NCBI GenBank assembly: GCA_965276755.1 | Contig: OZ255625.1 | Location: forward strand, 1,020,784-1,084,783 | From: Acetobacteraceae bacterium | GTDB taxonomy: Bacteria; Pseudomonadota; Alphaproteobacteria; Acetobacterales; Acetobacteraceae | Reading direction: 5' to 3' | DNA length: 64,000 bases | Shown here: positions 1 to 64,000 of the stretch, one piece after another | Layout: each line of letters starts with the position of its first letter | How positions within the stretch are numbered: position 1 is the first letter of the stretch | Program-made: the position numbers and the translations under genes | The notes under the pieces: generated by a model | Told to the model about the DNA's origin: nothing | Seen by the model: only the letters and a program-made list of their open reading frames with translations | The model's database searches: none

Positions 1-38
1 CTGAACATCTGCGTGGGCTGGCCCATTGTCGAGACTGC

Positions 39-563
39 ATGGCGAGCCTGAGCATGCTGCGTCCGGTCCTATTCTTCGTGGCGGCCATGGCGACACAGGC
101 CTGTGCGCAGCAGGCCGCAACAGCACCAGATGACCTTTCACCAACGTTCGAGCACCTGATTGAACGCAAGACCCAGCTTCCACTCGTTTTGCAAGACGCA
201 AGCGGGGACCGCGTCAAGGTCACGCTCGATGCCACATCGCAAGGCAATGGAACGCTGCAAGCAGCCAATCTGCTTCTGCGTGTTTTCGACACTCACCTTG
301 ACGACTTGCTCTATGATGGTGGCGCCCTGCAGGTTCGCCTGGCGCGGCTGGACTCATCCGATCGGCTAGCCCTGCTTGTTTTCGGCCACGTGCTGCACTT
401 CAGGCCGGGTAACGACAACCCGGACAAGCCGGACTCCTCGGAAGACGTGCTGTTCATCTATACGGTTCAATGCCCCGTAGGTCGCTTCGTGCAGGCCTAC
501 AGATCGGCCAGCTTCGATATTGCCTTGCAAACAAAGCTGCAGGGTCGCCAACCTTGCTCCTGA
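39..563 (+). CDS. Hypothetical protein, probably exported
   Basis: 174-aa ORF with a signal-peptide-like N-terminus (MLRPVLFFVAAMATQACAQ); no family recognised. Confidence 0.5.
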   Translation: MASLSMLRPVLFFVAAMATQACAQQAATAPDDLSPTFEHLIERKTQLPLVLQDASGDRVKVTLDATSQGNGTLQAANLLLRVFDTHLDDLLYDGGALQVRLARLDSSDRLALLVFGHVLHFRPGNDNPDKPDSSEDVLFIYTVQCPVGRFVQAYRSASFDIALQTKLQGRQPCS

Positions 564-686
564 CGCTACTGCCCCTGTCCCCACGGTTTCACCGGCCCAA
601 CACTCAGGCCGCCGCAGAGATCACACCCTGCGCTTGGCACAGAAAGCCCAGCGACCACGGCAGTACAACTCGCCTGATGACGGCTT

Positions 687-1847
687 CTATGGTGCCAGTT
701 TGAACACGGTTCCGCAGCCGTTTCCATTGTTGCACGCCGTGTTGCCGCCAAGCGTCGTTGTGCCGTACAGGTAGCCGTTCGCGTAGGTCAGCCCGCCGAT
801 CGGCAGGCCGCCATCGGCACCTCCTGTAAAAGTGTACAAGACGGTTTCGATACCGGTCGCCGGATCGACCTTGAACACCGTGCCGCAACCGTTTGTTTCG
901 CACCCTGAATTGGCCCCGCGGTCGGCGCCGTAGAGGAAGCCGTTCACCCATATCAGGCCAGTCTGTGGGCCGTGGCCATCGGCGCCGCCCGTGAACGCGT
1001 AGAGAACTTTTTCGCGACGCGTGTTGACATCGACCTGAAAGACGGTGCCGCAGCCGGAGCCGCAGCCCGATCCGCCCCGATAAGTCGTGCCGTACATGAA
1101 TTGACCATGCAACGCGGTGGCGCCGGTGGGCCCACCGCCCTGTGCGCCGTCATTGAACAGAAAGAGCGTGGTCAGGCTTAGCGTGGCCAGATCCACTTTG
1201 TACGCTTTACCGCTTCTATACGGCCCGCCTTGATAGAGACTGCCATAAAGCATGCCGTTCCGATAAGTCACGCTATCGGGAAAGAGACTGTTATTATGGA
1301 AGGAAACCAGGGTCGTCAGCATACCCGAGGCGGCATCGACCCTGAACAGTGTACTCCCGGTTGTGCCGTAGAGAGTTCCACCATGCACGGTCAGGCTTGC
1401 GGCCGGCGCGCTTTGTCGCGCGTTGCGGAAATCAACAAGTATCTTCTCGGCGCCGGTATGGGGGTCAACGCTGAAGAGCGTGCCGAAATCCTTGGGTCCG
1501 CCCTCGCTCGTCAGGCCGAACAGCTTATCGCCCTCATACACAACGCCTGCTAGCGGGTAACCCCCGTCGTGCGGATAGCCGGCGAAGTTGTGGAGCACGG
1601 TTTCCTTGCCTGAAGCCGCGTTGACGGCGAACACCGTGCCGCAAGTGTATCCCCTATAACAGGTCACGTCGCCGCCCTGGAATGTCGTGCCATAGAGCGT
1701 GCCATCGTGATAGATGAGTGGCGCTTCGGGAAACGCCCCATCGGTTCCGTCAAATCCGAACAGCGTCGTGAGAGGCTGCGCGGCAAGCAGCGACGGTATT
1801 GCTGTCAAGGCCGTCAGGATTATGGCAACACTGTTACGGCGGCCCAT
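687..1847 (-). CDS. Secreted Gloeo_Verruco (GloVer) repeat protein
   Basis: Signal peptide then repeated LYGTTxxGG...CGTVFxL/V units; ATG at 1847 has GGAGGT about 5 nt upstream, so the start is shorter than the ORF track call. Confidence 0.85.
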   Translation of the reverse strand: MGRRNSVAIILTALTAIPSLLAAQPLTTLFGFDGTDGAFPEAPLIYHDGTLYGTTFQGGDVTCYRGYTCGTVFAVNAASGKETVLHNFAGYPHDGGYPLAGVVYEGDKLFGLTSEGGPKDFGTLFSVDPHTGAEKILVDFRNARQSAPAASLTVHGGTLYGTTGSTLFRVDAASGMLTTLVSFHNNSLFPDSVTYRNGMLYGSLYQGGPYRSGKAYKVDLATLSLTTLFLFNDGAQGGGPTGATALHGQFMYGTTYRGGSGCGSGCGTVFQVDVNTRREKVLYAFTGGADGHGPQTGLIWVNGFLYGADRGANSGCETNGCGTVFKVDPATGIETVLYTFTGGADGGLPIGGLTYANGYLYGTTTLGGNTACNNGNGCGTVFKLAP

Positions 1848-2058
1848 GTCAACCTCCATGACGTCCCCTGACCGTGCCGTATCCCTCCGCGAAAAGCAAC
1901 GCCGATTTAACCTGCGAACGCATGAAGGCAACCTCTTTCGGCCGCCTTGCCAGGCAGATTTCCGCATCGCCTCTCAGCGCAGTGCTCGTTGGGTCAAGCG
2001 ATCGGGTTTAGGCGATTCAGCTTGGCAAAAACCCTGGTGCCGTCAAACCCGAACCGCG

Positions 2059-2444
2059 CTAAATCCCGCTTCCACAAATCAAATGTCGCGAAAGCGCCTC
2101 GGCATCCACACCGTCCAGGCATCTCACGTTGATTGCCCAGCCATCAAATCGGGCCACCCCGCGCGCAGCCTTGGCCGCCATTGAATGGCTCGGCCGGCGG
2201 AATGGCAAAATGCGCATGTCGGGCAGAAATACTCCGCCGCTGTACAGCTACCCCAGCGATAGACGGAGAGCCGATCCAACGCCGTCTCGACGCGCATGTC
2301 TTCGTCGGCAACGCGGAAATTTAATGCACCACGCTTGCGGCACACCGAACAGTCACACACCCGAACATGGTCGATGTCGGCCGCAACCGTAAAGCGCACG
2401 AAGCCGCAATGACATGAGCCGGAATAGGACTTCTTCGCTGCCAT
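2059..2444 (-). pseudogene. GFA/CENP-V family protein with a 1-nt frameshift
   Basis: GSCHCG...CDCSVC...YFCPTC motifs; after TGC GC(A) near 2212 the other frame reads ILPFRRP...GWAINVRCLDGVD...GSGI*. Adding one G restores 128 aa. Confidence 0.75.
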
Positions 2445-2487
2445 GCCGCTTGCCTCGCCCCACACGCCCCCCTACCTTCCCCGCCCC

Positions 2488-3381
2488 ATGCCAACGACCC
2501 CCACCCTGCGCGGCTCCATGACCGCCCTGATCACACCCATGACCAACACGGGCGACATCGACGCCCAAGCCGCCACCGCCTTCATCGACTGGCAAATCAC
2601 CCAGGGCACATCCGCCATCGTCCCCGCCGGCACCACCGGCGAATCCCCCACCCTCACCCACGAAGAACACCGCCGCATCATCGAAATCGCCGTGCACGCC
2701 GCCGCCGGCCGCGTCCCGGTCATTGCCGGCGCCGGCTCCAACAGCACCGCCGAGGCCATCGACCTGGCCACCCACGCACGAGGGGCCGGCGCGGACGCGG
2801 TCATGGTCGTCACCCCCTACTACAACAAGCCCAGCCAGGAGGGCCTCTACCGCCACTACATGGCCATCGCCGATGCCGCCCGACTGCCGCTCATCATCTA
2901 CAACATCCCCAGCCGCAGCGTCATCGACATGACGCCCGAAACCATGGCCCGCCTCGCCACCCACCCCAACATCGTCGGCGTCAAGGACGCCACCGCCAAC
3001 CTCGCCCGCCCGCTGCACACCGCCGCCCTTTGCGGCCCCGATTTCATCCAGCTCTCCGGCGAGGACCACACCGCCCTCTCCTTCCTCGCCGCCGGCGGCG
3101 CAGGCTGCATCTCAGTCACCGCGAACGCCGCCCCCACCCTATGCGCGTCTATGCACGCCGCCTGGGCTGCGGGCCGCCTGGCCGACGCCATGGCCATCCA
3201 GGCCCGCCTCCTCCCCCTGCACGACGCCATGTTCTGCGAACCCAGCCCCGGCCCCGCCAAATTCGCCGTCTCCCTCCTCAGCAGCACGACCCCGCACGTG
3301 CGCCTCCCACTCGCCCCCATTACCGAGGCCGCGCAAACCCGCGTGCGCGCCGCCATGGCCGGCCTTGGGCTGCTCGGCTAG
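2488..3381 (+). CDS. dapA: 4-hydroxy-tetrahydrodipicolinate synthase
   Basis: GTTGESPTL, TPYYNKP, IIYNIPSR, GVKDAT motifs; adjacent to smpB as is typical of alphaproteobacteria. Confidence 0.95.
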   Translation: MPTTPTLRGSMTALITPMTNTGDIDAQAATAFIDWQITQGTSAIVPAGTTGESPTLTHEEHRRIIEIAVHAAAGRVPVIAGAGSNSTAEAIDLATHARGAGADAVMVVTPYYNKPSQEGLYRHYMAIADAARLPLIIYNIPSRSVIDMTPETMARLATHPNIVGVKDATANLARPLHTAALCGPDFIQLSGEDHTALSFLAAGGAGCISVTANAAPTLCASMHAAWAAGRLADAMAIQARLLPLHDAMFCEPSPGPAKFAVSLLSSTTPHVRLPLAPITEAAQTRVRAAMAGLGLLG

Positions 3382-3410
3382 GGATGGGCAAAATGCAGGA
3401 AGGATTGCGT

Positions 3411-3441
3411 GGACCGAGCCGGTCCCCCCAAACCCCCCGTC
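3411..3441. repeat. Family A palindromic repeat, single half (GACCG/CGGTC stem variant)
   Basis: GGACCGAGCCGGTCCCCCCAAACCCCCCGTC, matching the copy at 62900. Confidence 0.75.
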
Positions 3442-3483
3442 AATTGATGGCCTGCGCGCCGGCAATGCTTTAGACCCCTGCGA

Positions 3484-3969
3484 ATGGCCAAGGAAAAGAA
3501 GAAGTCGAGCCTGATCTCGCACGGCATGGCTGCCCAGAACCGCAAGGCGCGGTTCGACTACACCATTAAGGAAACGCTGGAAGCCGGCCTCGTCCTGCGC
3601 GGCCCGGAGGTCAAATCCCTTCGCCACGGCCGCGCCACCATTACCGAAGCCTGGGCCGGCGAACGCGAGGGCGAAGTCTATCTCTTCAACGCCTACATCC
3701 CCGAATACCAGGCGGGCGTCCTCTCCCGCTTCGAACCCCGCGGCATGCGCAAGCTCCTGTTGCACAAGAAGGAAGCCGCCAAACTCCTGGGTGCGGTCGC
3801 CCGCAACGGCTACACGCTCGTGCCGCTTGACATCCATTTTAATGACAAGGGCATGGCCAAGGTCACGCTGGGGTTGGGGCAGGGGCGTAATAAGGCGGAC
3901 AAGCGGCATGCGATCGCGGATCGGGACTGGGCGCGGGACAAGGCTCGGTTGATGCGGGATCGGGGGTAA
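3484..3969 (+). CDS. smpB: SsrA-binding protein
   Basis: AQNRKARFDY, EAGLVLRGPEVKSLR, RKLLLHK, KADKRHAI motifs. Confidence 0.97.
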   Translation: MAKEKKKSSLISHGMAAQNRKARFDYTIKETLEAGLVLRGPEVKSLRHGRATITEAWAGEREGEVYLFNAYIPEYQAGVLSRFEPRGMRKLLLHKKEAAKLLGAVARNGYTLVPLDIHFNDKGMAKVTLGLGQGRNKADKRHAIADRDWARDKARLMRDRG

Positions 3970-4012
3970 GGAAGGAAGCAGTTCTTTTTTGAAAAAAAGA
4001 ACCAAAAACTTT
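3970..4012. repeat. Family B A/T-tract hairpin repeat, interrupted at its end by the IS1595 element
   Basis: GAAGGAAGCAGTTCTTTTTTGAAAAAAAGAACCAAAAACTTT; the usual continuation TGTCAGTT resumes at 8530. Confidence 0.85.
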
Positions 4013-4812
4013 GGTAATAACATACTTGACTCAGTATGGAGCCAAAGCTAATGCTTCCTTATAGATCAGACGATCTTCGCCTCCAAGGGCACTGGACCGA
4101 GAAGAGGCTGAGAAATGGAGCGTTAGTTCCATGCTGGGAGCCGCCTATGCCGCGCATATCGGATACAATCCTTGAAAGCATTTTTTACCTTTACCCGTCA
4201 CTTTCATCAGCGGAAAGTGGCGAGAGCTTTGGCGGGTGTGGTTTTTTAGTTACATTTCCGTTTGACAGGGCAAAACAGAATCATCTCTATGCAGTGACAA
4301 ATCGTCATGTAGTAGATAGTGGCGCTTTAACGTTCCGCTTATATACCAAAGACCTTGGGTTGCTCCCAATTGATAGCGATGAACGAAAATGGTTCAGGCA
4401 TCCCGATGGCGATGACCTTGCTATTCTTCTGATTGATTTTCCCTTGCATTTTAACTGTACGGCTATGACGTGGAGACTAATGCAAACTGTCACAAAGGAG
4501 TTGATACAGGAATACGACATCGGCGTAGGAGAAGAGGCATTTTCTGTCGGGCGCCTTGTTGACCATGACGGAAAGCAGCAGCATTCGCCTGTAGTCCGGT
4601 TCGGCAATATAGCTCAAATGCCTGGCGAAAAAATCAGACAAGATACCGGCTTTATGCAGGAGAGTTATCTTGTTGAGGGCCGATCCGTTGGCGGCTACAG
4701 CGGCTCTCCGGTTTTCATGTTTATACCCCCTTGGGCTGTGCGGCCTGGAAAGGCATCAGTGGAAAGTGCACATCATGGCCCTTGGTTTCTCGGCGTAAAC
4801 TGGGGCCACTTA

Positions 4813-6135
4813 GGGTTTGTCAGGAAATAGCTGAATCGGGTTGCGCTTGCGGGTAAGTGGGGGGATTCCCCGGTCACGGAGCGCTTTCGTAGCGTGCGTA
4901 CATGATTGATACCAGCGCCATTCGTGATCGTTTTGTTTCTCTTGCCCCGCATCTTGATGAACGAGGCCGTCGCTCCTTCGCTGCGGCCGAGGCGCGTTCG
5001 GCCGGGTATGGCGGGATCGCCGCTGTTGCCCGGGCGACCGGTATTGCACCGAGCACGATCGGCCGGGGCTTGGACGAGCTTGCTGGCGTCGCCGAGGTGC
5101 CAACTGACCGCAATCGCCGTCCCGGAGGCGGCCGCAAAGCGTTGACCGCGACAGACCCGGCACTGCTGGACGATTTGTTGGCGCTGGTCAGCCCGAGTGA
5201 ACGCGGCGACCCGATGTCGCCCCTGCGCTGGACCTGCAAAGGCCTACGCCGCCTGGCTGCTGAATTGCGCGCCATGGGGCATAAAATCAGCCACACCGTG
5301 GTTGGCGAATTGCTCCGCGGCCAGAAATTCAGCCTCCAGGCCAACAGCAAGACCCGCGAAGGTGACAGCCACCCGGATCGCGATGCGCAATTCGCCCACA
5401 TCAATACGAGCATCAGCCGCGCCCTGGCCGAGCAGCAGCCGGTGATATCCGTCGACACGAAGAAGAAGGAGCTTGTCGGCGACTTCAAGAATGCTGGCCG
5501 GGAATGGCGGCCACAGGGTGATCCCGAGGAGGTCCGCGTGCACGACTTCCTGATCAAGGAGATTGGTCGGGCGGTGCCATATGGAATCTACGATCTGGCC
5601 GCCAATGCCGGCTGGGTCAGCGTCGGCATCGATCACGACACTGCGCAATTCGCCGTGCAGACAATCCGCAACTGGTGGCACGGGGTCGGGTGCAAGCGCT
5701 ATCCGGGCGCGCGCCACCTGACGATCACCGCCGATGGTGGCGGCAGCAACGGCTCGCGCGTGCGCTTATGGAAGCGTGAACTGCAAAAGCTGTCCAATGA
5801 ACTCGGCATCAAGATCCGCGTCCACCACCTGCCGCCGGGCACCAGCAAATGGAACAAGATTGAGCATCGGCTGTTCTCATTCATCAGCATGAACTGGCGC
5901 GCCAAGCCGCTTGTCAGCTATCGCGTCATGGTGGACCTGATCAGCGCGACCACGACCAAGACCGGCCTGACCGTGCAGTGTGAACTCGACACCAGCACCT
6001 ACCCAAAAGGGATTGTGGTGAACGATCAGGAAATGTCCGAACTCAACATCCTACGCGACGAGTTCCACGGCGAATGGAACTACACGCTCCAACCTTGCAA
6101 CAAAACAGGTCGCGCGGTTAATTCCTGACAGACCC
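4813..6135 (+). mobile_element. ISAzo13-family insertion sequence
   Basis: Imperfect IRs GGGTTTGTCAGGAAATA / TAATTCCTGACAGACCC; TTA direct repeats at 4810-4812 and 6136-6138. Confidence 0.9.
4902..6128 (+). CDS. ISAzo13-family transposase
   Basis: LDERGRR, GDPMSPLRWTCK, ISVDTKKKELVG, ITADGGGSNG, TSKWNKIEHRLFS motifs; uninterrupted 408 aa. Confidence 0.95.
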   Translation: MIDTSAIRDRFVSLAPHLDERGRRSFAAAEARSAGYGGIAAVARATGIAPSTIGRGLDELAGVAEVPTDRNRRPGGGRKALTATDPALLDDLLALVSPSERGDPMSPLRWTCKGLRRLAAELRAMGHKISHTVVGELLRGQKFSLQANSKTREGDSHPDRDAQFAHINTSISRALAEQQPVISVDTKKKELVGDFKNAGREWRPQGDPEEVRVHDFLIKEIGRAVPYGIYDLAANAGWVSVGIDHDTAQFAVQTIRNWWHGVGCKRYPGARHLTITADGGGSNGSRVRLWKRELQKLSNELGIKIRVHHLPPGTSKWNKIEHRLFSFISMNWRAKPLVSYRVMVDLISATTTKTGLTVQCELDTSTYPKGIVVNDQEMSELNILRDEFHGEWNYTLQPCNKTGRAVNS

Positions 6136-6138
6136 TTA

Positions 6139-7166
6139 GAGTCTGACTCGAATCGGCATTGTAACAGGCTAAACCGTTGATCTCATTCGGGATCAAGATG
6201 ATACCGCCCCCAGCCTGCGCGACATCAGCTTGACGCTGGCGATGTAGAGCCAAGTCGTGGCGCTTGCGATGCTCGCCTCCACATCCTTTGCCAGGCGCCG
6301 GTTGCGACTCAACCAGGCAATCGTGCGTTCCACCACCCAGCGGCGCGGTAACAGGACAAAGCCTTTCGCCGCGTCGGAGCGCTTGACGATCTCGATCGTC
6401 CAATCGCCTTTGCCCATCAACGCGTTTTTCAGCTTGTCGCCGGCGTAACCACCATCGGCAAACACATGACGCAGCCAGGGATAGAGGTGGCGCACGCTTT
6501 CCAACAGCATCGGTGCGCCGTCGCGATCCTGCACGTCCGCGGGATGCACGATCATGCCCACGGGCAGACCAATGGTGTCGGTCAGAAGATGCCGTTTGCG
6601 GCCTTTGATCATCTTCTCGGCCGCATAGCCGCGCGGACCGCCGGACTCCGTGGTTTTGACCGATTGGCTGTCGATCACCCCGCCTGTCGGGCTCGCCTCG
6701 CGGCCGGCCGCCTCGCGCACAGCCATCAGCATGACATGATTGATCGTTTGCCAAAGCGCGTTGTCTCGCCAGGCGTAGAAGTAACGCTGCACGGTCGTGT
6801 AGGGCGGGAACCCCTTTGGCAACATGCGCCACTGGCAGCCCGACTGGATGATGTAGAAGATGGCATTGACGACCTCTCGCAGGTCATGCGCGCGCCGGCG
6901 CCCGCAGCTGGCGGGGGCAGGCATATGCGGCTCGATGAGCGTCCATTCCTGATCGGTGGTATCGCTTGCATAGCGCAGCCCATCTCGCTGATACTGCGGG
7001 CGCGTGATTTCAGTCCAGGCCATGTATTTCCCTCGGGTCTTCGCAAACGCGAGAGAATCGTAGCCGCTGAAATCACGCAACCCCTGTCTTGAAGCTAGAC
7101 GGCCGGAATCGGTAAACGGCTGAAAAGACTCGGGACTGCGTTGCAGAACCGTTCCGGGTCAGCCTC
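6139..7166 (-). mobile_element. IS5-family (IS1031-like group) insertion sequence
   Basis: Imperfect IRs GAGTCTGACTCGAATC / GTTCCGGGTCAGCCTC with GAG termini; flanked by TTA (6136-6138, 7167-7169). Confidence 0.88.
6193..7023 (-). CDS. IS5-family transposase
   Basis: RYASDTTDQEW, GCQWRMLP, IDSQSVK, KGRKRH, FADGGY, RWVVERTIAW motifs. Confidence 0.93.
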   Translation of the reverse strand: MAWTEITRPQYQRDGLRYASDTTDQEWTLIEPHMPAPASCGRRRAHDLREVVNAIFYIIQSGCQWRMLPKGFPPYTTVQRYFYAWRDNALWQTINHVMLMAVREAAGREASPTGGVIDSQSVKTTESGGPRGYAAEKMIKGRKRHLLTDTIGLPVGMIVHPADVQDRDGAPMLLESVRHLYPWLRHVFADGGYAGDKLKNALMGKGDWTIEIVKRSDAAKGFVLLPRRWVVERTIAWLSRNRRLAKDVEASIASATTWLYIASVKLMSRRLGAVSS

Positions 7167-7362
7167 TTAGTGAAATGGCAGCCCGTTTGCGACGCTGCCG
7201 GACGGCCTATACAGAACCACGGCATGAAAATCGCCCAAAATACTGGGATGATGACAGTTGTTCCGGCTTGGAAGCTGCATGAGATGCTTGAGCACCCTAA
7301 GATGAAAGAAGAACGAGTAGCGCGAGAAGACATTGTGTTGGGCAGGGGGCCGCCATTGGCGG

Positions 7363-7542
7363 TCAGCGATCTTGCGTCCTACTCTCCTCATGCTGACGCT
7401 GCATCTCCTTCAATTCTTCCTGGCTGACACTAAGCAGCCTCCGGGTAAGCTCCTTAAATTTATTTTGCGGCGGCACAGCGCAGTCGTTTGCGGCTTCCGC
7501 CACGATGTTGTCGTTTTTTTCACGCGAGGGCTTCTCCGCCAT
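7363..7542 (-). CDS. Small 59-aa ORF overlapping the IS1595 transposase 3' end
   Basis: MAEKPSREKNDNIVAEAANDCAVPPQNKFKELTRRLLSVSQEELKEMQRQHEESRTQDR; below the ORF-track cut-off; resembles short helical ORFs I associate with IS1595 elements (from memory, unverified). Confidence 0.55.
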   Translation of the reverse strand: MAEKPSREKNDNIVAEAANDCAVPPQNKFKELTRRLLSVSQEELKEMQRQHEESRTQDR

Positions 7543-8472
7543 TTCCGGTTAGCTCCTTATAGGTGATACGTTTGCCGGTACGCCCAACACCTTACGGAAG
7601 CGGCCACCATCAACCAGTTTGCGCTCGTTGAAGCGATAGGTCTGCTCAGCGACATAGGCATTCAGGTGAGCGGGTTCCACCGACACGTAGGTGCCTTTCA
7701 GAGCACGCTTAAACAGGCTCCAGAAATTCTCCATGCCGTTCGTGTGCACGTTGTCCCGCACGTATTCGACGGCGTGATCCACAACCTGATGCACGTAGTC
7801 GGCAGACAGGCCCGCGTAGGACATGAGCGCGTCCGTGTGAATGGCGCTGCCCGGCTCCGCGACGGCGCGGACGGCATCTTGAACCGTCTTCTTCTTGCGG
7901 TTCGGCACATGCTCAGCGGCAACCTTGCTATGCTCAGTATTCGTGCCACGGCGCAGCACGCCCATAATGACTTCCTTACCCTTCACGCCGCTGCCCGTGA
8001 TCGTTTTTGCGCGGCGCGTTGCACTCATGTTCTTGGACCGGCCGCCAATGAAAGTCTCATCGGCTTCAAATTCGCCGCCGCTCTTGATAAAAGAGCCGGT
8101 TTCCATGGCGAGCCGGATGCGATGGAGCATGAACCACGCGGTCTTTTGCGTGACGCCAATACCGCGATGAATTTCATAGGAGCTGACGCCGTTTTTGCAG
8201 TTGGCAATTAGCCAGATGGCGGCAAACCACTTGTCCAGGCCGAGCGGGCTATCCTCAAAGATCGTGCCGACCTTGGCAGAGAATTGCTTGCGGGGATGCT
8301 CGCTCTTGCATTCCCACATGCGACGGGTTGCCAAAAACCGCACGTCAGACCGCCCGCAGGTCGGGCAGCACACGCCCTCGGGCCAGCGAAGCTCAACCAT
8401 CGTGGCGAGGGTCACGTCGGGGTCCGCGAAGTGGCGGATGGCTTCAACGAGGGTTTTGGGTTCGCTGCTCAC
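7520..8472 (-). CDS. IS1595-family DDE transposase with a probable frameshift near the C-terminus
   Basis: N-terminal Zn ribbon CPTCG...WECK; EADETFIGG, HTDALMSY, HTNGMENFWS, EQTYRFNER. The in-frame ORF stops at 7549, while the family-type tail TGKRITYKELTG lies in the -1 frame ending at 7520. Confidence 0.9.
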
Positions 8473-8479
8473 GCCCTAT

Positions 8480-8508
8480 GGTATGGCACGGCCGGTTTAC
8501 TGAGTCAA
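8480..8508 (-). promoter_or_regulatory. Putative sigma70 promoter of the IS1595 transposase (-35 inside the IR)
   Basis: TTGACT-N17-CATACC, 7 nt before the GTG start (possible leaderless mRNA). The other IR gives TTGACT-N17-TAATGC (4026-4054) facing the passenger gene. Confidence 0.55.
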
Positions 8509-8664
8509 GTATGTTATTACCAAAACTTTTGTCAGTTTTTGCCCGGCAAATCTTGCCGACAGGGCTCGCAGGCCCAGGGGCAACTCGTTGAATTACTTAT
8601 CGCGGGATGCGGCACGCGACTTGCTGATCCACTGGTGTCATCACCCAGTGTAAGGATCGCACAA

Positions 8665-8850
8665 ATGTCCGGCTTCACCACTGACGTCCAGATCATCCCC
8701 GCCGACGCCATCATGACGCGCGGAACCGTCGTGCAGCCCAGCGCGGCCCAACCAATCCTCTCAACCCGTCCCGGCCGCTTCTCAATATCTGAAGAAACCG
8801 CCAAACTAATCGCCACCATCGCCCCGCACCTGCTGCGACTAGCCGCCTAA
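8665..8850 (+). CDS. Small hypothetical protein (61 aa)
   Basis: MSGFTTDVQIIPADAIM...IAPHLLRLAA with AAGGA upstream and C-ending codon usage like host genes. Confidence 0.5.
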   Translation: MSGFTTDVQIIPADAIMTRGTVVQPSAAQPILSTRPGRFSISEETAKLIATIAPHLLRLAA

Positions 8851-8852
8851 AT

Positions 8853-8894
8853 CAAAAGTTTTTTGGTCCTTTTTTCAAAAAAGGACTGCTTCCC
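8853..8894. repeat. Family B repeat (inverted relative to 3970)
   Basis: CAAAAGTTTTTTGGTCCTTTTTTCAAAAAAGGACTGCTTCCC. Confidence 0.85.
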
Positions 8895-9168
8895 TATTCC
8901 TGAAGCGTCACCCGGACCAAAAGCCACACCAGCTCACACGCAGCCGTGATCGTGCGGAACACCTCGCGGCTGCCGCCACCCAGCGCCGCACAATCCCCTG
9001 ACTCTGCAAGTTTTGCTGCACAAGACGCCGGCCCGTCTCTCTGGTCACATGCCAGCCCACGCGCGTGACATGCAACTGCCTGCCGCCAATCCCGTTGCCC
9101 GCGTGAACGACACTCGCCTGTGGAACGATCACCTCCCCGGCGCCACCCATCTTGATGGAGTTCCTTTG

Positions 9169-10206
9169 ATGCGCATGACCCTTCTGACCAGTGCTGCCGT
9201 GCTCGGCTTAGCGCTCTCGCTGCCTGCTTTCGCGCAGACCGCAACCGACCCAACGCCGGCCAATCCCTCCGCGGTCAAGGACGGCACGCCGGGCGCCGGC
9301 ACAGGCAGCGGTGCGGCCCCCGGCAACGATCCCGCCAACTCCGGCAAAACAGGTGCCACCCTCGGTGCTCATGCCCCGCAACAGGATCCCGGCCCGATGG
9401 GCGCCACCACCAACCCCTCGCCCGCCGATAGCGGCACTGTCCCGCCGGGCGCCCCGCCTGCCAGTGCCACCGGCATGGGCACTAGCGGCAACGGATCGGA
9501 CCAGAACACCCCGACCGCCACCGCGCCCAGCCATCCCCACCATCACCGCATGAGCAAGTCCGCCAACACCACCACCGGCGATGATACAGCCAGCAGCGGT
9601 GGCCACTGGTCCCACCAGCCCGGCAGCGGCATGAGCGGCCCTGCCTCCACCCAGGCCAGCAACATAGACAGCGCGGACACGCACAGCACCATTGCACCGC
9701 ATCTGCCCCAACCCCGCATCGGCATGAACGCCGGGCCTGACGGCTACCTCCGCGCCGCTGACCGCGCGCTTGCCGCCCACAAGACCGGCGCCGCCCAGCA
9801 GGCGCTAGAGATGGCCGAGACCCGCCTGCTCGATCGCAGCGCGGCTGCGGGCTCTGCCAGCCAGCCTGACACCAACCCGCGCATCGCCGCTGTAAGCGCG
9901 GCGCGTAAAGCGCTGGCCGAGAAGAACTGGAAGGCTGCGCGCATGTCCATCAGGGAAGCCATGAACACCGGTGGCAGCGCCGGCATGGGCCACGAAGAGG
10001 GCGGCATGGCCAGCGACAGCGGCAGCACGATGCCCGCAGGCAGCATGGGCTCCGGCACCGTTTCGCCAACGCCCAATCCGGGCAACTCCAGCCCGCCTGT
10101 CAACCCGACCGGCGCCGGCCCTGACGGCACGCACGCCGTCGGCACAGGCAACGGCGGCGGCGCGCTAGGCACAACAACCAACGACAGCGCCGGCGGCGCC
10201 AAATAG
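9169..10206 (+). CDS. Secreted low-complexity (Gly/Ser/Thr/Pro-rich) hypothetical protein
   Basis: Signal peptide MRMTLLTSAAVLGLALSLPAFAQ; central helical segment GYLRAADRAL...ALEMAETRLLDRS. Confidence 0.75.
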   Translation: MRMTLLTSAAVLGLALSLPAFAQTATDPTPANPSAVKDGTPGAGTGSGAAPGNDPANSGKTGATLGAHAPQQDPGPMGATTNPSPADSGTVPPGAPPASATGMGTSGNGSDQNTPTATAPSHPHHHRMSKSANTTTGDDTASSGGHWSHQPGSGMSGPASTQASNIDSADTHSTIAPHLPQPRIGMNAGPDGYLRAADRALAAHKTGAAQQALEMAETRLLDRSAAAGSASQPDTNPRIAAVSAARKALAEKNWKAARMSIREAMNTGGSAGMGHEEGGMASDSGSTMPAGSMGSGTVSPTPNPGNSSPPVNPTGAGPDGTHAVGTGNGGGALGTTTNDSAGGAK

Positions 10207-10210
10207 AAGG

Positions 10211-10256
10211 TGGTCTGGGGCCTCGGGCCCCAGCGGGTCCAGGGCAGAGCCCTGGC
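10211..10256. repeat. Family C double-hairpin repeat
   Basis: CTGGGGCC-TCG-GGCCCCAG followed by CCAGGGC-AGA-GCCCTGG. Confidence 0.8.
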
Positions 10257-10342
10257 CGTGCCATTAACATAGCGGCCCCCGCCAAAATTCCTGGCCTTTG
10301 TGGCGTAGCGTGCCTATCTCTCTCGCCAACCTATCCCGGAAC

Positions 10343-10375
10343 AAGGGTCTGACCTCCCCAGGTCAGGCCCTTTTT
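10343..10375 (+). terminator. Intrinsic-terminator-like hairpin in the typA upstream region
   Basis: AAGGGTCTGACCT-CCCC-AGGTCAGGCCCTT followed by a T run, 25 nt before the typA ATG. Confidence 0.5.
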
Positions 10376-10400
10376 CGCATCCGAAAAGCCGCGCGCTCCC

Positions 10401-12227
10401 ATGGACATCCGCAACATCGCTATCATCGCCCACGTCGATCATGGCAAGACCACGCTGGTCGACCAGCTCCTCCGCCAATCCGGTTCCTTCCGCGAACACC
10501 AGGTCGTCGCCGAACGCGCGCTCGACCGCAATGACCTCGAGCGCGAACGCGGCATCACCATCCTTGCCAAATGCACCAGCGTCGTCTGGCGCGGCACGCG
10601 CATCAACATCGTCGACACGCCGGGCCACGCCGATTTCGGCGGCGAGGTCGAACGCATCCTCAACATGGTCGATGGCGCCATCGTTTTGGTCGACGCCGCA
10701 GAAGGCGTGCTGCCGCAAACCAAATTCGTCGTCGGCAAAGCGCTGGCGCAGGGCCTCAAACCCATAGTCGTGGTCAACAAGATCGACCGTCAGGACGCGC
10801 GCGCCGACGAAGTGCACAACGAAGTCTTCGACCTCTTTGCGGCCCTAGGCGCCACCGACGAGCAGCTCGATTTCCCCATGCTCTACGCCTCCGGCCGCCA
10901 GGGCTGGGCCACCGTGGCGCTGGATGGCGAGCGCAAAGACCTCGCCCCCATGTTCGACCTCGTCCTGTCCCACGTCCACGCCCCGGAACTGGACAAGGAC
11001 GCCCCCTTCGGCATGGTCGCCTCCATCCTCGACTACGACAACTTCCTCGGCCGCGTACTGACCGGCCGCATCGAACAAGGCCGCGCCCGCCTCAACATGC
11101 CGCTGCGCGTCACGCGCGCCGACGGCTCGGTGGTCGAAACCGGCCGCCTGACCAAGCTCATGGGATTCCGCGGCCTGGAACGCGTGGTGGTCGAGGAGGC
11201 CGAAGCCGGCGACATCATCGCCATCGCCGGCATGACGGAGGCGACCGTGCCCGACACGATCGGCGCCATGGAGCTAGCCGGCGCGCTGCACGCCACCCCC
11301 GTCGATCCGCCCACGCTGGCCATGACCTTCCGCGTCAACGATGGCCCCCTGGGCGGCCGCGAGGGCAAGAAAGTCACCTCCCGCCAGATCCGCGACCGGC
11401 TGCTGCGCGAGGCCGAAGGCAACGTCGCCATCAAGATCACCGAATCCCAGGAATCCGAGGCGTTCGAAGTCGCCGGCCGCGGCGAACTCCAGCTCGGCGT
11501 GCTGATCGAAACCATGCGCCGCGAGGGCTTCGAACTCACCATCGGCCGCCCCCGCGTCCTCACGCGCGAGCACCCCGACACCGGCGCGCGCGAAGAACCC
11601 TTCGAGGAAGTCCTCGTCGATGTGGACGAGCCCTACGCCGGCGTGGTCGTGGAAAAACTGTCGCGCCGCAAAGGTGTCATGCAGGACATGCGCCCGTCCG
11701 GCGGCGGCAAGGTGCGGCTGACCTTCCACATCCCCTCGCGCGGCCTGATCGGCTATCACGGCGAATTCCTCACCGACACGCGCGGCACCGGCATCATGAA
11801 CCGCATGTTCAGCGGCTACGAAACCTGGGCCGGCAACATCGAAGGCCGCCGCGCCGGCTCGCTCATCAGCTCCGAGGGGGGCGCCGCCGTGCAATACGCG
11901 CTCTGGTACTTGCAAGAGCGCGGCACGCTTTTCGTCAGCCCCGGTGAGGCCGTCTATGTCGGCATGATCCTGGGCGAGCATTCGCGCGAGAGCGATCTGG
12001 ATATCAATCCGATCAAGGAAAAAAAGCTGACCAACATTCGCGCTGCGGGCAAGGATGACGCAATGCTGCTGATCCCGCCGCGCCGCATGAGCCTGGAACA
12101 GGCCATCGCGTATATCGAGGACGACGAGCTGGTCGAGGTGACGCCAGGCGCCATCCGCCTGCGCAAGCGCTACCTCGACCCGCACGAGCGCAAGCGCCAC
12201 GAGCGCCGCGCCAGCGACGCGGCTTAG
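10401..12227 (+). CDS. typA: Translational GTPase TypA/BipA
   Basis: [54 protein letters not shown] motifs; 608 aa. Confidence 0.98.
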
Positions 12228-12258
12228 GCGAAGTAAAGCAAGGCAAGCGAGAAGCAAG

Positions 12259-12334
12259 GCCAGGGCTCTGCCCTGGACCCGGCAAGGGGCTCTGCCCCTT
12301 GCATTCCCGCTGGGGCCTGAGGCCCCAGACCCCA
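12259..12334. repeat. Family C repeat, inverted, with an extra hairpin
   Basis: GCCAGGGCTCTGCCCTGG, AAGGGGCTCTGCCCCTT and CTGGGGCCTGAGGCCCCAG hairpins. Confidence 0.8.
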
Positions 12335-12372
12335 AATTTAAGCTCGGCGCCGTCATGCGTCCGGCGTCCGAC

Positions 12373-12411
12373 CGTCATTGCGAGCCGCCTCTTCGGCGGC
12401 GTGGCAATCCA
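12373..12411 (+). repeat. CGTC-tagged REP-like palindrome
   Basis: CGTC-ATTGC-GA-GCCGCC-TCTTC-GGCGGC-GTG-GCAAT-CCA. Confidence 0.7.
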
Positions 12412-12493
12412 AGGAACTCCCCACCACTACAACGTCGGCAGCTTGCGCCGGACGTCATCATAGCGCAGCTTCGTTGCAAAGTACAAGCAGGCA

Positions 12494-12796
12494 ATGACCT
12501 TGGGCGAAAAAACCCCCGCCATCTACATCGTCACCAACAAGCGTCACGGCACCCTATACGTCGGCGTCACCTCCAACCTCATCAAACGGATCCACGACCA
12601 TCGAACCGGCGCCTCGCGAGGCTTCGCCAGCCAACACAGCTGCACCCTCCTCGTCTATTATGAACTGCACGCCAATATGTCCACTGCCATAGCTCGCGAG
12701 AAACAAATCAAATCCGGCTCACGCGCCAGGAAGATTGCTCTGATCGAACAGCAAAACGGTGCATGGTGCGATCTCTACGCGGATATTATTGTGTAA
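12494..12796 (+). CDS. Small GIY-YIG nuclease (YhbQ/UPF0213-like)
   Basis: AIYIVTN...TLYVGVTSNLIKRIHDH...AIAREKQIK...LIEQQN motifs; 100 aa. Confidence 0.92.
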   Translation: MTLGEKTPAIYIVTNKRHGTLYVGVTSNLIKRIHDHRTGASRGFASQHSCTLLVYYELHANMSTAIAREKQIKSGSRARKIALIEQQNGAWCDLYADIIV

Positions 12797-12832
12797 CCGG
12801 CTAACTGCCAGGCGAATTCAGGCGTTTTCAGC

Positions 12833-13487
12833 TCACCTCGCTGCCGCCTTCATCAGCCACCACATGACGGACGCCTGAACACCATACGCCATACCGCCAT
12901 CGATATCGTCCGACGCACAAATGCGATGGGCCCCGAAGAGCTTGCTGGCAGCATCGCAAGCTGTATAAGCAATCTTTTCAGCCGACCCGGCACGTAGAAG
13001 AAATCGGTTGAACTTGGATGCGTATGGCATTGTTGGATGCGTATGGCATTGCTGGCCAATACTGCGAAGGTATTTCCGCCCGCGGATGGGTAGCAAGCAT
13101 CAACGTGTAAACGGAAGTGCATGACGACGCTAACCTCAACGCTTTTGCCTCATCGTCAAGAACGCACCGGTGATAATCACTCCTGCCTGCCCAAGCATCC
13201 ATCGACCACATCCACTTTAATTCTAGCAGCACGCTCGGGGTTTCATCTCGAGCCGCAAGTAGTGCAAGATCCACATGGTTCCATTCCCTACGAACAATCA
13301 CCGGCACGTTTTTAAGTCTCTTATAGAGACCGAATGCCATGCGATCACGAAAATGATGTTCGGGTTTGCTGGTCAACGCCAGATAGGCAAGCTCATTTGG
13401 CGCAAAGGAGTTCGCGGCGTCGGCTACCGCCTCACGCAAAAGATTGTCATGATTATCGGAAGCCACCCTTTGCTCTCCATCGAACAA
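12833..13487 (-). pseudogene. Hypothetical PD-(D/E)xK-like protein frameshifted by a 19-bp duplication
   Basis: RREWNHVDLA...LLELKW motif; deleting one 19-bp copy joins ORFs 12978-13487 and 12833-13096 into 211 aa. Confidence 0.7.
13014..13051. repeat. Perfect 19-bp tandem duplication
   Basis: TTGGATGCGTATGGCATTG twice (13014-13032, 13033-13051). Confidence 0.95.
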
Positions 13488-13604
13488 GACCCGCCGCTCT
13501 CTACTTCTAAACCATGTTCCTATGTTCGATCAAAGCGCCTGTTCCTCCGTCCCGACCTGCCACGCCCCCCGGCAGCCGCGCAAGCCCTGTCAAATTTGCC
13601 GCCC

Positions 13605-14786
13605 TTAGCCAAGCCGCGCAACCACCACATACACCGCAATCGCCAAAACCCCAGCCCCGGCCTCAACCAACAACATCCCATCCGTCCCGAACCTCGTCTG
13701 CGCCAACCCGTCGATCATCGTCATCGCCGCAATCGGCACATTGCTCAAACTAATCAGCACATCGCACTTGCTCGCCGCCGCACCACCCGCGGCCGCCGCG
13801 TCCAGCACCACCGCGTAACACGCCCCGTACGCCATCCCCCCGACACACGCATAAACCAGCGTAAAGGCCGCAAACACCACCGGCGTCTTCGGCAAAACCA
13901 CCAGCCCCACCGCACAAACCGCCATCGCAAAACCCGCCAGCAAATACCCGCCCCGCCGGTCGATCACATCGCAAACATACCCCCCAACCAAACACCCGCC
14001 CGCCGCCACCACGCCACTGAAAACCCCCGTCACCACCGCCACCAACCCCGCCGACGCCCCCCAATCCCCCGCCACCGCCGAAAACAAATTCGCCGCAGAC
14101 CCAGTCCCCATCGGCAAAACCATAATCAGCAACCCCAGCGCCCCCGGCCGGGACCGCACCAACCCCCAAACCTCCCCGCTCAAATTCCGCAGCGTCCCCG
14201 AAAGCGCCCCAGCCCGATGCACATGCACCGGCTCTCCCACAAACCCGAGCGCAAAAACCCCGCAAGCACACAACCCGCCCAGCACCACCGCACTCAGCCA
14301 CGCCACCCCGCTATGCGTGGCAATCCAAAGCCCCAGCCCCCCACCAACCCCCACGCCCCCCAGATTCCCCGCTGTGCTCCACCCCCCAGCCCGCCCCCGC
14401 TGCCCCGCCGGGCTGCTCCGCGCCATAATCCCATTGGTCGTCACCCCGATCAGCCCCATTGCCGAGCCAATCAGCACTGCCAGCAAGCTCAGCGCCCCCA
14501 CGCCGGCCACAAACCCGCTGCCCGCCACGCACACCGCCAGCGTCAAGCAAGCCGCCGCATAAAACGCCCGATAAGACCACACGCTATCGACAACCGGCGC
14601 CCACACGATCTTGCCCACCTGCAGCCAGGTCAAAATCGCCACCACGGACGCCACCGCCGCCGTGCTCACCCCTGCATGCGACAGCAAATATCCCAACGTG
14701 ACCGAGAAATACCCGGAAGCAATCCCGAACGGCAGATACATCACCAAAAACACCGCCGGATAAGGCAATCGTTCATCCATCCGCAC
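13605..14786 (-). CDS. MFS transporter (AmpG-like)
   Basis: About 12 hydrophobic segments; KIVWAPVVDS and GGYVCDVIDRR loop motifs. Confidence 0.85.
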   Translation of the reverse strand: MRMDERLPYPAVFLVMYLPFGIASGYFSVTLGYLLSHAGVSTAAVASVVAILTWLQVGKIVWAPVVDSVWSYRAFYAAACLTLAVCVAGSGFVAGVGALSLLAVLIGSAMGLIGVTTNGIMARSSPAGQRGRAGGWSTAGNLGGVGVGGGLGLWIATHSGVAWLSAVVLGGLCACGVFALGFVGEPVHVHRAGALSGTLRNLSGEVWGLVRSRPGALGLLIMVLPMGTGSAANLFSAVAGDWGASAGLVAVVTGVFSGVVAAGGCLVGGYVCDVIDRRGGYLLAGFAMAVCAVGLVVLPKTPVVFAAFTLVYACVGGMAYGACYAVVLDAAAAGGAAASKCDVLISLSNVPIAAMTMIDGLAQTRFGTDGMLLVEAGAGVLAIAVYVVVARLG

Positions 14787-14795
14787 TCACCCCCC

Positions 14796-14849
14796 AACTG
14801 ACAAAAGTTTTTTGGTCCTTTTTTTCAAAAAAGGACTGCTACTCTTCCT
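14796..14849. repeat. Family B repeat
   Basis: AACTGACAAAAGTTTTTTGGTCCTTTTTTTCAAAAAAGGACTGCT. Confidence 0.85.
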
Positions 14850-14888
14850 ACCCTTGACTACCCCCTCCCCAACCCGCATCTAGTAAAT

Positions 14889-14907
14889 CAGGACCCAGCC
14901 AGTCCTG
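14889..14907. promoter_or_regulatory. Putative Rrf2-regulator operator upstream of the suf operon
   Basis: CAGGAC-N7-GTCCTG inverted repeat 14 nt before the ATG; TTGACT at 14854-14859. Confidence 0.5.
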
Positions 14908-14921
14908 TTACAGGTGTCCCC

Positions 14922-15338
14922 ATGTTCCGCCTCTCCAAACTCACAGACTACGCCGTAGTCGTCCTGGTCCGCCTGGCCCGAGGCACCGACATCCAGACCA
15001 GCCCCACCATAGCCTCGGCCACCGGCATCCCCGAGCCCACCGTAGCCAAGGTCCTGAAAACGCTCACCCAAGCCAACCTCGTCGCTTCCCATCGCGGCGC
15101 CCATGGCGGCTACCGCCTGGCCCGTCCCCTAGCCTCCATCGCGGTCGCCGAGATCATAGAAGCGCTGGACGGCCCCATAGCCCTGACCGCCTGCGTGGAC
15201 GGCGGCGGCTGCGATTCCGCCATCCTTTGCCCCATGCACAAAAGCTGGGACCCGGTGAACACCGCCATCCGGCAGGCCCTCTCCGCCATTTCGCTTGCCG
15301 ACATGCAGGCCGCCTCCCCCGCCCTAGTCGGCGCGTAA
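14922..15338 (+). CDS. SUF system Rrf2-family Fe-S assembly regulator
   Basis: [28 protein letters not shown]...C...CP motifs; first gene of the suf operon. Confidence 0.92.
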
Positions 15339-15348
15339 AGGAACCAAG

Positions 15349-16818
15349 ATGCCAGCAGTGGCCGAAACGCTAGACACCATCACCCGCGCGACTGAGGGCG
15401 GCTACAAGTGGGGTTTTTCAACCGAAATCGAAACGGATTTCGCCCCCAAAGGCCTGTCCGAAGACACTGTCCGCTTCATCTCCGCCCAAAAGAATGAGCC
15501 TGCCTGGTTGCTCGAGTGGCGCCTGGCCGCCTTTAGCGCGTGGAAAACCATGCCAGAACCCCATTGGGCCAAGCTCGGCTACGCCCCCATCGACTACCAG
15601 GACGCCTTCTACTACGCCTCGCCACGCAAAAAGCCTGGCCCGAAATCGCTGGACGAAGTCGATCCCGAACTCCTGCGCACCTACGAAAAACTCGGCATCC
15701 CCCTGCGCGAGCGCGCCCTGCTGGCCGGCGTAGAAACCTCCAACATTGCCGTTGACGCGGTCTTTGACAGCGTCTCAGTTGCCACCACCTTCCGCGACAG
15801 CCTGGCAAAAGTCGGGGTCATCTTCTGCCCGATTTCCGAGGCCATCCAGTCCCACCCGGACCTGGTCCGCCAGTACATGGGCAGCGTAGTCCCACCTTCC
15901 GACAATTTCTTCGCCGCCCTGAATTCGGCGGTCTTCACAGACGGCAGCTTCGTGTTCATTCCGAAGGGCGTCGCCTGCCCCATGGAGCTCTCCACCTATT
16001 TCCGCATCAACGCCCGCAATACCGGCCAATTCGAACGCACGCTGATTATTTGCGAAGACGGCGCCTCAGTCAGCTACCTAGAAGGCTGCACCGCCCCTCA
16101 GCGAGACGAAAACCAGCTCCACGCCGCCGTCGTCGAACTGATCGCCATGGACGATTCCCGCATCAAATATTCCACGGTCCAGAACTGGTATCCCGGCGAC
16201 GCCAACGGCACAGGCGGCATCTACAACTTCGTCACAAAGCGTGGCCTCTGCCGCGGCGCGCGCTCGAAAATCTCCTGGACGCAGGTAGAAACCGGTTCCG
16301 CCATCACCTGGAAATACCCCTCCTGCATCCTGCAAGGCGAGGCCAGCACAGGCGAATTCTACAGCGTGGCGGTCACCAACAACCACCAGCAGGCCGACAC
16401 TGGTACGAAAATGATCCACATCGGCCGCAACACTACCAGCACGATCATCTCCAAAGGCATCAGCGCCGGCCACAGCAACAACACATACCGCGGCCTGGTA
16501 CGCGTCCTGCCCCGCGCGTCCGGCGCGCGCAACTTCACGCAATGCGACAGCCTGCTGATCGGCGACCAATGCGGCGCCCACACCGTGCCTTATATCGAAA
16601 GCCGCAACGCCAGCGCCAAGGTGGAACACGAAGCTACCACTAGCAAGATCGCCGAAGACCAGCTCTTCTACTGCCGCCAGCGCGGCCTGTCGGAGGAAGA
16701 CGCGGTAGGCCTGATCGTCAACGGCTTCTGTCGGGACGTACTACGCGAATTGCCCATGGAGTTCGCCGTAGAAGCACAAAAACTGCTGGCCGTATCTCTA
16801 GAAGGCTCCGTCGGCTAA
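15349..16818 (+). CDS. sufB: Fe-S cluster assembly protein SufB
   Basis: [42 protein letters not shown] motifs. Confidence 0.97.
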
Positions 16819-16822
16819 ACGG

Positions 16823-16867
16823 ATAAAAGTTCTTTGGTTCTTTCTTTCAAGAAAAAACTGCTTCCTT
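16823..16867. repeat. Family B repeat inside the suf operon (sufB-sufC)
   Basis: ATAAAAGTTCTTTGGTTCTTTCTTTCAAGAAAAAACTGCTTCCTT. Confidence 0.75.
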
Positions 16868-16883
16868 GTCTTAGGTTTATGTG

Positions 16884-17629
<746 letters not shown>

Positions 17630-17633
<4 letters not shown>

Positions 17634-18889
17634 CACGCGGTGACAATTTCCTCGCGCGCTATGACGGCCTGAAAACCCGCCTCCCTGGTGCCGCCGCCGC
17701 GCGCGCCAACGCCGCGGCCGAACTGCGCCGCACCGGCCTGCCAGACAAGCAGAACGAGGCCTGGAAATACACCAGCCTGCGTCCGCTCTCCAACATCGCC
17801 TTCCATCAGGCCCTGACTCTGACTGGGCAGACCGCCGAACCCCTAAAACTCCCCCATCTAGGCGCGCTCTCCGACACGCCACGCCTGGTCTTCGTCGCCG
17901 GCCGCTACCGCGCTGACCTCTCGATCGCGCCAATCACCATCACCCCCAATTTCTTCGCCGACGCCCCCCGTTTCACGCTGCCCGTGGAAAACGATCCCCT
18001 CGTCACGCTCAACACCCTGCTCGCCGAAGATGGTGCCGTCATCAACATCCCCGCCGACACGGATGCCGGCACGCTCATCCTGCTGCACATCGCCACCGAC
18101 CTGAACGGTACGCCCGCCGCCGCCCATCCTCGGCACAGCATCACGCTGGCCGCCGGCGCCCGCCTCACCCTGATCGACATCTCCTCAGGCCAGGGCGCCT
18201 ACCTTCACAATCCCACCACCGAAATCACCCTCGCCGAGGGCGCGAACCTCGCCCATCTCCGCCTCCAAACCGACAGCTCCGAGGCCTATCACCTCAGCAG
18301 CGTGCACGCCAAAATTTTCGCGAACGCCACCTACGATGGCTTCACCCTGACCATCGGCGGCCGCCTCGCACGCAGCGAAATTCACGCCCATTTGCATGGC
18401 CCCAACGCCCATGCAGCGCTGAATGCCGCGCAAATCCTGAACGCCCACCAGCACGCCGATTTCACCACCATCGTCGCCCACGATGCGCCGTCCTGCACCT
18501 CGCGCCAAACCGTCAAGAACGTGCTCGCAGGCCACGCCCGCGGCGTCTTTCAAGGCAAGATAGAAGTTGCCCGCATCGCGCAAAAGACAGACGGCTACCA
18601 GATGAATCAGGCGCTCCTCCTCTCGCCCGACGCCGAAATCGACTGCAAGCCACAGCTCGAAATCTATGCCGATGACGTCAAATGCAGCCATGGCGCAACG
18701 GTCGGCGAACTGGACCCGGACCAGATCTTCTATCTCACCAGCCGCGGCATCCCCAATGCACAAGCCCGCGGCATGCTCGTGCGCGCCTTTCTCACCGAAG
18801 CGCTCGACCTGGTCACACACGAAGCCGCCCGCACGCTCTTTGAAGACGCGACCGCGCAATGGTGGCGCACGCAGGACGGCTTCGCATGA
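17630..18889 (+). CDS. sufD: Fe-S cluster assembly protein SufD
   Basis: EAWKYTSL, GVFQGKI, QKTDGYQ, KPQLEIYADDVKCSHGATVG motifs. Confidence 0.95.
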
Positions 18890-20130
18890 ACCAGATCTCC
18901 CAAACCCGCGCGCCCTTCGACGTGGCCCGCATCCGCGCGGATTTTCCCATCCTGCAGCAGACCATCCGCGGCAAGCCCCTGGTCTTCCTCGACAGCGCCG
19001 CATCCGCACAAAAACCGGTCCAAGTCATAGACGCCATACGCCATGCCGCCGAAACGCAATACGCCAACGTCCACCGCGGCCTGCATTACATGAGCGAGCG
19101 CACCACAGACGCCTACGAATCCGTGCGCGACAAAATCGCCGCCCTCCTCCGCGCCCCCTCGCGCGAAGAAATCGTCTTCACCGCCAACTCCACCGCCGCC
19201 ATCAACCTGGTCGCGCACAGCTATGGCAGCCTCCTCCGTCCCGGCCAGGCCGTGCTCATCTCCGAGATGGAGCACCACGCCAACATCGTCCCCTGGCTCA
19301 TGCTGCGCGACCGCGCCGGCATCGAACTGCGCGTTGCCCGCATCACCGACAGCGGCGAGCTCGACATGAACTCCCTCGCCGAGCACTTGAAAGACGGCAA
19401 AGTCGGCCTCGTCTCCATCACCCACATGTCCAATGTGCTCGGCACCTACACGCCCGCCGCACGCATCGCACAACTCGCCCACGCAGCCGGCGCCCGCGTG
19501 CTCTTCGATGGCAGCCAGGCCATCGTCCATCGCGCCATAGACGTGGCCGACATAAACGCCGACTTCTACGTCTTCACCGGCCACAAACTCTACGGCCCTA
19601 CCGGCATCGGCGTTCTCTGGGCCAAAGCCGAACTCCTCAACGCCATGCCGCCCTTCATGGGCGGCGGCGACATGATCGCAACTGTCAGCTTCGAACGCGC
19701 TACCTGGGCGCAAATCCCCCATAAATTCGAAGCCGGCACGCCACCAATCCTCGAAGCCATCGCCCTGGGTGCGGCTATCGATTACGTCAACGCCATAGGC
19801 TATGACAGCATCGCCGCCCACGAAGCCGCCCTCACCGACCACGCACTCGTCTCTCTCAGCCGCATCAAAGGTCTGCACATCATCGGGCAGGCGCAAGACC
19901 GCGGCGGAGTCATCTCCTTCACCATGGATGGCGCGCACGCGCATGACATCGCCACGCTGCTGGACCGCAGCGGCATCGCCGTGCGCGCCGGCCTGCACTG
20001 CGCCGAACCGCTCATGCAGCGCCTCGGTCTGGACAGCACCGCGCGCGCCAGCTTCGGCATCTACACCACGCACGAAGAAATCGACGCACTCGCCACTGCC
20101 CTGCACCGCGTCCAAAGTTTCTTCGCATGA
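18886..20130 (+). CDS. sufS: Cysteine desulfurase SufS
   Basis: FLDSAASAQKP, NVHRG, TGHKLYGPTG, RAGLHCA motifs. Confidence 0.96.
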   Translation: MNQISQTRAPFDVARIRADFPILQQTIRGKPLVFLDSAASAQKPVQVIDAIRHAAETQYANVHRGLHYMSERTTDAYESVRDKIAALLRAPSREEIVFTANSTAAINLVAHSYGSLLRPGQAVLISEMEHHANIVPWLMLRDRAGIELRVARITDSGELDMNSLAEHLKDGKVGLVSITHMSNVLGTYTPAARIAQLAHAAGARVLFDGSQAIVHRAIDVADINADFYVFTGHKLYGPTGIGVLWAKAELLNAMPPFMGGGDMIATVSFERATWAQIPHKFEAGTPPILEAIALGAAIDYVNAIGYDSIAAHEAALTDHALVSLSRIKGLHIIGQAQDRGGVISFTMDGAHAHDIATLLDRSGIAVRAGLHCAEPLMQRLGLDSTARASFGIYTTHEEIDALATALHRVQSFFA

Positions 20131-20573
20131 GCGAGGACCTCGCCGATCTCTACCAGGACACGATCCTGCGCCACGCGCGCCAACCGCTGCACATGCGCGA
20201 AATCGCCAACCCCGACGCCACCGCGTCCGGCGACAACCCCCTATGCGGCGATCGCTGCGCGGTCAGCATAAAATACGCGCCCGACCAAACGCTCGCCGAC
20301 ATCGCCTTCAAAGCCCGAGGCTGCGCCATATCGCTTGCCAGCGCAGACCTCATGGCCGAAACCGTACGCAACCGCTCTCGAGACGCCACCCGCGCCCTCG
20401 CAGACGACTTCATGTCCCTGGTAAAGACCGGCAGCACCAACAACCCGGACCTGCAAACCCTGCGCCCGCTATCCGGCGTATCCGAATACCCATCTCGCAT
20501 AAAATGCGCGACACTCCCCTGGGCCGCCCTGCTCGCGGCGCTCGACGGGCAACAGGAGGCTACCAGTGAGTGA
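20127..20573 (+). CDS. sufU: SUF system NifU/IscU-like scaffold (SufU)
   Basis: DLYQDTIL, NPLCGD, GCAISLASA, RIKCATLPW motifs. Confidence 0.9.
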   Translation: MSEDLADLYQDTILRHARQPLHMREIANPDATASGDNPLCGDRCAVSIKYAPDQTLADIAFKARGCAISLASADLMAETVRNRSRDATRALADDFMSLVKTGSTNNPDLQTLRPLSGVSEYPSRIKCATLPWAALLAALDGQQEATSE

Positions 20574-20940
20574 CACCGAGCACACCCAACCCACAAGCCT
20601 GGGCACCTGGACACCGGACGGTGAAACCATTGCAGCCCCCAACGAAACCGCGATCATCGACGCCATCTGCACCGTCCATGACCCCGAGATCCCGGTCAAC
20701 ATCTATGAACTCGGCCTGATCTACGCGATAGAAATTGCCGATGCCGGCGCCATCCGCGTGGAAATGACGCTGACCGCCCCAGGCTGCCCAAGCGCCCAGG
20801 AACTCCCCGAACAAGTGCGTGAAGCCGTGCTCGCCATCCCCGGCGTCACCAATTGCGACGTCACTACCGTTTGGGACCCGCCGTGGAATCCCAGTCGCAT
20901 GTCCGAAGAAGCCCGCCTCTCGCTCAACATGTTCTCATAG
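20566..20940 (+). CDS. DUF59/SufT-type Fe-S assembly protein
   Basis: VHDPEIPVNIYELGLIY, MTLTAPGCP, WDPPW motifs. Confidence 0.9.
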   Translation: MSDTEHTQPTSLGTWTPDGETIAAPNETAIIDAICTVHDPEIPVNIYELGLIYAIEIADAGAIRVEMTLTAPGCPSAQELPEQVREAVLAIPGVTNCDVTTVWDPPWNPSRMSEEARLSLNMFS

Positions 20941-20950
20941 GCGCACGCAG

Positions 20951-21322
20951 ATGTCCGAGACCCAGCAAACCGCCCCGCGCGCCCGCCGCGCCCTGCCCCC
21001 GCTCATGTCGCTGACCGACGCCGCGGCCGCCCGCCTGCGCGCCCTCTACGCACACGCGCACGAAGGCGAACTCCTGCGCATCGCACTCAGCACAAAGGGC
21101 TGCTCCGGCCTTTCCTACGATATGTCGTTCGTCAAATCCCCAGCGCCTACCGACGAAATCATCAAGGATAAGGACGTGACAGTCCTGGTTGACAAGAAAG
21201 CCACGCTCTTCCTCATCGGCACGACGATGGATTATGAAGAACAAACCCTCTCATCGCAATTCACCTTCATCAATCCCAATGAAAAAGGCCGCTGCGGCTG
21301 CGGAGAGTCATTCCACGTATAA
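20951..21322 (+). CDS. HesB/IscA/SufA-family A-type carrier
   Basis: KGCSGLSY, F.F.NPNEKGRCGCGESF motifs. Confidence 0.93.
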   Translation: MSETQQTAPRARRALPPLMSLTDAAAARLRALYAHAHEGELLRIALSTKGCSGLSYDMSFVKSPAPTDEIIKDKDVTVLVDKKATLFLIGTTMDYEEQTLSSQFTFINPNEKGRCGCGESFHV

Positions 21323-21327
21323 ACAAA

Positions 21328-21443
21328 AAAGAAAGCGCTTCTTTTTTAAAAAAAAGAAGCAAAAAAATTTTGAAAGTTAGCCCCGCGCCAAACTGACAAA
21401 AGTCTTTTTGCTTCTTTTTCTTCAGAAAAAGAAGACTCTTCCT
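21328..21443. repeat. Inverted pair of family B repeats
   Basis: GCTTCTTTTTTAAAAAAAAGAAGCAAAAAAATTTT ... AAAAGTCTTTTTGCTTCTTTTTCTTCAGAAAAAGAAG between convergent genes. Confidence 0.85.
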
Positions 21444-21681
21444 AACGCTGCTCCAGCGACCGCCGAAGATCGCCCGTACTCACACCGGTCGCCGCACTAT
21501 GCAGCACATTCAAAATCGCATTATCATCCATCACGCTCGCCAGCAGCCCGAGTGCCCCGCCCAGCATGGCAGAGGCAATCGGCATCGGCCCCAAACCCTT
21601 CTGCCGCAGCGCCTCCACCGCATGCTCGATGGCATGCCCAGCCTCGGTCAAATCCGCCGCCAATTTGTCGTCATCCGCCAT
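21442..21681 (-). CDS. Small hypothetical protein
   Basis: 79 aa, helical, host-like codon usage. Confidence 0.6.
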   Translation of the reverse strand: MADDDKLAADLTEAGHAIEHAVEALRQKGLGPMPIASAMLGGALGLLASVMDDNAILNVLHSAATGVSTGDLRRSLEQR

Positions 21682-21713
21682 AGCAAAACCCCATGCCAAT
21701 ATTCCTCCCCGCT

Positions 21714-22400
21714 ATGGTGACCCAACCCCCGCCCGGCAATCCCCCCACCATCCTCTTCGCAGACGGCCGCCTCATCATCATCGACAAACCGGCCGGCCTG
21801 CCCGTCCATCCCGGCCCCTCAGGCCGCCCAAGCGTCGAAGACCTCTTCCCCACCCTCACCCGCCGCAAGACCGGCCCCTGGCTCGCCCACCGCCTTGATG
21901 CAGACACCTCGGGCTGCCTGGCCATCGCACTGACCAAGACGGCCCTGATCGCCACCCAGCAAGCCTTTGCCGCCGGCCGGGTCCGCAAGACCTATTGGGC
22001 TCTCACCGCAGGCACCCCCACGACCCCACGCGGCCAAATCGACGCGCCCCTCCTCAAGCGCACCACGCCAGCCGGATGGCGCATGCACCCAGACCCCGCC
22101 GGCGAGCCCGCCCGCACCGATTGGCGCCTGGTGGCCACGCAGGCCGGCATCTCCCTGCTCGAACTGCACCCAAGCACCGGCCGCACCCACCAAATCCGCG
22201 TCCATTGCGCCACGCTCGGCTGCCCCATCCTGGGTGACCCCATCTACGGCGACGGTCGCGGCACGCTCGCCTTGCTCGCCCGCGCCCTGCACATACCGCT
22301 GGACCCACCCATCAGCGCCCAGGCGCCAATTCCGCCCCACATGGCCGCCATCTGCGCCATACGCCCTTCGCTGCAGCACGCCATCGGTAATCCTTCGTAA
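21714..22400 (+). CDS. RluA-family pseudouridine synthase
   Basis: IDKPAGLPVH, HRLDADTSG, TGRTHQIRVH, PILGDPIYG motifs. Confidence 0.92.
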   Translation: MVTQPPPGNPPTILFADGRLIIIDKPAGLPVHPGPSGRPSVEDLFPTLTRRKTGPWLAHRLDADTSGCLAIALTKTALIATQQAFAAGRVRKTYWALTAGTPTTPRGQIDAPLLKRTTPAGWRMHPDPAGEPARTDWRLVATQAGISLLELHPSTGRTHQIRVHCATLGCPILGDPIYGDGRGTLALLARALHIPLDPPISAQAPIPPHMAAICAIRPSLQHAIGNPS

Positions 22401-22500
22401 CCCTTCCACCCGCCGCCGATACTCAAACGCGCCCACGCCAATGCCATTTGAAAGCCAGTGGCGCGCACGAACCCAGCGCCCACAACCCAGGAGAACGTCA

Positions 22501-22962
22501 ATGAAGTTCAAGCAAACCCTGATCGCCGCCACCGCCGTTTGCGCGCTCGCCGCATCGGGCGCGGCACTCGCCCAGCCCATGGAAGGCCACCACCATGGCG
22601 GCGGCGAGGGCATGGAAATCCTGCACGCGCTGAACCTGACCGACGCACAAAAAACGCAGGTGCATGAGGCCGAACACGCCGCCTGGGGCCAGGCCAAGCC
22701 GATCATGGCCGAAATGCGCAGCACGCACGAACAGATGGCCACCGCGCTGACCGTCTCCGGTCCGGTCACCGCCGAGCAGCTCGCACCAATGATGCAGAAG
22801 GAAGAGCAGCTGCACGGTCAGCTCGACCAGATCCACCTCAATGCCGTGCTGCAGATTCGCAACATGCTGACGCCTGAGCAGATCACGCAGGCCGCCGCAC
22901 TGCATGAGAAGTTGGCAGCGCTACACAGCCAGGAACACGAAATTCTTGGCAGACAGGACTAA
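22501..22962 (+). CDS. Spy/CpxP-family periplasmic protein
   Basis: Signal peptide; LNLTDAQK and MLTPEQ motifs. Confidence 0.8.
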   Translation: MKFKQTLIAATAVCALAASGAALAQPMEGHHHGGGEGMEILHALNLTDAQKTQVHEAEHAAWGQAKPIMAEMRSTHEQMATALTVSGPVTAEQLAPMMQKEEQLHGQLDQIHLNAVLQIRNMLTPEQITQAAALHEKLAALHSQEHEILGRQD

Positions 22963-22972
22963 GGAAAAAGAA

Positions 22973-23072
22973 CTGGGGGGAACGTGCCGTTCCCCCCAGA
23001 CCCCCGTCTTCATTTTAGTCCCCGTCTAAACTAATGATGGGGGGTCTGAGGGGGATGGCACATCTCCCCCAG
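22973..23072. repeat. Family A inverted doublet (100 bp)
   Basis: CTGGGGGGAACGTGCCGTTCCCCCCAGACCCCCGTC-linker-GATGGGGGGTCTGAGGGGGATGGCACATCTCCCCCAG. Confidence 0.9.
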
Positions 23073-23421
23073 GTTTTTTTTCGCTCGCCTGCATCACCGC
23101 CAACTCATTCCCGTTCGGGTCCTCAAAGTGAAACCGCCGCCCGCCCGGAAAGGAGAAAATCGGTTTGACAATAATCCCGCCTGCCTCCTCCACCGCGGCC
23201 AGGCACGCCTGCAGATCGTCCACGGAAATCACCGGCAACGGCGCGCGGGTCGCCTCGGCCATATCCGCCTGCAACCCGACATCGACATCGCCCGTCATCG
23301 TGCACGCATAACTCGGCCCGAAGCCGGTCAGCGCCCAGCCGAAAACCTCGGCGTAAAAACTCGCCCCCGCGCCAATATCGGCAGACGGCAATTCGACGAA
23401 CATTACGCGCGGCACCGTCAT
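23026..23421 (-). CDS. VOC/glyoxalase-family protein
   Basis: FVELPSAD, FYAEVFGW, GGRRFHFEDPNGNELAV; the C-terminus runs through the repeat. Confidence 0.88.
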   Translation of the reverse strand: MTVPRVMFVELPSADIGAGASFYAEVFGWALTGFGPSYACTMTGDVDVGLQADMAEATRAPLPVISVDDLQACLAAVEEAGGIIVKPIFSFPGGRRFHFEDPNGNELAVMQASEKKPGGDVPSPSDPPSLV

Positions 23422-23768
23422 TTTTTCTTTCCCTTCTTCGGCGCCGCCGCAAGCTCGGCGGCGCAGCGCACCACCCATTTCCGCAACACACCCGCATCGG
23501 CCAGCATAGCTTCAGGCACAACCACATAACTCTTGCTCTCAGGCTGACCGGCCTCATAGCGCAACCGCGCGGCCCCGGGCACAGCCAACAGTGCCGCATG
23601 CGTCCCGCCCGCGCATTTCAACGCCAGCCCCACATCGGACAATGACGCAAGCGGCTTTCCCTCCGCATACGCCAATATTCCGCCGAACATCGAGCGAAAC
23701 GCCAGCGGCAAATCGGGCGACGCGGCCGCACTCAGTACCACCTTCAACGCATGCGGATCATGTGCCAC
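23418..23768 (-). CDS. TfoX/Sxy-like protein
   Basis: FRSMFGG...LALK, SKSYVVVP motifs. Confidence 0.7.
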   Translation of the reverse strand: MAHDPHALKVVLSAAASPDLPLAFRSMFGGILAYAEGKPLASLSDVGLALKCAGGTHAALLAVPGAARLRYEAGQPESKSYVVVPEAMLADAGVLRKWVVRCAAELAAAPKKGKKK

Positions 23769-23771
23769 CGG

Positions 23772-24356
23772 CTAATCGTATTCGACAGGCTGGGACGGCT
23801 CACATTGCTTGACCGGGTTGGGCCGCGCCACCCGGCTATCCTTGACCCAGCACTCATCGAACACCGAGCAGTAACAAACCCGAACCCTGACGCCGAAGCG
23901 CTTCTTGTTCAAAAGCTCCCATAATCCGGACTGGCTCTGCGGCCCGAACGTGATGAAATCGATCTCATCGCGCGCCGGCAACACGTCGTTGCTCACCTGG
24001 CTCGTCGAAAAATTCGGGGTTTTTGCGCCGCAGCAAATCTGCAACAACTGCTCGAAATTCTTGACAGGCGTGTCTTCGTAAAAAACCTCGAACGTGTCGA
24101 TGCGGGCCGGCCCCACCCCCGTGTTGCGCAGCGCCAGAGTGATCGTTTTCGGCTGCCCGGGCATTTCGTTGCCCGTACTGTAGCTGATATTCGGCCAGGA
24201 ATTAGCCTCCACCAACCTCTCCATCGTCTTGCCGTGATGCACGGCGATGAATATCGACACCGCAGACATCACCACCGCCAGCCCGCCTAGGATGAAATCA
24301 ACGTGGCTGTGTCCGGTCTTGTGGCGGTGTGCCTCGACTTCCGGTCCTTCGATCAC
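23772..24356 (-). CDS. Hypothetical membrane-anchored protein
   Basis: N-terminal TM helix; LRNTGVGPARI and CYCSVFDECW; translationally coupled to putA. Confidence 0.7.
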   Translation of the reverse strand: MIEGPEVEAHRHKTGHSHVDFILGGLAVVMSAVSIFIAVHHGKTMERLVEANSWPNISYSTGNEMPGQPKTITLALRNTGVGPARIDTFEVFYEDTPVKNFEQLLQICCGAKTPNFSTSQVSNDVLPARDEIDFITFGPQSQSGLWELLNKKRFGVRVRVCYCSVFDECWVKDSRVARPNPVKQCEPSQPVEYD

Positions 24357-27300
24357 GCGCGCACTTCCTCCGCACTCAACAACACCGCATTGCCGCCTGC
24401 CGCGGCCGTATTGATCGAAATCGTCTGCTCCACACCAAAGCGGCGCAGATAATCCGGCCCGCCCGCCTTGGGCCCGGTGCCCGACAACCCGGACCCGCCA
24501 AACGGCTGCACGCCCACCACGGCGCCGATCATGTTGCGATTGACATAGACGTTCCCCACCGCAAGCCGCTCGGCAATCCGTGCCGCGCCCGCATCGATGC
24601 GCGTCTGTATTCCCAACGTCAACCCGTAACCGGAAGCGTCCAACGCGTCGAGCAACCCGTCCAGCACGGCTGCCTTGTAGCGCACCACATGCAGCACCGG
24701 CCCAAATACTTCCTCTGCCAAGTCCTCAGGCTTCTTCAGCTCGAAGATATGCGGCGCCACGAAATACCCGGCAGCCGGCGCCTCTCCCGCATAATGCGTT
24801 TTGGCATGCGCCGACATGCGCGCGATGTGCGCACGCAGCCGCGCCTGCGCCTCCTCATCGATCGCCGGTCCTATATGCGTGGCCGGGTCGCGCGGATCGC
24901 CCAGTTTCAATTCCGCCGCAGCACCCGCCAGCATGGCTATCACCTTGTCAGCAACATCCTCCTGCACCGCCAGCAACCGCAATGCAGAACAGCGCTGTCC
25001 CGCACTGCGAAACGCGCTCATCACCGCATCATCGACCACCTGCTCAGGCAGCGCTGTCGCGTCCACGATCATGGCATTGATGCCGCCCGTCTCTGCAATC
25101 AATGGCACGATCGGTCCGCGTTTGTCGGCAAGTGCGCGATTGATCGCCCAGGCCACCTCCGTCGATCCCGTAAAGGCCACGCCCGCCACGCGCGCATGCC
25201 CAACCAGGCGCGCACCCACCGCACCATCGCCCAGCACCAGGTGCAAAGCGCCCGCAGGCACGCCGGCCTCATGCAGCAGCCGCACCGCCTCGTGGGCAAC
25301 CAGTGGGGTTTGCTCAGCAGGCTTGGCAACCACGCTATTGCCGGAGGCCAGCGCCGCACTCACCTGGCCGACAAAGATCGCCAGCGGAAAATTCCACGGC
25401 GAGATGCACACGAATACCCCCCGCCCACGCCTGCGCAACGTGTTCCGCTCGCCTGTCGGCCCAGGCAGTATCTCGCCCTCGCCATACAGCGCGCGTGCCT
25501 GCACCGCATAATAGCGCAGGAAATCCACCGCTTCGCGCAATTCCGCAAGCCCATCGTCCAGCGTCTTGCCGCCCTCGGCCGCGAGCAGATAAAGCATCCG
25601 CCCACGCCTGGCTTCCAGCAAATCCGCCGCGCGCTCCAGCACCACCGCGCGCCCATCGGCCGCAGTCTCCGCCCATGCGCGAAACCCCGCCACCGCGGCG
25701 GCCATCGCCGCCTCGCCATCCCCCCCGGTGGCATCGACAACACTGCCGATCACGCTAACCGCATCATGGGGGCTGACAACCTGACGCGCCACGCCCGGCC
25801 GCCGCCTCCCATCAATGAGCGAGGCCGCATCTACGCGCGCAGTGTCGCGCGCAATCTCTGCAAGCAACTTGTCCAAGCTGGCCGTGTGTCCAAACTCAAC
25901 GCCGGCGGAATTGCGTCGCTCCGCGCCATAAAGGCCCTGGGGCATTGGCAGCCCGGCGTGCCGCGCCCGCTCCGGGCTGCCCACAATATCCCCAGGCCTG
26001 CGCAGCAATTCTGCCACGGGCACGCTCGCATCCGCCGATACGCTGACAAAACTCGAATTGGCCCCATTCTCAAGCAAGCGCCGCACAAGGTAGGCGAGCA
26101 GATCGACATGCACGCCTACCGGCGCATAAGTCCGCACCCCAATGCCCGGATGCTGCTCAAGCAGAGCGCCGTACAATGCATCGCCCATGCCATGCAGCCG
26201 CTGGAACTCGTAACCCTGCGTGCCCCCCGCACGATCCATGACACTGGCCACGGTCAGCGCATTATGCGTGGCAAACTGCGGATAAATCCGTGGCCGTTGC
26301 GCCAGCAGCCGTTCGGCGCACGCCAAATAGTTCAAATCCGTCATCGGCTTGCGCGTAAAGACCGGATAATCCGGCAACCCCCGTTCCTGTGCGCGCTTGA
26401 TCTCCGTGTCCCAGTAAGCGCCCTTGACGAGCCGCACCATGAAGCGCCGATCCAGCCGCGCGGCCAGTTCGCCCGTATAATCAATCGCCGCCAGAGCCCG
26501 CTTGCCATAAGCCTGGATCGCCAGCCCGAACCCGTCCCATTTCTCCAGCCTGCGATCGGCAGCAACCGCGGCAAGCACATCCATCGACAATTCCAGCCGA
26601 TCGGCCTCCTCGGCATCGATCGTGAAATTCAGCCCGCGAATGGCCGCCGCCCGCGCCAGCTCGCGCACCCGCGGCACCAATTCGTCCATGACCCGAGCGC
26701 GAGACACCGCCTCGTACCGAGGATGCAGCGCAGACAACTTGACCGATATCCCCGGCCGATCCGGCAACGGCTTATTGCCCGCCGCATTGCCGATGGCCGC
26801 AATCGCGGCCGCATAACTCGCCTGGTATCGCTCGGCATCGCGCGCCGTGCGCGCACCCTCGCCCAGCATATCGAAGCTATAACGAAACAACCGCCCCGCC
26901 CGGCTGCCTGCGCGCGCCAGCGCATCCTCGATCGATTGTCCAAGCACGAAATGGCTGCCCATCACCCGCATCGCCTGGCGCAACGCCGCGCGCACCGTCG
27001 GCAGCCCCAATCGGCGCACCACCCCGCGCAAGATCCCCTCCGGCGTATCGGCCGGCCCCACCAATCGCGCCGACAAACCCAACGCCCAGGCACTGGCGTG
27101 AACCAGCATGCTTTCGGGCTGATGCGTGCCCGCGGCAAATCCGCCCTGGCCCAATTTGTCCTCGATCAGCCGGTCGGCGGTCGCATCATCGGGCACACGC
27201 AGCAAACCCTCGGCCAATACCATCAGCGCCAAACCTTCAGGCGTAGTCAGGCTGTATTCGCGCAGCAGCGCCTCGATCCCGCCAATGCCGCCCACACTGG

Positions 27301-27442
27301 CGCGAATAGCCTCCACCAAATAGCGTGCCTGCGCATCAATGCGCGCCTCGCGCTCCGGCGCCAGGCGCGCACCCGCCAGCAGCGCACCCGCAAGCACGCC
27401 GTCATCAGGCGCAAACGCCGGCCGGAAGGGAGCCAGGCTCAT
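24353..27442 (-). CDS. putA: Bifunctional proline dehydrogenase / P5C dehydrogenase
   Basis: YSFDMLGEGA, SVKLSALHP, VRLVKGAYWD, FATHNA, ETGG, GQRCSALR, EEVFGP motifs. Confidence 0.97.
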   Translation of the reverse strand: MSLAPFRPAFAPDDGVLAGALLAGARLAPEREARIDAQARYLVEAIRASVGGIGGIEALLREYSLTTPEGLALMVLAEGLLRVPDDATADRLIEDKLGQGGFAAGTHQPESMLVHASAWALGLSARLVGPADTPEGILRGVVRRLGLPTVRAALRQAMRVMGSHFVLGQSIEDALARAGSRAGRLFRYSFDMLGEGARTARDAERYQASYAAAIAAIGNAAGNKPLPDRPGISVKLSALHPRYEAVSRARVMDELVPRVRELARAAAIRGLNFTIDAEEADRLELSMDVLAAVAADRRLEKWDGFGLAIQAYGKRALAAIDYTGELAARLDRRFMVRLVKGAYWDTEIKRAQERGLPDYPVFTRKPMTDLNYLACAERLLAQRPRIYPQFATHNALTVASVMDRAGGTQGYEFQRLHGMGDALYGALLEQHPGIGVRTYAPVGVHVDLLAYLVRRLLENGANSSFVSVSADASVPVAELLRRPGDIVGSPERARHAGLPMPQGLYGAERRNSAGVEFGHTASLDKLLAEIARDTARVDAASLIDGRRRPGVARQVVSPHDAVSVIGSVVDATGGDGEAAMAAAVAGFRAWAETAADGRAVVLERAADLLEARRGRMLYLLAAEGGKTLDDGLAELREAVDFLRYYAVQARALYGEGEILPGPTGERNTLRRRGRGVFVCISPWNFPLAIFVGQVSAALASGNSVVAKPAEQTPLVAHEAVRLLHEAGVPAGALHLVLGDGAVGARLVGHARVAGVAFTGSTEVAWAINRALADKRGPIVPLIAETGGINAMIVDATALPEQVVDDAVMSAFRSAGQRCSALRLLAVQEDVADKVIAMLAGAAAELKLGDPRDPATHIGPAIDEEAQARLRAHIARMSAHAKTHYAGEAPAAGYFVAPHIFELKKPEDLAEEVFGPVLHVVRYKAAVLDGLLDALDASGYGLTLGIQTRIDAGAARIAERLAVGNVYVNRNMIGAVVGVQPFGGSGLSGTGPKAGGPDYLRRFGVEQTISINTAAAGGNAVLLSAEEVRA

Positions 27443-28446
27443 TGCAGTGACGTCACGCCGGCCAAAAATTCCAGCAAGGCCGCATTCGTCTCATCAGGGC
27501 GTTCCTGCTGGATCCAGTGCCCCGCCCCGCGCGGCCGCACCTCCATGCGCAAATCGGCGCAATGGGCGCGCATATTCTCCAACTGATTGGGCAGCATGGC
27601 GAGCACCACCTCATACTCTCCCGCCAGAAACCCCGCCGGCTGAGCAATGACATTATCCCCGTAAGCCGCCGCATCGGCGGCGTTGCGCGTGAAATTGCGA
27701 TACCAGTTTAACGGCCCGCGCCAACCACCTGCGGCAAACGCGGCAGCATATCGCTCAAGCTCGTCGTCTGACATGAAACTCAGCGGCGCGGCAGGCGCCT
27801 CGTCCCAGCTCTCCATCAATTTGGCATCACGCGGCACGTGCCGACCGCTGCGGTTCTTGACCCCTTCTCCGCTGGCACTCCAGTAGATCTTCTTTAGCGC
27901 CTTTGGCAGATCGACGGTATCCATTTCCGCTTCCGCCACGCCGATATCCTGAAAATAGCGGATGTAGAAAAAGCGGTCGGGATAGAGCGCGTCGATCACC
28001 TTCATGAAATCGACCTTCGCCGCACCCGCATGCGGCACGCTCATGCCGAACACGCCCGCAACGGTCTGCGGAAAGCGCAGCGCGCAACGCCACGCCGCCG
28101 GCGCGCCCCAATCATGCCCGACCGCCACCCAGCGCGGCGCACCAAGTGCGGACGCGATGGCCTGCATGTCATCGGCGATCGTGTCCAGCGTATAAGCAGC
28201 AGGCTCGGTCGGCTTGCCGCTCTGCCCGTAGCCACGCATGTCGGGCACGGCGACCATGTAGCCCGCCGCGGCCAAGGCCGGAACCTGGTGGCGCCAGGAC
28301 AGACCCTGCTCCGGCCACCCATGCATCAGGATGACCAACGGACCGCTGCCGGCGACGGTAACCGAAAGGTCGATGCCCGCGCCGGCGATCGTGCGGCGCG
28401 TGCCCAGGGCGTCCGATGTGGGTGGTGGTAAGGTGGTGTTGGCCAT
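27439..28446 (-). CDS. Alpha/beta hydrolase (epoxide hydrolase-like)
   Basis: HGWPE, PDMRGYG, GHDWGA, GAGHWIQQE motifs; GGGAGG RBS before ATG 28446. Confidence 0.9.
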   Translation of the reverse strand: MANTTLPPPTSDALGTRRTIAGAGIDLSVTVAGSGPLVILMHGWPEQGLSWRHQVPALAAAGYMVAVPDMRGYGQSGKPTEPAAYTLDTIADDMQAIASALGAPRWVAVGHDWGAPAAWRCALRFPQTVAGVFGMSVPHAGAAKVDFMKVIDALYPDRFFYIRYFQDIGVAEAEMDTVDLPKALKKIYWSASGEGVKNRSGRHVPRDAKLMESWDEAPAAPLSFMSDDELERYAAAFAAGGWRGPLNWYRNFTRNAADAAAYGDNVIAQPAGFLAGEYEVVLAMLPNQLENMRAHCADLRMEVRPRGAGHWIQQERPDETNAALLEFLAGVTSLQ

Positions 28447-28496
28447 GTTGCCTCCCGCTTTGCGGCCATGGCAGCATCGGGGCGCGGGCTTGTCCA

Positions 28497-28566
28497 CCGC
28501 GGCTAAGCTGGCGCGGCTAACCTGGCGCGGCTAACCTGGCGCGGCTAACCTGGCGCGGCTAACCTG
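28497..28566. repeat. 14-bp tandem repeat, 5 units
   Basis: GCGCGGCTAACCTG x4 perfect (28511-28566) plus one imperfect unit (28497-28510). Confidence 0.95.
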
Positions 28567-28593
28567 GCCTTGACGCTTGGATGACAAACTGAG

Positions 28594-29826
28594 TTGGCAC
28601 TCCATGGGCGATCATCAGTGTCCTTCGGCTTTCCGGTCCTGCTCGGCTCGCAAACCCTGGCACCACGCTATCGCTGGCGGCTGGTCGACGTCATGTTCGC
28701 CGCCTGGCGGCCCGCGGTGGAAGGCAGCTGCGCCGTCGGCGCCGTCGCGCTGATCTGCCTGCTCCAGACCGGCAACACGGTATTTGCCGCGCTACTCGTG
28801 ATAAATATCATGGTGCTTGCCGCGCGATTGCTGCTCGCGAGGTATTACGCGCGGGTTTGCAGCGCGAATGGACGGCGCTCCCACTCGCCGGAATATTGGG
28901 CAATCCGATTCTCCGTGGGCGCCGTTGCGGCGGCCGCACTTTGGGCCGGCCTGGATGTCGCGGTCATTGGCGCGCATGAGGCGAGGCTGCCCTTTCTCGT
29001 CCTGGTCGTTCAATCAGGGTGGCTGGGTGCCTCAAGCCCGCGGACCTCTGCCTTTCCGGCGGCGGCACTCGGCCAGGCCCTGATCGTCCTGGTCCCCGTC
29101 ATCGCCTACAGCTGCTTCATCCGCGATCATTTCCTGCAAATGCTGGCGCCGTTCGGCATTCTTCAACTCCTGGCATCCGCCGGCATTACGCGCACGGTCG
29201 GAGCGCAGATCACTGCGGCCATTCTGTCCGAGCAGCGGCTGGAGAAGGCCAACGCGCAGTTGACGCAATTATCGTCCACGGACGGCCTGACCGGCATCGG
29301 CAATCGGCGCGCCTTTGAGACCGCCTTCCAGACCGAATGGTCGCGCGCGGCACGCGACGGGTCCGATCTGGGCGTGCTGATGATCGATGTTGATTGCTTC
29401 AAGTCCTTTAACGATCATTACGGACATCCCGCGGGCGACGTTTGCCTGCGGCTGGTGGCGCAGGCGACGGCGGCCACATTGCGGCGGCCACCCGATACCG
29501 CAGCGCGTTTTGGCGGTGAGGAATTCATAGCACTCCTGCCTGGCGCGGACAGTGCGGCTGCGGCGGACGTGGCAGAGCGCGTGCGGCTGGCAATCATGGG
29601 AGCCGGCGTGGCCCATGCCCGAAGTGCGTTTGGGCGGGTGACAGTCAGCATAGGTTCGGCAAGCCTCGCACCGCATCCTGGGCAGGATCGCCAGGTGCTG
29701 ATCGATCTTGCCGACCGCGCGCTGTATGAAGCCAAACAGTCCGGGCGCAACACGGTATGCTGCGCCGGCGGCGACGTGCTCATCGCAGCCCTGGACCCGG
29801 CTGTCGGCAGCGCGGAGGCCTACTGA
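28594..29826 (+). CDS. Membrane-bound diguanylate cyclase (GGEEF)
   Basis: Several TM helices, [30 protein letters not shown]-site, ARFGGEEF; start codon uncertain. Confidence 0.9.
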
Positions 29827-30251
29827 GCGGCGAGCAGTTCAACGTCGAAGATCAGTGTCGCACCAGGTGGGATGACCCCGCCGGCACCGCGATTGCCATA
29901 GGCCAGATCGGGTGGAATGATCAACGTGCGCTTGCCGCCGATATGCATGGTGGCCAGGCCCTCGTCCCAGCCCTTGATGACGCGGCCCTGTCCCAGCGCG
30001 AACTTGATCGGTTCGTTGCGGTCGAACGATGAGTCGAATTTTGCGCCCTTCTTGCCATCGACGTAGAGCCAGCCTGTGTAATTGACGCTGACGGTCTGGC
30101 CGGCCTTGGGCTCGGGGCCGGTGCCTGGGGACGTGTCGATGATGCGCAGGCCGGAGGGTGTTGTTGTTTCGGCGGCGGATGCGGACATGGTGGTGCTTCC
30201 TATCCAGGATGTGGCAAATAGCGTTAGAATTATGGCGCGAAATGTCGGCAT
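29820..30251 (-). CDS. FKBP-type peptidyl-prolyl isomerase
   Basis: [38 protein letters not shown] motifs. Confidence 0.95.
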
Positions 30252-30269
30252 AGAAACCTCCTAACTGAA

Positions 30270-30306
30270 GACGGGGGGTCTGGGGGGAATGGCACATTCC
30301 CCCCAG
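30270..30306. repeat. Family A half
   Basis: GACGGGGGGTCTGGGGGGAATGGCACATTCCCCCCAG. Confidence 0.9.
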
Positions 30307-30309
30307 TTC

Positions 30310-31575
30310 TTATCCTTTAAGTTTAATCAACCTGTGCTGCTTGCGTCCCGCAGAAAGCTTTGCGGGAAGATCGCTTTGCGTGATCTGCCGCGCTTCATCG
30401 CTGATCGTCTCACCGTTCAGCCGTGCCCCGCCGCCGCGGATAAGACGGCGCGCTTCACCATTGCTGCCGGTCAGGCCGGATTGCGTGAGCAGACGGATCA
30501 GAGGAATGCCGCTGACAGCATCATCTTTTGTAACCTCCAAGGTTTGCAGGCCGGCAAATCCACTGGCCACTATCGTGTCTGATTCGGCCGCGGCATGAAG
30601 TGCGCCGAAAACGACGGAGGCTGTGGCCGCGGCTTGTTCGGCCGCCTCATCACCGTGCAGAAGCCTGGTCGCCTCGTGCGCGAGCGTCTTCTTGGCTTCG
30701 TTGATGTCCGCACCATCAAGCTTTTCGAGACGTATGATTTCGTCCAGCGGCAATTCGGTAAAGAGGCGGAGAAAGCGGCCGACATCCGCGTCCTCGCTAT
30801 TGCGCCAGAACTGCCAATATTCGTTGGGTGGCAGGCGCTCCGCGTTCAACCACACCGCACCCCTCGCGGTCTTGCCCATTTTCGCACCGGAGGCCGTGGT
30901 GATCAGCGCTGTCGTCAGGCCGAAACTCTGCGCGCCATCGGTGCGGCGGATGAGATCGATGCCGGAGACAATGTTGCCCCACTGGTCCGAGCCGCCCATT
31001 TGCAGGCGCACGTTTTGGCGGCGGAAAAGCTCGCGGAAATCGTAGCTTTGAGAAATCATATAATTGAATTCGAGAAACGTCAGCGGCTGCTCACGATCAA
31101 GGCGCAGGCGCACGCTGTCCATGGTCAGCATGCGGTTGATCGTGAAATGCGGACCCACTTCGCGCAGCAGCTCGATGTAGCCGAGGCGGTCCAACCAGTC
31201 GGCGTTGTTGACCATGATGGCGCCGTCGGGGCCATCGTTAAAGTCGAGGTAATGGGCAAAGGCGCGGCGGCAGCCTGCCATGTTCGCGGCGATCGTCTCA
31301 TCGGTCAGCATCTGGCGGGTTTCGTCCTTGCCGGACGGATCGCCGATGCGCGTCGTGCCGCCCCCCATCAGGACCACCGGGCGCTGGCCGTGCTTTTGCC
31401 ACAGGCGCAGCATCATGATCGAGACGAGGTTACCGACATGCAGGCTGTCGGCGGTGCAATCGTAACCCACATAGGCCGATAGCGTGCCGGCATCCAGCGC
31501 TGCGGAGAGGGCGTGTTCATCGGTGCATTGATGGATGAAGCCGCGGGCGGCGGCTTCGGTCAGAAAGGCATGCAT
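30310..31575 (-). CDS. tyrS: Tyrosine--tRNA ligase
   Basis: [31 protein letters not shown] motifs and a C-terminal S4 domain; start [12 protein letters not shown] at 31575. Confidence 0.97.
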
Positions 31576-31609
31576 GGCGCGACTTCGTAGGGGAGCCGCC
31601 AAGTTAAGG

Positions 31610-32335
31610 CTAGGGGTCGGCGGTCGCGAAAGGCTGGGGGACGCGCGCCTTGGGCGGATCGGCGCATGCGCCGGTTTCATCCGCCCAAGCCCCCAGACCC
31701 CCTGTCTTCGGTTTGACCCGGCCAGCCGATACATCCATGCGGCTGACGACCTGCAAGCGGGGTGCGCCGCGGGCGGGACGGTCCAACACGCAGAGCATGC
31801 CCTCGATCTGGCCGGCGGTGAGTTCGGGCATGTCCAGCAGTCCCAGCGCGGCCGTGCCGTGCTCGCCGGCGAGCATGTCGCCCAGCCCGGCGCGCGTGCC
31901 CTCGATGGGGCCGAGCTGGTCGGGCGGCAGGTGATGGCGTTCGCGCAGGAGCAGCAGATGCGCCTCGGTGTGGCCCCCAAGGACGGTGCGGGTGGCGGCG
32001 AGATAGGCGGTGCGGGCGGCCGGCTGGCGCTCGGCGATGGGCACGTCGCGCACGGCCCGGCCGATGGCGCTGCTGATGGACAGCAGGTGGCGGACCAGGA
32101 TTTCGCCCAGCAGGCAGTCCAGATCCGGGAAGTAGCGGCGGATCGTGCCGGGCGCCATGCCCAGCGCGGTGGCGAGGTCGGACAGCCTGATGCCGGCGCG
32201 GCCGTGATTGACCAGCACGCGCCGGCCCGCGGCGAGAATGACCTCCTGCCGGTCGAGCTCGCGCTGGGAGAGGCGCGGGCGGGCGCCGGGAATGTCCTCG
32301 ATTTCGGCGCGCAGGAGGCGGGGTGCGGTAGGCAT
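31610..32335 (-). CDS. TetR/AcrR-like transcriptional regulator
   Basis: [14 protein letters not shown]...[21 protein letters not shown]; the C-terminal tail is read through a repeat. Confidence 0.75.
31634..31706. repeat. Family A variant with an internal hairpin insertion
   Basis: CTGGGGGAC...CTTGGGCGGATCGGCGCATGCGCCGGTTTCATCCGCCCAAG...CCCCAGACCCCCTGTC. Confidence 0.75.
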
Positions 32336-32514
32336 GGCGGGAGTGTAGTGAACATAGAGGGAACATGGCAAGCGAAAACTCGGCGCCGCTGCTGCGCTGA
32401 CATCCATGGTCCGCAATGAAATATAAGCCGCTATGTGGCCGCCCGGCGGTACGTTATTGAAGCAATTCGAATGAGTAACACCAATCAGCAGAAAGTTTGA
32501 CTCTCTGAATAAGG

Positions 32515-32617
32515 TTGGGGGAGATGTGCCATCCCCCCCCAAACCCCCCGTCATTATTTAAGACGAGGCGCAAAAAACTCGACGGGGGGTCTGGGGGGGA
32601 TGGCACATCTCCCCCAG
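32515..32617. repeat. Family A inverted doublet
   Basis: TTGGGGGAGATGTGCCATCCCCCCCCAAACCCCCCGTC-28 nt-GACGGGGGGTCTGGGGGGGATGGCACATCTCCCCCAG. Confidence 0.92.
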
Positions 32618-32682
32618 TCTTTCTCACCTAAATTATGTGTCAGTTTCAACCCTGACCGGTATAACAAGGTGACACTCACGCG

Positions 32683-33495
32683 ATGACGACACGGTTCCGC
32701 AAAATGCACGGCGCCGGCAACGACTTCGTCGTCATCGACGCGCGCGCGACACCGCTCCCGCTCACGCCCTCCCGCATCGCAGCCCTGGCCGACCGCCGCA
32801 CCGGCATCGGCTGCGACCAGTTCATCACCCTGCTCCCCGCCGCGCCCCCAGCCGACCTCTTCATGCGCATCCACAATCCGGACGGCACAGAGTCCGCCAC
32901 CTGCGGCAACGCCACACGCTGCGTCGCCGCCATCCTGCACGAAGAAACCGGCCGCACGATTTTCACCATTCAAACCCTGACCGCGCTGCTCCCGGCTGAA
33001 ATCACCTCGGGCGGCATCAACGTGGACATGGGCCCCCCGCGCCTGGACTGGGCGCAAATCCCCCTCGCCCACGAGGCGGACACGCTGCACCTGCCCATCC
33101 CCGGCGCCCCCGCGGCGGCCAGCATGGGCAACCCCCACGCCACCCTTTTCGTCCCGGACACTGGCGTCGCCGAAACCCAAGGCCCAGCCCTGGAACACCA
33201 CACCATCTTCCCCGCAGGCGCGAACATCGGCTTCGCACAAATCCTCTCCCCCGCCCACATCCGCCTGCGTGTCTATGAACGCGGCGCCGGCCTGACCCGC
33301 GCCTGCGGCAGCGGCGCCTGTGCCGCCCTGGTCAATGCCCACCGCCGAGGGCTGACCACCCGCGCCGCCACGCTCACGCTTGATGACGGCACCCTGCACA
33401 TCGAGTGGCGCGCCTCAGATGACCACGTCATCATGACAGGCCCTGCCGCCACCGCCTTCCAAGGCAGCGTCGATCTCTCTACCTACCCAGCATGA
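32683..33495 (+). CDS. dapF: Diaminopimelate epimerase
   Basis: [36 protein letters not shown] motifs. Confidence 0.96.
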
Positions 33496-34715
33496 CCACC
33501 CAGATCCTGACCTTCGGCTGCCGCCTCAACACCTATGAAAGCGAGGTCATCCGCGCCCACACCACCACGCTCACGGACACGATCGTCATCAACACCTGCG
33601 CGGTTACCGCCGAAGCCGAACGCCAGGCCCGCCAGGCCATCCGCCGCGCCGCGCGCGAACACCCCGACGCCCGCATCGTCGTCACCGGCTGCGCCGCCCA
33701 GATCGCGCCGGACAATTGGGCCGCCCTGCCCGGCGTCACACGCGTCATCGGCAACACCGAAAAGCTGCAGGCCGCGACCTGGGCCGCCGACAGCCCCTCC
33801 ATGGTCGGCGACATCATGGCCGCGCGCGAAACGGCCGCCCACCTGGTCACTGAGTTCGCCGGCCGCGCCCGCGCCTTTGTCCAGGTCCAGCAAGGCTGCG
33901 ACCACCGCTGCACCTTCTGCGTCATCCCCTACGGCCGCGGCCCCAACCGCTCCGTCCCGATCGGCGGCATCGTCGATCAGGCCCGCGCGCTGGTGGCCGC
34001 GGGCTTCCTCGAAATCGTGCTCAGCGGGGTGGACATCACCAGCTACGGCCCCGACCTGCCCGGCGCCCCGCGCCTCGGCCAGATGGTCCGCCGCCTGCTG
34101 GCGCTGGTGCCCGAACTGCCCCGCCTGCGCCTCTCCAGCCTGGACCCCGCCGCCATCGACGACGACCTATGGCGCGTGCTGGCCGAGGAACCCCGCCTGC
34201 TGCCCCATCTGCACCTCTCGCTGCAGGCGGCCGATGACATGGTGCTCAAGCGCATGAAGCGTCGCCACAGCCGGGCAGAAGCGGCCGCGGCGATTACGCG
34301 CGCCCGCACGCTGCGCCCGGGCATCGCAATAGGTGCCGATCTGATCGCGGGCTTTCCCACCGAAACAGACGCGCAAGCGGCCAACACGCTGGCCTTCGTG
34401 GACGAGCACGCGCTGCCCTACCTGCACGTCTTCCCCTATAGCGAGCGCGCCGGTACGCCCGCCGCCCGCATGCCGGTGGTGCCTGTGGCGCTCCGCCGTG
34501 AACGCGCCGCGCGGCTGCGCGAGGCCGGCGCGCAAAACGCCCAGGCCTTTCACAACGCCCTGATCGGCAGGCACGCCGCCATCCTGGCCGAGACCGAATT
34601 TGCCGGTCACACCGAACATTTCGCACCCGTGCGCATCGCCGGCCGCCCGGGCCACCTGATGCGCGCGCGCATTACGGGTGCGGATTCGGGCGGCGTTACC
34701 GCGATCGCCGCGTAA
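33492..34715 (+). CDS. mtaB: tRNA threonylcarbamoyladenosine methylthiotransferase
   Basis: [25 protein letters not shown] radical-SAM motif; dapF-mtaB-ftsY synteny. Confidence 0.92.
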
Positions 34716-35629
34716 TGGCCGGCTTTTTTTCGCGCCTGAAGGAAGGGCTCAGCCGCAGCACGCAGAAACTCTCGACCGGCATTACCGCGGCGCTGACGCA
34801 TCTGCGCCTGGATGACGCGGCGCTGGACATGCTCGAAGAAGCGCTGATCGGCGCAGACCTGGGCCCCGCGGTGGCCGCGCGCATCATCGCCAATTTCCGC
34901 CGCAGCCGTTTCGGCAGCAGCGTGACGCAAGCCGAGGTCCGCGCGGCGCTGGCCGAGGAAATTGCCGCCATCCTGGCCCCTGTCGCACATCCCTTCGTGC
35001 TGGACGCGCGGCGCCACCCGCATGTCGTGCTGGTCGTTGGCGTGAATGGCGTCGGCAAGACCACCACCATCGGCAAGATGGCTCTGCAATACAAGCAAGA
35101 CGGCAAACGCGCCATCATGGTCGCCGGCGACACCTTCCGCGCCGCCGCGGTTGAACAATTGCAAATCTGGGGCGAGCGCACCGGCGCGCCCGTCATCGCC
35201 GGGCCGCCGAACGCGGACTCCGCGGGCCTGGCCTTCGACGCACTCACCCGCGCCACCAACGAGCACGCCGACGTGCTGCTGATCGACACCGCCGGCCGCC
35301 TGCACAACAAGGCGGCGCTGATGGACGAGCTCGCCAAGATTATTCGTGTGCTGCGCAAGAAGGATCCCGACGCGCCGCATTCCGTGCTGCTCGTGCTGGA
35401 CGCCACCACCGGCCAGAACGCCGTGCAGCAGGTGCGCGTGTTTCGCGAACTCGTGGCCGTGACTGGGTTGATCGTGACGAAACTCGACGGCAGCGCGCGC
35501 GGCGGCATTGTCGTGGCGCTGGCCGAGGAATTTGGCCTGCCGGTGCATGCGGTGGGTTTTGGCGAGCGCGCCGAGGACCTCAAGCCGTTCGATGCGCTGG
35601 ATTTCGCGCGGGGGTTGACTGAGGTGTAG
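34715..35629 (+). CDS. ftsY: Signal recognition particle receptor
   Basis: GVNGVGKTTT, DTFRAAA, DTAGR, TKLDGSARGG motifs. Confidence 0.96.
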   Translation: MAGFFSRLKEGLSRSTQKLSTGITAALTHLRLDDAALDMLEEALIGADLGPAVAARIIANFRRSRFGSSVTQAEVRAALAEEIAAILAPVAHPFVLDARRHPHVVLVVGVNGVGKTTTIGKMALQYKQDGKRAIMVAGDTFRAAAVEQLQIWGERTGAPVIAGPPNADSAGLAFDALTRATNEHADVLLIDTAGRLHNKAALMDELAKIIRVLRKKDPDAPHSVLLVLDATTGQNAVQQVRVFRELVAVTGLIVTKLDGSARGGIVVALAEEFGLPVHAVGFGERAEDLKPFDALDFARGLTEV

Positions 35630-35656
35630 GCATTGGCGTGCCTGGTGCCGCACTGC

Positions 35657-35694
35657 TTGACATGTGGAGCACATGCACCCATGTTGTGCACATG
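35657..35694 (+). promoter_or_regulatory. TA operon promoter with overlapping palindromic operators
   Basis: TTGACA (35657-62)-N17-CATGTT; palindromes CATGTG-GAG-CACATG and CATGT-TGTGC-ACATG; the ATG sits at the predicted start site. Confidence 0.65.
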
Positions 35695-35922
35695 TCGACG
35701 ATGATTCAGATACGCCATGTGCCTGACGATCTACACCGCGAGCTGAAGTCCCGCGCGGCTTTGGCCGGCATGTCGCTGTCTGACTACCTGTTGAATGAGG
35801 TCCGCCAAATGGCCGAGCGGCCGACGGTTGCGCAATTGCGCGCCAGATTGGCCCAGCAGCCGACAGTAACCTTGTCCATGTCGTCAGCTGAAGCTGTACG
35901 TAGAGAACGCGATAGCCGTTGA
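35692..35922 (+). CDS. FitA-like ribbon-helix-helix antitoxin
   Basis: IQIRHVPDDLHRELKSRAA...SLSDY; overlaps the toxin start (TTGA). Confidence 0.88.
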   Translation: MSTMIQIRHVPDDLHRELKSRAALAGMSLSDYLLNEVRQMAERPTVAQLRARLAQQPTVTLSMSSAEAVRRERDSR

Positions 35923-36311
35923 TCGTCGTTGATGCATCGGCGCTCATCGACGTTGTCCTTCGAACTGACACCGCGACCCTTGTTGAAAGGAGGTTGCTCG
36001 ACTCCGGCCAAACGGTGCATGCTCCGCACCTGATAGATGCCGAAATCGCTCAGGTTTGCCGCCGCTTTGAAAGCATTGGCGAGATCGGACACGCGCAAGG
36101 TCTTACCGCGCTATCCAACCTTGTGGCCTTTCCGATGCAGCGCTACCCGCACGAACCGCTGCTTCCGCGGGTTTGGGCACTACGGCACAACCTGACAGCT
36201 TATGACGCATTATACGTGGCACTTGCAGAACTTCTCGATGCCACGTTGCTCACTCGTGACCGGCGGCTTGCCGCCGCGCCGGTGCATCGTGCACGTGTCG
36301 AAGTGATTTGA
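35919..36311 (+). CDS. vapC: VapC-family PIN-domain toxin
   Basis: IVVDASAL, APHLIDAEI, LTAYDALYVALA, LLTRDRRL motifs. Confidence 0.92.
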   Translation: MIVVDASALIDVVLRTDTATLVERRLLDSGQTVHAPHLIDAEIAQVCRRFESIGEIGHAQGLTALSNLVAFPMQRYPHEPLLPRVWALRHNLTAYDALYVALAELLDATLLTRDRRLAAAPVHRARVEVI

Positions 36312-36389
36312 AAGACAAGATCGGGGGAGCAGTGCCTGCCCCCAGGGCAATCGAGTGAAGTGAAAGAGCCGAATTAAAGTGAGAAAAAG

Positions 36390-36489
36390 CTGGGGGAGAT
36401 GTGCCATCCCCCCCAGACCCCCCGTCGATTATAGAGCCTCGCCTTACATAATGACGGGGGGTCTGGGGGGAATGGCACATTCCCCCCAG
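36390..36489. repeat. Family A inverted doublet
   Basis: Both halves intact; linker GATTATAGAGCCTCGCCTTACATAAT. Confidence 0.92.
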
Positions 36490-36500
36490 CCTTTTTTGCT

Positions 36501-37703
<1,203 letters not shown>

Positions 37704-37724
37704 CTGCGTATCCTACTAGAGAAT

Positions 37725-37761
37725 GACGGGGGGTTTGGGGGGGATGGCACATCCCCCCCAA
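37725..37761. repeat. Family A half
   Basis: GACGGGGGGTTTGGGGGGGATGGCACATCCCCCCCAA. Confidence 0.88.
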
Positions 37762-37772
37762 TACTTTCTTTT

Positions 37773-38747
37773 TCAGCCTTGGATCAGCACGATCTTGCCC
37801 TGCGCGCGCCGTTCCATGACATCGCCCAACGCCTCGCGCACCCGGTCCAGCGGATAAGCGCCGCCCACATGCGGCCGCAACTTCCCCTCCGTAAACCACG
37901 CCATCAATTGCGCGGTGTTCTGCGCGTGGCGTGCCGGATCGCGCTGCGTAAAGGCGCCCCAGAACACGCCGATCGCCTCGCCCTCTCGCAGAAGCAAAAG
38001 GTTCAGCGCCAGCTTGGGGATTTCGCCATTGGCAAAGCCGACAACCAGTAGCCGCCCGCCCCACGCCATGCCGCGCACGGCTGCTTCCGTCATCGGGCCG
38101 CCGACGGGATCGTACACCACGTCAACGCCCCCAGGCACCAGGCGCTTCAGCTCGGACTTCAAATCAGCCGTGCCGTAATTGATGCCGATCTCCGCGCCAT
38201 GCACACGCGCCAACGCCAGCTTTTCATCGCTCGATGCCGCGGCAATGACGCGCAGCCCCATCGCCGCGCCGATTTCCACCGCGGCCAGCCCCACGCCGCC
38301 GGCCGCACCCAACACCAAAAGCGTCTCACCCGCGCGGGTGCGCGCCTTGTCTGCCAGCGCGTGCATGGACGTGCCATAGACCAGCATGAACCCGCCGGCG
38401 GTGGCAAAATCCATCGCATCGGGAATGGGCAGCGTGCGGTCCTGCGCCGCCACCACGCGTTCGGCAAACCCGCCCATGCCGCACAACGAAACCACGCGCT
38501 GTCCCACCGACAGCGCGCGCACATCAGCGCCCACCGCCGCCACAAGCCCGGCGACTTCGGTGCCCGGCGTGAAAGGCCGCGGCGGCTTTACCTGATAGTC
38601 GCCCCGCACCATCAACCCATCGGGGAAATTCACGCCGGCCGCGCGCACATCGATCAGCACCTCGCCGGGTCCGGGCACGGGGTCAGCCTGGTCTTCCACC
38701 ACCAGATTTTCGATCGGCCCGAATTCGTGGCAGATAACAGCGCGCAC
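37773..38747 (-). CDS. NADPH:quinone oxidoreductase (zeta-crystallin family)
   Basis: GVNFPD, PFTPGTEVAG, GAAGGVG, VVYDPVGG motifs; GTG start inferred. Confidence 0.9.
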   Translation of the reverse strand: MRAVICHEFGPIENLVVEDQADPVPGPGEVLIDVRAAGVNFPDGLMVRGDYQVKPPRPFTPGTEVAGLVAAVGADVRALSVGQRVVSLCGMGGFAERVVAAQDRTLPIPDAMDFATAGGFMLVYGTSMHALADKARTRAGETLLVLGAAGGVGLAAVEIGAAMGLRVIAAASSDEKLALARVHGAEIGINYGTADLKSELKRLVPGGVDVVYDPVGGPMTEAAVRGMAWGGRLLVVGFANGEIPKLALNLLLLREGEAIGVFWGAFTQRDPARHAQNTAQLMAWFTEGKLRPHVGGAYPLDRVREALGDVMERRAQGKIVLIQG

Positions 38748-38827
38748 CCTGCTTCCCCGCGTCATTGTTTGCGACGGCAACATGCGGCAGGCCACACCGC
38801 ATGGCTAGACCACCCCCCAAAGGACCA

Positions 38828-39634
38828 ATGACCCTGGCCTTCCTGACCGAACCCGCTCCCACCTACGGCATGCCCGAGCAGATCACCCCCCGCCTGCGTC
38901 GCCTGGTCGCCCCCAATCCCGGCTACATGACCTATCACGGCACCAACACCTGGCTTCTGGACACCGGTTCCGCCACGCTTGTCATAGACCCCGGCCCCGA
39001 TCATGCGGCCCACGTTAGCGCAATCCTGAAAGCCGCGCCCACGCCGATCACCACGATCCTGCTGACCCACAGCCATCCCGACCATCTGGGTGCGACCGCC
39101 GCCTTGCGCGCCGCCACGGGTGCTGCCGTGCATGGCTGGCACGCGCCCTGGCAGCCCGGCTTTACCCCGGATCATCCGATCGCCGACGGCCAGACGATTG
39201 CCGGCCTGACCGCAATCCATACGCCCGGCCATGCCTCGGACCATCTGTGTTTCGCGTGGGAGGATGGCGGCCTGTTCTCGGGCGATCACGTCATGAGCTG
39301 GAACACCAGCATCGTCAGCCCGCCGGATGGGGACATGGCCGCCTACCTGGCCAGCCTGCGTCTGCTGATGGCGCGCGAGGATAGCGTTTTTTACTGCGGC
39401 CACGGACCCGTGCTGCCAAACCCTGGCCCACTGATGCGCGCGATGCTCGGCCACCGGCTGGCGCGCGAGGCGGCCATCGTTGCGGCACTGGCCGATGGCC
39501 TGACAACGCCTGAGGCCATCGCGGACCGGCTTTATGCCGATCAGCCGCAGCACACGCGGGCAGCCGCTGTGCGTAGCGTGCTGGCGCATTTGATTAAGTT
39601 ACGAAATGAAAAGGTTGGGGGAGATGTGCCTTGA
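38828..39634 (+). CDS. MBL-fold metallo-hydrolase
   Basis: THSHPDH, HTPGH, SGDH, GHG motifs; the last residues are encoded by a repeat. Confidence 0.9.
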   Translation: MTLAFLTEPAPTYGMPEQITPRLRRLVAPNPGYMTYHGTNTWLLDTGSATLVIDPGPDHAAHVSAILKAAPTPITTILLTHSHPDHLGATAALRAATGAAVHGWHAPWQPGFTPDHPIADGQTIAGLTAIHTPGHASDHLCFAWEDGGLFSGDHVMSWNTSIVSPPDGDMAAYLASLRLLMAREDSVFYCGHGPVLPNPGPLMRAMLGHRLAREAAIVAALADGLTTPEAIADRLYADQPQHTRAAAVRSVLAHLIKLRNEKVGGDVP

Positions 39635-39751
39635 GCGGGTCGGCGCATGCGCCGACTGATTCCGCTCAAGCCCCCAAACCCCCCGTCATTTGTTTGAGTC
39701 CGCGCTAAAATAATGACGGGGGGTTTGGGGGGGCAGGCACTGCTCCCCCAA
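39615..39751. repeat. Family A doublet; left half carries the hairpin insertion
   Basis: CTTGAGCGGGTCGGCGCATGCGCCGACTGATTCCGCTCAAG in the left half; GCAG/CTGC stem in the right half. Confidence 0.88.
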
Positions 39752-39758
39752 CTTTTCT

Positions 39759-40079
39759 TCAGCTTTGACTAGCCGGCGTAGTAACCCTCAACCCATCCAG
39801 CTCCGCCGTAACATCAAGCTGGCAGGAAAGCCGCGACGTCGCCTGCCGCTCCATCACAAAATCCAGCATGTCCGCCTCCGCCGAGGCGGGCGCTGGAAGC
39901 CGGTCGAACCACGCCGGATCGACATAGACGTGGCACGTGGCGCACGCGCACGCCCCGCCGCAATCGGCATCAATCCCCGGCACGGCATTGGCAATGGCCG
40001 CGCGCATCACGCTCATGCCGATTGAGGCATCGACGGTGGTCTCCTCACCCGTGTGGGTGATATAGGTGATCTTCGGCAT
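39759..40079 (-). CDS. 2Fe-2S ferredoxin (FdVI/adrenodoxin type)
   Basis: DADCGGACACATCH and SRLSCQ motifs. Confidence 0.95.
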   Translation of the reverse strand: MPKITYITHTGEETTVDASIGMSVMRAAIANAVPGIDADCGGACACATCHVYVDPAWFDRLPAPASAEADMLDFVMERQATSRLSCQLDVTAELDGLRVTTPASQS

Positions 40080-40119
40080 GACGGTGTGAGACGCTCCAGA
40101 ATAACGGCGGCTGAACGCG

Positions 40120-40785
40120 CTAGCGGCGCATGCTGCGCGCCAACTGCTTGGAAAATGGCTTTCTGCGAGGCTTGCGCTCTGCGGCCTCAGGTGCCGCCGG
40201 CGCCTCGCCGTCCTCGTCGCCCTCCTCGGGCGGGCGCGTAAAATTGGCAAAGACCGAGGCGGCGCTCAGATCGGGACGGCGCTCGCGAACGGGTTCTGCA
40301 GCCGGTTCGATCACCTGCGTCACCGGCGGCGCCGCGGTAGCCTCAGGCTTGGTCGCCGCCGCCGGCTTGCGGCCAAGGCCCGTCTGCTTGGCCAGCGCGG
40401 AGCGGTGTTCGGCGTAATTGGGCGCGACCATCGGATAGTCGGCGGCCAATCCCCATTTCTCGCGATATTGCTCGGGCGTCATGTTGAAAGTACTGCGCAG
40501 GTGGCGCTTCAAAGTCTTCAGCTTTCGCCCGTCTTCCAGGCAGATGATGTAATCGGGGAATACCGATTTCTTGATCGAGACGACAGGCGCCGCACGTTCG
40601 GGCTCGGCTGCCGGCGGGGCCGCCACCGGCTGCGCCGGCGGCTGTCCGGCATGGCGGAGCGCCAGATAGACCTGTTCGATCACCAGGGCCAGGTCGGCTG
40701 TGGCGACCTGGTTGTTCTTGACGTGCGCGGAGATGATGTCCGCGGTCAGGCGCAACAGCGCCTGACTGTGTTCATTTGGGTTCAT
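40120..40785 (-). CDS. mucR: Ros/MucR-family transcriptional regulator
   Basis: LTADIISAHV.NN, PDYIICLEDG.K.K.LKRHL, YPMVAPNY motifs; extended C-terminus. Confidence 0.9.
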   Translation of the reverse strand: MNPNEHSQALLRLTADIISAHVKNNQVATADLALVIEQVYLALRHAGQPPAQPVAAPPAAEPERAAPVVSIKKSVFPDYIICLEDGRKLKTLKRHLRSTFNMTPEQYREKWGLAADYPMVAPNYAEHRSALAKQTGLGRKPAAATKPEATAAPPVTQVIEPAAEPVRERRPDLSAASVFANFTRPPEEGDEDGEAPAAPEAAERKPRRKPFSKQLARSMRR

Positions 40786-40881
40786 GACCTTCGGGGCATG
40801 GTGAATAGTTCAAGTATTAGGCGAGAGGCACTGGCTGCACAATGCCGGCCTGAACACATGGCCTGGAGCGCGGCCCTGGGG

Positions 40882-40910
40882 TTGCGCAGAACGCACGCCC
40901 CGCTTAGAAC
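40882..40910 (+). promoter_or_regulatory. Putative tRNA promoter
   Basis: TTGCGC-N17-TAGAAC, 17 nt upstream of the tRNA. Confidence 0.5.
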
Positions 40911-40927
40911 GCCGCCAACCGCGATGT

Positions 40928-41002
40928 GGGTGCGTAGCTCAGCGGTAGAGCATCGCCTTCACACGGCGAGGGTCACAGGTTCAATCCCTGTCGCACCCAC
41001 CA
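40928..41002 (+). tRNA. tRNA-Val (anticodon CAC)
   Basis: Acceptor stem GGGTGCG/CGCACCC, D arm GCTC/GAGC, anticodon stem TCGCC/GGCGA with loop TTCACAC, T loop TTCAATC, encoded CCA. Confidence 0.97.
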
Positions 41003-41018
41003 GCGTCCTCACGCAGCA

Positions 41019-42281
41019 CTACGGCGTGATCTCGAATACCGCCCCGAAACACGATCCCAGGCAGGTGATGGTCGTGCCATAAAGGATTCCTGTGCCGGTC
41101 AGGACCAGATTGGTCGCCGGGCCCCAGCCATCCAAGCCATTGAAGGCATGCAAAAGGGTTTGTTTCCATTTGCCGCCCCCCGCCGGCGAGAGCTTGAACA
41201 CGACTCCGCAGCCGCTCTGGCAACTCTGATCGGCGCCGTAATCGGTCGTGCCGTAGAGACTGCCTCTACTATCGAGCGTCATCCCACCCAGGGGATTCTG
41301 CCCGTCAGAGCCTCGGAAGCTGTAGATGGGCGTCTCACGCCAGCTGCCGTTCTTGTCAGGCGCAAGCTCGAAAACCGTGCCGCAGCCAATGGGCGAACAA
41401 CCCGCATCGCCGCCGCCGAATGTGGTGCCGTAAAGTTCGCCCGCGGCGCCTAGCGTTACGCCGGCATAAGGCAGATTGCCTTCGCTCAGAGTGAACTTGT
41501 GCAGTATGGTTTCTTTCCACTTGCCGCCAATTTGTGGCGAGAGCTCATAGACGATCCCATTATAGCCATTAATTCCACCGCCGCTCGTGGTGCCGTACAG
41601 ATTACCCGCTGCATCGAAGACCACGCCGCTCGTCGACTCGCAGCCATCCTCCCCGTTGCCGCCTGACGGCCCGAAATCGTGCAGCACGGTTTCCGTCCAA
41701 TGATTGTCCTGCGTCGGTGAAAGGCGGAACACGGTGCCGCATTGATAAGGCACGCCGTACGTCGTGCCGTAGAGATTGCCCGCACCATCGAAGACAAGGC
41801 CGGCCGACGGATAACGCCCATCCTCATTGTGGAACGCATGAAGGATGACGTGCCTGTAGCCACCGTGGCCATCGGGCAGAAGTTCGAACACCACGCCCAT
41901 GTCGCTCGGCTCGCCGCCGTAAAACGCCGTGCCGTAGAGATTCCCGCGGGCGTCAGCGATCAGGCCGGCGCTTGGATTGAGGCCGTCCGGATTGCGGTAG
42001 TTTAATTTTTCATTGAAATGATGAATGATTTTGTTGCTATAACCGCCGTGCTCATCAGGCGAGAGGCGAAACGCCGTGCCGAAGCCGTAATTTTGCTTGC
42101 CCCCATCCCTTGCCGTGCCGAACAGATTGCCGGAGCCGTCAAGCAGAAGATTGCCGAACAATCCGCCGCCTTCCGATGTGCCGTTAAAGGCATGCAGCAC
42201 TCTATATGCCGGCGCTGCGGCCGCCGGGAGTGACGCGCCGCCGAACGCCGCAAGAACGATCAGACCCAACGCTTTTCCCAT
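41019..42281 (-). CDS. Secreted Gloeo_Verruco (GloVer) repeat protein, second paralogue
   Basis: Signal peptide; about 7 DxxGNLYGTT...G.VFELSP units. Confidence 0.85.
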   Translation of the reverse strand: MGKALGLIVLAAFGGASLPAAAAPAYRVLHAFNGTSEGGGLFGNLLLDGSGNLFGTARDGGKQNYGFGTAFRLSPDEHGGYSNKIIHHFNEKLNYRNPDGLNPSAGLIADARGNLYGTAFYGGEPSDMGVVFELLPDGHGGYRHVILHAFHNEDGRYPSAGLVFDGAGNLYGTTYGVPYQCGTVFRLSPTQDNHWTETVLHDFGPSGGNGEDGCESTSGVVFDAAGNLYGTTSGGGINGYNGIVYELSPQIGGKWKETILHKFTLSEGNLPYAGVTLGAAGELYGTTFGGGDAGCSPIGCGTVFELAPDKNGSWRETPIYSFRGSDGQNPLGGMTLDSRGSLYGTTDYGADQSCQSGCGVVFKLSPAGGGKWKQTLLHAFNGLDGWGPATNLVLTGTGILYGTTITCLGSCFGAVFEITP

Positions 42282-42446
42282 GTTCAAACCCTCTTGCAAA
42301 GCTGCATTGCCTAGAGCCTGGCCGCGGCCTTCCGGACCGCCATTTATTTCGAAGCGCCAGGCAAATGGTTACCAGCTTGCAAACCATACGCCCCCGCCGC
42401 CACGACGCAGGGTGGCGCCCGCGCCCCGCTGTGCCATGTAAGGGCC

Positions 42447-42635
42447 ATGACACAGGTCAAGCCTCCCCGCGATTGGGTCAGCCAGGCCGCCGGCCTGGGT
42501 GCCGCCGCCTTTCTGCTGACCGGTCTCGCCTACGCCTTTGCCGGCCCCGCGGTGCGCGCGGTGGCAAAGCCTCTCCAGGAGGTCTGGGTGACGATCGTGC
42601 GGCCATCCCCGGCGCACGCCGCCAAGCCACACTGA
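42447..42635 (+). CDS. Small membrane hypothetical protein
   Basis: 62 aa, one hydrophobic helix, directly upstream of the aminotransferase. Confidence 0.45.
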   Translation: MTQVKPPRDWVSQAAGLGAAAFLLTGLAYAFAGPAVRAVAKPLQEVWVTIVRPSPAHAAKPH

Positions 42636-42644
42636 ACGGCCGCC

Positions 42645-43799
42645 ATGCTGAAAATCGGCCGCGGCGCGCACGCCCCGCCCTTCCTGGTCATGGACGTCAT
42701 CGCCGCGGCCAACCGCGCCCAGGCCGCCCTGCCCCTCGCCGCGCCGCACATCATTCGCATGGAGGTCGGCCAACCCGCCACCGGCGCGCCGTTCGGCGCC
42801 GTCCGCGCGGCCGAGGCCGCACTCTCGGCCATGCAAACGCTCGGCTACACCGAAGCGCTGGGCAGGCCCAGCCTGCGCGCGCGCATCGCAGCGCACTACC
42901 TGGATTGGTACGGCCAAACCGTCGACCCCAGCCGCATCGCGGTCACAACCGGCGCATCGGGCGCCTTTCCGCTGGCCTTCCTCGCCGCCTTCGATCGCGG
43001 CGACCGCGTGGCCCTGGCCGCCCCCTACTACCCGCCCTACGTCAACATCCTGCGCGCGCTCGGCCTGCAACCCGTCATCCTGCCCGCCAGCGAGGAGAAC
43101 CGCTTCCAGCCCACCCCCGCCCTGCTCGACCGCCTGGACCCGCCGCCCGCCGGCCTGATCATCGCCAGCCCCGCCAATCCCACCGGCGCCATGCTCCACC
43201 CCGGCGAGTTCGCCGCCCTGGCAGATTGGTGCACCGCAAACGGCGTGCGCATGATCAGCGACGAAATCTATCACGGCCTGACCTGGGGCACCGTCGCCTG
43301 CACCGCGGCAAACGTTCCCGGCGCCATCGTGATCAACAGTTTTTCGAAATACTTTTCCATGACCGGCTGGCGCGTCGGCTGGATGGTCATGCCCGAGGAT
43401 CTGGTCCGCCCCATCGAATGCCTGGCGCAAAACTTCTTCATCAGCGCACCGCACATCAGCCAGGTCGCGGCCGAGGCGGCGTTCGATTGCGCCTTCGAAC
43501 TCAACGAAAACCTGATCCGCACCCGCGGCTCGCGCGCCCATCTGTTGCGCCATTTGCCCGCAGCCGGTTTTCCCCACCTGATCCCGCCCGAAGGCGCTTT
43601 CTACATCTTCGCGGACATCTCCGAGCGCAGTCGCGACAGCCTGGCCTTCTGCGCGCGCATGCTGGCCGAAGTGGGTGTGGCCGCCAGCCCGGGCGTGGAT
43701 TTCGACGCCGAGCGCGGCGGGCATTTCGTGCGGTTCAGTTATTGCGGTCCGGAGATCGATATGCGCGATGCGGTGCAGCGTTTGGCGGGGTTTGGGTGA
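42645..43799 (+). CDS. Class I/II PLP-dependent aminotransferase
   Basis: ASPANPTG, ISDEIYHG, NSFSKYFSMTGWRVGW motifs. Confidence 0.93.
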   Translation: MLKIGRGAHAPPFLVMDVIAAANRAQAALPLAAPHIIRMEVGQPATGAPFGAVRAAEAALSAMQTLGYTEALGRPSLRARIAAHYLDWYGQTVDPSRIAVTTGASGAFPLAFLAAFDRGDRVALAAPYYPPYVNILRALGLQPVILPASEENRFQPTPALLDRLDPPPAGLIIASPANPTGAMLHPGEFAALADWCTANGVRMISDEIYHGLTWGTVACTAANVPGAIVINSFSKYFSMTGWRVGWMVMPEDLVRPIECLAQNFFISAPHISQVAAEAAFDCAFELNENLIRTRGSRAHLLRHLPAAGFPHLIPPEGAFYIFADISERSRDSLAFCARMLAEVGVAASPGVDFDAERGGHFVRFSYCGPEIDMRDAVQRLAGFG

Positions 43800-43830
43800 G
43801 GCGGCGCGGCAAGGAAAGGTGAGCAGAAGG

Positions 43831-43867
43831 TTGGGGGAGATGTGCCATCCCCCCCAAACCCCCCGTC
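43831..43867. repeat. Family A half
   Basis: TTGGGGGAGATGTGCCATCCCCCCCAAACCCCCCGTC. Confidence 0.9.
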
Positions 43868-43981
43868 ATTTTATTTAGGCCAACAGCCTCCACCTAAGTG
43901 GGAACGACAGGGTGTATCTGCGAGCCCACGCGAATCGACAATACTTACATAGGTCAAGCACATATTGACCGTTAAACGAAA

Positions 43982-45046
43982 TCAGAGAGCGCCCATTTGC
44001 CTAAACATATCGAGCATCCTAGCGACATTTCTAAGCTTCGACAATTGGTGAGGCTGTATGGGATCTGGCGCAAAGTGCATAACTTCATTCCTTATCTTAT
44101 TGACGTCGCTTAATTCCGAACAGAATGATGACCTATCAAGTTGGAGATTTATCCTTCCCCAGCTTTCCACGTGTTCAAATATCCGAACATAGTTTCCGAA
44201 GTTCAGGTCGGCGACCCCGACAACGTCTCTTCGAAGATTCACTTCTCCGCAAGCAATCCTAATCTCATCGAGCGTCAGCCTTGAACCAATCAATGAACGA
44301 AGATTATTCTCAATTTCGGCCAAAAGTAGAAACGGCGTGCTAATCAATTCAAATTCTAATGCGATATCGTCCGCAGTAACGATACCGGCGATTTTATTGT
44401 CTTTTGAGCGTGTGAGTACGTAATTATGCTCGCGAATAACCTGTATGGCAGTGAATAATGACGCTGATAGACTGAGTTCATGATGACTTTCCATATACGA
44501 CTGCACGTCTGGACCACTTTTGTTAACCGCAAGTCGCGCGCCAATGGATGCCCAACTTACGACACCCTTTACATCCCGTTCGGTCGTCATGACAGGAATT
44601 TGGGAAAAGTCTCTCACTAGCATCAGCGTCATTGCCTCTTTTAAAGTGGCGTTCGGCGCGACGCTAGTGGGCTTTATTGTTGCAGAGAGTATTCTTCCAA
44701 TCCGGAAAGAGGGGTCATCTGACACGGTCACCTCCGACGCATCCTGTTTGTCAGCAGCGCTAGAGGTCTGCGCTTGGCTATCATCAGTAGCATCGCCCGA
44801 TGAGGAATTCTCCTGGTGTTTAGAGATCAATTCGAAGGTGATAGGATTATCGATCCACGTATCCAGGTAGCTAGGCACAGTTCGTAGATCAGCCTCAGCC
44901 ATCTTGCCGTTGATGTGCTCAACATTCCATCTTGTACGCCTCATTACGTGGAACCAAGAAAGGAAGGTTCTAACGGTAACAGGAACCGCCGTACGACCCT
45001 CGACAAGCTCTTGCGCAACTTCGTCGAGTTGGGGAATATCGGACAT
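43982..45046 (-). CDS. CBS-pair + HEPN domain protein (AT-rich, probably acquired)
   Basis: CBS repeats (EAMTLMLVRDFSQIPV...GVVS; VLTRSKDNKIAGIVT..DI) and a C-terminal RNEVMH (Rx4H) motif preceded by LAEIENNLRSLI. Confidence 0.8.
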   Translation of the reverse strand: MSDIPQLDEVAQELVEGRTAVPVTVRTFLSWFHVMRRTRWNVEHINGKMAEADLRTVPSYLDTWIDNPITFELISKHQENSSSGDATDDSQAQTSSAADKQDASEVTVSDDPSFRIGRILSATIKPTSVAPNATLKEAMTLMLVRDFSQIPVMTTERDVKGVVSWASIGARLAVNKSGPDVQSYMESHHELSLSASLFTAIQVIREHNYVLTRSKDNKIAGIVTADDIALEFELISTPFLLLAEIENNLRSLIGSRLTLDEIRIACGEVNLRRDVVGVADLNFGNYVRIFEHVESWGRINLQLDRSSFCSELSDVNKIRNEVMHFAPDPIQPHQLSKLRNVARMLDMFRQMGAL

Positions 45047-45183
45047 ACAAACGACCTTACGAACTTTCTTGCTGTCAATCTTACGGGGAACAAGATAGAT
45101 TCACAAGAGTTGAAGCGACGACCTGCACTCAGACATGTCTACATTGCTGTAGCAAAAGAGGGAATGTTTATTTGCCCAACCCC

Positions 45184-46320
45184 TCACGCCCGCGCGTGCG
45201 CCACCCGCACATGCGCGCCCTCGGTCACGCGCGATGCACCATCGGTCACCACCGCCTCCCCATCCTGCACACCCGCGCTCACCACCGCGGTCGTCTCGGT
45301 CTGCTGGGCAATCGTAACCGTGCGCCGGGACGCAACGCCCTTGTCATCGACCACGAAAACAAAAGCACCGAGCGGTCCGCGCTGCACCGCCTGCGTGGGC
45401 ACGGTCAGCACATGGCCGTCCGTGCGCAGCAACAGGCGCACATTGACAAACGCGCCAGGCCAAAGTGTGAGCCCGGCATTTGGAAATACCGCCTTCAGCT
45501 TGATCGTGCCGGTCGTCTGATCGACCTCATTATCCAGCACCGAGACATAGCCGTGATCGATCGGTGCGGACGCGTCGCCACTCTGCGGCAGGGCCGTCAC
45601 CGCCGGCCGGCCCGCGCGCATGGCGGCGGCGACATCTGGCAGCGTTTGCTGAGGCAGCGTGAAAACCACGGTAATCGGCTGCAGCGTGGTCACCACGGTA
45701 ATTGGCGTCGTATCGGTCGAATGCACCAGATTGCCCGCATCGACCTGACGAATACCCGTGCGTCCCTGCACGGGGGCCACGATCGTCGTATAACTCAAAT
45801 TCGTGCGCGCGGTATCGATCTGCGCCTGGTCCTGGCGCACCAGCGCCTCGTCCTGCGCCACGGTCGCGCGCTGGGTATCGGCCTGCTGCGCTGTCGTATA
45901 CTGCGTCTTTGCCAATTTGGCATAGCGGGTCAGATCAACGCGCGCGTTCGCCAGCGTCGCCTCGTCCTGCGCCTTTTTCGCCACCGCCTGGTCATACGCC
46001 GCCTGATACGTGCGCGGATCGATCAGCGCGAGCACATCGCCCGTGCGCACGTCCTGGCCTTCGTGGAATTTCACCGCAATCAGCGGGCCATCGACCATCG
46101 GGCGGATATTGACCGTGTTCAGCGCCTGCACCGTGCCGATGCCATCAACGGTCACCGGCACATCGGCATACGCTGCATGCGCGGTCACCACCGGCACCAC
46201 TGCCTGCGCCGCGGCCGCATCATGGGCCGCAGTCTGCGCCGCCTTCTGCCCGCTGCGATACCAGACCAGCACGCCAATGATCGCCAGGCCTGCGATGACG
46301 AAAAGCAGAAAGCGCCTCAT
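45184..46320 (-). CDS. RND efflux periplasmic adaptor (MdtA-like)
   Basis: GIGTVQA, EGQDVRTGDVLA.IDPR, DNEVDQTTGT, LWPGAFV motifs. Confidence 0.92.
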   Translation of the reverse strand: MRRFLLFVIAGLAIIGVLVWYRSGQKAAQTAAHDAAAAQAVVPVVTAHAAYADVPVTVDGIGTVQALNTVNIRPMVDGPLIAVKFHEGQDVRTGDVLALIDPRTYQAAYDQAVAKKAQDEATLANARVDLTRYAKLAKTQYTTAQQADTQRATVAQDEALVRQDQAQIDTARTNLSYTTIVAPVQGRTGIRQVDAGNLVHSTDTTPITVVTTLQPITVVFTLPQQTLPDVAAAMRAGRPAVTALPQSGDASAPIDHGYVSVLDNEVDQTTGTIKLKAVFPNAGLTLWPGAFVNVRLLLRTDGHVLTVPTQAVQRGPLGAFVFVVDDKGVASRRTVTIAQQTETTAVVSAGVQDGEAVVTDGASRVTEGAHVRVAHARA

Positions 46321-46351
46321 GACTGCCCGGCCTGGGAGTAAAAAGCAAAGA

Positions 46352-46452
46352 CTGGGGGGAATGTGCCATTCCCCCCAGACCCCCCGTCATCAGTTGAGAC
46401 GAGATCTTGAAAATAGACGGGGGGTCTGGGGGGGAAGGCACATCTCCCCCAG
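46352..46452. repeat. Family A inverted doublet
   Basis: Linker ATCAGTTGAGACGAGATCTTGAAAATA; lies between co-oriented efflux genes. Confidence 0.92.
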
Positions 46453-46468
46453 CTTTGTCTTGCCCTGC

Positions 46469-47926
46469 TCATGACCGCGCCTCCGGCGCACCCGCGGGCA
46501 CGGACCATCCGCCGCCCAGCGCCTTGTAGAGATTCACCAGCGAGAGAAAGCGCGTCACCCGCACCTGGGCCAAAGCGTCCTGATCGTTGAACAGAGTCGT
46601 CTCCGTGTTCAGCACGGTCACGATATCGACCGTGCCGGCCAGCAATTGCGCGCGCGCAATGGTCGCCGATTGCTGGGCGGTGCGCACCGCCTCGGCCTCC
46701 AGCGCCTCCTGATCGGCGGCAAAGCTGGTGGCCGTCAGCCCGGTCTCCACATCGCTCAACGCCTGGATGACCGCCTTGGTATAATCGGCCGCCAGCTCTG
46801 CAAAGCGCCCCTTCGCCTCGCCCAGCGTGCCCGATTTCAGCCCATTGTCGAAGATCGTCTGCGTCAACTGGCTGGCAAGGCTGGCAATCACCGTGCCTGG
46901 CCCGGTAATCGTGGAAAGTGCGAGGCTGGACAACCCCCCCGAGGCGGTCAGCGTCAGGCTGGGGAAGAAGGCGGCATAATCCTGGCGCACAGTCTGGTTC
47001 TGCCCAATCAGCTGCGCCTCGGCGTAGGCCACATCGGGCCGGCGGCGCAGGATGGTGGCGGGCAGGCCGGGTGCCACGGCAGGCAGGCGCAGATCGACCA
47101 GGTGCACTTCGCCCAAGGCAATGCGTTCGGGCGCCTCGCCCACCAGGATCGCCAGCGCGATCACCTCCTGGCGGAACTGGCTTTCCAGTGCCGGCAAATT
47201 GGCGCGCTCGCCGGCCACCAGCGCCTCCTGCTGGCTGACATCGAGCGCATCGGCCGTGCCCACGCTCAGGCGCGCACGAAAGGCGTCCAACACGGCGGCG
47301 GCATCGTGCAGATTGTTCTGGGCGATGCGCAGCCGGTCCCGGTAGCCCAGCGCCTGAAAATAGGTGGTGGCGATCGAGGAGATGGTGGTCAGCCACACCG
47401 TCTGCGCGTCGTAGCGCGAGCCGCGCGCCAGGGCCACGGCGGCGCGGTAGGCGTCCAAATTCATGCCCCAGAAATCGACCTCGTAGGAGGCGTTGAGCTC
47501 GGCTGTGTAGAGGCGTGTCTCGGTGTAGCGGTGCCCGCCTTGCAGACCGGTGAGAAATTGCGCCGACTGGCCGCTGGCGCGGCTGCCCGTGCCGGTGCGC
47601 TGCCAGCTCTGGTTGCCGGTGCCGGTCACGCCCGGCAGCAGCGGGCTGCCGGCCACGCGCGCGGCCTGGTCGGCCTGCACCACGCGCGCGGCGGCCGCAC
47701 GCACGTCCGGACTGCCGATACGCGCCAGCTCGATCAGACGGTCGAGCTCGGGGGCCTTAAAGCCGCGCCACCACGCGATGTCGGGCGGGGCGGCCGGCGG
47801 CTGGGCGGGCGAGGAGTAGGCCAGCGGCACATCCAACGCAGGCCGGTGATAGTGCGGGCCGACGCCGCATCCAGCCAGGCTTGTGCAGGCAAGGCACCCC
47901 GCCAGCAGGGCGCGGGGGGTGGTCAT
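46469..47926 (-). CDS. NodT/OprM-family outer-membrane efflux lipoprotein
   Basis: Lipobox LAGC, WWRGF, YEVDFWG, RRPDV, LYKALGGGW motifs. Confidence 0.93.
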   Translation of the reverse strand: MTTPRALLAGCLACTSLAGCGVGPHYHRPALDVPLAYSSPAQPPAAPPDIAWWRGFKAPELDRLIELARIGSPDVRAAAARVVQADQAARVAGSPLLPGVTGTGNQSWQRTGTGSRASGQSAQFLTGLQGGHRYTETRLYTAELNASYEVDFWGMNLDAYRAAVALARGSRYDAQTVWLTTISSIATTYFQALGYRDRLRIAQNNLHDAAAVLDAFRARLSVGTADALDVSQQEALVAGERANLPALESQFRQEVIALAILVGEAPERIALGEVHLVDLRLPAVAPGLPATILRRRPDVAYAEAQLIGQNQTVRQDYAAFFPSLTLTASGGLSSLALSTITGPGTVIASLASQLTQTIFDNGLKSGTLGEAKGRFAELAADYTKAVIQALSDVETGLTATSFAADQEALEAEAVRTAQQSATIARAQLLAGTVDIVTVLNTETTLFNDQDALAQVRVTRFLSLVNLYKALGGGWSVPAGAPEARS

Positions 47927-47996
47927 GTGGGCGGCATGTCTGGCGGCGGTTCCGTGACGGGCAGTAGTCCAGATGGACTTGCCGCAGGAAGAAAGT

Positions 47997-48137
47997 AAAG
48001 GGAAGGCCTTCTTTTTTGAAAAAAAGAAGCAAAAAACTTTTGTCACTTTATGTCACGGCTCCTGTTTGAAGTGTCTCGTGGTCCAAACAGATAAAAGTCT
48101 TTTTGCTTCTTTTTCTTCAGAAAAAGAAGAACCTTGC
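47997..48137. repeat. Inverted pair of family B repeats
   Basis: CTTCTTTTTTGAAAAAAAGAAGCAAAAAACTTTTGTC ... ATAAAAGTCTTTTTGCTTCTTTTTCTTCAGAAAAAGAAG. Confidence 0.87.
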
Positions 48138-48168
48138 CCTTTTGTGTGCGCAGTGAAACTCTGCCGCA

Positions 48169-49383
48169 ATGCGCCCGCTCTCCCGCCGCGCCGCCCTGAC
48201 CGGCAGCCTGTGCCTGCCTTCGCTGTCCGCCCGCGCCGCGGCCGGGCTGACGATCGGTGTCCTGACCGACCTCTCCGGCCCGTATAGCGACATTGCCGGC
48301 GCCGGCTCGATTGCCTGCGTGCGCCAGGCGGTGCGCGAAGCGGCCCAGGCCGGTCTGCCCGCGGCCACCATCATCAGCGCGGACCATCGCAACGATCCCG
48401 CCGCCGGTGCCGCCATTGCGCGGCAATGGTATGCATCGGGCGTCGATCTGATCATCGATGTGCCCAATTCGGCCGTGGCGCTGGCCGTGGCTGCGGTGGC
48501 GCGCCAGGCCAACCGCGCCTACATCAATTGCGGCGCCGGCAGCACGGCGCTGACCGGCGCGCAATGCGCGCCCACAACAATCCACTGGTCGTACGACACG
48601 CACATGCTGGCGCGCTCCACAGGCGGGGCGCTGACGGCGCATGGCGGCAGCACGTGGTTTTTCGTCACACCCGATTACGCCTTCGGGCATGAATTGCAGG
48701 CGCAGACAAGCGCGCAGGTGCAGCAGGCGGGCGGGCGAGTCTCGGGTGCGGCGATCTATCCTTTTCCGGCAACCCGCGATTTCCGGCCTTTTCTGCGCCA
48801 GGCAGCGCAAAGCGGCGCGCAGGTGCTCGGATTGGCCAATGCCGGCACCGATGTCAGCACGTGCGTGTCTCAAGCGCGCACGGAAGGTATGACGGAAAAT
48901 CTGCGCGTGGCGTGCCTGCTGATGCAGATCGCCGACGTGCACAGGCTGGGATTGGAGTCGGCACAAGGCCTGATGCTGACAGAGAGTTTCTACTGGGATT
49001 TAAATGATCGCACGCGCGCCTTTACGCAGCGATTGCTGGCCGCCGAACCGGGCCTGCATCGGCCGGATATGATCCAGGCCGGGTGCTATGCTGGCGCGCT
49101 GCATTTCCTCAAGGCGGTGGGCGCGCTTGGTGCGGCGGGCGCGCGCGGCGATGGCGCGGCGGTTGTTGCGCGCATGAAGGCGGTCGGCACGGATGACGAC
49201 GCTTTTGGCGGGTGTCGCATACGCCATGATGGGCGCGTAATGGTTTCGGCGCTGCTGTTCGAGGTGAAGTCGCCTGATGAAAGCGGCGGTGATTGGGATT
49301 ATTACAGGTTGGTTTCGACAGTGGGGCCTGACGAGGCCTTTGCGCCGGAGGCGCAGGGCTTGTGCGTGATGGCGCGTGGTTGA
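48169..49383 (+). CDS. ABC transporter substrate-binding protein (LivJ-like)
   Basis: IGVLTDLSGPYS, ADHRNDP, TWFFVTPDYAFG, FYWDLND motifs. Confidence 0.9.
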   Translation: MRPLSRRAALTGSLCLPSLSARAAAGLTIGVLTDLSGPYSDIAGAGSIACVRQAVREAAQAGLPAATIISADHRNDPAAGAAIARQWYASGVDLIIDVPNSAVALAVAAVARQANRAYINCGAGSTALTGAQCAPTTIHWSYDTHMLARSTGGALTAHGGSTWFFVTPDYAFGHELQAQTSAQVQQAGGRVSGAAIYPFPATRDFRPFLRQAAQSGAQVLGLANAGTDVSTCVSQARTEGMTENLRVACLLMQIADVHRLGLESAQGLMLTESFYWDLNDRTRAFTQRLLAAEPGLHRPDMIQAGCYAGALHFLKAVGALGAAGARGDGAAVVARMKAVGTDDDAFGGCRIRHDGRVMVSALLFEVKSPDESGGDWDYYRLVSTVGPDEAFAPEAQGLCVMARG

Positions 49384-49727
49384 TGCGCTACTTGAATTTG
49401 CTTCTCGCGTGTGCAAGCGGGATTTCAGGTTGCGCCCAGCGCCATCCGGAATCCCCACCGCCTGCAACCACTTCGGCAATGACGGCACCACTGGCGACGC
49501 GCTCTCAAGTGGCTGCGACCGTCACGGTAGATTGCATTATCGAGACCACCGGAATTCCAGATTCGTGTCGCATTATCAGTAATAGCGGCCCTCCTGCTTA
49601 CGCCGCACGCGTCATGGCTTGGCTGACGGGCCCGAACCCGCCTCGCTATACGCCTGCACAGCGGCACGGGACCACTGCACGAGAGGACCACCGTTGGACA
49701 GTACAGTTTAAGCCTTCCTCAAATTGA
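49383..49727 (+). CDS. Hypothetical lipoprotein, TonB-C-terminal-like
   Basis: Lipobox-like ISGC; V.VDC.IETTG...CRII. Confidence 0.5.
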   Translation: MRYLNLLLACASGISGCAQRHPESPPPATTSAMTAPLATRSQVAATVTVDCIIETTGIPDSCRIISNSGPPAYAARVMAWLTGPNPPRYTPAQRHGTTAREDHRWTVQFKPSSN

Positions 49728-49803
49728 GGTGGTCGGTCTCCACCGATAACGATAACGGGCTGCCGTGCAGAATCCGCCTCAGTGGCCTGTCATGTGTTCC
49801 TGC

Positions 49804-50064
49804 CTAGACGGCTTGAACCGCCGTGCGGGAACGGGTCTGGTCGCCTCGTCCAGCTAGCAAGCCATCAATTGAAATATCCTCATCCAAAGCTTCCCAATGC
49901 AGCCCGCGTGTGCTGATCCTCGCCTGCTGGCGTTGCCGGGCCGAGCCGTGCAGCAAGCGCGGGAACCAGGCGAGCGGAACACCCAGGGTGCGTCCGTCCG
50001 AAAGCTCGATCCACATGCTGTCCTCGTCAAATCGGACGGCATTAGCCCTCACCACAGAAGTCAT
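49804..50064 (-). CDS. DUF2442-domain protein (antitoxin-like)
   Basis: LSDGRTLGVPLAWFPRL...GLHWEALDEDISIDGLL. Confidence 0.88.
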   Translation of the reverse strand: MTSVVRANAVRFDEDSMWIELSDGRTLGVPLAWFPRLLHGSARQRQQARISTRGLHWEALDEDISIDGLLAGRGDQTRSRTAVQAV

Positions 50065-50118
50065 CGCATGCGCTCGCGATCTCGTCCCGGGACGGCGCGT
50101 CTCTCGCCGCTTACGACA

Positions 50119-50490
50119 TCACCCCGCTTGGCCTTGGGCTGCCCTTGCTGCTTGCCTTATCGACAGCCGCGCTTCAACCTCTCCTTTGCCGGCGCGTCGC
50201 GGATGGACGTTGACGGCCACTTCAACTTCCTGGCCAAGGCGTGCCAGAATGGACATCAAACGATCGATTGTAAAGCGGTCCAGCTTCACCTTCCGGATAC
50301 GCGAAAAATCCGCCGCAGCAATGCCCGTCAACTCATGCGCCTCGCGTACCGTCAGCTTGCGGTCGTCCAGCACGCCGATGATCCGGGCGGCAAGCAGTGC
50401 GCGAAGTTGCTCGCGGTCGGCATCTGGATGATCAAGATCGCGGAACACATTGCCGCTCCCGCAGACAAGCTCAAAATCTTGATCGCTCAC
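50119..50490 (-). CDS. XRE-family HTH antitoxin (HigA-like)
   Basis: GSGNVFRDL, LTVREAHELTGIAAADFSRIR, FTIDRL motifs. Confidence 0.88.
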   Translation of the reverse strand: MSDQDFELVCGSGNVFRDLDHPDADREQLRALLAARIIGVLDDRKLTVREAHELTGIAAADFSRIRKVKLDRFTIDRLMSILARLGQEVEVAVNVHPRRAGKGEVEARLSIRQAARAAQGQAG

Positions 50491-50834
50491 TTCAATCTGT
50501 CCCTCAACTGCTTCAGCCGCACCTGAACCAAATCAATCTCCTGTTTGGGAGTCCTAATCCCCGATTTGGCTTTCTTGTGAAACGCATGAATAACCCAAAT
50601 GTCAGCACCAATTTGCAGCGCATAAACGACTCGGAACGCCTCTCCACGATGCTTCAACGCCAGCTCCATCACGCCGGAGCCGAGGCCAATTAAGGGCTTG
50701 GCAATGTCCGGCATACGCCCTTCCGCAAGAACAGTGAGCGCCCGGCTACTTCGGTCTGTGCACCCGCGGGGGAAATCGTCGAACACCTTCCGGGCGGCTT
50801 TGATCCAGCTTACCGGGCGTGAATTCCCGATCAT
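50487..50834 (-). CDS. RelE/HigB-like (phage Gp49/DUF891-type) toxin
   Basis: AKPLIGLGSGVMEL, FRVVY, VIHAFHKK, TPKQEIDL motifs; upstream of the antitoxin. Confidence 0.88.
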   Translation of the reverse strand: MIGNSRPVSWIKAARKVFDDFPRGCTDRSSRALTVLAEGRMPDIAKPLIGLGSGVMELALKHRGEAFRVVYALQIGADIWVIHAFHKKAKSGIRTPKQEIDLVQVRLKQLRDRLK

Positions 50835-50846
50835 GTGAGAGGCCTT

Positions 50847-50864
50847 GTTGTCATATTTGACAAC
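50847..50864. promoter_or_regulatory. Palindromic operator of the toxin-antitoxin operon
   Basis: GTTGTCA-TATT-TGACAAC perfect inverted repeat just upstream of the toxin start. Confidence 0.65.
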
Positions 50865-50929
50865 GAAAGTCAAGCACCTTGGTCACCGAAGAGGTTAAGG
50901 CTGAAGGAGGTAGAGGCCACAACTGGCAT

Positions 50930-51700
50930 TCACTTCTCCACGAACGCCTTCTCGATCACATACTCGCCGCTCGCCGTATTATTCCCCTCGACCCACCCCC
51001 CAGCCTCAAACCAAGCATTATAGTCCGCCAGCAACCCCGGGCTGCCGCACAGCATCACCCGATCCACCGTGCGATCCACCGGCGCCAAACCCAACTCCCC
51101 CGGCATACGTCCCGAAAACAGCAATTCCGTCACCCGCCCCTGATGCCGAAATGCCTCGCGCGTCACAGTCGGATAATACAGCAATTTATCGGCCGCGAAT
51201 TCGCCCAGCAGCTCATGCTCGGACAACGCCGTAATCTCGGCGTCATAGGCCAATTCGGCCACGTTCCGGCACCCATGCGCCAGCACCACGCGATCGAATT
51301 TCTCATACGTGTCCGGGTCGCGAATCAGGCTCATGAACGGCGCCACGCCCGTGCCGGTCGCCACCATGTACAAATTGCGCCCGGGCAGCAGGGTTTCGGG
51401 CAGCAGCGTGCCCACCGGCTTGCGCCCGATCAGCACGCTATCGTTCACGGCCACATGCTGCAGCCGGCTGGTCAGCGGACCATCGGGCACCTTGATGGAC
51501 AGAAACTCCAGATGCTCCTGCCAATGCCCGCTCACCATGCTGTAGGCGCGCAGCAGCGGCCGGCCGTCCACGGCCAGCCCGATCATCGTGAACTGACCGC
51601 TCTTGAAGCGGAAGGTCGGGTCACGCGTGCAGGTAAAGCTGAAGAGCGTGTCGGTCCAGTGATGGACCGAGAGGATTTTCTCATCGAAGAAGGCACTCAT
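50930..51700 (-). CDS. fpr: Ferredoxin--NADP+ reductase
   Basis: HHWTDTLFSF, RAYSMVS, GPLTSRL, TGTGVAPF, MLCGSP, EKAFVEK motifs. Confidence 0.95.
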   Translation of the reverse strand: MSAFFDEKILSVHHWTDTLFSFTCTRDPTFRFKSGQFTMIGLAVDGRPLLRAYSMVSGHWQEHLEFLSIKVPDGPLTSRLQHVAVNDSVLIGRKPVGTLLPETLLPGRNLYMVATGTGVAPFMSLIRDPDTYEKFDRVVLAHGCRNVAELAYDAEITALSEHELLGEFAADKLLYYPTVTREAFRHQGRVTELLFSGRMPGELGLAPVDRTVDRVMLCGSPGLLADYNAWFEAGGWVEGNNTASGEYVIEKAFVEK

Positions 51701-51758
51701 ACGAACGTCCGGGGCAAAGGAGCGCGCGACATGGCGCGCGCTGGCAAAGGAAGCAAGG

Positions 51759-51858
51759 CTGGGGGGACCAAGCCGGTCCCCCCAGACCCCCCGTCGATTG
51801 TAGGACTTCGTTCTAAATAGTGACGGGGGGTTTGGGGGGGATGGCTCATCCCCCCCAA
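51759..51858. repeat. Family A inverted doublet
   Basis: GGACCAAGCCGGTCC stem variant plus GATGGCTCATC variant; linker GATTGTAGGACTTCGTTCTAAATAGT. Confidence 0.9.
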
Positions 51859-51872
51859 TTCTGCACTTGCCT

Positions 51873-52961
51873 TCAGGCCAGCACAGCGCCCTTGAGGCGC
51901 GTACACCCATGCCCGCGCGCCCAAACCATCTGCGCCGCGTCATCAACCCCGCCCAACACCAGCATTCCCCGCTCCGGCAGCCGCGACGGATCGGCCGCAA
52001 CCTCCGCACTCAGCGTCACCTCCGCGTAGTCCAGCCCTGCCGCGCGCAGATCCAGCAGCCCCGCCCCCGCGCGCAACAGCAGCTTGTAACCCCGGGCAGA
52101 AGCATAATTGCGCGCAAAGCAGAAGGACAGCGTGTCGGCCAGAATGTCCGGCTCCTCCAGTTCCAGCACGACCTTGCCCCGCAACCCGGCCGGCAACGCC
52201 GCATCGAAGGCCAGGAATGCCGCCGACAATATGGAGGAGACCGAAATTGCCATGGAAAACGGCCGCGCCCCGGCGAGTTCCCGCGGCGCGGTCAACATCG
52301 CCAGCACCCGCCGCTCGATGCTGCGCGAGAGGCGCCGGAACAGCCAACTCCCCTCCTGCAAATGCCGCCCGGGACACAGGGTGGCCGCCATCTCCACAAT
52401 GCCGATCGCCCGCTCCTCCCAGGCCAGCCTGGGCGCCGCGCCTTCGATGTCGATCACCGGCCGAGCGCGCACGAATTGCGACAGGTCGGCCTGCGTCAGC
52501 GTCTCCTCCAGCCGGATCAGCAGCGGAACGTCCAGCCCCAGCGCAGGGTCGACGGCGTGGTCGAGCTGGGTTTCGAGGTCGGCCAGCCCGTCCAGCAGCC
52601 ACGCCGCCTGGCCAGGCAGGTCATAGATCGAAAGGAGCTGGCCCAGCGGCACGGTTCCCCCTTGCGGCAGATCGCCGAGCAGAACGTCCAGCCCCGCCAT
52701 GGCGCCCTCGATCTCCTCGGCCCCGCGTGGCCGCCAGACAATGGCCAGGCGCCCGCGCGACAGCTCGAAGCTCTGCGCATGGTCCCGCTCGCTCAGCCCG
52801 GCCAGGGCGGCGCGCGCCAGGCGATGGTGGTGGGGCTTGGCCAGCGCGGCCGGCATGCGGTCCATGTGCAAAAGCACGGCGCGACGGGGCACGCCGGCGG
52901 TCTGGGTCTGGCGTACGATCTCGCGCAGCGCGCGGCCGGCCTGGGCTTCCAATGCGTTCAC
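51873..52961 (-). CDS. Degenerate EAL-like domain protein
   Basis: GTG start overlaps the upstream stop (GTGA); VVLEL...FARNY...GVDDAAQMVWARGHGCTRLKG resembles an EAL fold lacking catalytic residues. Confidence 0.6.
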   Translation of the reverse strand: MNALEAQAGRALREIVRQTQTAGVPRRAVLLHMDRMPAALAKPHHHRLARAALAGLSERDHAQSFELSRGRLAIVWRPRGAEEIEGAMAGLDVLLGDLPQGGTVPLGQLLSIYDLPGQAAWLLDGLADLETQLDHAVDPALGLDVPLLIRLEETLTQADLSQFVRARPVIDIEGAAPRLAWEERAIGIVEMAATLCPGRHLQEGSWLFRRLSRSIERRVLAMLTAPRELAGARPFSMAISVSSILSAAFLAFDAALPAGLRGKVVLELEEPDILADTLSFCFARNYASARGYKLLLRAGAGLLDLRAAGLDYAEVTLSAEVAADPSRLPERGMLVLGGVDDAAQMVWARGHGCTRLKGAVLA

Positions 52962-54361
52962 GCCGCCTGCCGCCTGGCGGGCGGCGTGTGGCTGGGCATG
53001 TCCAACAGTCCCGGGTTGCCGCAGGCCGTGCGCGGTCCAGGTGCGAGCATCTGCGCCCGCCCGGTGCACTGGCGCAGCGTGCAGGCGCGCGCGCTGTGGC
53101 AGATTGCGATGCGCGATGCCGCCTGCACCGCATCGATATAGGGCCCCTGGAAGCGTGTAATCCCGCGCGCCTGCGCCCAGAGCAACGCCGCCTCGCCATC
53201 AGCCTCGTGCAGAACCACGCGGGCGGGTCCGATCGCGGCCAATGCGGTATCCAGAGGCGCCAGCAGCGCGCGCGGCCCATCGGCCATGCGGCTCGACCAG
53301 GCGAGCTTGACCAGGGCAGGCGCAAGCGCCGCCGTATCGATCATCGCCAGCCCGGCATGATCGATGCCGCCCAGCACCAGGCCGAAATCCAGCTGGCTCA
53401 GCAGATCGCGGGCAAAGAGTGTCAGCGGCGGGTCGGCCACCGCATCCATGGCCGACATCTCGATGGCAAAGCGCGCCCCACGCGCCTGCGCCATTTGCGC
53501 CAGGCGCGCAAAGCCGGGCGAGACGATGGCCTCGGGCGAGAGGTTCAGGTGCATCGGCACGCCCAGCAGCAAGGCCGGCCGGCTCAGCGTGCCGCCGACG
53601 CGCAAATCCTCTGTCACATGGGCCAGCAGCCGCGCATCCAGGGTCGTGGCCACGTGGCGGTGAATGAACGGGTCGGCCAGCGGGGCAGCCTCGCTTGCCG
53701 CGTGCGGCCGGATGGGGACGAACAGCACCTCGCGATACAGCGGGGAAAAGCGCGCGGCGAGCGGCAGGCCCTCGCCCGGTTGCAGCATGATCGCGGTCTG
53801 CTGCATCAGGATCTGGCGCAGATCGATGCCGCCCAGCCGCGCCATCAGCGTGGGCAAGCCGGCCGACGAGACGGCCTCCTCGGCCCGGCGCTCGATCACC
53901 GCCGGTTCGGCTAGGCGCTGGCTGATATAGTCGCGGAATGCGCCGGGTTGTTCGTCCAGCCGCCAGATCGTGCTCAGCACCGCCTCGGGCGCATCGAAGC
54001 CGAACAGGCGTTGCAGCGACTGCATCAGACCCAACGGCGCGGGCGAAGGCCGGCCAGGCCGCGCCTCCTCCTCCGGCGCGGCGCAGAGCAACACCAGATC
54101 GGTGTTGCGCATCGGAAAGACCTGTCCGCCCAGCCGCTGGGCCGTGTCCATCATCAGCGCGAGCGCGACGCGTGTTTGATAGGAGCGCGGCTGCGGGTGC
54201 TTCAGGCGCGAGAGGTGCAGCGCCATGGCCAGCCGGCCCTTGGGCGCGCGCAAGGCGCGATCGACAGCATCCATCAGCAGCCGTTCGGCACCCGAACCAG
54301 CGGGCGCCTCAGCCGGGCCGGAGGAGGTGGCGCGATCGGTGTCCTGCGTGCTCAGCGTCAT
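52958..54361 (-). CDS. Degenerate EAL-like domain protein with a Cys-rich tail
   Basis: MHLNLS, FAIEMS, LVKLAWS, GITRFQG EAL-fold hallmarks; no ExL or DDFGTG; C-terminal CHSARACTLRQC...C. Confidence 0.65.
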   Translation of the reverse strand: MTLSTQDTDRATSSGPAEAPAGSGAERLLMDAVDRALRAPKGRLAMALHLSRLKHPQPRSYQTRVALALMMDTAQRLGGQVFPMRNTDLVLLCAAPEEEARPGRPSPAPLGLMQSLQRLFGFDAPEAVLSTIWRLDEQPGAFRDYISQRLAEPAVIERRAEEAVSSAGLPTLMARLGGIDLRQILMQQTAIMLQPGEGLPLAARFSPLYREVLFVPIRPHAASEAAPLADPFIHRHVATTLDARLLAHVTEDLRVGGTLSRPALLLGVPMHLNLSPEAIVSPGFARLAQMAQARGARFAIEMSAMDAVADPPLTLFARDLLSQLDFGLVLGGIDHAGLAMIDTAALAPALVKLAWSSRMADGPRALLAPLDTALAAIGPARVVLHEADGEAALLWAQARGITRFQGPYIDAVQAASRIAICHSARACTLRQCTGRAQMLAPGPRTACGNPGLLDMPSHTPPARRQAA

Positions 54362-54459
54362 GCCGTCCTGTCACGCGCCTCCAAAGCTGCGGCAGCGCGC
54401 CCGGCGTGGCGGCGCCGCAACCCGGTTCATCTCCGCGCATTTCTCCCCTAAACTGGACG

Positions 54460-55209
54460 ATGATGGTTGATTCGCAGTTAGCGTCCAACGCCCTCTCGCC
54501 GGTGGCCGCACCCGGCCGCGTGCCCGAAGGCAGGCGCGTCTATGCCGTGGGGGACGTGCATGGCTGCCTGGATCGCCTCGTCTCGCTGCATTGGGCAATC
54601 GCCGCCGACCTCGCCGCCCATCCGGTGCGGGACAGCGTGCTGGTCCATCTGGGCGATTACGTCGATCGCGGCCCCGACAGTGCGGGCGTGCTCTGGCTGC
54701 TGGGCGGCGCCGTCGCCCCCCCTGTTGACCGCCGCGTCGATCTGCGCGGCAATCACGAGGCCATGATGATGGCGGCGCTCAATGCGGGCGGCCGCGCCGC
54801 CAGCCAGTGGCTGGACAATGGCGGCGAGGCGACTCTGCGCAGCTACGGCGTCGCCGAGCCCCTCGACATCCGCCCGCAAGAATGGCGTGCCGCAATCCCG
54901 GCCGCCCACCTCGCCTGGATCGACAATCTGGACATGATGCACCGCGAAGGCAGCTACGTCTTCGTTCATGCCGGCATCCGGCCGGGTGTCTCACTCATGT
55001 CGCAGACCCGCGAAGACGTGCTGTGGATCAGGGAACCCTTTTTGTCCGACCGCTCGCCGCGCGACGTCGTGGTCGTGCATGGCCACACGATCACCAAGGC
55101 GCCGGAGGTGCTGGACACACGTATCGGTATTGATACGGGTGCGGTGGTCGGCGGGGCGCTGACTTGCCTGGTGCTGGAGGAGGATCGGCTGCGGTTTTTG
55201 ACGGCGTGA
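54460..55209 (+). CDS. Metallophosphoesterase (PrpA/PphA-like Ser/Thr phosphatase)
   Basis: GDVHG, GDYVDRG, RGNHE, FVHAG, VVHGHT, IDTG motifs. Confidence 0.93.
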   Translation: MMVDSQLASNALSPVAAPGRVPEGRRVYAVGDVHGCLDRLVSLHWAIAADLAAHPVRDSVLVHLGDYVDRGPDSAGVLWLLGGAVAPPVDRRVDLRGNHEAMMMAALNAGGRAASQWLDNGGEATLRSYGVAEPLDIRPQEWRAAIPAAHLAWIDNLDMMHREGSYVFVHAGIRPGVSLMSQTREDVLWIREPFLSDRSPRDVVVVHGHTITKAPEVLDTRIGIDTGAVVGGALTCLVLEEDRLRFLTA

Positions 55210-55257
55210 GAAAGAAGGAAGGACTTCTTTTTTGAAAAAAGAAGCAAAAAACTTTTG
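55210..55257. repeat. Family B repeat
   Basis: AAGAAGGAAGGACTTCTTTTTTGAAAAAAGAAGCAAAAAACTTTTG. Confidence 0.87.
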
Positions 55258-55269
55258 CAAATTCGCGCC

Positions 55270-55497
55270 TTACTTTGGTAGTGTGTGAGATTGAATATTG
55301 TAGGATTGAGATGTTTGAGGCGCAGGCGGTAGGCGGTCCCTGAATTCCCTAAGCAACACAATCATGCGTTCGCTCCATTGACACTGAATTTTAAGGAAGC
55401 GCTGCGTTTGAATAAACCCGATGACGACGATCAGGACCAATGGTAGCCAGATCAAAGGCAGGTTGACGGTATGTGGCCTCATTTTGGGGCTCTGCAA
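55270..55497 (-). CDS. Possible small membrane protein
   Basis: One hydrophobic helix (LPLIWLPLVLIVVIGFI); AT-rich; no family recognised. Confidence 0.3.
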   Translation of the reverse strand: MQSPKMRPHTVNLPLIWLPLVLIVVIGFIQTQRFLKIQCQWSERMIVLLREFRDRLPPAPQTSQSYNIQSHTLPK

Positions 55498-55776
55498 ATG
55501 ATGTGACTCGACCTGCCGGGACCAGCCTAGACCGTGTTTATTTATACGCCTGCGGGCTCCGACGCCTTCGCCTGCGCGTCAACCAGGGTCACTATATCCC
55601 CGTGCTCGGTGTTGTTGGTCAGTTTGAGCCGCCCGGATTGTAGCCCTAGCTGGTTCCGCTTGGGTCCGGGTCTATCGGTGGCTAGTTTGTTAGTCGCGGA
55701 TTCCGTGATTTTCCAGGAGAGTGAAGGGCTACCCCAGCAAAGCCCGACGGGCCGCGAGAGAAAGAACGGAGAAGCA

Positions 55777-58176
55777 ATGGGATCGCTGTACGAAGCGTTG
55801 AAGCAGGTGAAAAGCGAAGAGGATGTTAAAGACGCATACATACGAGCGCTCGGCCTCCGCAAATTTACGAAGGGTCTGATCGACATACGAACCAAGGAAG
55901 TCTGGTTTGAGGCGAAAGACCGGGGCGGCACGTCCAGCTACAAAATGTTCACCCAGCTCCTACATTACGTCCAGGACGGCTTGGACAAAGGCGAAGAGTT
56001 GCCGCCTATTCTTGCGGTTGTGGACACGGAAAAGGCAGCGATAATGAAGACCGCTGTCGTTATACCCTTCCTCAAAAAGAAAACTATTAAATGGGGAAAG
56101 TCAGCGACCCAGTTCCCCAAGGAGGCATTGGACCAGGTATCTGCTTACATCGGCGCGCATCTGGTGTCGTTCAAACTCGCTACGCACGAGGCCGAGTTCA
56201 TCAGCACGGTGAAGGCGGCGATCAAGGCGGGCGATATCATCCGGACCCAGATCACGCCGGACAACCTCAAGCAGGTATTCGACAGGTGGGTTGAGATGGT
56301 CGGACGCGAGATCGGCGGAGCGTCGGAAGACGATTACGCGCTGCTGTTTTTTGCCGACGTCATGAGTGACGGCACGGTGGCAACGCACGAGAACCTGCCG
56401 GCTGAACTCCTGCACCAAAACAACGCGCCGGTTTTTAGCTTGGGTGGCAAAATCTACAAGCTAGGCAACAAGGAAGGTTACCGGCAGTTTTGGGCGATCT
56501 ATCACCGTCCGCCCGACAAGGCTTATCGCGACTATCTGCTTGAGCGGCGCGACACACTGATCCCGACCCACGCCCGCAGCTTCACTGGTGCCTACTACAC
56601 ACCGCTAGAAGTTGTGGACAAGGCTTACGATAAGCTGGCGGAAGTCCTTGGTAAGAACTGGCAGAGGAACTACTTTGTTTGGGATATGTGTTGCGGTGTG
56701 GGCAATCTCGAAGTCAAGCACTCCAATCCCCGAAACGTGTTTATGAGCACGCTTGATAAATCCGATGTGGATGTCATGCGAGCCACCAAGACCTGCGTCG
56801 CGGCGACGCGGTTTCAGTATGATTACCTCAAAGACGATATAACCGATGAGGGGATAATCAACTACAGCCTAACCGGCAAGATGCCAGAAGCGCTGCTGAA
56901 CGCCATTTCTGCGCGCAAAAGAATTCTCATCCTGATAAATCCACCTTACGCGGAGGCAGCCAACTCGCAGGGCAACCAGGGCAAAACCAATGTTGCCAGC
57001 ACCAAGATCGGCGCACTGATGAGGAACGAAGAGCTCGGGTACGCGGCACGAGAACTGTTTGTCCAATTCATGATGAGAGTTTCCAAGGAAATACCGAACG
57101 CGACATTGGCGATGTTCAGCAAACTGAAGTATGTGAATGCGCCCAACTTCGAAGGGTTTCGCAGTTACTGGAGCGCTCGCTTTCTGGGCGGGTTCATCAT
57201 CCACAGCAAAGCCTTTGATGGATTGAGGGGAGACTTTCCGATCGGCTTCTTGGTTTGGAAGTGCGAGCAGAGCGCCGCTACAAAGACCGCGATAGAAGAA
57301 ATCACTTGCGAAATGTTAAACAGGTGGGCGCAACCGATAGGAGAGAAGACATTCTACCACCTGCCGAATGCGGCGTTTCTAACCGATTGGATGCCCCGCG
57401 CTAAGAAGAACGGTGAGGACGTGATTCCTTTAATTAACGCCATAACGCCCGCGCCGAAAACGACCGGCTTGAGAAATACGAAATGGGCAGAAGGTGCGAT
57501 AGCGCACTTCTTCTGTAACGGAAACGACCTGCAGAATGCCGGCACGATGACCGCGATCTTCTCTTCGGTTCACTCCATCGGCCATGCAGGCGGCTACTTC
57601 ATAACCAGAGAAAACCTCTGGAAAGCCGCCGTCATGTTTTCGGTGCGCCGCCTCATCAAGCCTCTCTGGAAGAATGATCGAGACCAATTTCTGAAGCCGG
57701 AAAAACCTTTGAGCGACAAGTTCAAGAGCGATTGTTTGGTCTGGATGTTGTTTAACGGCAGCAACCTGACTGCGGGCGCGAACGGTCTAAAGTGGGACAA
57801 CAAAACTTGGAGTGTCGTGAACCACTTCATCCCGTTCACGGAAAAAGAGGTCGGTGCCGCCGACCGGTTCGAATCGGACTTCATGGCGAAGCACCTCCGC
57901 GGCAAAACCCAGTCGACGGAAGCAGATGCTGTGCTGAGGGCAGGGCGAGCCCTTTGGAAAACCTACTTCTCGGCCCACGACGTTTACAATGTCCGCTTGG
58001 AACTCAAGCTCAACCGTCCCGACGTCGGCTGGTACCAGGTGCGAAACGCCTTGAAGCGCCGCGAAGATGGTCGAGACGAGATCGAAGTCGAGTTCCTGAC
58101 CTTCGAGGCCGTCTACAAAGCCTTGACGGACAAGCTTGTGCCGCAGGTTTATGACTTTGGATTCCTACGCACTTAA
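55777..58176 (+). CDS. Single-chain restriction-modification enzyme (type IIG/IIL-like): nuclease + N6-adenine MTase + specificity region
   Basis: N-terminal LID...WFEAK (PD-(D/E)xK), GAYYTP, WDMCCGVG (motif I), ILINPPY (motif IV); GGAGA RBS before ATG 55777; 799 aa. Confidence 0.82.
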   Translation: MGSLYEALKQVKSEEDVKDAYIRALGLRKFTKGLIDIRTKEVWFEAKDRGGTSSYKMFTQLLHYVQDGLDKGEELPPILAVVDTEKAAIMKTAVVIPFLKKKTIKWGKSATQFPKEALDQVSAYIGAHLVSFKLATHEAEFISTVKAAIKAGDIIRTQITPDNLKQVFDRWVEMVGREIGGASEDDYALLFFADVMSDGTVATHENLPAELLHQNNAPVFSLGGKIYKLGNKEGYRQFWAIYHRPPDKAYRDYLLERRDTLIPTHARSFTGAYYTPLEVVDKAYDKLAEVLGKNWQRNYFVWDMCCGVGNLEVKHSNPRNVFMSTLDKSDVDVMRATKTCVAATRFQYDYLKDDITDEGIINYSLTGKMPEALLNAISARKRILILINPPYAEAANSQGNQGKTNVASTKIGALMRNEELGYAARELFVQFMMRVSKEIPNATLAMFSKLKYVNAPNFEGFRSYWSARFLGGFIIHSKAFDGLRGDFPIGFLVWKCEQSAATKTAIEEITCEMLNRWAQPIGEKTFYHLPNAAFLTDWMPRAKKNGEDVIPLINAITPAPKTTGLRNTKWAEGAIAHFFCNGNDLQNAGTMTAIFSSVHSIGHAGGYFITRENLWKAAVMFSVRRLIKPLWKNDRDQFLKPEKPLSDKFKSDCLVWMLFNGSNLTAGANGLKWDNKTWSVVNHFIPFTEKEVGAADRFESDFMAKHLRGKTQSTEADAVLRAGRALWKTYFSAHDVYNVRLELKLNRPDVGWYQVRNALKRREDGRDEIEVEFLTFEAVYKALTDKLVPQVYDFGFLRT

Positions 58177-58283
58177 GACGCGCAAATGGGAATACCATCC
58201 GCAGAATATTCAAATTGATCCGCTACGAAATGGTTGTTAGATTTTTAAGACTGAGACACTACCCTTGCTTTGCGACGATCGAC

Positions 58284-58598
58284 TTAATGCGGCAAATAGG
58301 TGATGATGAACGCAAACACGATGACAGCCACGACGAATAGGGCGCCCACCCAGAACGTGATGACGCCAATTTTCGTGAACTTGCGCAGCTCCTTCAGGCC
58401 GCACGAAGAACAGCACCCGTGCGACGGATCGGTATAGATCTGAAACCCGGTTGGGGGAGCCAGATAGCCGCGGCGGCGCCACTCTTTCTCCGGCATTTGC
58501 GGCCGGCGATTAGCCTTCGCCTGCTGCTCCGCCACTTCGGGACCTTTGGGAGAGATGGGCCTGCCGCAGACGCGGCACTGATAGACACCGTAAGTCAT
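58284..58598 (-). CDS. Hypothetical Zn-binding membrane protein
   Basis: CRVC ... CCSSC and a C-terminal TM helix. Confidence 0.6.
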   Translation of the reverse strand: MTYGVYQCRVCGRPISPKGPEVAEQQAKANRRPQMPEKEWRRRGYLAPPTGFQIYTDPSHGCCSSCGLKELRKFTKIGVITFWVGALFVVAVIVFAFIITYLPH

Positions 58599-58629
58599 TC
58601 CGCAACGCCTTTTTCGCAAACGAATAAGG

Positions 58630-58695
58630 CTGGAGCAGCAGTGCTTGCCCCCCAGACCACGGTCATCAGTTTAGTCGATGCCTGAACTGATGACC
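58630..58695. repeat. Degenerate family A element with its linker hairpin
   Basis: GCAGTGCTTGCCCCCCAGACCACGGTC-ATCAGTTTAGTCGATGCCTGAACTGAT-GACC; 11-bp perfect inverted arms. Confidence 0.65.
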
Positions 58696-58696
58696 T

Positions 58697-59596
58697 TCAA
58701 CTTGTCTTTCCAAACGCCTCCAGCGCCCGCAGCACGATCACCGCACCAGCCTCCTGCACGAAGTGCCCGGCATCTTCCAGTTCCAGCGGCGGCGGCAAAC
58801 CGCGTATATCCCGGGCCAGCGCCCGCATGGCAGGCGGCCCCAGCACAGGGTCCTTCATCCCGATCGCCATGAAACTCCGCCCGCGCCACTCTGAGCGCCA
58901 CCAGGCGCGCGCCTCTCGTGACAATTCGGCACCCTCCGCGTCCGGCCGGTCGGGCACCAGATTGGGAAAGCGCCGCACGCCAGCCTTGTAGCGCGCATCC
59001 GGAAAAGGCGCCGCATAAGCTGCCGCTTCCTCGGCCGATAGCGCCGGCACGCTGCGCGCCATCAGCGCGGCTATGTCCATGTCAGGGTGGCTGTTATTGA
59101 AAGCGCGCCAGGCAAGGAAACCCTCGCCCAGCGGCGCCTCGCCCGTAGCCAGCGCGGTGTTCATGACCAGCAGGCGCGAAAAGGCGCCGGGCAATGCCAT
59201 GGGCAGGGTCAGGCCCAGCAGGCCGCCCCAGTCCTGGCAGACAAGCGTGGCATCGCGCAGCCCATGGTGGCGCACGAAATCCAGCAGCGACGTGCGGTGG
59301 AAGCCGAACGTGTAAACCCCCGCCTCCTCCGGCTTGTCTGACCGGCCGAATCCGAACAAATCCGGCGCCAGCACGCGCACACCCGCGGCCAGAAAGGCGG
59401 GGATCATCTTGCGGTAGAGGTAGCTCCATGTCGGCTGGCCATGCAGGCACAGAACCACCGGCGCGTCCGCCGGCCCCTCGTCGAGGTAATGCATGCGCAA
59501 GCTGCCCGAGCCGGGCAGATCGCTCACATAGCGGGGCGACCATGGGTAGCCAGGCAGATGGGCAAAGCTTTCGTCTGGCGTTCTGAGCGCTTGCAT
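58697..59596 (-). CDS. Haloalkane dehalogenase
   Basis: RTPDESF, HGQPTWSYLYRKMI, FGFGRSDKP, QDWGG, GHFVQE motifs (DhlA-like). Confidence 0.88.
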   Translation of the reverse strand: MQALRTPDESFAHLPGYPWSPRYVSDLPGSGSLRMHYLDEGPADAPVVLCLHGQPTWSYLYRKMIPAFLAAGVRVLAPDLFGFGRSDKPEEAGVYTFGFHRTSLLDFVRHHGLRDATLVCQDWGGLLGLTLPMALPGAFSRLLVMNTALATGEAPLGEGFLAWRAFNNSHPDMDIAALMARSVPALSAEEAAAYAAPFPDARYKAGVRRFPNLVPDRPDAEGAELSREARAWWRSEWRGRSFMAIGMKDPVLGPPAMRALARDIRGLPPPLELEDAGHFVQEAGAVIVLRALEAFGKTS

Positions 59597-59720
59597 GACC
59601 GGGCGTGCCTCTACGGCTGGCGGCGCTCGCCTTGCGGAACAAAGCGTCGCCTGGTGTCGTTGGCGGGTATCGGTGCACCACATGGGTGCGCCACCTCGGG
59701 CGCGAAAAGGGCTTGCCTCA

Positions 59721-60221
59721 ATGAAAACGCCGACCACTATCCTGGTCCTCTGCGCCCTCGCCCTTCCGTGGCATGGCCTGCGCGCTCAGGAACCGCCGCC
59801 GGCGACAACCGAGCCCAGCCAATCCGTTACGGCACCAGCCACCACCGGCCAGACGCGGCCTACGCGGCCCCTGACCCACCATACGCGTCATCATCGCCGC
59901 CGGCATGGCGTGCACCTGCAACCCCAGGCCGCAGCACCCGTGGAAGCACCCGCGCCTGTGCAAGCCGGCTCGCCCGGCACGGCGCCGGCACCCATGCCCA
60001 ACGAGGATATCGGTCCACCCCGCCCGGCGGCCAGCAACGACACCTCGGTCGATCCCGGCAACCTCTCGATCCACTATCCGTCCTTGGGCAACGGCTACGT
60101 GCCGGGCTCCAGCCCGCAGGACATGGAAAACAACCAGACCCCCAAGGTGCCGGGTGTCACGGTCAAGGTGCCCCTGGAGCAGCCCCGGCCGGAGACCCTG
60201 CCCGCGCCCGAAGCGCATTGA
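59721..60221 (+). CDS. Secreted Pro/His-rich hypothetical protein
   Basis: Signal peptide MKTPTTILVLCALALPWHGLRAQ; low complexity. Confidence 0.65.
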   Translation: MKTPTTILVLCALALPWHGLRAQEPPPATTEPSQSVTAPATTGQTRPTRPLTHHTRHHRRRHGVHLQPQAAAPVEAPAPVQAGSPGTAPAPMPNEDIGPPRPAASNDTSVDPGNLSIHYPSLGNGYVPGSSPQDMENNQTPKVPGVTVKVPLEQPRPETLPAPEAH

Positions 60222-60309
60222 TCCGCATGGAAGAAGCTGGCTTGACAGGCCACCCCCCCGCCTCTAGCAAGCCCGCGCCCTGTGGCCCCGGCGCTGACCG
60301 GGTGCGGCG

Positions 60310-60621
60310 ATGATCGGGCAGAATGGCGCGCCGGACCCATCCTCCTTCGAGGAAAGGCTGCGGGCGGCGAGCAGCACGGCGGGCCTGGATGCCCCAGCTT
60401 CGGCCAGGGCCGGCGCAGATGCATCCGCGCTCGGCTTCGGCTTGCGTGTGGGTGTGGAGCTGCTTGCAGCCCTAGTCGTGGCCATCGCCATCGGCTGGGG
60501 GCTGGATCGCTGGCTGCACACCATGCCGCTGTTCCTGATCATCTTCGTGCTGCTTGGCGGGGCGGCCGGGGTGGCAAATCTGTGGCGCATGGTCTCGCCC
60601 GGGCGCCCCGGTTCAGGGTAG
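60310..60621 (+). CDS. atpI: AtpZ/AtpI-family protein
   Basis: GWGLDRWLHTMP, two TM helices; first gene of the F0 operon. Confidence 0.88.
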   Translation: MIGQNGAPDPSSFEERLRAASSTAGLDAPASARAGADASALGFGLRVGVELLAALVVAIAIGWGLDRWLHTMPLFLIIFVLLGGAAGVANLWRMVSPGRPGSG

Positions 60622-60645
60622 CGGACTAAACAGGGGGCGGGCAGC

Positions 60646-61398
60646 GTGGCAGGCGGCGCAGGCATCAAGATCGAGCCATTGGAGCAATTCACGCTCCATC
60701 CCTGGCTCGGCGGGCTCGGCGTGAACTTCACCCAGGCCAATGCGGTGATGGTGGTGGGCGCGCTGCTGGTGCTCGCGCTGTTGCATTACGGATCGCGCCC
60801 GCGCGCAATCGTGCCCGGGCGGCTGCAGGCCGCGGCCGAAATGGCGCATGATTTCCTCTACCGCATGGCGATCGACCAGATCGGGCCCGAGGGCAAGCGC
60901 TACTTCCCTTTCATCTTCACGCTCTTCTTCTTCGTGCTGATGGGCAATCTGCTCGGCCTGGTGCCTTACGCCTTCACCTATACGAGCCACATCGCCGTCA
61001 CCGCCGCACTCGCCATCATGGTCATCGTGCTGGTCACGATCGTTGCGCTGATGGAGCACGGCTTGCAGTTCTTCACCTATTTCTTCCCCTCCGGCGCGCC
61101 CGTTTTTCTGGCGCCGCTGATCGTGCCGATCGAAATCATCTCCTATCTCTCGCGCCCGGTCAGCCTCTCGATCCGCCTGTTCGCCAACATGGTGGCCGGC
61201 CACGTCATGCTCGCCGTGTTTGCCACGTTCGTGGTGACGCTGGGCAGCATCGGCGCGATCGGCATCCTGGGTGCCGCCGGACCGCTGGCGCTGAACGTGG
61301 TGCTGATCGGCTTTGAATTGCTGGTTGCGGCATTGCAGGCCTACGTGTTTGCGATCCTGACCTGCATCTACCTGCATGACGCGGTGCATCTGCACTAA
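60646..61398 (+). CDS. atpB: ATP synthase F0 subunit a
   Basis: PGRLQ, SRPVSLSIRLFANMVAGH, LQAYVFAILT motifs. Confidence 0.97.
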   Translation: MAGGAGIKIEPLEQFTLHPWLGGLGVNFTQANAVMVVGALLVLALLHYGSRPRAIVPGRLQAAAEMAHDFLYRMAIDQIGPEGKRYFPFIFTLFFFVLMGNLLGLVPYAFTYTSHIAVTAALAIMVIVLVTIVALMEHGLQFFTYFFPSGAPVFLAPLIVPIEIISYLSRPVSLSIRLFANMVAGHVMLAVFATFVVTLGSIGAIGILGAAGPLALNVVLIGFELLVAALQAYVFAILTCIYLHDAVHLH

Positions 61399-61440
61399 GC
61401 CCCGCGTCGTTTTTTCTGTTCAACGAAGGAGAGTTTCAAC

Positions 61441-61665
61441 ATGGACGTCGCAGCAGCCACCAAACTAGGCGCAGGCATCGCAGTCATCGCACTTGCAGGC
61501 GTGGGCATCGGCATCGGCAACATCTTCTCTGCGTTGGTGACCTCGATCGCGCGCAACCCGTCCGCGCGCGACCAGGTCTTTGGCCTGGGCATTCTGGGTT
61601 TTGCGCTGACCGAAGCCGTTGCGTTGTTCGCGCTGCTGATCGCCTTCCTGATCCTGTTCACCTGA
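61441..61665 (+). CDS. atpE: ATP synthase F0 subunit c
   Basis: GAGIA...GIGIG, ARNP, FALTEA motifs. Confidence 0.97.
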
Positions 61666-61675
61666 TCGCACCGGC

Positions 61676-62254
61676 ATGAAGCGGCTCATCATCGCGGCGG
61701 GAATGGTGGGCGCGGGCGCGGGCGGCGCGCACGCCAGCGGCATGCCGCAGCTCGATTTCGCCAACCCGCTGCTGATCTCGCAGGTGGTATGGGGCGCAAT
61801 CATCTTCGCCGTATTCTATCTGGCGGTCTCGCGCTACGGCCTGCCGCAGGTGGACGCCATCCTGGCCCACCGCGCCGACGTCATCGGCGCGGACCTGGCC
61901 GCGGCGCGCGCCTCCAAGCAGAGCGCCGATGAGGCCGTGGCCGAACTGACCCAGGCACGCCGCACCGCCTATGCGCAGAGCCAGGCCGAGGTGAATGCCG
62001 CCTCAGTGCGCGCCAAGGCAAATGCGGCACGCGAGGCCGAAGCGGCACGCATGCGCCTGGACGCGCAGCTCGCCCAGAGCGAGGCGCAGATCGATGCCGC
62101 GCGCGGGTTGGCCATGGCATCGCTGCGCCAGATTGCGGCCGAGACGGCGGACGCACTGGTTGCGCGCCTGACGCATCAGGCGCCGGATCGTGGGCGGCTG
62201 GAGGCCGCCGTGGTCGGGGCGCTGCATGCGCGCGGGCTGGACGCGGTAAGTTAG
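61676..62254 (+). CDS. ATP synthase F0 subunit b'
   Basis: GMPQLDF...SQVVW, TM helix then coiled coil. Confidence 0.9.
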   Translation: MKRLIIAAGMVGAGAGGAHASGMPQLDFANPLLISQVVWGAIIFAVFYLAVSRYGLPQVDAILAHRADVIGADLAAARASKQSADEAVAELTQARRTAYAQSQAEVNAASVRAKANAAREAEAARMRLDAQLAQSEAQIDAARGLAMASLRQIAAETADALVARLTHQAPDRGRLEAAVVGALHARGLDAVS

Positions 62255-62259
62255 GAAGA

Positions 62260-62358
62260 CTGGGGGAGATGTGCCATCCCCCCCAGACCCCCCGTCATCA
62301 GTTAGGCAAGGCTCTATAATCGACGGGGGGTCTGGGGGGGATGGCACATCTCCCCCAG
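62260..62358. repeat. Family A inverted doublet inside the atp operon
   Basis: Linker ATCAGTTAGGCAAGGCTCTATAATC; both halves near consensus. Confidence 0.93.
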
Positions 62359-62394
62359 TTTTTGCCTAATCATCCGGCTACCTGAGAGACGACC

Positions 62395-62892
62395 ATGCAC
62401 CGCACCCTCGCCAATCCCGAATTCTGGGTCCTCGTCGCCTTCGTCATCTTCTTCGTCCTGTTCGGGCGGCGGCTATGGGCGGTGGTGGCCGGCATGCTGG
62501 ACGGCCGCGCGACCACAATCCGTGCCGAGCTCGATGAAGCCGCACGCCTGCGCGCCGAAGCCGAGGCGATGCTGCGCCGCGCACAGGCCGACCGCGAAGC
62601 AGCCCTCGCCGAGGCGCGTGACGTGCTCACCCGCAGCCACGCCGAAGCCGCGCGCGTGACACGCGAGGCCGAGGCCGAGGCGGCGGCCGCCGCGCGCCGG
62701 CGCGAGCAGATGGCGCTGGATCGAATCGCGGCGGCCGAAAAGGCCGTGGTGGTCGAGGTGCGCCAGATGGCGGCAGAGCTGGCGGTGCAGGCGGCGCGCG
62801 AGGTGATCGCGGGCACGCTTTCGGCCGAGCAGGATGGCGCGCTGGTGGATGAGGCAATTGCCGGGCTGCCTCGGGCTTTGCGGGCTGCGTAG
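62395..62892 (+). CDS. atpF: ATP synthase F0 subunit b
   Basis: PEFWVLVAFVIF, LDGRA..IRAELDEA motifs. Confidence 0.92.
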   Translation: MHRTLANPEFWVLVAFVIFFVLFGRRLWAVVAGMLDGRATTIRAELDEAARLRAEAEAMLRRAQADREAALAEARDVLTRSHAEAARVTREAEAEAAAAARRREQMALDRIAAAEKAVVVEVRQMAAELAVQAAREVIAGTLSAEQDGALVDEAIAGLPRALRAA

Positions 62893-62899
62893 GAAAGAA

Positions 62900-62936
62900 T
62901 TGGGGGGACCGAGCCGGTCCCCCCAAACCCCCCGTC
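62900..62936. repeat. Family A half (GACCG/CGGTC variant)
   Basis: TTGGGGGGACCGAGCCGGTCCCCCCAAACCCCCCGTC; overlaps the stop codon of the convergent VOC gene. Confidence 0.88.
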
Positions 62937-63291
62937 ATTTTTTTGGTGGTTCCCACAATTCGATCGCGTTGCCTTCGGGGTCGTGCACGCGGGCGAAGCG
63001 GCCGGTTTCGGGGGAGTCCCAGTCGGGTTTTGTGATGATCTCTATTTTCGCCTCGCGCAGCTTGGCGATCGTGGCGGCGAGATCGTCCACGCGCAAATTG
63101 ATCATCCACTGCTTGTCGGCGGCGAAATAGTCGGTGTCGTGCTTGAACGGCATGAAAACGGTGGGCCCGGCGGCCTGGTGCCACGGCTCGTAGCCGGTCA
63201 TTGTAATAGCGAAATGGGTTCGATACCACTCCGTCAGCGCCTTCGGGTCCTGGGCGCGGAAGAATATTCCGCCTATGCCGGTCACAGTCAT
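62935..63291 (-). CDS. VOC/glyoxalase-family protein
   Basis: VTGIGGIFFRA, WMINLRVDDL, GRFARVHDPEGNAIELWEP motifs. Confidence 0.9.
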   Translation of the reverse strand: MTVTGIGGIFFRAQDPKALTEWYRTHFAITMTGYEPWHQAAGPTVFMPFKHDTDYFAADKQWMINLRVDDLAATIAKLREAKIEIITKPDWDSPETGRFARVHDPEGNAIELWEPPKK

Positions 63292-64000
63292 TATGCGGCC
63301 TTTCGGTGCTGGTGTTGCGCGAAATGGGCGGCGAGTGCGGCGTTGACCGCATCCGGTTCTTCCAGCGCCACCGAATGGCCGGCGCGCGGGATGGTCATAG
63401 CACCGCCGCCCGCGGCGTGCGCAACGTTCTGCGCCTCGGCCGGCCCGTAGGCGTGGTCCTCCTCGCCGGCGATGGCGAGGATGGGTACGCGCGTGCCGGC
63501 GAGCTCGGCCAGGATCGCGGTGCGGAAAACGACCGCGTGGGCCGCCTCGGCGATGCTGGGCGGCAGGGCGGCGAGCTTGGTGCGCCAGTGGGTGCGTTCT
63601 GCCGCGCGGGCCGGGTCGGCGAGGAAGGTGTCGCCGAACATGATGTGCATCAGCGTGTCGATCAGGGGGGCGGCGCCTTTGGCGCGCAGGGCGTCGATGA
63701 TTGGGGTGAATTCGGCCTGGCGGTGTTCGGCCTCGCCGGAGCTGCCGAGGATGGTGGCGGTCAGCAGCAGGTCCGGCCGGCGCGCGACCAGGCGCAGGGC
63801 GATGAAGCCGCCAAGCGAGTTGCCGACGAAGTGGACGGGGCCGGCGGACAGCGATTCGATGAGGGCGGCGGCGTCGTTTGTGAGGGTGTCGAGGTCCAGC
63901 GTGGCGGAGGGGGCGCTGCGGCCCTGGCCGCGGTGGTCGTAGCGGATGACGCGATGGGTGGGGGCGAAATGGGCGGCCTGGTGGTCGAACATGGTGAGGT
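63291..64000 (-). CDS. Alpha/beta hydrolase, 5'-truncated by the window edge
   Basis: RYDHRGQGRS, VGNSLGG, AGEED, AGHS motifs; the frame is open to the window end. Confidence 0.85.
   Translation of the reverse strand, partial: LTMFDHQAAHFAPTHRVIRYDHRGQGRSAPSATLDLDTLTNDAAALIESLSAGPVHFVGNSLGGFIALRLVARRPDLLLTATILGSSGEAEHRQAEFTPIIDALRAKGAAPLIDTLMHIMFGDTFLADPARAAERTHWRTKLAALPPSIAEAAHAVVFRTAILAELAGTRVPILAIAGEEDHAYGPAEAQNVAHAAGGGAMTIPRAGHSVALEEPDAVNAALAAHFAQHQHRKAA

Follow-up and report, generated by a model that had tools for sequence, protein, structure and literature searches.

The locus described here raises the question of whether CGTC-tagged REPs have an enzyme of their own. These repeats were defined by Di Nocera, De Gregorio and Rocco (BMC Genomics 2013; PMC3733652) by their tag, a continuous stem of 8-9 bp that starts with AT, a loop of 4-5 nt and a CCA tail. 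They were found mainly in Alphaproteobacteria and were said to 'apparently lack a dedicated transposase' (PMC3733652). In the window (the whole stretch of 64,000 nucleotides that was analysed), a hairpin with a CGTC tag precedes a gene for a stand-alone GIY-YIG nuclease. A first-pass annotation of this DNA proposed that such a nuclease, by recognising hairpins, could be the partner that spreads or processes the repeats, and added that no enzyme was established for the CGTC class.

The latter statement was true of 2013 (PMC3733652) but was overtaken in March 2025 by the description of the Ssn nucleases (Chenal et al., Nat Commun; PMC11893778). The prototype SsnA is a 94-aa GIY-YIG protein of N. 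meningitidis whose gene is flanked by the NTS repeat CGTCATTCCCGCGMAVGCGGGAATCYRG. Binding of SsnA to NTS requires the DNA to be single-stranded, and cleavage falls a few nucleotides upstream, on the motif strand only; the GTC tag is important in cleavage and the C that follows the palindrome in binding, and residues Y6, Y17 and E64 have been mutated (PMC11893778). In Neisseria, SsnA reduces transformation by NTS-bearing DNA, and the purified SsnA of N. wadsworthii cuts single-stranded DNA just 5' of such hairpins (PMC11893778). Thousands of homologues (CDD cd10448), taken as proteins with blastp E < 1e-10 to N. meningitidis SsnA, have been catalogued; 71% have at least one Ssn-related motif and 42% have motifs on both sides within 500 bp (PMC11893778). 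In its discussion, that study draws a parallel between NTS-ssnA-NTS and both insertion sequences and RAYT/REP systems, stopping short of a test of mobility (PMC11893778). Our literature search found no further paper combining SsnA with GIY-YIG, and nothing relevant that links GIY-YIG with REP, REPIN/RAYT or MITE.

Results

The tagged hairpin and its surroundings

The features of the locus are collected in Table 1. Downstream of typA/bipA and of three other REP hairpins, the tagged hairpin precedes the ssn reading frame, with 82 nt between the hairpin and the ATG, in agreement with the first-pass annotation, which had placed a CGTC-type palindrome about 80 nt upstream of a 100-aa GIY-YIG gene. 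The CGTC tag (12373-12376) abuts an outer stem of 5 bp, formed by ATTGC (12377-12381) and GCAAT (12404-12408), which encloses an inner helix of 6 bp, formed by GCCGCC (12384-12389) and GGCGGC (12395-12400). The hairpin loop is the 5-nt TCTTC and the tail is CCA (12409-12411). An internal loop, GA opposite GTG, splits the stem into these two helices, so that the 'palindrome' is an interrupted two-helix hairpin and not a perfect one. Folding of the 131-nt region around the hairpin as single-stranded DNA gave z = -3.4. There is no intrinsic terminator-like tail 3' of the hairpin, and a scan of 12000-13200 against Rfam at permissive E-values returned chance-level matches only; the hairpin belongs to no described RNA family.

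The second inverted pair that had been reported to enclose the palindrome is present (CGTCCGGCG/CGCCGGACG). By our own estimate, about 0.4 perfect 9-mer inverted pairs would be expected in some 320 nt of DNA of 64% GC, and no such pair surrounds any of the other 11 hairpin copies in the genome. We regard it as specific to this locus and probably due to chance. Closer to the motif itself is a partial copy, consisting of the tag and left arm (CGTCATGCG), which lies 22 nt upstream of the full motif. Of 218 motifs, 21 have a similar half-copy of the left arm on their upstream side and 9 have one downstream.

The repeat is confined to the upstream flank, as had been observed in the first reading; no second copy of the motif lies within 1.2 kb downstream. 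A candidate remnant of a second, inverted motif overlaps the start codon (GGTCATTGCCTG), with two mismatches to the left arm and without a matching right arm. This half-site is weak and could be due to chance. The overlap of GCAATGAC with the ATG had suggested that the motif might provide the start codon, but it was dismissed as chance, because most homologues begin at an independent ATGAA(G/A)CA...

The typA gene is common to relatives and the genes downstream of it are not; synteny with relatives stops at the typA 3' end. The three GC-rich REP hairpins that follow typA represent other abundant families and are not part of the Ssn system. The second and third of them (12281-12340) occur in many copies in the same-genus genomes G002, G003 and G004, all three of which lack an intact ssn. 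The ssn gene itself shares an islet of about 1.1 kb with a 169-aa ORF (12978-13487, minus strand), with a GC content of 52-56% in the composition profile against 64% for the genome. This ORF had no match in Pfam, NCBIfam, PADLOC or PHROGs, and no linkage to ssn was seen at other homologous loci.

Table 1 Features of the ssn locus, in window coordinates.
Feature	Position	Strand	Basis
typA/bipA GTPase, conserved upstream neighbour	10401..12227	+	Pfam matches
Group of three GC-rich REP hairpins from other abundant families, 3' of typA and 5' of the motif	12260..12328	.	Sequence
Partial copy of the motif, tag and left arm	12351..12359	+	Sequence
Outer 9-nt inverted pair enclosing the motif	12358-12366 / 12446-12454	.	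Sequence
Predicted single-strand cleavage zone, a few nt 5' of the CGTC tag	12366..12372	+	Analogy with SsnA only
Ssn-related motif, a CGTC-tagged REP of the 'GCGAG type'	12373..12411	+	Sequence, fold, genome copies, flank enrichment
Low-GC islet with the ssn gene and the 169-aa ORF	12450..13550	.	Composition profile
Candidate remnant of a second, inverted motif, overlapping the start codon	12488..12498	-	Mismatch scan
ssn-family gene, 100-aa single-domain GIY-YIG nuclease	12494..12796	+	Pfam, homology, residues

The GIY-YIG protein

The ssn gene is intact and is present as a single copy in the genome. Its product matches the GIY-YIG family of Pfam (PF01541) over residues 9-80 of 100 with E 1.3e-14, and there is no further domain. 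Homology to Ssn was judged on the orthologues of N. wadsworthii, N. dentiae and N. musculi, genomes that were located via their repeats. In N. wadsworthii 9715 the window protein has one match (45% identity, E 8e-24), which sits between NTSvar doublets, the arrangement described for the purified enzyme. Identity to the orthologues of N. dentiae (E 6e-28) and N. musculi (E 2e-29) is 48% in both cases, and the N. dentiae gene lies between canonical NTS motifs. Residues Y11, Y22, R32, H36 and E69 of the window protein are predicted to be catalytic; all five are invariant when it is aligned with the Neisseria orthologues. Three of them, Y11, Y22 and E69, correspond to Y6, Y17 and E64 of SsnA with a constant offset of +5. 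A search of the N. lactamica and N. mucosa genomes, both of which carry NTS repeats, gave no match to the window protein; the sole small GIY-YIG protein of these species is a UPF0213-like paralogue. Presence of the motif thus need not mean that a homologue can be detected.

Two formal features by which Ssn loci have been recognised are missing here, namely motifs on both flanks and a match to the published SRM pattern. That pattern, although degenerate, matches NTS and neither this hairpin nor its common short form CGTCATTGCGAGCGAAGCGAAGCAATCC. Its 27 matches in the genome are at chance level, simulated genomes giving 22-40. We file the gene as a member of the Ssn family.

Association of gene and repeat across homologues

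The association was examined at 80 loci encoding relatives of the window protein (46-63% identity), drawn from Alpha-, Beta- and Gammaproteobacteria, Bdellovibrionota, Nitrospinota, Nitrospirota, Cyanobacteriota, Chloroflexota, Planctomycetota and Bacteroidota. The density of modules of the form ATTGCGA...GCAAT is 3.14/kb up to 300 bp from the gene and 0.070/kb in the remaining 755 kb, a 45-fold proximal enrichment (Poisson P ~1e-181). Among the 72 loci with both flanks available, the module is found on at least one side in 45 and on both sides in 38, in the orientations +/- (20 loci), -/+ (9) and same-sense (13). Most of the other loci have hairpins of different kinds that also bear a (C/T)GTC tag; their stems include ATCGCGAG, ATTCCGGC, ATCCCGG and ACCCTCGC, and CCA comes after them. 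Enrichment of the repeat around homologues, and its co-variation with nuclease clades, had been named by the first-pass annotation as checks on its proposal, and both are found.

In the GCGAG-type motif the GTC of the tag is conserved and is followed by a stem of 5 bp (ATTGC/GCAAT), an internal loop GA/GNR and an inner helix of variable sequence; the tail is CC. The inner helix varies in sequence, with 39 distinct stems, while its pairing is kept. Closure by 4 bp or more is seen in 37% of inner segments, compared with 1.6% of shuffled segments. The hairpin is under selection and is maintained by covariation. When repeat type was mapped on the maximum-likelihood protein tree, 3 changes were sufficient, against a mean of 11.6 after shuffling; a number that low arose in 0 of 200 shuffles. 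The C-rich-stem and Neisseria-type motifs all fall within one cluster of the protein tree, and the GCGAG-type motif pairs with a nuclease clade of its own. Phyla are intermixed on the same tree, which indicates horizontal transfer.

The association also holds at the level of whole genomes. Across 41 related genomes, at least one GCGAG-type motif was found in 13 of the 17 with ssn and in 7 of the 24 without it (Fisher P 0.004). Loci found by the exact NTS pattern have a homologue nearby in only 2 of 120 cases, because most of these matches are solo repeats. CGTC-type hairpins and the GIY-YIG gene are a genuine, conserved pair that spans phyla.

Distribution in this genome and its relatives

The genome contains 12 bona fide GCGAG-type motifs, 11 of them gene-less, and a reversed-pattern control gave 0. 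The copies are few and mostly solitary; those outside the ssn locus have CGTC, TGTC or related NGTC tags and the CCA tail. The nearest congener, G003, whose typA is 93% identical, has 0 such motifs and no ssn homologue. In the four same-genus genomes ssn is missing from three, and the fourth, G004, holds decayed fragments of it between inverted motifs. The genes that border this decayed cassette have their counterparts about 2.2 Mb apart in the genome studied here (G000). The closest relatives of ssn show at most 54% identity within the family, against 63% for proteins from other phyla. The ssn gene is of horizontal origin.

The solo motif at genome position 1017480-1017511 corresponds to a precise 41-nt insertion relative to G003 (TATT-GTC-ATTGC-GA-GGCCA-CT-TGGCC-GAA-GCAAT-CCAGAAG), directly 3' of a stop codon. 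G002, G004 and G005 likewise have no motif after that stop codon. Empty-site comparison with G003 was also made for the 10 other solo motifs, and the 41-nt insertion is the only site with a clean alignment. At sites 1, 3 and 4 the motif is missing in G003, within rearranged, REP-rich intergenic DNA that aligns poorly, and the remaining sites have too little matching sequence in the G003 draft. A clean empty site for the ssn islet was not found in the relatives, where synteny ends and draft contigs break at the typA 3' end. Another genome, G006, has 38 motifs and no detectable ssn.

Discussion

The data are best explained by an ssn family gene that lies beside its cognate recognition repeat, in a one-sided and probably degraded 'motif-ssn-motif' cassette that was acquired horizontally; we put the probability of this reading at roughly 0.85. 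By analogy with SsnA, the hairpin would be the repeat that the ssn product recognises, and the protein would bind the folded plus strand of the hairpin when the DNA is single-stranded. Nicking would then be expected on the same strand, within a few nucleotides on the 5' side of the CGTC tag (Table 1), and duplex DNA and RNA would be left uncut. Such an activity could serve in the processing of single-stranded DNA, for example DNA that enters by transformation or conjugation, or replication intermediates. A physiological role in limiting incoming single-stranded DNA, as in Neisseria, is speculative.

Coincidence, with a REP lying next to a small gene unrelated to it, would fit the single repeat-bearing flank in the window and the fact that this intergenic region is a REP hotspot. 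It would not account for the 45-fold proximal enrichment, the co-variation with nuclease clades or the co-occurrence in whole genomes, and its likelihood is practically negligible. It is also most unlikely that the gene encodes a free-standing GIY-YIG homing endonuclease of the Seg/I-TevI type, which would cut the double-stranded empty allele, with the hairpin as an unrelated REP or a terminator. The profile matches that point in this direction are weak (TIGR01453, 20 bits; PHROG 314 and 7168, E ~3e-4). The TIGR01453 match lies far below the cut-off of 56 bits and covers the GIY-YIG core only, the 100-aa protein has no DNA-binding extension, and the hairpin is followed by no terminator-like tail. 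A homing endonuclease also leaves the conservation of the hairpin beside the gene across phyla unexplained.

The question of a repeat partner extends to Family A, the REPIN-like doublets CTGGGGGAGATGTGCCATCCCCCCCAG-ACCCCCC-GTCAT...CGAC-GGGGGGT-CTGGGGGGGATGGCACATCTCCCCCAG, with about 558 half-units in this genome. The first-pass annotation had described these doublets as carrying CGTC(ATT)...(AAT)GACG at their inner ends and had drawn them into its proposal. GTCAT is indeed present (...CCCCCCGTCAT...CGACGGGGGG...), but it sits in the spacer between the two hairpins and is not a tag abutting an AT-initiated stem. A partnership of the nuclease with these abundant doublets could be argued from the GTC beside the long palindrome and the GTCAT in the spacer, from 4 of the 12 GCGAG-type motifs that adjoin a Family A centre, and from the lack of any RAYT/Y1 transposase to serve the family otherwise: the Y1/RAYT transposase profile (PF01797) had no match in the whole genome, whereas control genomes do match. 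We nevertheless consider it very improbable. Family A hairpins differ from Ssn motifs in tag, stem and tail. An AT-initiated stem and a CC tail are needed for binding by SsnA (PMC11893778), and the Family A hairpin (CTGGGGGGGATG..CATCTCCCCCAG) is without both of these features, which are conserved in Ssn motifs. Family A flanks ssn in 0 of the 80 loci, and G003 has at least 115 half-units yet neither an ssn homologue nor a GCGAG-type hairpin. Nothing beyond occasional adjacency of repeats ties Family A to the GIY-YIG gene. With no RAYT in the genome and no link to Ssn, the abundant Family A is left without an identifiable enzyme. The proposal of a hairpin-recognising GIY-YIG nuclease as repeat partner is partly supported: gene and CGTC-type hairpin form a genuine pair, and homologues bind and cut beside such single-stranded hairpins (PMC11893778). 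It fails for Family A.

Whether the nuclease also spreads its repeats is a separate matter. REPtrons are RAYT genes (Y1/HUH, related to IS200/IS605) flanked by GTAG-tagged REPs, with REPIN doublets. It is possible, if somewhat unlikely, that the Ssn nuclease likewise disperses hairpins. 'Motif-ssn-motif' would then count as a selfish cassette, with the solo motifs as non-autonomous derivatives of it. Such a role does not conflict with the Ssn explanation and would add a function to it. Motif-bracketed cassettes occur in many phyla, the protein tree cuts across taxonomy, and the gene here lies in a low-GC islet. Further observations consistent with mobility are that (i) the four congeners have no intact ssn, and G004 retains a decayed, motif-flanked copy between genes that are far apart in G000; (ii) there are 12 motifs in this genome and none in its nearest congener; (iii) one of these motifs is a precise insertion relative to G003 and is absent from G002, G004 and G005. 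The analogy with insertion sequences was itself raised by Chenal et al. (PMC11893778). Against this, no strand-transfer or transposition activity is known for GIY-YIG nucleases of this type, and the role demonstrated in Neisseria is a lowering of transformation (PMC11893778). The mixed orientations of the flanking motifs are unlike strict terminal inverted repeats, G006 has its motifs without a detectable ssn, and a single clean insertion site was found, the other sites not being alignable. The occupation of one flank would mean that the cassette in the window is probably immobile now.

For the CGTC-tagged REP superfamily as a whole, Ssn nucleases may be the mobilising enzymes and not processors only, although we consider this less likely than not. 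Such a view is allowed by the lineage-specific motifs, the 41-nt insertion, the repeat type that tracks nuclease clades and the half-copies on the expected cut side. If it were true, Ssn would constitute a second bacterial repeat-enzyme system parallel to RAYT/REPIN, with a hydrolytic GIY-YIG nickase.

The core idea of the first reading is right but had already been published in 2025. The question of an enzyme for CGTC-tagged REPs was open from 2013 to 2025, and since the Ssn study has answered it for binding and cleavage, the locus adds no new principle. What is new here is a distinct nuclease clade together with a GCGAG-type motif whose stem is interrupted, outside the published search pattern. 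As the pattern misses this type, the published association figures of 71% and 42% may be underestimates. The range of Ssn specificity is probably wider than has been sampled, which matters for the proposed single-stranded-DNA tools. A species with the gene and 12 motifs, set beside a nearest sampled relative with neither, also offers a natural contrast.

Comparison with known systems

The locus resembles the Ssn family in its single-domain GIY-YIG protein of about 95 aa, in the same catalytic Tyr/Tyr/Glu and in an identity of 45-48% to the Neisseria SsnA orthologues. It resembles it equally in the (C/T)GTC-tagged hairpin with a CC tail beside the gene, in gene-less copies elsewhere and in a patchy spread across phyla. 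The stem of the motif is interrupted, a GA/GNR loop separating 5 bp of outer stem from a variable inner helix, whereas that of the Neisseria NTS is continuous over 8 bp. A motif is present on one flank only, and there are 12 copies against the hundreds of pathogenic Neisseria. The activity described so far is that of the Neisseria enzymes. The small GIY-YIG proteins of the UPF0213/YhbQ group (PDB 1ZG2) are of similar build, about 90-100 aa with the GIY-YIG domain alone, but their similarity to the window protein is marginal (E 0.1). A search with the window protein does not detect the UPF0213-like paralogue of N. lactamica, which has no flanking tagged hairpins.

With the CGTC-tagged REPs the hairpin shares its unpaired CGTC/TGTC tag, the AT at the start of the stem, the loop of 5 nt, the CCA tail and repetition in the genome. 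Also common to both are a predominance in Alphaproteobacteria and, in other genomes, many doublets in head-to-head orientation. It departs from them in a stem that is interrupted rather than continuous over 8-9 bp, and in the enzyme gene that lies alongside, the 2013 survey having found none (PMC3733652). The copies in the genome studied here are few and mostly solitary.

The comparison with REPtrons separates chemistry from organisation. The chemistry is different, as GIY-YIG enzymes nick by hydrolysis and HUH enzymes act by tyrosine transesterification; the tag is CGTC and not GTAG, this genome has no Y1 transposase, and any mobilisation of repeats by Ssn is hypothetical. The organisation is the same, with a single-copy enzyme gene set amid tagged hairpins that are recognised as single strands, and with gene-less copies of these hairpins dispersed through the genome.

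Distribution of the motif and of ssn

The GCGAG-type motif, a CGTC-tagged hairpin, is found both with and without the single-domain GIY-YIG gene ssn. In a same-family relative whose assembly is 91% complete, 38 such motifs are present, mainly as head-to-head doublets about 60 nt apart, and no ssn homologue was detectable in that assembly. Either the gene lies in the unassembled portion or the motifs persist in its absence. In a same-genus genome, two inverted motifs enclose a decayed ssn, with fragments at 44-50% identity; the genes bordering this cassette have counterparts about 2.2 Mb apart in the genome under study. At a locus of Bradyrhizobium sp. DASA03120 (L010, about 5400-6900), ssn lies inside a tandem array of motif doublets; to either side of the gene these recur regularly, about every 167 bp.

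Partial copies of the motif are also seen. These stuttered copies comprise the tag and left arm, lack the right arm and lie 18-60 nt upstream of full motifs, at times two or three in tandem. Of 218 motifs examined, 21 had such a copy upstream and 9 downstream (binomial P 0.04); upstream is also where the enzyme is predicted to cut.

Features located in this analysis
Feature	Location	Strand	Remarks
Partial copy of motif tag and left arm	window 12351-12359		
169-aa ORF	window 12978-13487	minus	shares low-GC islet with ssn
AT-rich hairpin (GGTCCTTTTTTTCAAAAAAAGGAC)	window 14795-14850		upstream of iscR
Family A REPIN-like doublet, one copy	window about 32510-32640		
Full motifs with partial copies upstream	own genome 543402, 1098801, 1150680, 1770224, 2713595, 2987033		
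Two non-uvrC ORFs with GIY-YIG-like N-termini	own genome C1:937420-937683 and 3643351-3643461		open frames 410 aa and 261 aa
Decayed ssn between two inverted GCGAG-type motifs	L358 (G004:C372) 2534-2903		same-genus genome
UPF0213-like small GIY-YIG gene	L227 (N. lactamica) 1489-1764		without flanking NTS

Other repeats and neighbouring genes

The Family A unit consists of a GTCAT...CGAC spacer between two inverted G/C-rich hairpins, each roughly 27 nt. The family is very abundant both in the genome under study (about 558 half-units) and in its nearest congener. The former has no Y1/RAYT transposase and the latter, despite plentiful Family A, no Ssn gene; Family A is therefore without an identifiable enzyme. 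Of the 12 GCGAG-type motifs in the genome under study, four (positions 1088917, 1098801, 1789857 and 2414012) are separated by no more than about 60 nt from the end of a Family A spacer (CCCCCCGTC...). The two repeat types may prefer the same insertion sites, or each may target REP-rich intergenic sites. The AT-rich hairpin near iscR belongs to a further, separate repeat family with many copies across same-genus genomes.

The 169-aa ORF is single-copy, has no match in Pfam, NCBIfam, PADLOC or PHROGs and shows no linkage to ssn at other loci. By eye, its D...ELK stretch gives the impression of a resemblance to PD-(D/E)xK nucleases.

Comparison with other GIY-YIG genes

Neither GIY-YIG-like ORF of the same genome is similar to the Ssn gene. 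Repeats of the NTS type, the target of Neisseria SsnA, are present in N. lactamica NS19 and N. mucosa. With the window protein as query, no Ssn-clade gene was detected in either; the one kind of small GIY-YIG gene that turned up there is a UPF0213-like paralogue with no NTS at its flanks.

Follow-up and report, generated by a model that had tools for sequence, protein, structure and literature searches.

The closest described counterparts of the element analysed here are the REP/REPIN-RAYT systems, represented by the repeats of Pseudomonas fluorescens and the BIMEs of Escherichia coli (Bertels & Rainey 2011, PMC3116915). Like Family A, the subject of this study, they are built on an imperfect hairpin, short and rich in G/C, one end of which bears a conserved motif that stays unpaired. 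In REPINs, two such units, inverted relative to each other, flank a short spacer and form one long hairpin, the doublet is the replicating unit (singles occurring as well), and hundreds of extragenic copies are found 3' of genes, without target duplication and with lineage-specific masters (PMC3116915); Family A agrees with them in each of these respects. It also has the REPIN trait of being lineage-restricted and high-copy, with a copy number that varies among relatives.

A second similar group comprises the CGTC-tagged REPs of alpha-proteobacteria (Di Nocera, De Gregorio & Rocco 2013, PMC3733652), which share with Family A an alpha-proteobacterial host, frequent dimers, the lack of an associated transposase and a location after ORFs, between convergent or co-directional genes. 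Their unpaired terminus ends in CGTC, which abuts the stem and is followed by AT; the Family A tail ends in CGTC in most copies, also ahead of AT, but here 8 unpaired nt separate the motif from the stem. Repeats of the CGTC type have been reported as missing in Acetobacteraceae, and how REP-like repeats spread where RAYT is missing, and by means of what enzyme, has been debated since at least 2013 (PMC3733652).

Here we describe Family A in a 64,000-nt stretch of DNA (the window, to which coordinates refer unless given as genome positions) of the complete, single-contig, 3.77-Mb genome of an Acetobacteraceae bacterium (G000), in the whole of this genome, and in its relatives. Searches of Rfam, of plasmid and phage collections and, by sequence and keyword, of the literature yielded no match to a described family, in line with the first-pass annotation of the window, whose author had recognised no named family. 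As a sequence family, Family A is new, although the kind of bacterial repeat that it represents (REP/REPIN-like) is known, and we consider it probable that it is a non-autonomous mobile DNA element.

Structure and copies of Family A

Each half of the element is composed of a 12-bp stem and a 3-nt loop followed by ARACCCCCCGTC, and conforms to the consensus AARR-YTGGGGG..CCCCCAR-ACCCCCCGTC, in which the stem starts with Y-T/A-R and continues with G5-7. The basic unit of ~55 nt comprises (i) a purine-rich lead-in, A-A-R-R, (ii) an imperfect G/C-run hairpin of 12 bp whose triloop is UGC or AGC, (iii) the unpaired tail, and (iv) ~10 nt of ATTATTTWRG. In this genus, two units joined tail-to-tail around a 26-nt spacer form a ~110-nt doublet that can fold into one ~50-bp hairpin. 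Singles are sharply bounded ~55-nt units and represent the main form in low-copy relatives. The following copies and associated structures are present in the window:

3405-3441, + strand: decayed single half; 5' arm degraded, CCCCCCAAACCCCCCGTC intact.
22973-23072, no strand: doublet of AACG/CGTT and AGATG/CATC halves; tails slightly degenerate (ACCCCCGTC, GATGGGGGGT); starts 10 nt past a TAA stop.
30270-30306, - strand: single half, AATG/CATT variant.
31634-31706, + strand: single half with a nested ~40-nt palindrome (TTGGGCGG..GGCGCATGCGCC..CCGCCCAAG) at the hairpin tip.
32479-32661, + strand: "X-type" composite MITE of 183 nt, with ends CACCAATCAG.../...GACCGGTA; its core is the doublet 32515-32617; a TAA direct repeat adjoins it on each side (32476-32478, 32662-32664).
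32515-32617, no strand: doublet, core of the X-type MITE.
36321-36389, + strand: tail-less hairpin (GGGGGAGCAGTGCCTGCCCCC, 36321-36343), then the "arm Y" module (AGGGCAATCGAGTGAAG...), which runs into the doublet at 36390.
36390-36489, no strand: doublet in a convergent gap; terminator-like outer hairpins on both sides; folds as one ~50-bp hairpin (dG -88 kcal/mol on the + strand and -95 kcal/mol on the - strand; z -12.6 and -13.3, respectively).
37725-37761, - strand: single half, G7-ATG/CAT-C7 variant, stem fully paired.
39615-39751, no strand: doublet; left half with a nested ~40-nt palindrome at the tip, right half of the AGCAG/CTGC variant.
43831-43867, + strand: single half, master variant.
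46352-46452, no strand: doublet.
51759-51858, no strand: doublet; one half ACCAAGCCGGT, the other GATGAGCCATC; spacer GATTGTAGGACTTCGTTCTAAATAGT.
58630-58700, + strand: decayed copy, half plus spacer (CCCCCCAGACCACGGTCATCAGTTTAGTCGATGCCTGAACTGATGAC); second hairpin lost.
62260-62358, no strand: doublet, homodimer of two master-variant halves; spacer in reverse polarity.
62900-62936, + strand: single half, ACCG/CGGT variant, AGC loop.

All seven inverted doublets reported in the first-pass annotation were found again, and its estimate of about 21 halves in 64 kb compares well with the ~22 counted here (7 doublets, singles, and decayed and tail-less copies). Its description of a G/C-run hairpin with a (T/A)GC triloop and several inner-stem variants proved accurate, as did the linker length of 25-28 nt (26 nt being the genome-wide peak) and the relatedness of the linkers of the doublets at 62260 and 36390, which are one sequence, oppositely oriented. 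When up to 1 mismatch is allowed, the tail ACCCCCCGTC occurs 23 times in the window, compared with 6.4 +/- 2.3 times in dinucleotide shuffles, 0/100 of which reach 23. The genome-wide count proposed in the same annotation turned out to be high: ~330 doublets and 224 singles occupy ~550 sites, mostly directly 3' of genes, and account for 1.47% of all genomic DNA and for about a tenth of the non-coding part. The strict half pattern has 555 matches in G000, and the 17-nt tail has 704.

The claim of compensatory stem changes was also borne out, since 7 of the 12 pairs change on both sides and the covariation score of 0.323 (0.130 in shuffles) was reached by 0/500 shuffles, with slid partners giving at most 0.089. 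The stem is, moreover, imperfect in a conserved manner: 374 of 537 copies have an A·C mismatch at pair 8-20, which the variants of other species retain. The selection on structure postulated earlier is therefore upheld as regards covariation, but is better described as selection for one specific imperfect hairpin, because the commonest variant carries the conserved mismatch. Conservation across genera extends to the tail ACCCCCCGTC, the loop and the mismatch, and an exact 36-mer is common to genomes whose genes are 75-87% identical. The halves have a mean pairwise identity of 90%, against 63% for the spacers; this stronger conservation could reflect gene conversion or host selection instead of recognition by an enzyme.

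Spread of the doublet and search for a mobilising enzyme

In all 223 strict doublets of G000 the tails face the spacer, i.e. the CGTC tags lie inside, and the spacer is 25-27 nt long with a peak at 26 nt. No true dimers with tags outside were found, 9 of the 10 head-to-head pattern matches being overlaps. The genome-wide spacer consensus, GATTTTTGGGCCTCGTCTTAAATAAT, is asymmetric and has a defined polarity (for which reason a covarying palindrome was ruled out), and 70-90% of copies retain its centre, CCTCG. In 60 of 120 doublets (~7 expected) the spacer agrees with its nearest neighbour at 24-26 of 26 positions, and in identical-spacer pairs at distant loci the similarity is lost exactly outside YTGGGGG...CCCCCAR. 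The presence of identical spacers at dispersed loci, together with similarity that ends at the element ends, argues that the doublet copies as a unit; the earlier proposal that it is the unit that spreads therefore gains support from the asymmetric conserved spacer, the excess of near-identical spacers and the sharp ends. Fully identical doublets number only a handful, which counts against the mobile-element reading as far as current activity is concerned.

Among 143 genera sampled, Family A is restricted to two, the other 141 giving at most 1-2 matches. Copy number spans 0 to ~700 among relatives: the tail is found 704 times in G000, at least 230 times in G003, 8 times in G002, 4 times in G001 and 0 times in G004, while in the second carrier genus at least 39 copies are present in G089. 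The carriers also include CAXTCL and CAXTVW, G003 itself being CAXUNZ. The dominant variant depends on the species, AGATG prevailing in G000, AGACG being the commonest among the seven of G002, and AGCAG apparently the commonest among the G003 matches listed. The polymorphic insertions sought at the suggestion of the first-pass annotation were detected between species: in orthologous gaps of G000 and G003, filled sites measure 130-190 nt and empty ones 23-90 nt, most sites differ, and two are common to both genomes. Comparison with G003, G001 and G004 produced no clean base-precise empty site, since the nearest genome is only ~85% identical and intergenic DNA is too diverged; the evidence consists of differences in gap length plus a single site that is almost clean (genome position 1667735). 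Identical spacers and halves in dispersed doublets argue for copying after the species split.

In 97 stand-alone doublets, direct repeats of 2-5 nt were not over-represented in the flanks at any of the 625 boundary offsets scanned, and palindromy stops ~5 nt outside the hairpin. A six-frame HMM search for the RAYT/IS200 Y1 transposase (PF01797), whose positive controls matched, gave 0 matches in G000, G001-G004, G089 and G284, so that the absence of a RAYT gene noted earlier for the window extends to the whole genome and to the other carrier genomes. Of the genomes searched for the IS110-type DEDD recombinase (PF01548), only the low- or no-copy relatives G001 and G004 have it, whereas the carriers G000, G003 and G089 lack it, and the DUF559 nuclease (PF04480) is absent from the carrier genomes tested. 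The absence of any mobilising gene among these three families counts against the mobile-element reading. A search for REPtron-like arrangements, i.e. genes bracketed by inverted halves, returned 42 tail-inward and 52 one-gene head-inward intervals, too many to discriminate. A GIY-YIG gene in the window (12494-12796) was rejected as the mobiliser: it is missing from G003 despite the at least 230 copies there and so shows no correlation with Family A. A likeness to integron attC sites, judged by eye, was likewise dropped because GTTAG/CTAAC outer repeats are rare (21 of 676 copies) and wrongly oriented.

Location at gene ends and alternative explanations

According to gene positions from crude ORF calling, Family A copies lie a median of 9-12 nt past the upstream stop codon. 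Of the convergent gaps, 39% contain a copy, compared with 16-22% for gaps of other types (16% for divergent ones). Tail-first halves, in which a G/C stem-loop directly precedes a T-rich run as in intrinsic terminators, are the best terminator-like matches between positions 30001 and 50000 of the window, where all eight matches with 12 pairs and a 3-nt loop are Family A; the outer hairpins also rank first in the terminator-like scan of the consensus, and the run after the hairpin is pyrimidine-rich and of the YCTTTY type. What is an A·C mismatch on one strand becomes a G·U wobble on the other, whose hairpin precedes the T-rich run, and in one orthologous gap a Family A doublet of G003 takes the place of an unrelated AT-rich palindrome of G000. 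These features would suit host-useful 3'-end signals, with doublets acting as bidirectional terminators, hairpins blocking 3' exonucleases, and selection for this role keeping the hairpin uniform. Judging from sequence features, we regard such a function, which is compatible with mobility, as a serious possibility that falls somewhat short of being probable, and doublets possibly double as putative two-way terminators. However, terminator function requires no fixed sequence, yet the tail, loop and mismatch are conserved across genera; the T-run is broken by C, divergent gaps contain copies as well, and close relatives manage without them (4 copies in G001, 0 in G004). Nor do true singles in co-directional gaps prefer the orientation that an intrinsic terminator of the upstream gene would have (55 in terminator orientation, 43 in the opposite one), symmetric doublets being outside this criterion. 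Spacer polarity is unrelated to gene direction, and neither singles nor doublet polarity have a replichore or strand bias, which is a weak test given the oddly asymmetric GC-skew estimates of origin and terminus. The random orientation of singles and the lack of polarity and replichore bias weaken the case for singles acting at the RNA level as well as that for a lagging-strand, IS200-like mechanism.

Other mobile DNA is closely associated with Family A: an IS481-family element and two small palindromes insert into its hairpin. All seven copies of the former (rve, LZ_Tnp_IS481) lie in the Family A loop with a GTG duplication, while at the hairpin tip an 18-nt palindrome is present in 95 copies (the tabulated flanks are Family A arms) and a ~40-nt palindrome in at least 39. 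About 58 Family A copies are embedded in the X-type MITE, with ends TACCARCC.../...GGYTGGTA and 3-bp TAA/TTA target duplications. Such ends with 3-bp TAA/TTA repeats are typical of IS5/IS1031- or ISAzo13-like elements, which occur in G000, and this would be expected if Family A were an ordinary MITE, i.e. a deletion derivative of a DDE-type IS moved by its transposase via terminal inverted repeats. We consider this origin very unlikely, since the remaining ~500 sites lack the X-type arms, stand-alone doublets lack target duplications, one and the same identical-spacer lineage occurs with different outer arms or without any, and the five main IS families that self-BLAST showed to be multi-copy in G000 all have ends unlike a Family A half. 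The copies might instead be relics that date from an ancient burst and have outlived its enzyme, kept uniform by short-tract gene conversion and templated correction within the palindrome and not by present function or mobility, as proposed for CGTC-type REPs (Di Nocera et al., PMC3733652). With no candidate enzyme in any carrier (PF01797, PF01548 and PF04480 searched), spacers diverged to 63% pairwise identity and two sites common to G000 and G003, this proposal has some support, but it is unlikely given that most sites differ between these genomes, and in view of the species-specific dominant variants, and the dispersed doublet pairs with identical spacers and halves. The halves could, finally, be kept for chromosome organisation, as sites bound by a structure-specific factor or by a chromosomal protein such as gyrase, IHF or one of nucleoid type. 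E. coli REPs do bind gyrase and IHF (PMC3733652), Family A copies are spread evenly round the G000 chromosome, and their tail, loop and mismatch are conserved far beyond the needs of pairing; this role is nevertheless improbable, since the 0-8 copies in sister species mean that such sites cannot be essential chromosome components.

The reading that we prefer is that of a mobile, REP/REPIN-like element. The doublet would be copied whole to new sites by a trans-acting enzyme, which we infer to read the imperfect hairpin and single-stranded tail on extruded or single-stranded DNA, and to copy or move the element without target duplication. This enzyme would be neither a RAYT/IS200 Y1 transposase, nor an IS110-type recombinase, nor a DUF559 nuclease. 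New copies would survive almost only in tiny gaps just 3' of stop codons, where the outer hairpin and the pyrimidine/T-rich run could plausibly acquire a secondary role as a putative two-way terminator or 3'-end RNA-stabilising hairpin. A bolder version, not very likely in our estimation, makes Family A the substrate of a novel hairpin-specific single-stranded-DNA enzyme, common to both carrier genera, that would read the A·C-mismatched stem and the ACCCCCCGTC tail and be neither of the Y1 HUH/RAYT nor of the DEDD IS110 type.

Family A compared with known repeats

Family A offers a clean case for asking what enzyme spreads REP-like repeats where RAYT is lacking, with a complete genome, ~550 sites, clear signs of post-speciation copying and sister species with 0-8 copies that suit phyletic profiling, and its sharply conserved imperfect hairpin and tail could serve as bait for an enzyme. 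Copies at gene ends can extend or supply stop codons, break short-read assemblies and form a hotspot for other insertions, which matters for the annotation and assembly of these Acetobacteraceae genomes. If doublets terminate transcription in both directions, this would be an instance of mobile DNA supplying a genome's terminators.

Correia/NEMIS of Neisseria and other MITEs (reviewed in PMC10969869) are also inverted-repeat elements of ~100-150 bp, present in hundreds of copies beside genes, which can fold as RNA hairpins and influence neighbouring transcripts. Correia elements, however, have TA duplications and IS-like terminal repeats (PMC10969869), whereas both are missing from Family A copies that stand alone, and MITE-like behaviour is limited to the X-type subset (TAA/TTA). 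The insertions into the Family A hairpin recall ISPpu9, an IS110-family element that targets the repeat hairpin of P. putida REPs (PMC8450116, PMC12288879); ISPpu9 is of the DEDD IS110 type, whereas the inserter of Family A is an IS481-family DDE element with a 3-bp GTG duplication.

The REPIN-RAYT systems differ from Family A in having a single-copy RAYT gene, usually flanked by REPs, whereas the Family A carriers tested have no RAYT. Family A lacks GTAG at the hairpin foot, its conserved motif ends a 10-nt C-rich tail instead of abutting the stem as in REPs, and its spacer, unlike that of REPINs, is asymmetric and conserved. From the CGTC-tagged REPs (PMC3733652) it is distinguished by a 12-bp stem of G/C runs (8-9 bp, beginning with A/T pairs, in the latter), a 3-nt loop (4-5 nt) and A-A-R-R in place of a 3-nt CCA-type tail at the other end. 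Dimers of the CGTC repeats are mostly HH, with tags outside, whereas those of Family A are TT, with tags inside. If a novel hairpin enzyme were found for Family A, it would also hint at the mover of the "transposase-less" CGTC-type REPs, which are widespread in alpha-proteobacteria.

Structure and abundance of Family A

The genome carrying this hairpin repeat is complete, comprising a single contig of 3.77 Mb (64% G+C), and its closest public relatives are Acetobacteraceae MAGs. All seven inverted doublets listed in the first-pass annotation were found in their places within the window, the other halves being singles, and the tail ACCCCCCGTC occurs there 23 times at ≤1 mismatch, compared with 6.4 ± 2.3 in shuffled sequences. 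Genome-wide, a strict pattern identified 555 halves, a 17-nt tail motif 704 matches, and a tolerant regular expression approximately 900 halves (676 of canonical length). Sorted by arrangement, these matches yield 224 true singles, 223 strict doublets joined tail-to-tail, and about 110 further doublets in which one partner is degenerate. Together they occupy ~55.6 kb (1.47% of the genome), or about 10% of the DNA that a crude in-house gene caller left as non-coding. Family A is real, abundant and well defined.

Each half has the structure (A-A-R-R) Y-T-G5-7 - inner stem - T/A-G-C - inner stem' - C5-7-A-R - ACCCCCCGTC, forming a hairpin with a 3-nt loop and a 12-pair stem. In 537 copies of canonical length, eleven stem pairs conform to Watson-Crick or G-U pairing in 98-100% of cases; the outermost is mostly C-G (337 copies) or T-A (186 copies), while pairs 9 (G-C, A-T or C-G), 10 (A-T, C-G, G-C or T-A) and 11 (T-A, A-T or C-G) vary. 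The compensatory changes noted earlier were confirmed: among 81 distinct variants both sides are altered at 7 of the 12 pairs, and the covariation score is 0.323, compared with 0.130 in shuffles (none of 500 reached the observed value) and at most 0.089 with slid partners. The exception is pair 8-20, which is A·C in 374 of the 537 copies (a G·T/G·U wobble on the opposite strand). This mismatch is retained in the variants that are dominant, or apparently commonest, in other species: AGCAG/CTGC in G003 (the closest relative), AGACG/CGTC in G002 (same genus), and AGCCG/CGGC and others in G089, a carrier from a second genus. Family A is thus a specific imperfect hairpin, and not merely a stable stem.

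In true singles the tail is followed by ~10 further conserved nucleotides (ATTATTTWRG), after which information content is zero; on the other side, palindromy and conservation stop ~5 nt beyond the stem (A at -4 in 89%). Given these sharp limits, the single is a bounded unit of ~55 nt.

Copying, distribution and genomic location

The spacer of the doublet measures 25-27 nt in 198 of the 223 strict doublets, has the consensus GATTTTTGGGCCTCGTCTTAAATAAT with a conserved centre, and is present in both polarities (F 117, R 90). We rejected a covarying palindrome as its structure: pairing between mirror positions is rarer than in shuffles, since the sequence is asymmetric and found in either polarity. 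Mean pairwise identity is 63% for spacers versus 90% for halves; nevertheless, spacers are related in a tree-like manner: 60 of 120 match another spacer at 24-26 of 26 positions, compared with ~7 expected if columns were independent. Distant loci with identical spacers are identical over the entire doublet, and similarity is lost exactly outside YTGGGGG...CCCCCAR. Such pairs are direct evidence for the copying of entire doublets to new sites, as the first-pass annotation had proposed. As single-stranded RNA, the doublet is predicted to fold into one ~50-bp hairpin (-88 to -95 kcal/mol, z ~-13).

The tail motif was surveyed in 401 Acetobacteraceae genomes of 143 genera. It occurs 704 times in this genome (G000), 230 times in G003 (~87% gene identity), and 8, 4 and 0 times in the congeneric G002, G001 and G004; in the second genus there are 15 matches in G089 and 1-2 in two further genomes, and elsewhere at most one per genome. 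A covariance model built from Family A variants, with scoring limited to 42 copies per genome, found at least 39 copies in G089 and stray weak matches only in other genera. In low-copy genomes singles predominate; their stems show many compensatory variants, but the tail and lead-in are unchanged. The prevailing master variant differs from species to species, and an exact 36-nt master sequence is common to genomes with gene identity of only 75-87%.

Orthologous gaps of G000 were compared, where they could be matched, with those in 400 kb sampled from G003; most occupied sites are species-specific, filled gaps measuring 130-190 nt versus 23-90 nt for empty ones. At two sites common to both genomes the halves are conserved and the flanking intergenic DNA is not alignable. 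Sites that differ between species and a stem that covaries both run counter to the refuting outcome named in the first-pass annotation (no polymorphism, no covariation), and the earlier interpretation is supported. In one piece of G003 contig C9 (L044, ~1520-1640), a half with a nested 40-nt palindrome lies apparently within the 3'-terminal part of a coding region. In alignment with G000 (genome 2224455-2224517), the reading frame would continue across the element and end at the TGA that G000 also uses; the insertion would then be intragenic and in frame, like those of the palindromic elements known in Rickettsia.

Gene positions were taken from an in-house ORF and codon-bias caller, reliable for stops and poor for starts. 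The median distance between doublets and the stop codon(s) upstream is 9-12 nt, and doublets occupy 39% of convergent gaps versus 22% of co-directional and 16% of divergent ones. Stop triplets are concentrated 2-15 nt upstream of Family A, and in some cases the stop codon lies inside its own tail. Family A may act as a terminator: on the strand where the pyrimidine/T-rich flank follows the hairpin, halves gave the best terminator-like matches in a consensus scan, and a doublet offers such a hairpin in both directions, which fits its enrichment between convergent genes. Several points argue against function alone: a terminator requires neither a fixed tail nor a fixed loop or mismatch, sister species have almost no copies, and true singles are randomly oriented, with no preference relative to the upstream gene (55 vs 43) or the replichore. 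Doublet spacer polarity likewise shows no relation to gene direction.

Other mobile DNA at Family A

Several elements use Family A as a target or as a core.

Elements associated with Family A and other repeats
Genome contig C1, 141494-142871, 185397-186766, 1696864-1698234, 1865537-1866916, 2028323-2029706, 2386613-2387976, 2418656-2420022: IS481-family element
Window 31650-31690, 39631-39671: nested palindromes at Family A tips
Window 32479-32661: X-type MITE, ends TACCARCCNGCAGAAAGATTGACTCTCA... and ...TTGATCATGTGTCAGTYTCAACGCSGRTTGGTA (~58 arms genome-wide)
Window 36344-36389; genome 3060303, 3514151, 3079952: arm Y
Window 3968-4017, 8854-8895, 14804-14845, 16826-16867, 21325-21440, 47995-48135, 55211-55260: AT-rich palindromic family

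All seven copies of a 1.37-kb IS481-family element (~390-aa DDE transposase; rve, rve_3, LZ_Tnp_IS481) occupy the 3-nt loop of Family A hairpins; they are inserted in either orientation and have produced a 3-bp duplication, GTG/CAC. The ends of the element come in two versions, GGTGCTGACCGCCCAC... and GTGTTCAAGTGGGCAC.... Hairpin tips also carry an 18-nt palindrome, GCTGACGTATACGTCAGC (95 copies), or a ~40-nt palindrome, TTGGGCGG..GGCGCATGCGCC..CCGCCCAAG (at least 39 copies), yielding a modular series of stacked hairpins.

About 58 copies, as hairpin or doublet, form the core of a larger X-type MITE with ends TACCARCC.../...GGYTGGTA and flanking TAA/TTA direct repeats; in one G003/G000 comparison, read from both sequences, it appears to lie at the upstream gene's TAA stop. 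Some doublets are flanked by a second arm type, arm Y (CAGGGCRATCGAGTGAAG..., 53 copies), which extends their inverted repeat, and one such composite sits whole within the hairpin of another Family A copy, where ~10 nt of the arm (GGGGGGGATG) are duplicated. Since a single doublet lineage is seen with different arms or without any, the arms are not the general mover of Family A.

The window also contains a second, AT-rich palindromic family (CTTCTTTTTTGAAAAAAAGAAG...AAAACTTTTG) within this 64% G+C genome, which often flanks a 1.5-kb IS (8 copies); one orthologous gap holds this family in G000 and a Family A doublet in G003. Between two ORFs (window 28498-28568), a 14-nt unit, CGCGGCTAACCTGG, is repeated about five times in tandem.

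Candidate enzymes and relationship to known repeats

Among the genome's insertion sequences (five main multi-copy families, identified by self-BLAST), none has ends like Family A. The RAYT/IS200 domain PF01797, whose absence from the window had been noted in the first-pass annotation, is absent from the whole genome and from six relatives, all carriers included. Among other candidates, PF01548 (IS110 type) is absent from carriers, PF04480 (DUF559) is absent, and a small candidate GIY-YIG gene is absent from G003 and does not track Family A. The latter, a 100-aa ORF, lies downstream of a CGTC-tagged palindrome, CGTCATTGCGAGCCGCC TCTT CGGCGGCGTGGCAATCCAAGG (window 12373-12413), which we take to resemble a classical REP. 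A search for genes bracketed by halves returned too many intervals to discriminate. Stand-alone doublets showed no target-site duplication at any offset; together with the conserved imperfect hairpin and conserved single-stranded tail, this suggests that Family A may be recognized as a folded single strand, much as HUH systems recognize their substrates. The main interest of Family A lies in such clear evidence of copying where the repeat-linked enzymes searched for are absent.

As the first reading suggested, Family A matched no described family, by sequence or by keyword, in Rfam, the literature, or plasmid and phage collections. The nearest known kind is REP/REPIN. Like REPINs, Family A is an extragenic, lineage-restricted inverted hairpin doublet copied as a unit, but it lacks their defining GTAG tag and cognate RAYT. 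It resembles the CGTC-tagged REPs of α-proteobacteria (PMC3733652) in its tail, which ends in CGTC in most copies, and in the lack of a transposase, but differs in its stem (12 bp vs 8-9), its loop (3 nt vs 4-5), a tag placed 8 nt from the stem, the missing CCA at the other end, and dimers with their tags inside; Acetobacteraceae were, moreover, listed as being without CGTC repeats (Di Nocera et al. 2013, PMC3733652). Family A is a new sequence family among repeats of an already known type, REP/REPIN.

Follow-up and report, generated by a model that had tools for sequence, protein, structure and literature searches.

A low-GC single-gene islet in an alphaproteobacterial-type genome very likely encodes a member of the DS-11 anti-phage family

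The window analysed here, a stretch of 64,000 nucleotides, contains a short islet of low GC content flanked by genes for an aminotransferase and an efflux adaptor. The islet houses a single gene, and the coordinates of both, together with those of the parts of the encoded protein, are collected in Table 1. The first-pass annotation had described an AT-rich gene for a protein of 354 amino acids, and the base composition agrees with this: GC content is 47.4% in the gene, 47.2% in the entire islet (43882-45183) and 63.6% in the remainder of the window. Neither terminal inverted repeats nor a target-site duplication were found around the islet, and it contains no mobility genes.

Table 1. Features of the islet, of its gene and of the encoded protein (coordinates are positions in the window)
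Feature	Coordinates	Strand	Description and basis
Low-GC single-gene islet, ~1.3 kb	43882..45183	.	GC contrast and synteny break relative to G003
Repeat A, REP-like palindromic dispersed repeat	43827..43872	.	Borders the islet; single copy here
DS-11 family gene (CBS domain-containing anti-phage protein)	43982..45046	minus	354 aa, ATG start
N-terminal domain, aa 1-78	44813..45046	minus	Three helices and a beta-hairpin; model pLDDT about 90
Acidic, Ser/Thr-rich disordered linker, aa 79-111	44714..44812	minus	Sequence and model pLDDT
CBS pair (Bateman module), aa 112-227	44366..44713	minus	Pfam PF00571 and Foldseek
F147 in the CBS pair	44606-44608	minus	Aligns to Y157 of E. coli DS-11 (BLASTP)
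C-terminal all-helical domain, aa 228-354, Swt1-like HEPN	43985..44365	minus	Motif and family-level Pfam matches
HEPN motif R319-N-E-V-M-H324 (RNxxxH)	44075..44092	minus	Rx4H

The islet indeed adjoins repeat A, as had been noted initially. An inverted pair of the same repeat is present at 46343-46461, dozens of BLAST copies are listed for the genomes G000 and G003 (for each or for both combined), and a genome-wide search with the core pattern of the repeat retrieved 789 strand-hits, which correspond to about 400 copies. Since the repeat occurs this often, it has no specificity for the gene in the islet and is no part of the system described below.

Homology to the sister genome G003 ends at position 43799 and resumes at position 45184. 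Simple insertion of the islet between two conserved neighbours was considered and rejected: in G003, the two flanking genes are found on different contigs, each with different neighbours. In this genome, the orthologue of the gamma-glutamyltranspeptidase of G003 lies at a distance of about 750 kb, and there is no orthologue of the S9 peptidase of G003. Since the flanking genes are not adjacent in G003, the islet is located at a rearrangement junction rather than at a simple insertion site. The description of the gene as wedged between core genes is valid here and does not extend to G003. An empty site was looked for in the genomes of the same genus, and none was found.

The product of the gene is made up of four parts: an N-terminal domain, an acidic linker, a CBS pair and a helical C-terminal domain. 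The N-terminal domain, the size of which had been put at about 75 amino acids, is confidently folded in the structural model, with helices at residues 5-15, 25-30 and 39-51 and strands at residues 54-57 and 68-73; residues W31, R36, R37, T56 and P58 are invariant among 49 sequences. A sequence-profile search of the PDB with this domain yielded chance-level matches only, a Pfam scan over 49 family members revealed no consistent family, and no annotation of the domain is present in the literature that we found, including the DS-11 paper (PMC13092281). A profile search matched 1380 cluster representatives. The domain is present singly or as a tandem pair at the N-terminal side of CBS-HEPN. It is rarely joined to non-HEPN partners, namely a PLD-like MIT_C domain or a TerB domain, and in an architecture census from P0128, which comprised 8 matches only, the PLD-like variant was a singleton. 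We tentatively suggest, as a possibility that is open to considerable doubt, that the N-terminal domain might act as a portable module for sensing or targeting, which sets the response or the cleavage target of DS-11. If true, DS-11 would be a three-module protein (sensor, gate and effector) and not a two-domain one.

The linker that follows is acidic, as had been proposed (9 Asp/Glu residues versus 1 Lys), and, as read from the sequence, is rich in Ser and Thr. Its pLDDT is below 50 over residues 79-109, and it varies in both length and sequence across the family alignment. The CBS pair was readily recovered: PF00571 matches the protein in two stretches with an E value of 2.6e-12 and 47.3 bits (gathering score 24), and a Foldseek search retrieved 347 PDB matches at E <= 0.001, the best at about 1e-7. 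The solved CBS pairs matched by this search bind AMP, ATP, SAM or c-di-AMP, and TM scores to the target were 0.7-0.8. In the whole-chain Foldseek search CBS pairs dominate, and this search is uninformative on the other domains. The second CBS repeat carries the motif G221-I-V-T224-A-D-D227, in which G221, T224 and D227 are invariant in the alignment. Across the family, the canonical ribose-binding motif is kept by this second repeat only.

The C-terminal domain contains the Rx4H motif that the first-pass annotation had pointed out. R319, N320 (the polar residue that follows the Arg in HEPN motifs) and H324 are invariant among 37 sequences, and the equivalents of R319 and H324 are kept in every locus homologue whose region aligns. 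The isolated domain is modelled as all helical with a pLDDT of 90.4 and a pTM of 0.85. A scan of this protein's own C-terminal domain against Pfam produced no match at E values up to 1. At the level of the family, PF18731 (HEPN_Swt1) is matched by the C-terminal domains of 18 out of 38 members, with a best E value of 7.3e-5, and weaker matches among the members were to RiboL-PSP (6), DUF4145 (4), Abi_2 (2), STY4199 (2) and Apea (1). The HEPN fold, which had been expected to emerge from structure comparison, is weakly supported by it: the neighbours of the isolated domain with the highest TM scores are HEPN proteins, namely AbiF (8vz6; E 1.0, TMq 0.55), Csm6 (0.45) and AbiA (0.40), all of them non-significant, and there were no PDB matches at E <= 0.001, the best E value being 1.0. 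A sequence-profile search of the PDB returned chance-level matches only. In HHpred analysis of E. coli DS-11 by its discoverers, HEPN_Swt1 was recovered with a probability of 0.98 (PMC13092281). The HEPN identity rests on the motif, on the family-level Swt1-like Pfam matches and on published mutants, the fold search being non-significant.

These mutants come from DS-11 of E. coli (WP_000257686.1, working id IMPD), described in the DefensePredictor study (DeWeirdt et al., Science 2026; PMC13092281); the reference sequence WP_000257686.1 that we used is identical to the sequence in the supplement of that paper. The defence phenotype of E. coli DS-11 was shown in MG1655, and each of the substitutions R330A, H335A and Y157A abolishes defence. 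The AlphaFold3 prediction is that of a dimer carrying 2 ATP; Y157 is a predicted adenine contact, and according to the authors the ligand "remains to be discovered" (PMC13092281). The NCBIfam equivalog NF053863 ("DS11_antiphage") matches residues 26-345 of our protein over profile positions 1-305 of 305 with 352.5 bits (cutoff 260) and an E value of 1.7e-105, and no other protein of this genome scores above the cutoff. BLASTP aligns residues 6-352 with residues 8-363 of WP_000257686.1 at 38% identity and 58% positives (E 2e-83). In this alignment, R319 and H324 correspond to R330 and H335. The column of F147 is occupied by Phe in about two thirds and by Tyr in about one third of the homologues, with three exceptions (Leu, Val and Ile); judged from the sequences, Phe in place of Y157 appears to be a conservative aromatic change, the hydroxyl of Tyr itself not being conserved. 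The PADLOC v2 scan of the protein gave no match and has no model for DS-11, PADLOC-DB 2023 predating the system; no match was found in a PHROGs scan either. We conclude that the gene very likely belongs to the single-protein anti-phage system DS-11 as a canonical member and was horizontally acquired as a one-gene islet. The first-pass annotation had arrived at a nucleotide-sensing RNase of the CBS-HEPN type that acts in defence as a one-gene system; this is the published DS-11 model (PMC13092281), and membership in the family is confirmed. The novelty that it implied is lost, since the gene falls into a system that is already known.

The gene was found in 2 of 61 related genomes, with one additional copy disrupted by an IS, and in none of four genomes of the same genus. 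In 49 of 54 loci across the family, the gene exceeds its flanks in AT content. The gene is thus accessory here and of foreign origin. A tblastn search against phage records produced no match, and a search against plasmids retrieved 7 records, including a Rhizobium plasmid. The neighbours in this genome are housekeeping or efflux genes, with no defence genes among them, so the defence-island setting that had been considered at the outset does not apply: the gene lies outside any defence island. These flanks, an aminotransferase and efflux genes, would also suit a CBS-gated RNase that regulates RNA stability in response to the energy or nucleotide state of the cell and plays no anti-phage role here, a physiological function of the kind suggested for CBS-HEPN fusions by Anantharaman et al. 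in 2013 (PMC3710099), and most neighbours of the homologues are likewise not recognisable defence genes. Against this, some homologues do adjoin R-M, AbiU, Mokosh or Dpd genes, the patchy presence, foreign composition and occasional IS disruption of the gene are unlike those of a housekeeping regulator, and the E. coli orthologue defends against phage via the same residues (PMC13092281). We therefore regard a purely regulatory role as improbable. A PADLOC analysis of 148 near and 148 far neighbours detected defence genes in both sets, its output consisting of redundant models and not of proteins.

No partner gene accompanies the gene, either here or family-wide, in line with the initial observation that no partner or antitoxin gene is adjacent. 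Among 75 homologous loci, there was no recurring neighbour of at least 90 amino acids (the commonest family was present in 4 of the 75), and neither a small ORF nor flank DNA was conserved. These results bear on the possibility that the protein acts as toxin in a toxin-antitoxin or addiction module that serves mainly its own selfish maintenance, with an antitoxin that is either a missed small protein or noncoding RNA, as in HEPN-MNT and AbiF/ToxIN-type systems, or intramolecular. HEPN domains are common among such toxins (PMC3710099), and AbiF in complex with its noncoding RNA antitoxin is the best structural match, though a non-significant one. A type III module similar to AbiF/ToxIN was rejected, there being no tandem-repeat array for a noncoding RNA (no tandem repeats were found at 43800-45300), no match in an Rfam scan of the islet and no conserved flanking DNA; a type II HEPN-MNT module was rejected as well, there being no adjoining MNT gene, no recurrent MNT-type neighbour and no ORF longer than 30 amino acids in the two intergenic stubs of the islet. 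Since, in addition, the E. coli gene alone on a plasmid is tolerated, we consider a toxin-antitoxin function highly improbable. The slimmest chance is that the gene is a remnant, inactive or silent, whose ORF looks intact but is unexpressed or non-functional here: promoter-like and terminator-like signals around the islet did not exceed chance and the IS-disrupted copy in a related genome implies that the family is dispensable, but the ORF is full length, retains all 37 invariant and 41 near-invariant positions of the family alignment, including catalytic and ligand-site residues, is preceded by a plausible putative ribosome-binding site (AAGG, ~9 nt 5′ of the ATG, as read from the sequence) and might be transcribed by read-through from the efflux genes, which are co-directional and located 137 bp upstream.

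With the gene taken as a DS-11 anti-phage gene, we propose the following mechanism, in which the identity of the ligand, the switching of the dimer, the RNA target, the abortive outcome and the activity of the protein in this host are all inferred. The protein would dimerise via the CBS pair, the HEPN domain or both. Each protomer would use a single adenine-nucleotide site to sense an adenine derivative that depends on infection, or altered levels of this derivative; the site would be lined by the aromatic F147 together with the ribose-binding motif G-I-V-T-x-x-D in the second CBS repeat. This signal would turn on a composite HEPN active site to which each protomer may contribute R319 and H324, and the active HEPN domain would then cut RNA and halt phage production, probably at a cost to host growth.

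The closest known system is DS-11 of E. coli itself. Both proteins combine the four-part architecture in one polypeptide (354 amino acids here and 365 in E. coli), both are single-gene systems in accessory or foreign DNA, and they share the catalytic R and H and an aromatic residue at the position of Y157. They differ in the host, E. coli in one case and a high-GC genome of the alphaproteobacterial type in the other, and in the aromatic residue itself, which is Tyr157 in E. coli and Phe, the family majority, here. The E. coli copy is part of a tRNA-Ile island with an integrase and IS remnants, whereas here the gene stands by itself in an islet of 1.3 kb where synteny breaks; defence was demonstrated for the E. 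coli copy and is predicted for this one.

CBS-HEPN fusions of the Abi2/Swt1 HEPN clade, such as alr3009 and one from Pelobacter propionicus, had been catalogued by Anantharaman et al. in 2013, who proposed on computational grounds that nucleotide sensing controls RNA degradation in them (PMC3710099). They resemble the present protein in that a CBS sensor is joined to a Swt1-like HEPN domain, predicted to be catalytically competent, with the same proposed logic. They differ in that some carry an extra HD phosphohydrolase (alr3009 combines CBS and HD), that the N-terminal domain is not mentioned (PMC3710099) and that no phenotype accompanied these predictions.

AbiF/AbiD (Abi_2) and Csm6 share the R-x4-6-H active-site motif with our protein and are the best structural neighbours of its C-terminal domain, though non-significant (E 1 or worse). 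The HEPN enzymes AbiF/AbiD and Csm6 dimerise, and an adenine-containing ligand gates the RNase of Csm6. Unlike the gene described here, AbiF is controlled by a noncoding RNA antitoxin, and no such RNA was found in the islet; Csm6 differs in that its sensor for cyclic oligoadenylate is a CARF domain and not a CBS pair and in its dependence on a CRISPR system of type III.

If annotated by NCBI today, the gene would already receive the name "CBS domain-containing anti-phage protein", and a bare one-gene DS-11 islet outside a defence island fits the argument of DefensePredictor that many defence genes are not located in islands. The family data add to the published picture of DS-11 a conserved N-terminal domain that is duplicated in some members and swapped on occasion, and refine it by the prevalence of Phe at the position of Y157, by a canonical ribose-binding motif restricted to the second CBS repeat and by an AT content of the gene above that of its host in 49 of 54 loci.

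The AT-rich 354-aa gene reported in the first-pass annotation was recovered; both the gene (47.4% GC) and the low-GC islet that houses it (43882-45183; 47.2%) are sharply AT-richer than the remainder of the window (63.6%). The AlphaFold2 model, based on 37 homologues and confident overall (mean pLDDT 85.1), describes a four-part protein whose boundaries, listed in the table below, agree with the proposed N-terminal domain of about 75 aa, acidic linker (9 Asp/Glu versus 1 Lys, counted from sequence), CBS pair and HEPN-type Rx4H motif. The protein matches the NCBIfam equivalog NF053863 (“DS11_antiphage, CBS domain-containing anti-phage protein”) over 305 of 305 profile positions with an E value of 1.7e-105 and 352.5 bits, the cutoff being 260 bits; by NCBIfam, its assignment to the DS-11 family is unambiguous.

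Coordinates of the DS-11 family gene, its encoded domains and associated features (window positions unless stated otherwise)
Feature	Position	Strand	Remarks
DS-11 family gene	43982..45046	minus	single long ORF of 43870-45180, 354 aa, ATG start
N-terminal alpha/beta domain	aa 1-78		AlphaFold2 model
Disordered linker	aa 79-109		pLDDT <50
CBS pair	aa 112-225		AlphaFold2 model
All-helical C-terminal domain	aa 225-351		AlphaFold2 model
Motif R319-N-E-V-M-H324	44075-44092		C-terminal domain
PLP-dependent aminotransferase	42645-43799		islet flank
MdtA/MuxA-type efflux adaptor	45184-46320	minus	islet flank
NodT-type outer-membrane factor	46469-48046	minus	
Repeat A, single copy	43827-43872		adjoins islet
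Repeat A, inverted pair	46343-46461		between efflux adaptor and outer-membrane-factor genes
Split DS-11 copy of a relative (L021, G021:C32)	3622-6520 of that locus		HEPN half 3622-4104; N-domain/CBS half 5696-6520
Transposase gene of the IS inserted in that copy	4237-5631 of that locus		464-aa DDE transposase

DS-11 is a one-protein anti-phage system reported in the DefensePredictor paper (Science 2026, PMC13092281; bioRxiv January 2025). In that work, Y157A in the CBS domain or mutations of HEPN catalytic residues abolish DS-11 defence in E. coli MG1655; the supplement lists the protein under WP_000257686.1 (365 aa), with R330A, H335A and Y157A as the substitutions made in it. The window protein is 38% identical to WP_000257686.1 end to end (E 2e-83). 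E. coli R330 and H335 correspond to window R319 and H324; both residues are invariant in a 37-sequence alignment, and their equivalents are kept in all locus homologues where that region is aligned. In the pairwise alignment, Y157 corresponds to F147, a column that is Phe in about two thirds of homologues and Tyr in roughly a third, while three homologues have an aliphatic residue there; judging from these sequences, it is the aromatic ring and not the hydroxyl that is conserved.

A protein identical in sequence to the supplement entry was found on the chromosome of E. coli KE47. Since this 4.9-Mb chromosome (NZ_CP141089.1, loci L102/L103) is filed among plasmids as “plasmid unnamed1”, a chromosomal DS-11 gene appears among the plasmid matches. 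The KE47 gene is part of a tRNA-Ile island, where a truncated tyrosine recombinase and the remnant of an IS3 element adjoin it.

Two CBS motifs were detected by Pfam above the gathering score (E 2.6e-12), and a whole-chain Foldseek search of the PDB returned 347 matches with E values of 0.001 or lower; the top ones are all CBS pairs, many of them with bound AMP, ATP, SAM or c-di-AMP. The ribose-binding motif G-h-h-T-x-x-D is canonical in CBS2 only, where G221, T224 and D227 are invariant; its CBS1 counterpart reads G161-V-V-S-W-A-S. [quoted passage not shown]

The C-terminal domain, modeled confidently in isolation, forms six helices (pLDDT 90.4, pTM 0.85). Its highest-TM Foldseek matches are the HEPN nucleases AbiF (0.55), Csm6 (0.45) and AbiA (0.40), but none of the PDB matches is significant at E up to 0.001, so that this fold search would by itself be insufficient to establish HEPN. 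A profile search of PDB sequences with this domain gave no match, and the window's own domain has no Pfam match at E up to 1. When 38 family members were scanned against Pfam one by one, 18 matched PF18731 (Swt1-like HEPN; best E 7.3e-5), and fewer matched RiboL-PSP, DUF4145, Abi_2, STY4199 or Apea, all of which are HEPN-type families. HHpred analysis of E. coli DS-11 by its authors gave HEPN_Swt1 with a probability of 0.98 (PMC13092281). We accept the HEPN assignment because the family Pfam matches, the published HHpred result, the invariant RNxxxH and the published R/H mutants converge, though not all of this evidence is strong.

The N-terminal domain, in which W31, R36, R37, T56 and P58 are invariant (49 sequences), has no match in Pfam or PDB sequences and is without annotation among the rows listed in the domain table of PMC13092281. 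An exhaustive profile search with this domain alone retrieved 1380 cluster representatives with E values no higher than 0.001. Among the best 150, the full-length proteins are N-CBS-HEPN or tandem N-N-CBS-HEPN with two exceptions, and short matches mostly resemble truncated metagenomic genes. The tandem form, a sizeable subfamily, accounts for 17 of these 150 (within P0121-P0144; for example P0121, 476 aa). The exceptions combine a tandem N pair with PLD-like MIT_C (P0128, E 1.3e-44) or TerB (P0265, E 8e-15); P0128 is a singleton whose N-N region shares 50% identity with the N-N region of one CBS-HEPN protein. These sequences point, weakly, to the N-domain as a separable module.

As proposed, no partner or antitoxin gene adjoins the DS-11 gene. 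The commonest neighbor family of at least 90 aa occurs at only 4 of 75 homologous loci from named genomes, no small ORF or noncoding flank is conserved across them, and the islet itself contains no tandem repeat, Rfam RNA or intergenic ORF above 30 aa; the one-gene reading is therefore sound. The absence of a recurring neighbor or extra ORF excludes a HEPN-MNT toxin-antitoxin arrangement, and that of a tandem repeat, Rfam RNA or conserved flank excludes an AbiF-type one. The window copy lies outside any defence island, its neighbors being the aminotransferase, efflux adaptor and outer-membrane-factor genes. Recognizable defence genes surround homologues at a minority of loci and include type I and IIG R-M, AbiU, Mokosh MkoA, Dpd, PsyrT, BrxH and Zorya-like genes.

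Within 45184-48046 (minus strand), the NodT-type gene is followed by the MdtA/MuxA-type RND adaptor, and an RND permease gene is absent downstream; the islet sits where mdtB/C-like genes would be expected, and the sister genome G003, of the same genus, likewise lacks the permease there. A 426-aa secreted protein of GloVer (Gloeo_Verruco) choice-of-anchor tandem repeats is encoded at 41019-42299 (minus strand), in a stretch whose GC content of ca. 60% is slightly below that of its surroundings.

Among 61 related genomes, an intact DS-11 member is present in this genome and one other; the gene is missing from all four same-genus genomes. In a third, a family-level relative, the copy is split by an IS-type DDE transposase and is a naturally inactivated homologue. 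Members of the family occur across many bacterial phyla, and one match comes from a halobacterial MAG; 503 loci were confirmed among species representatives. At 49 of the 54 long-flanked loci (within L022-L100; hosts of 51% to 71% GC), the AT content of the gene exceeds that of its flanks by more than 3 points (mean 12, maximum 33). The homology between G003 and the window breaks off precisely at the stop of the aminotransferase gene (43799) and restarts at that of the efflux adaptor (45184). Those two genes do flank the islet here, as the “wedged between core genes” description had it, but they are not adjacent in G003 (loci L017 and L018), where their neighbors are an S9 peptidase and a gamma-glutamyltranspeptidase. 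Since the orthologue of the latter (91% identity) is ca. 750 kb away in this genome (C1:315296-316003) and the former has none (best 35%), the islet is at a rearrangement junction. It is bracketed neither by terminal repeats or target duplications nor by mobility genes. Repeat A, a REP-like palindromic unit with core GGGGGnATGTGCCATnCCCCC, then ACCCCCCGTCAT, does adjoin the islet, but this proximity is unspecific, since the genome carries ca. 400 copies; many are likewise present in G003, where they fall at contig ends. The repeat is incidental to the DS-11 gene.

The best-supported model is a CBS-gated HEPN RNase, for which RNase activity is predicted and in which ligand, switching, RNA target and abortive outcome are all inferred. 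An adenine derivative present at infection, or a shift in its level, would be read by the CBS2 site and F147; this would alter the dimer, its two R319/H324 motifs then making up an active RNase that would stop phage production by cleaving RNA. The defence phenotype and the need for three residues have been demonstrated for the orthologue; in the window protein, these three positions and the architecture are conserved. Questions of ligand, target and N-terminal domain concern the DS-11 family as a whole and not the window copy. The same nucleotide-sensing logic was already proposed for CBS-HEPN fusions in a 2013 HEPN survey (PMC3710099). Thus, the stand-alone CBS-HEPN defence effector was correctly recognized at first pass but had already been published: the gene is a canonical member of the DS-11 family and is therefore already known, not new.
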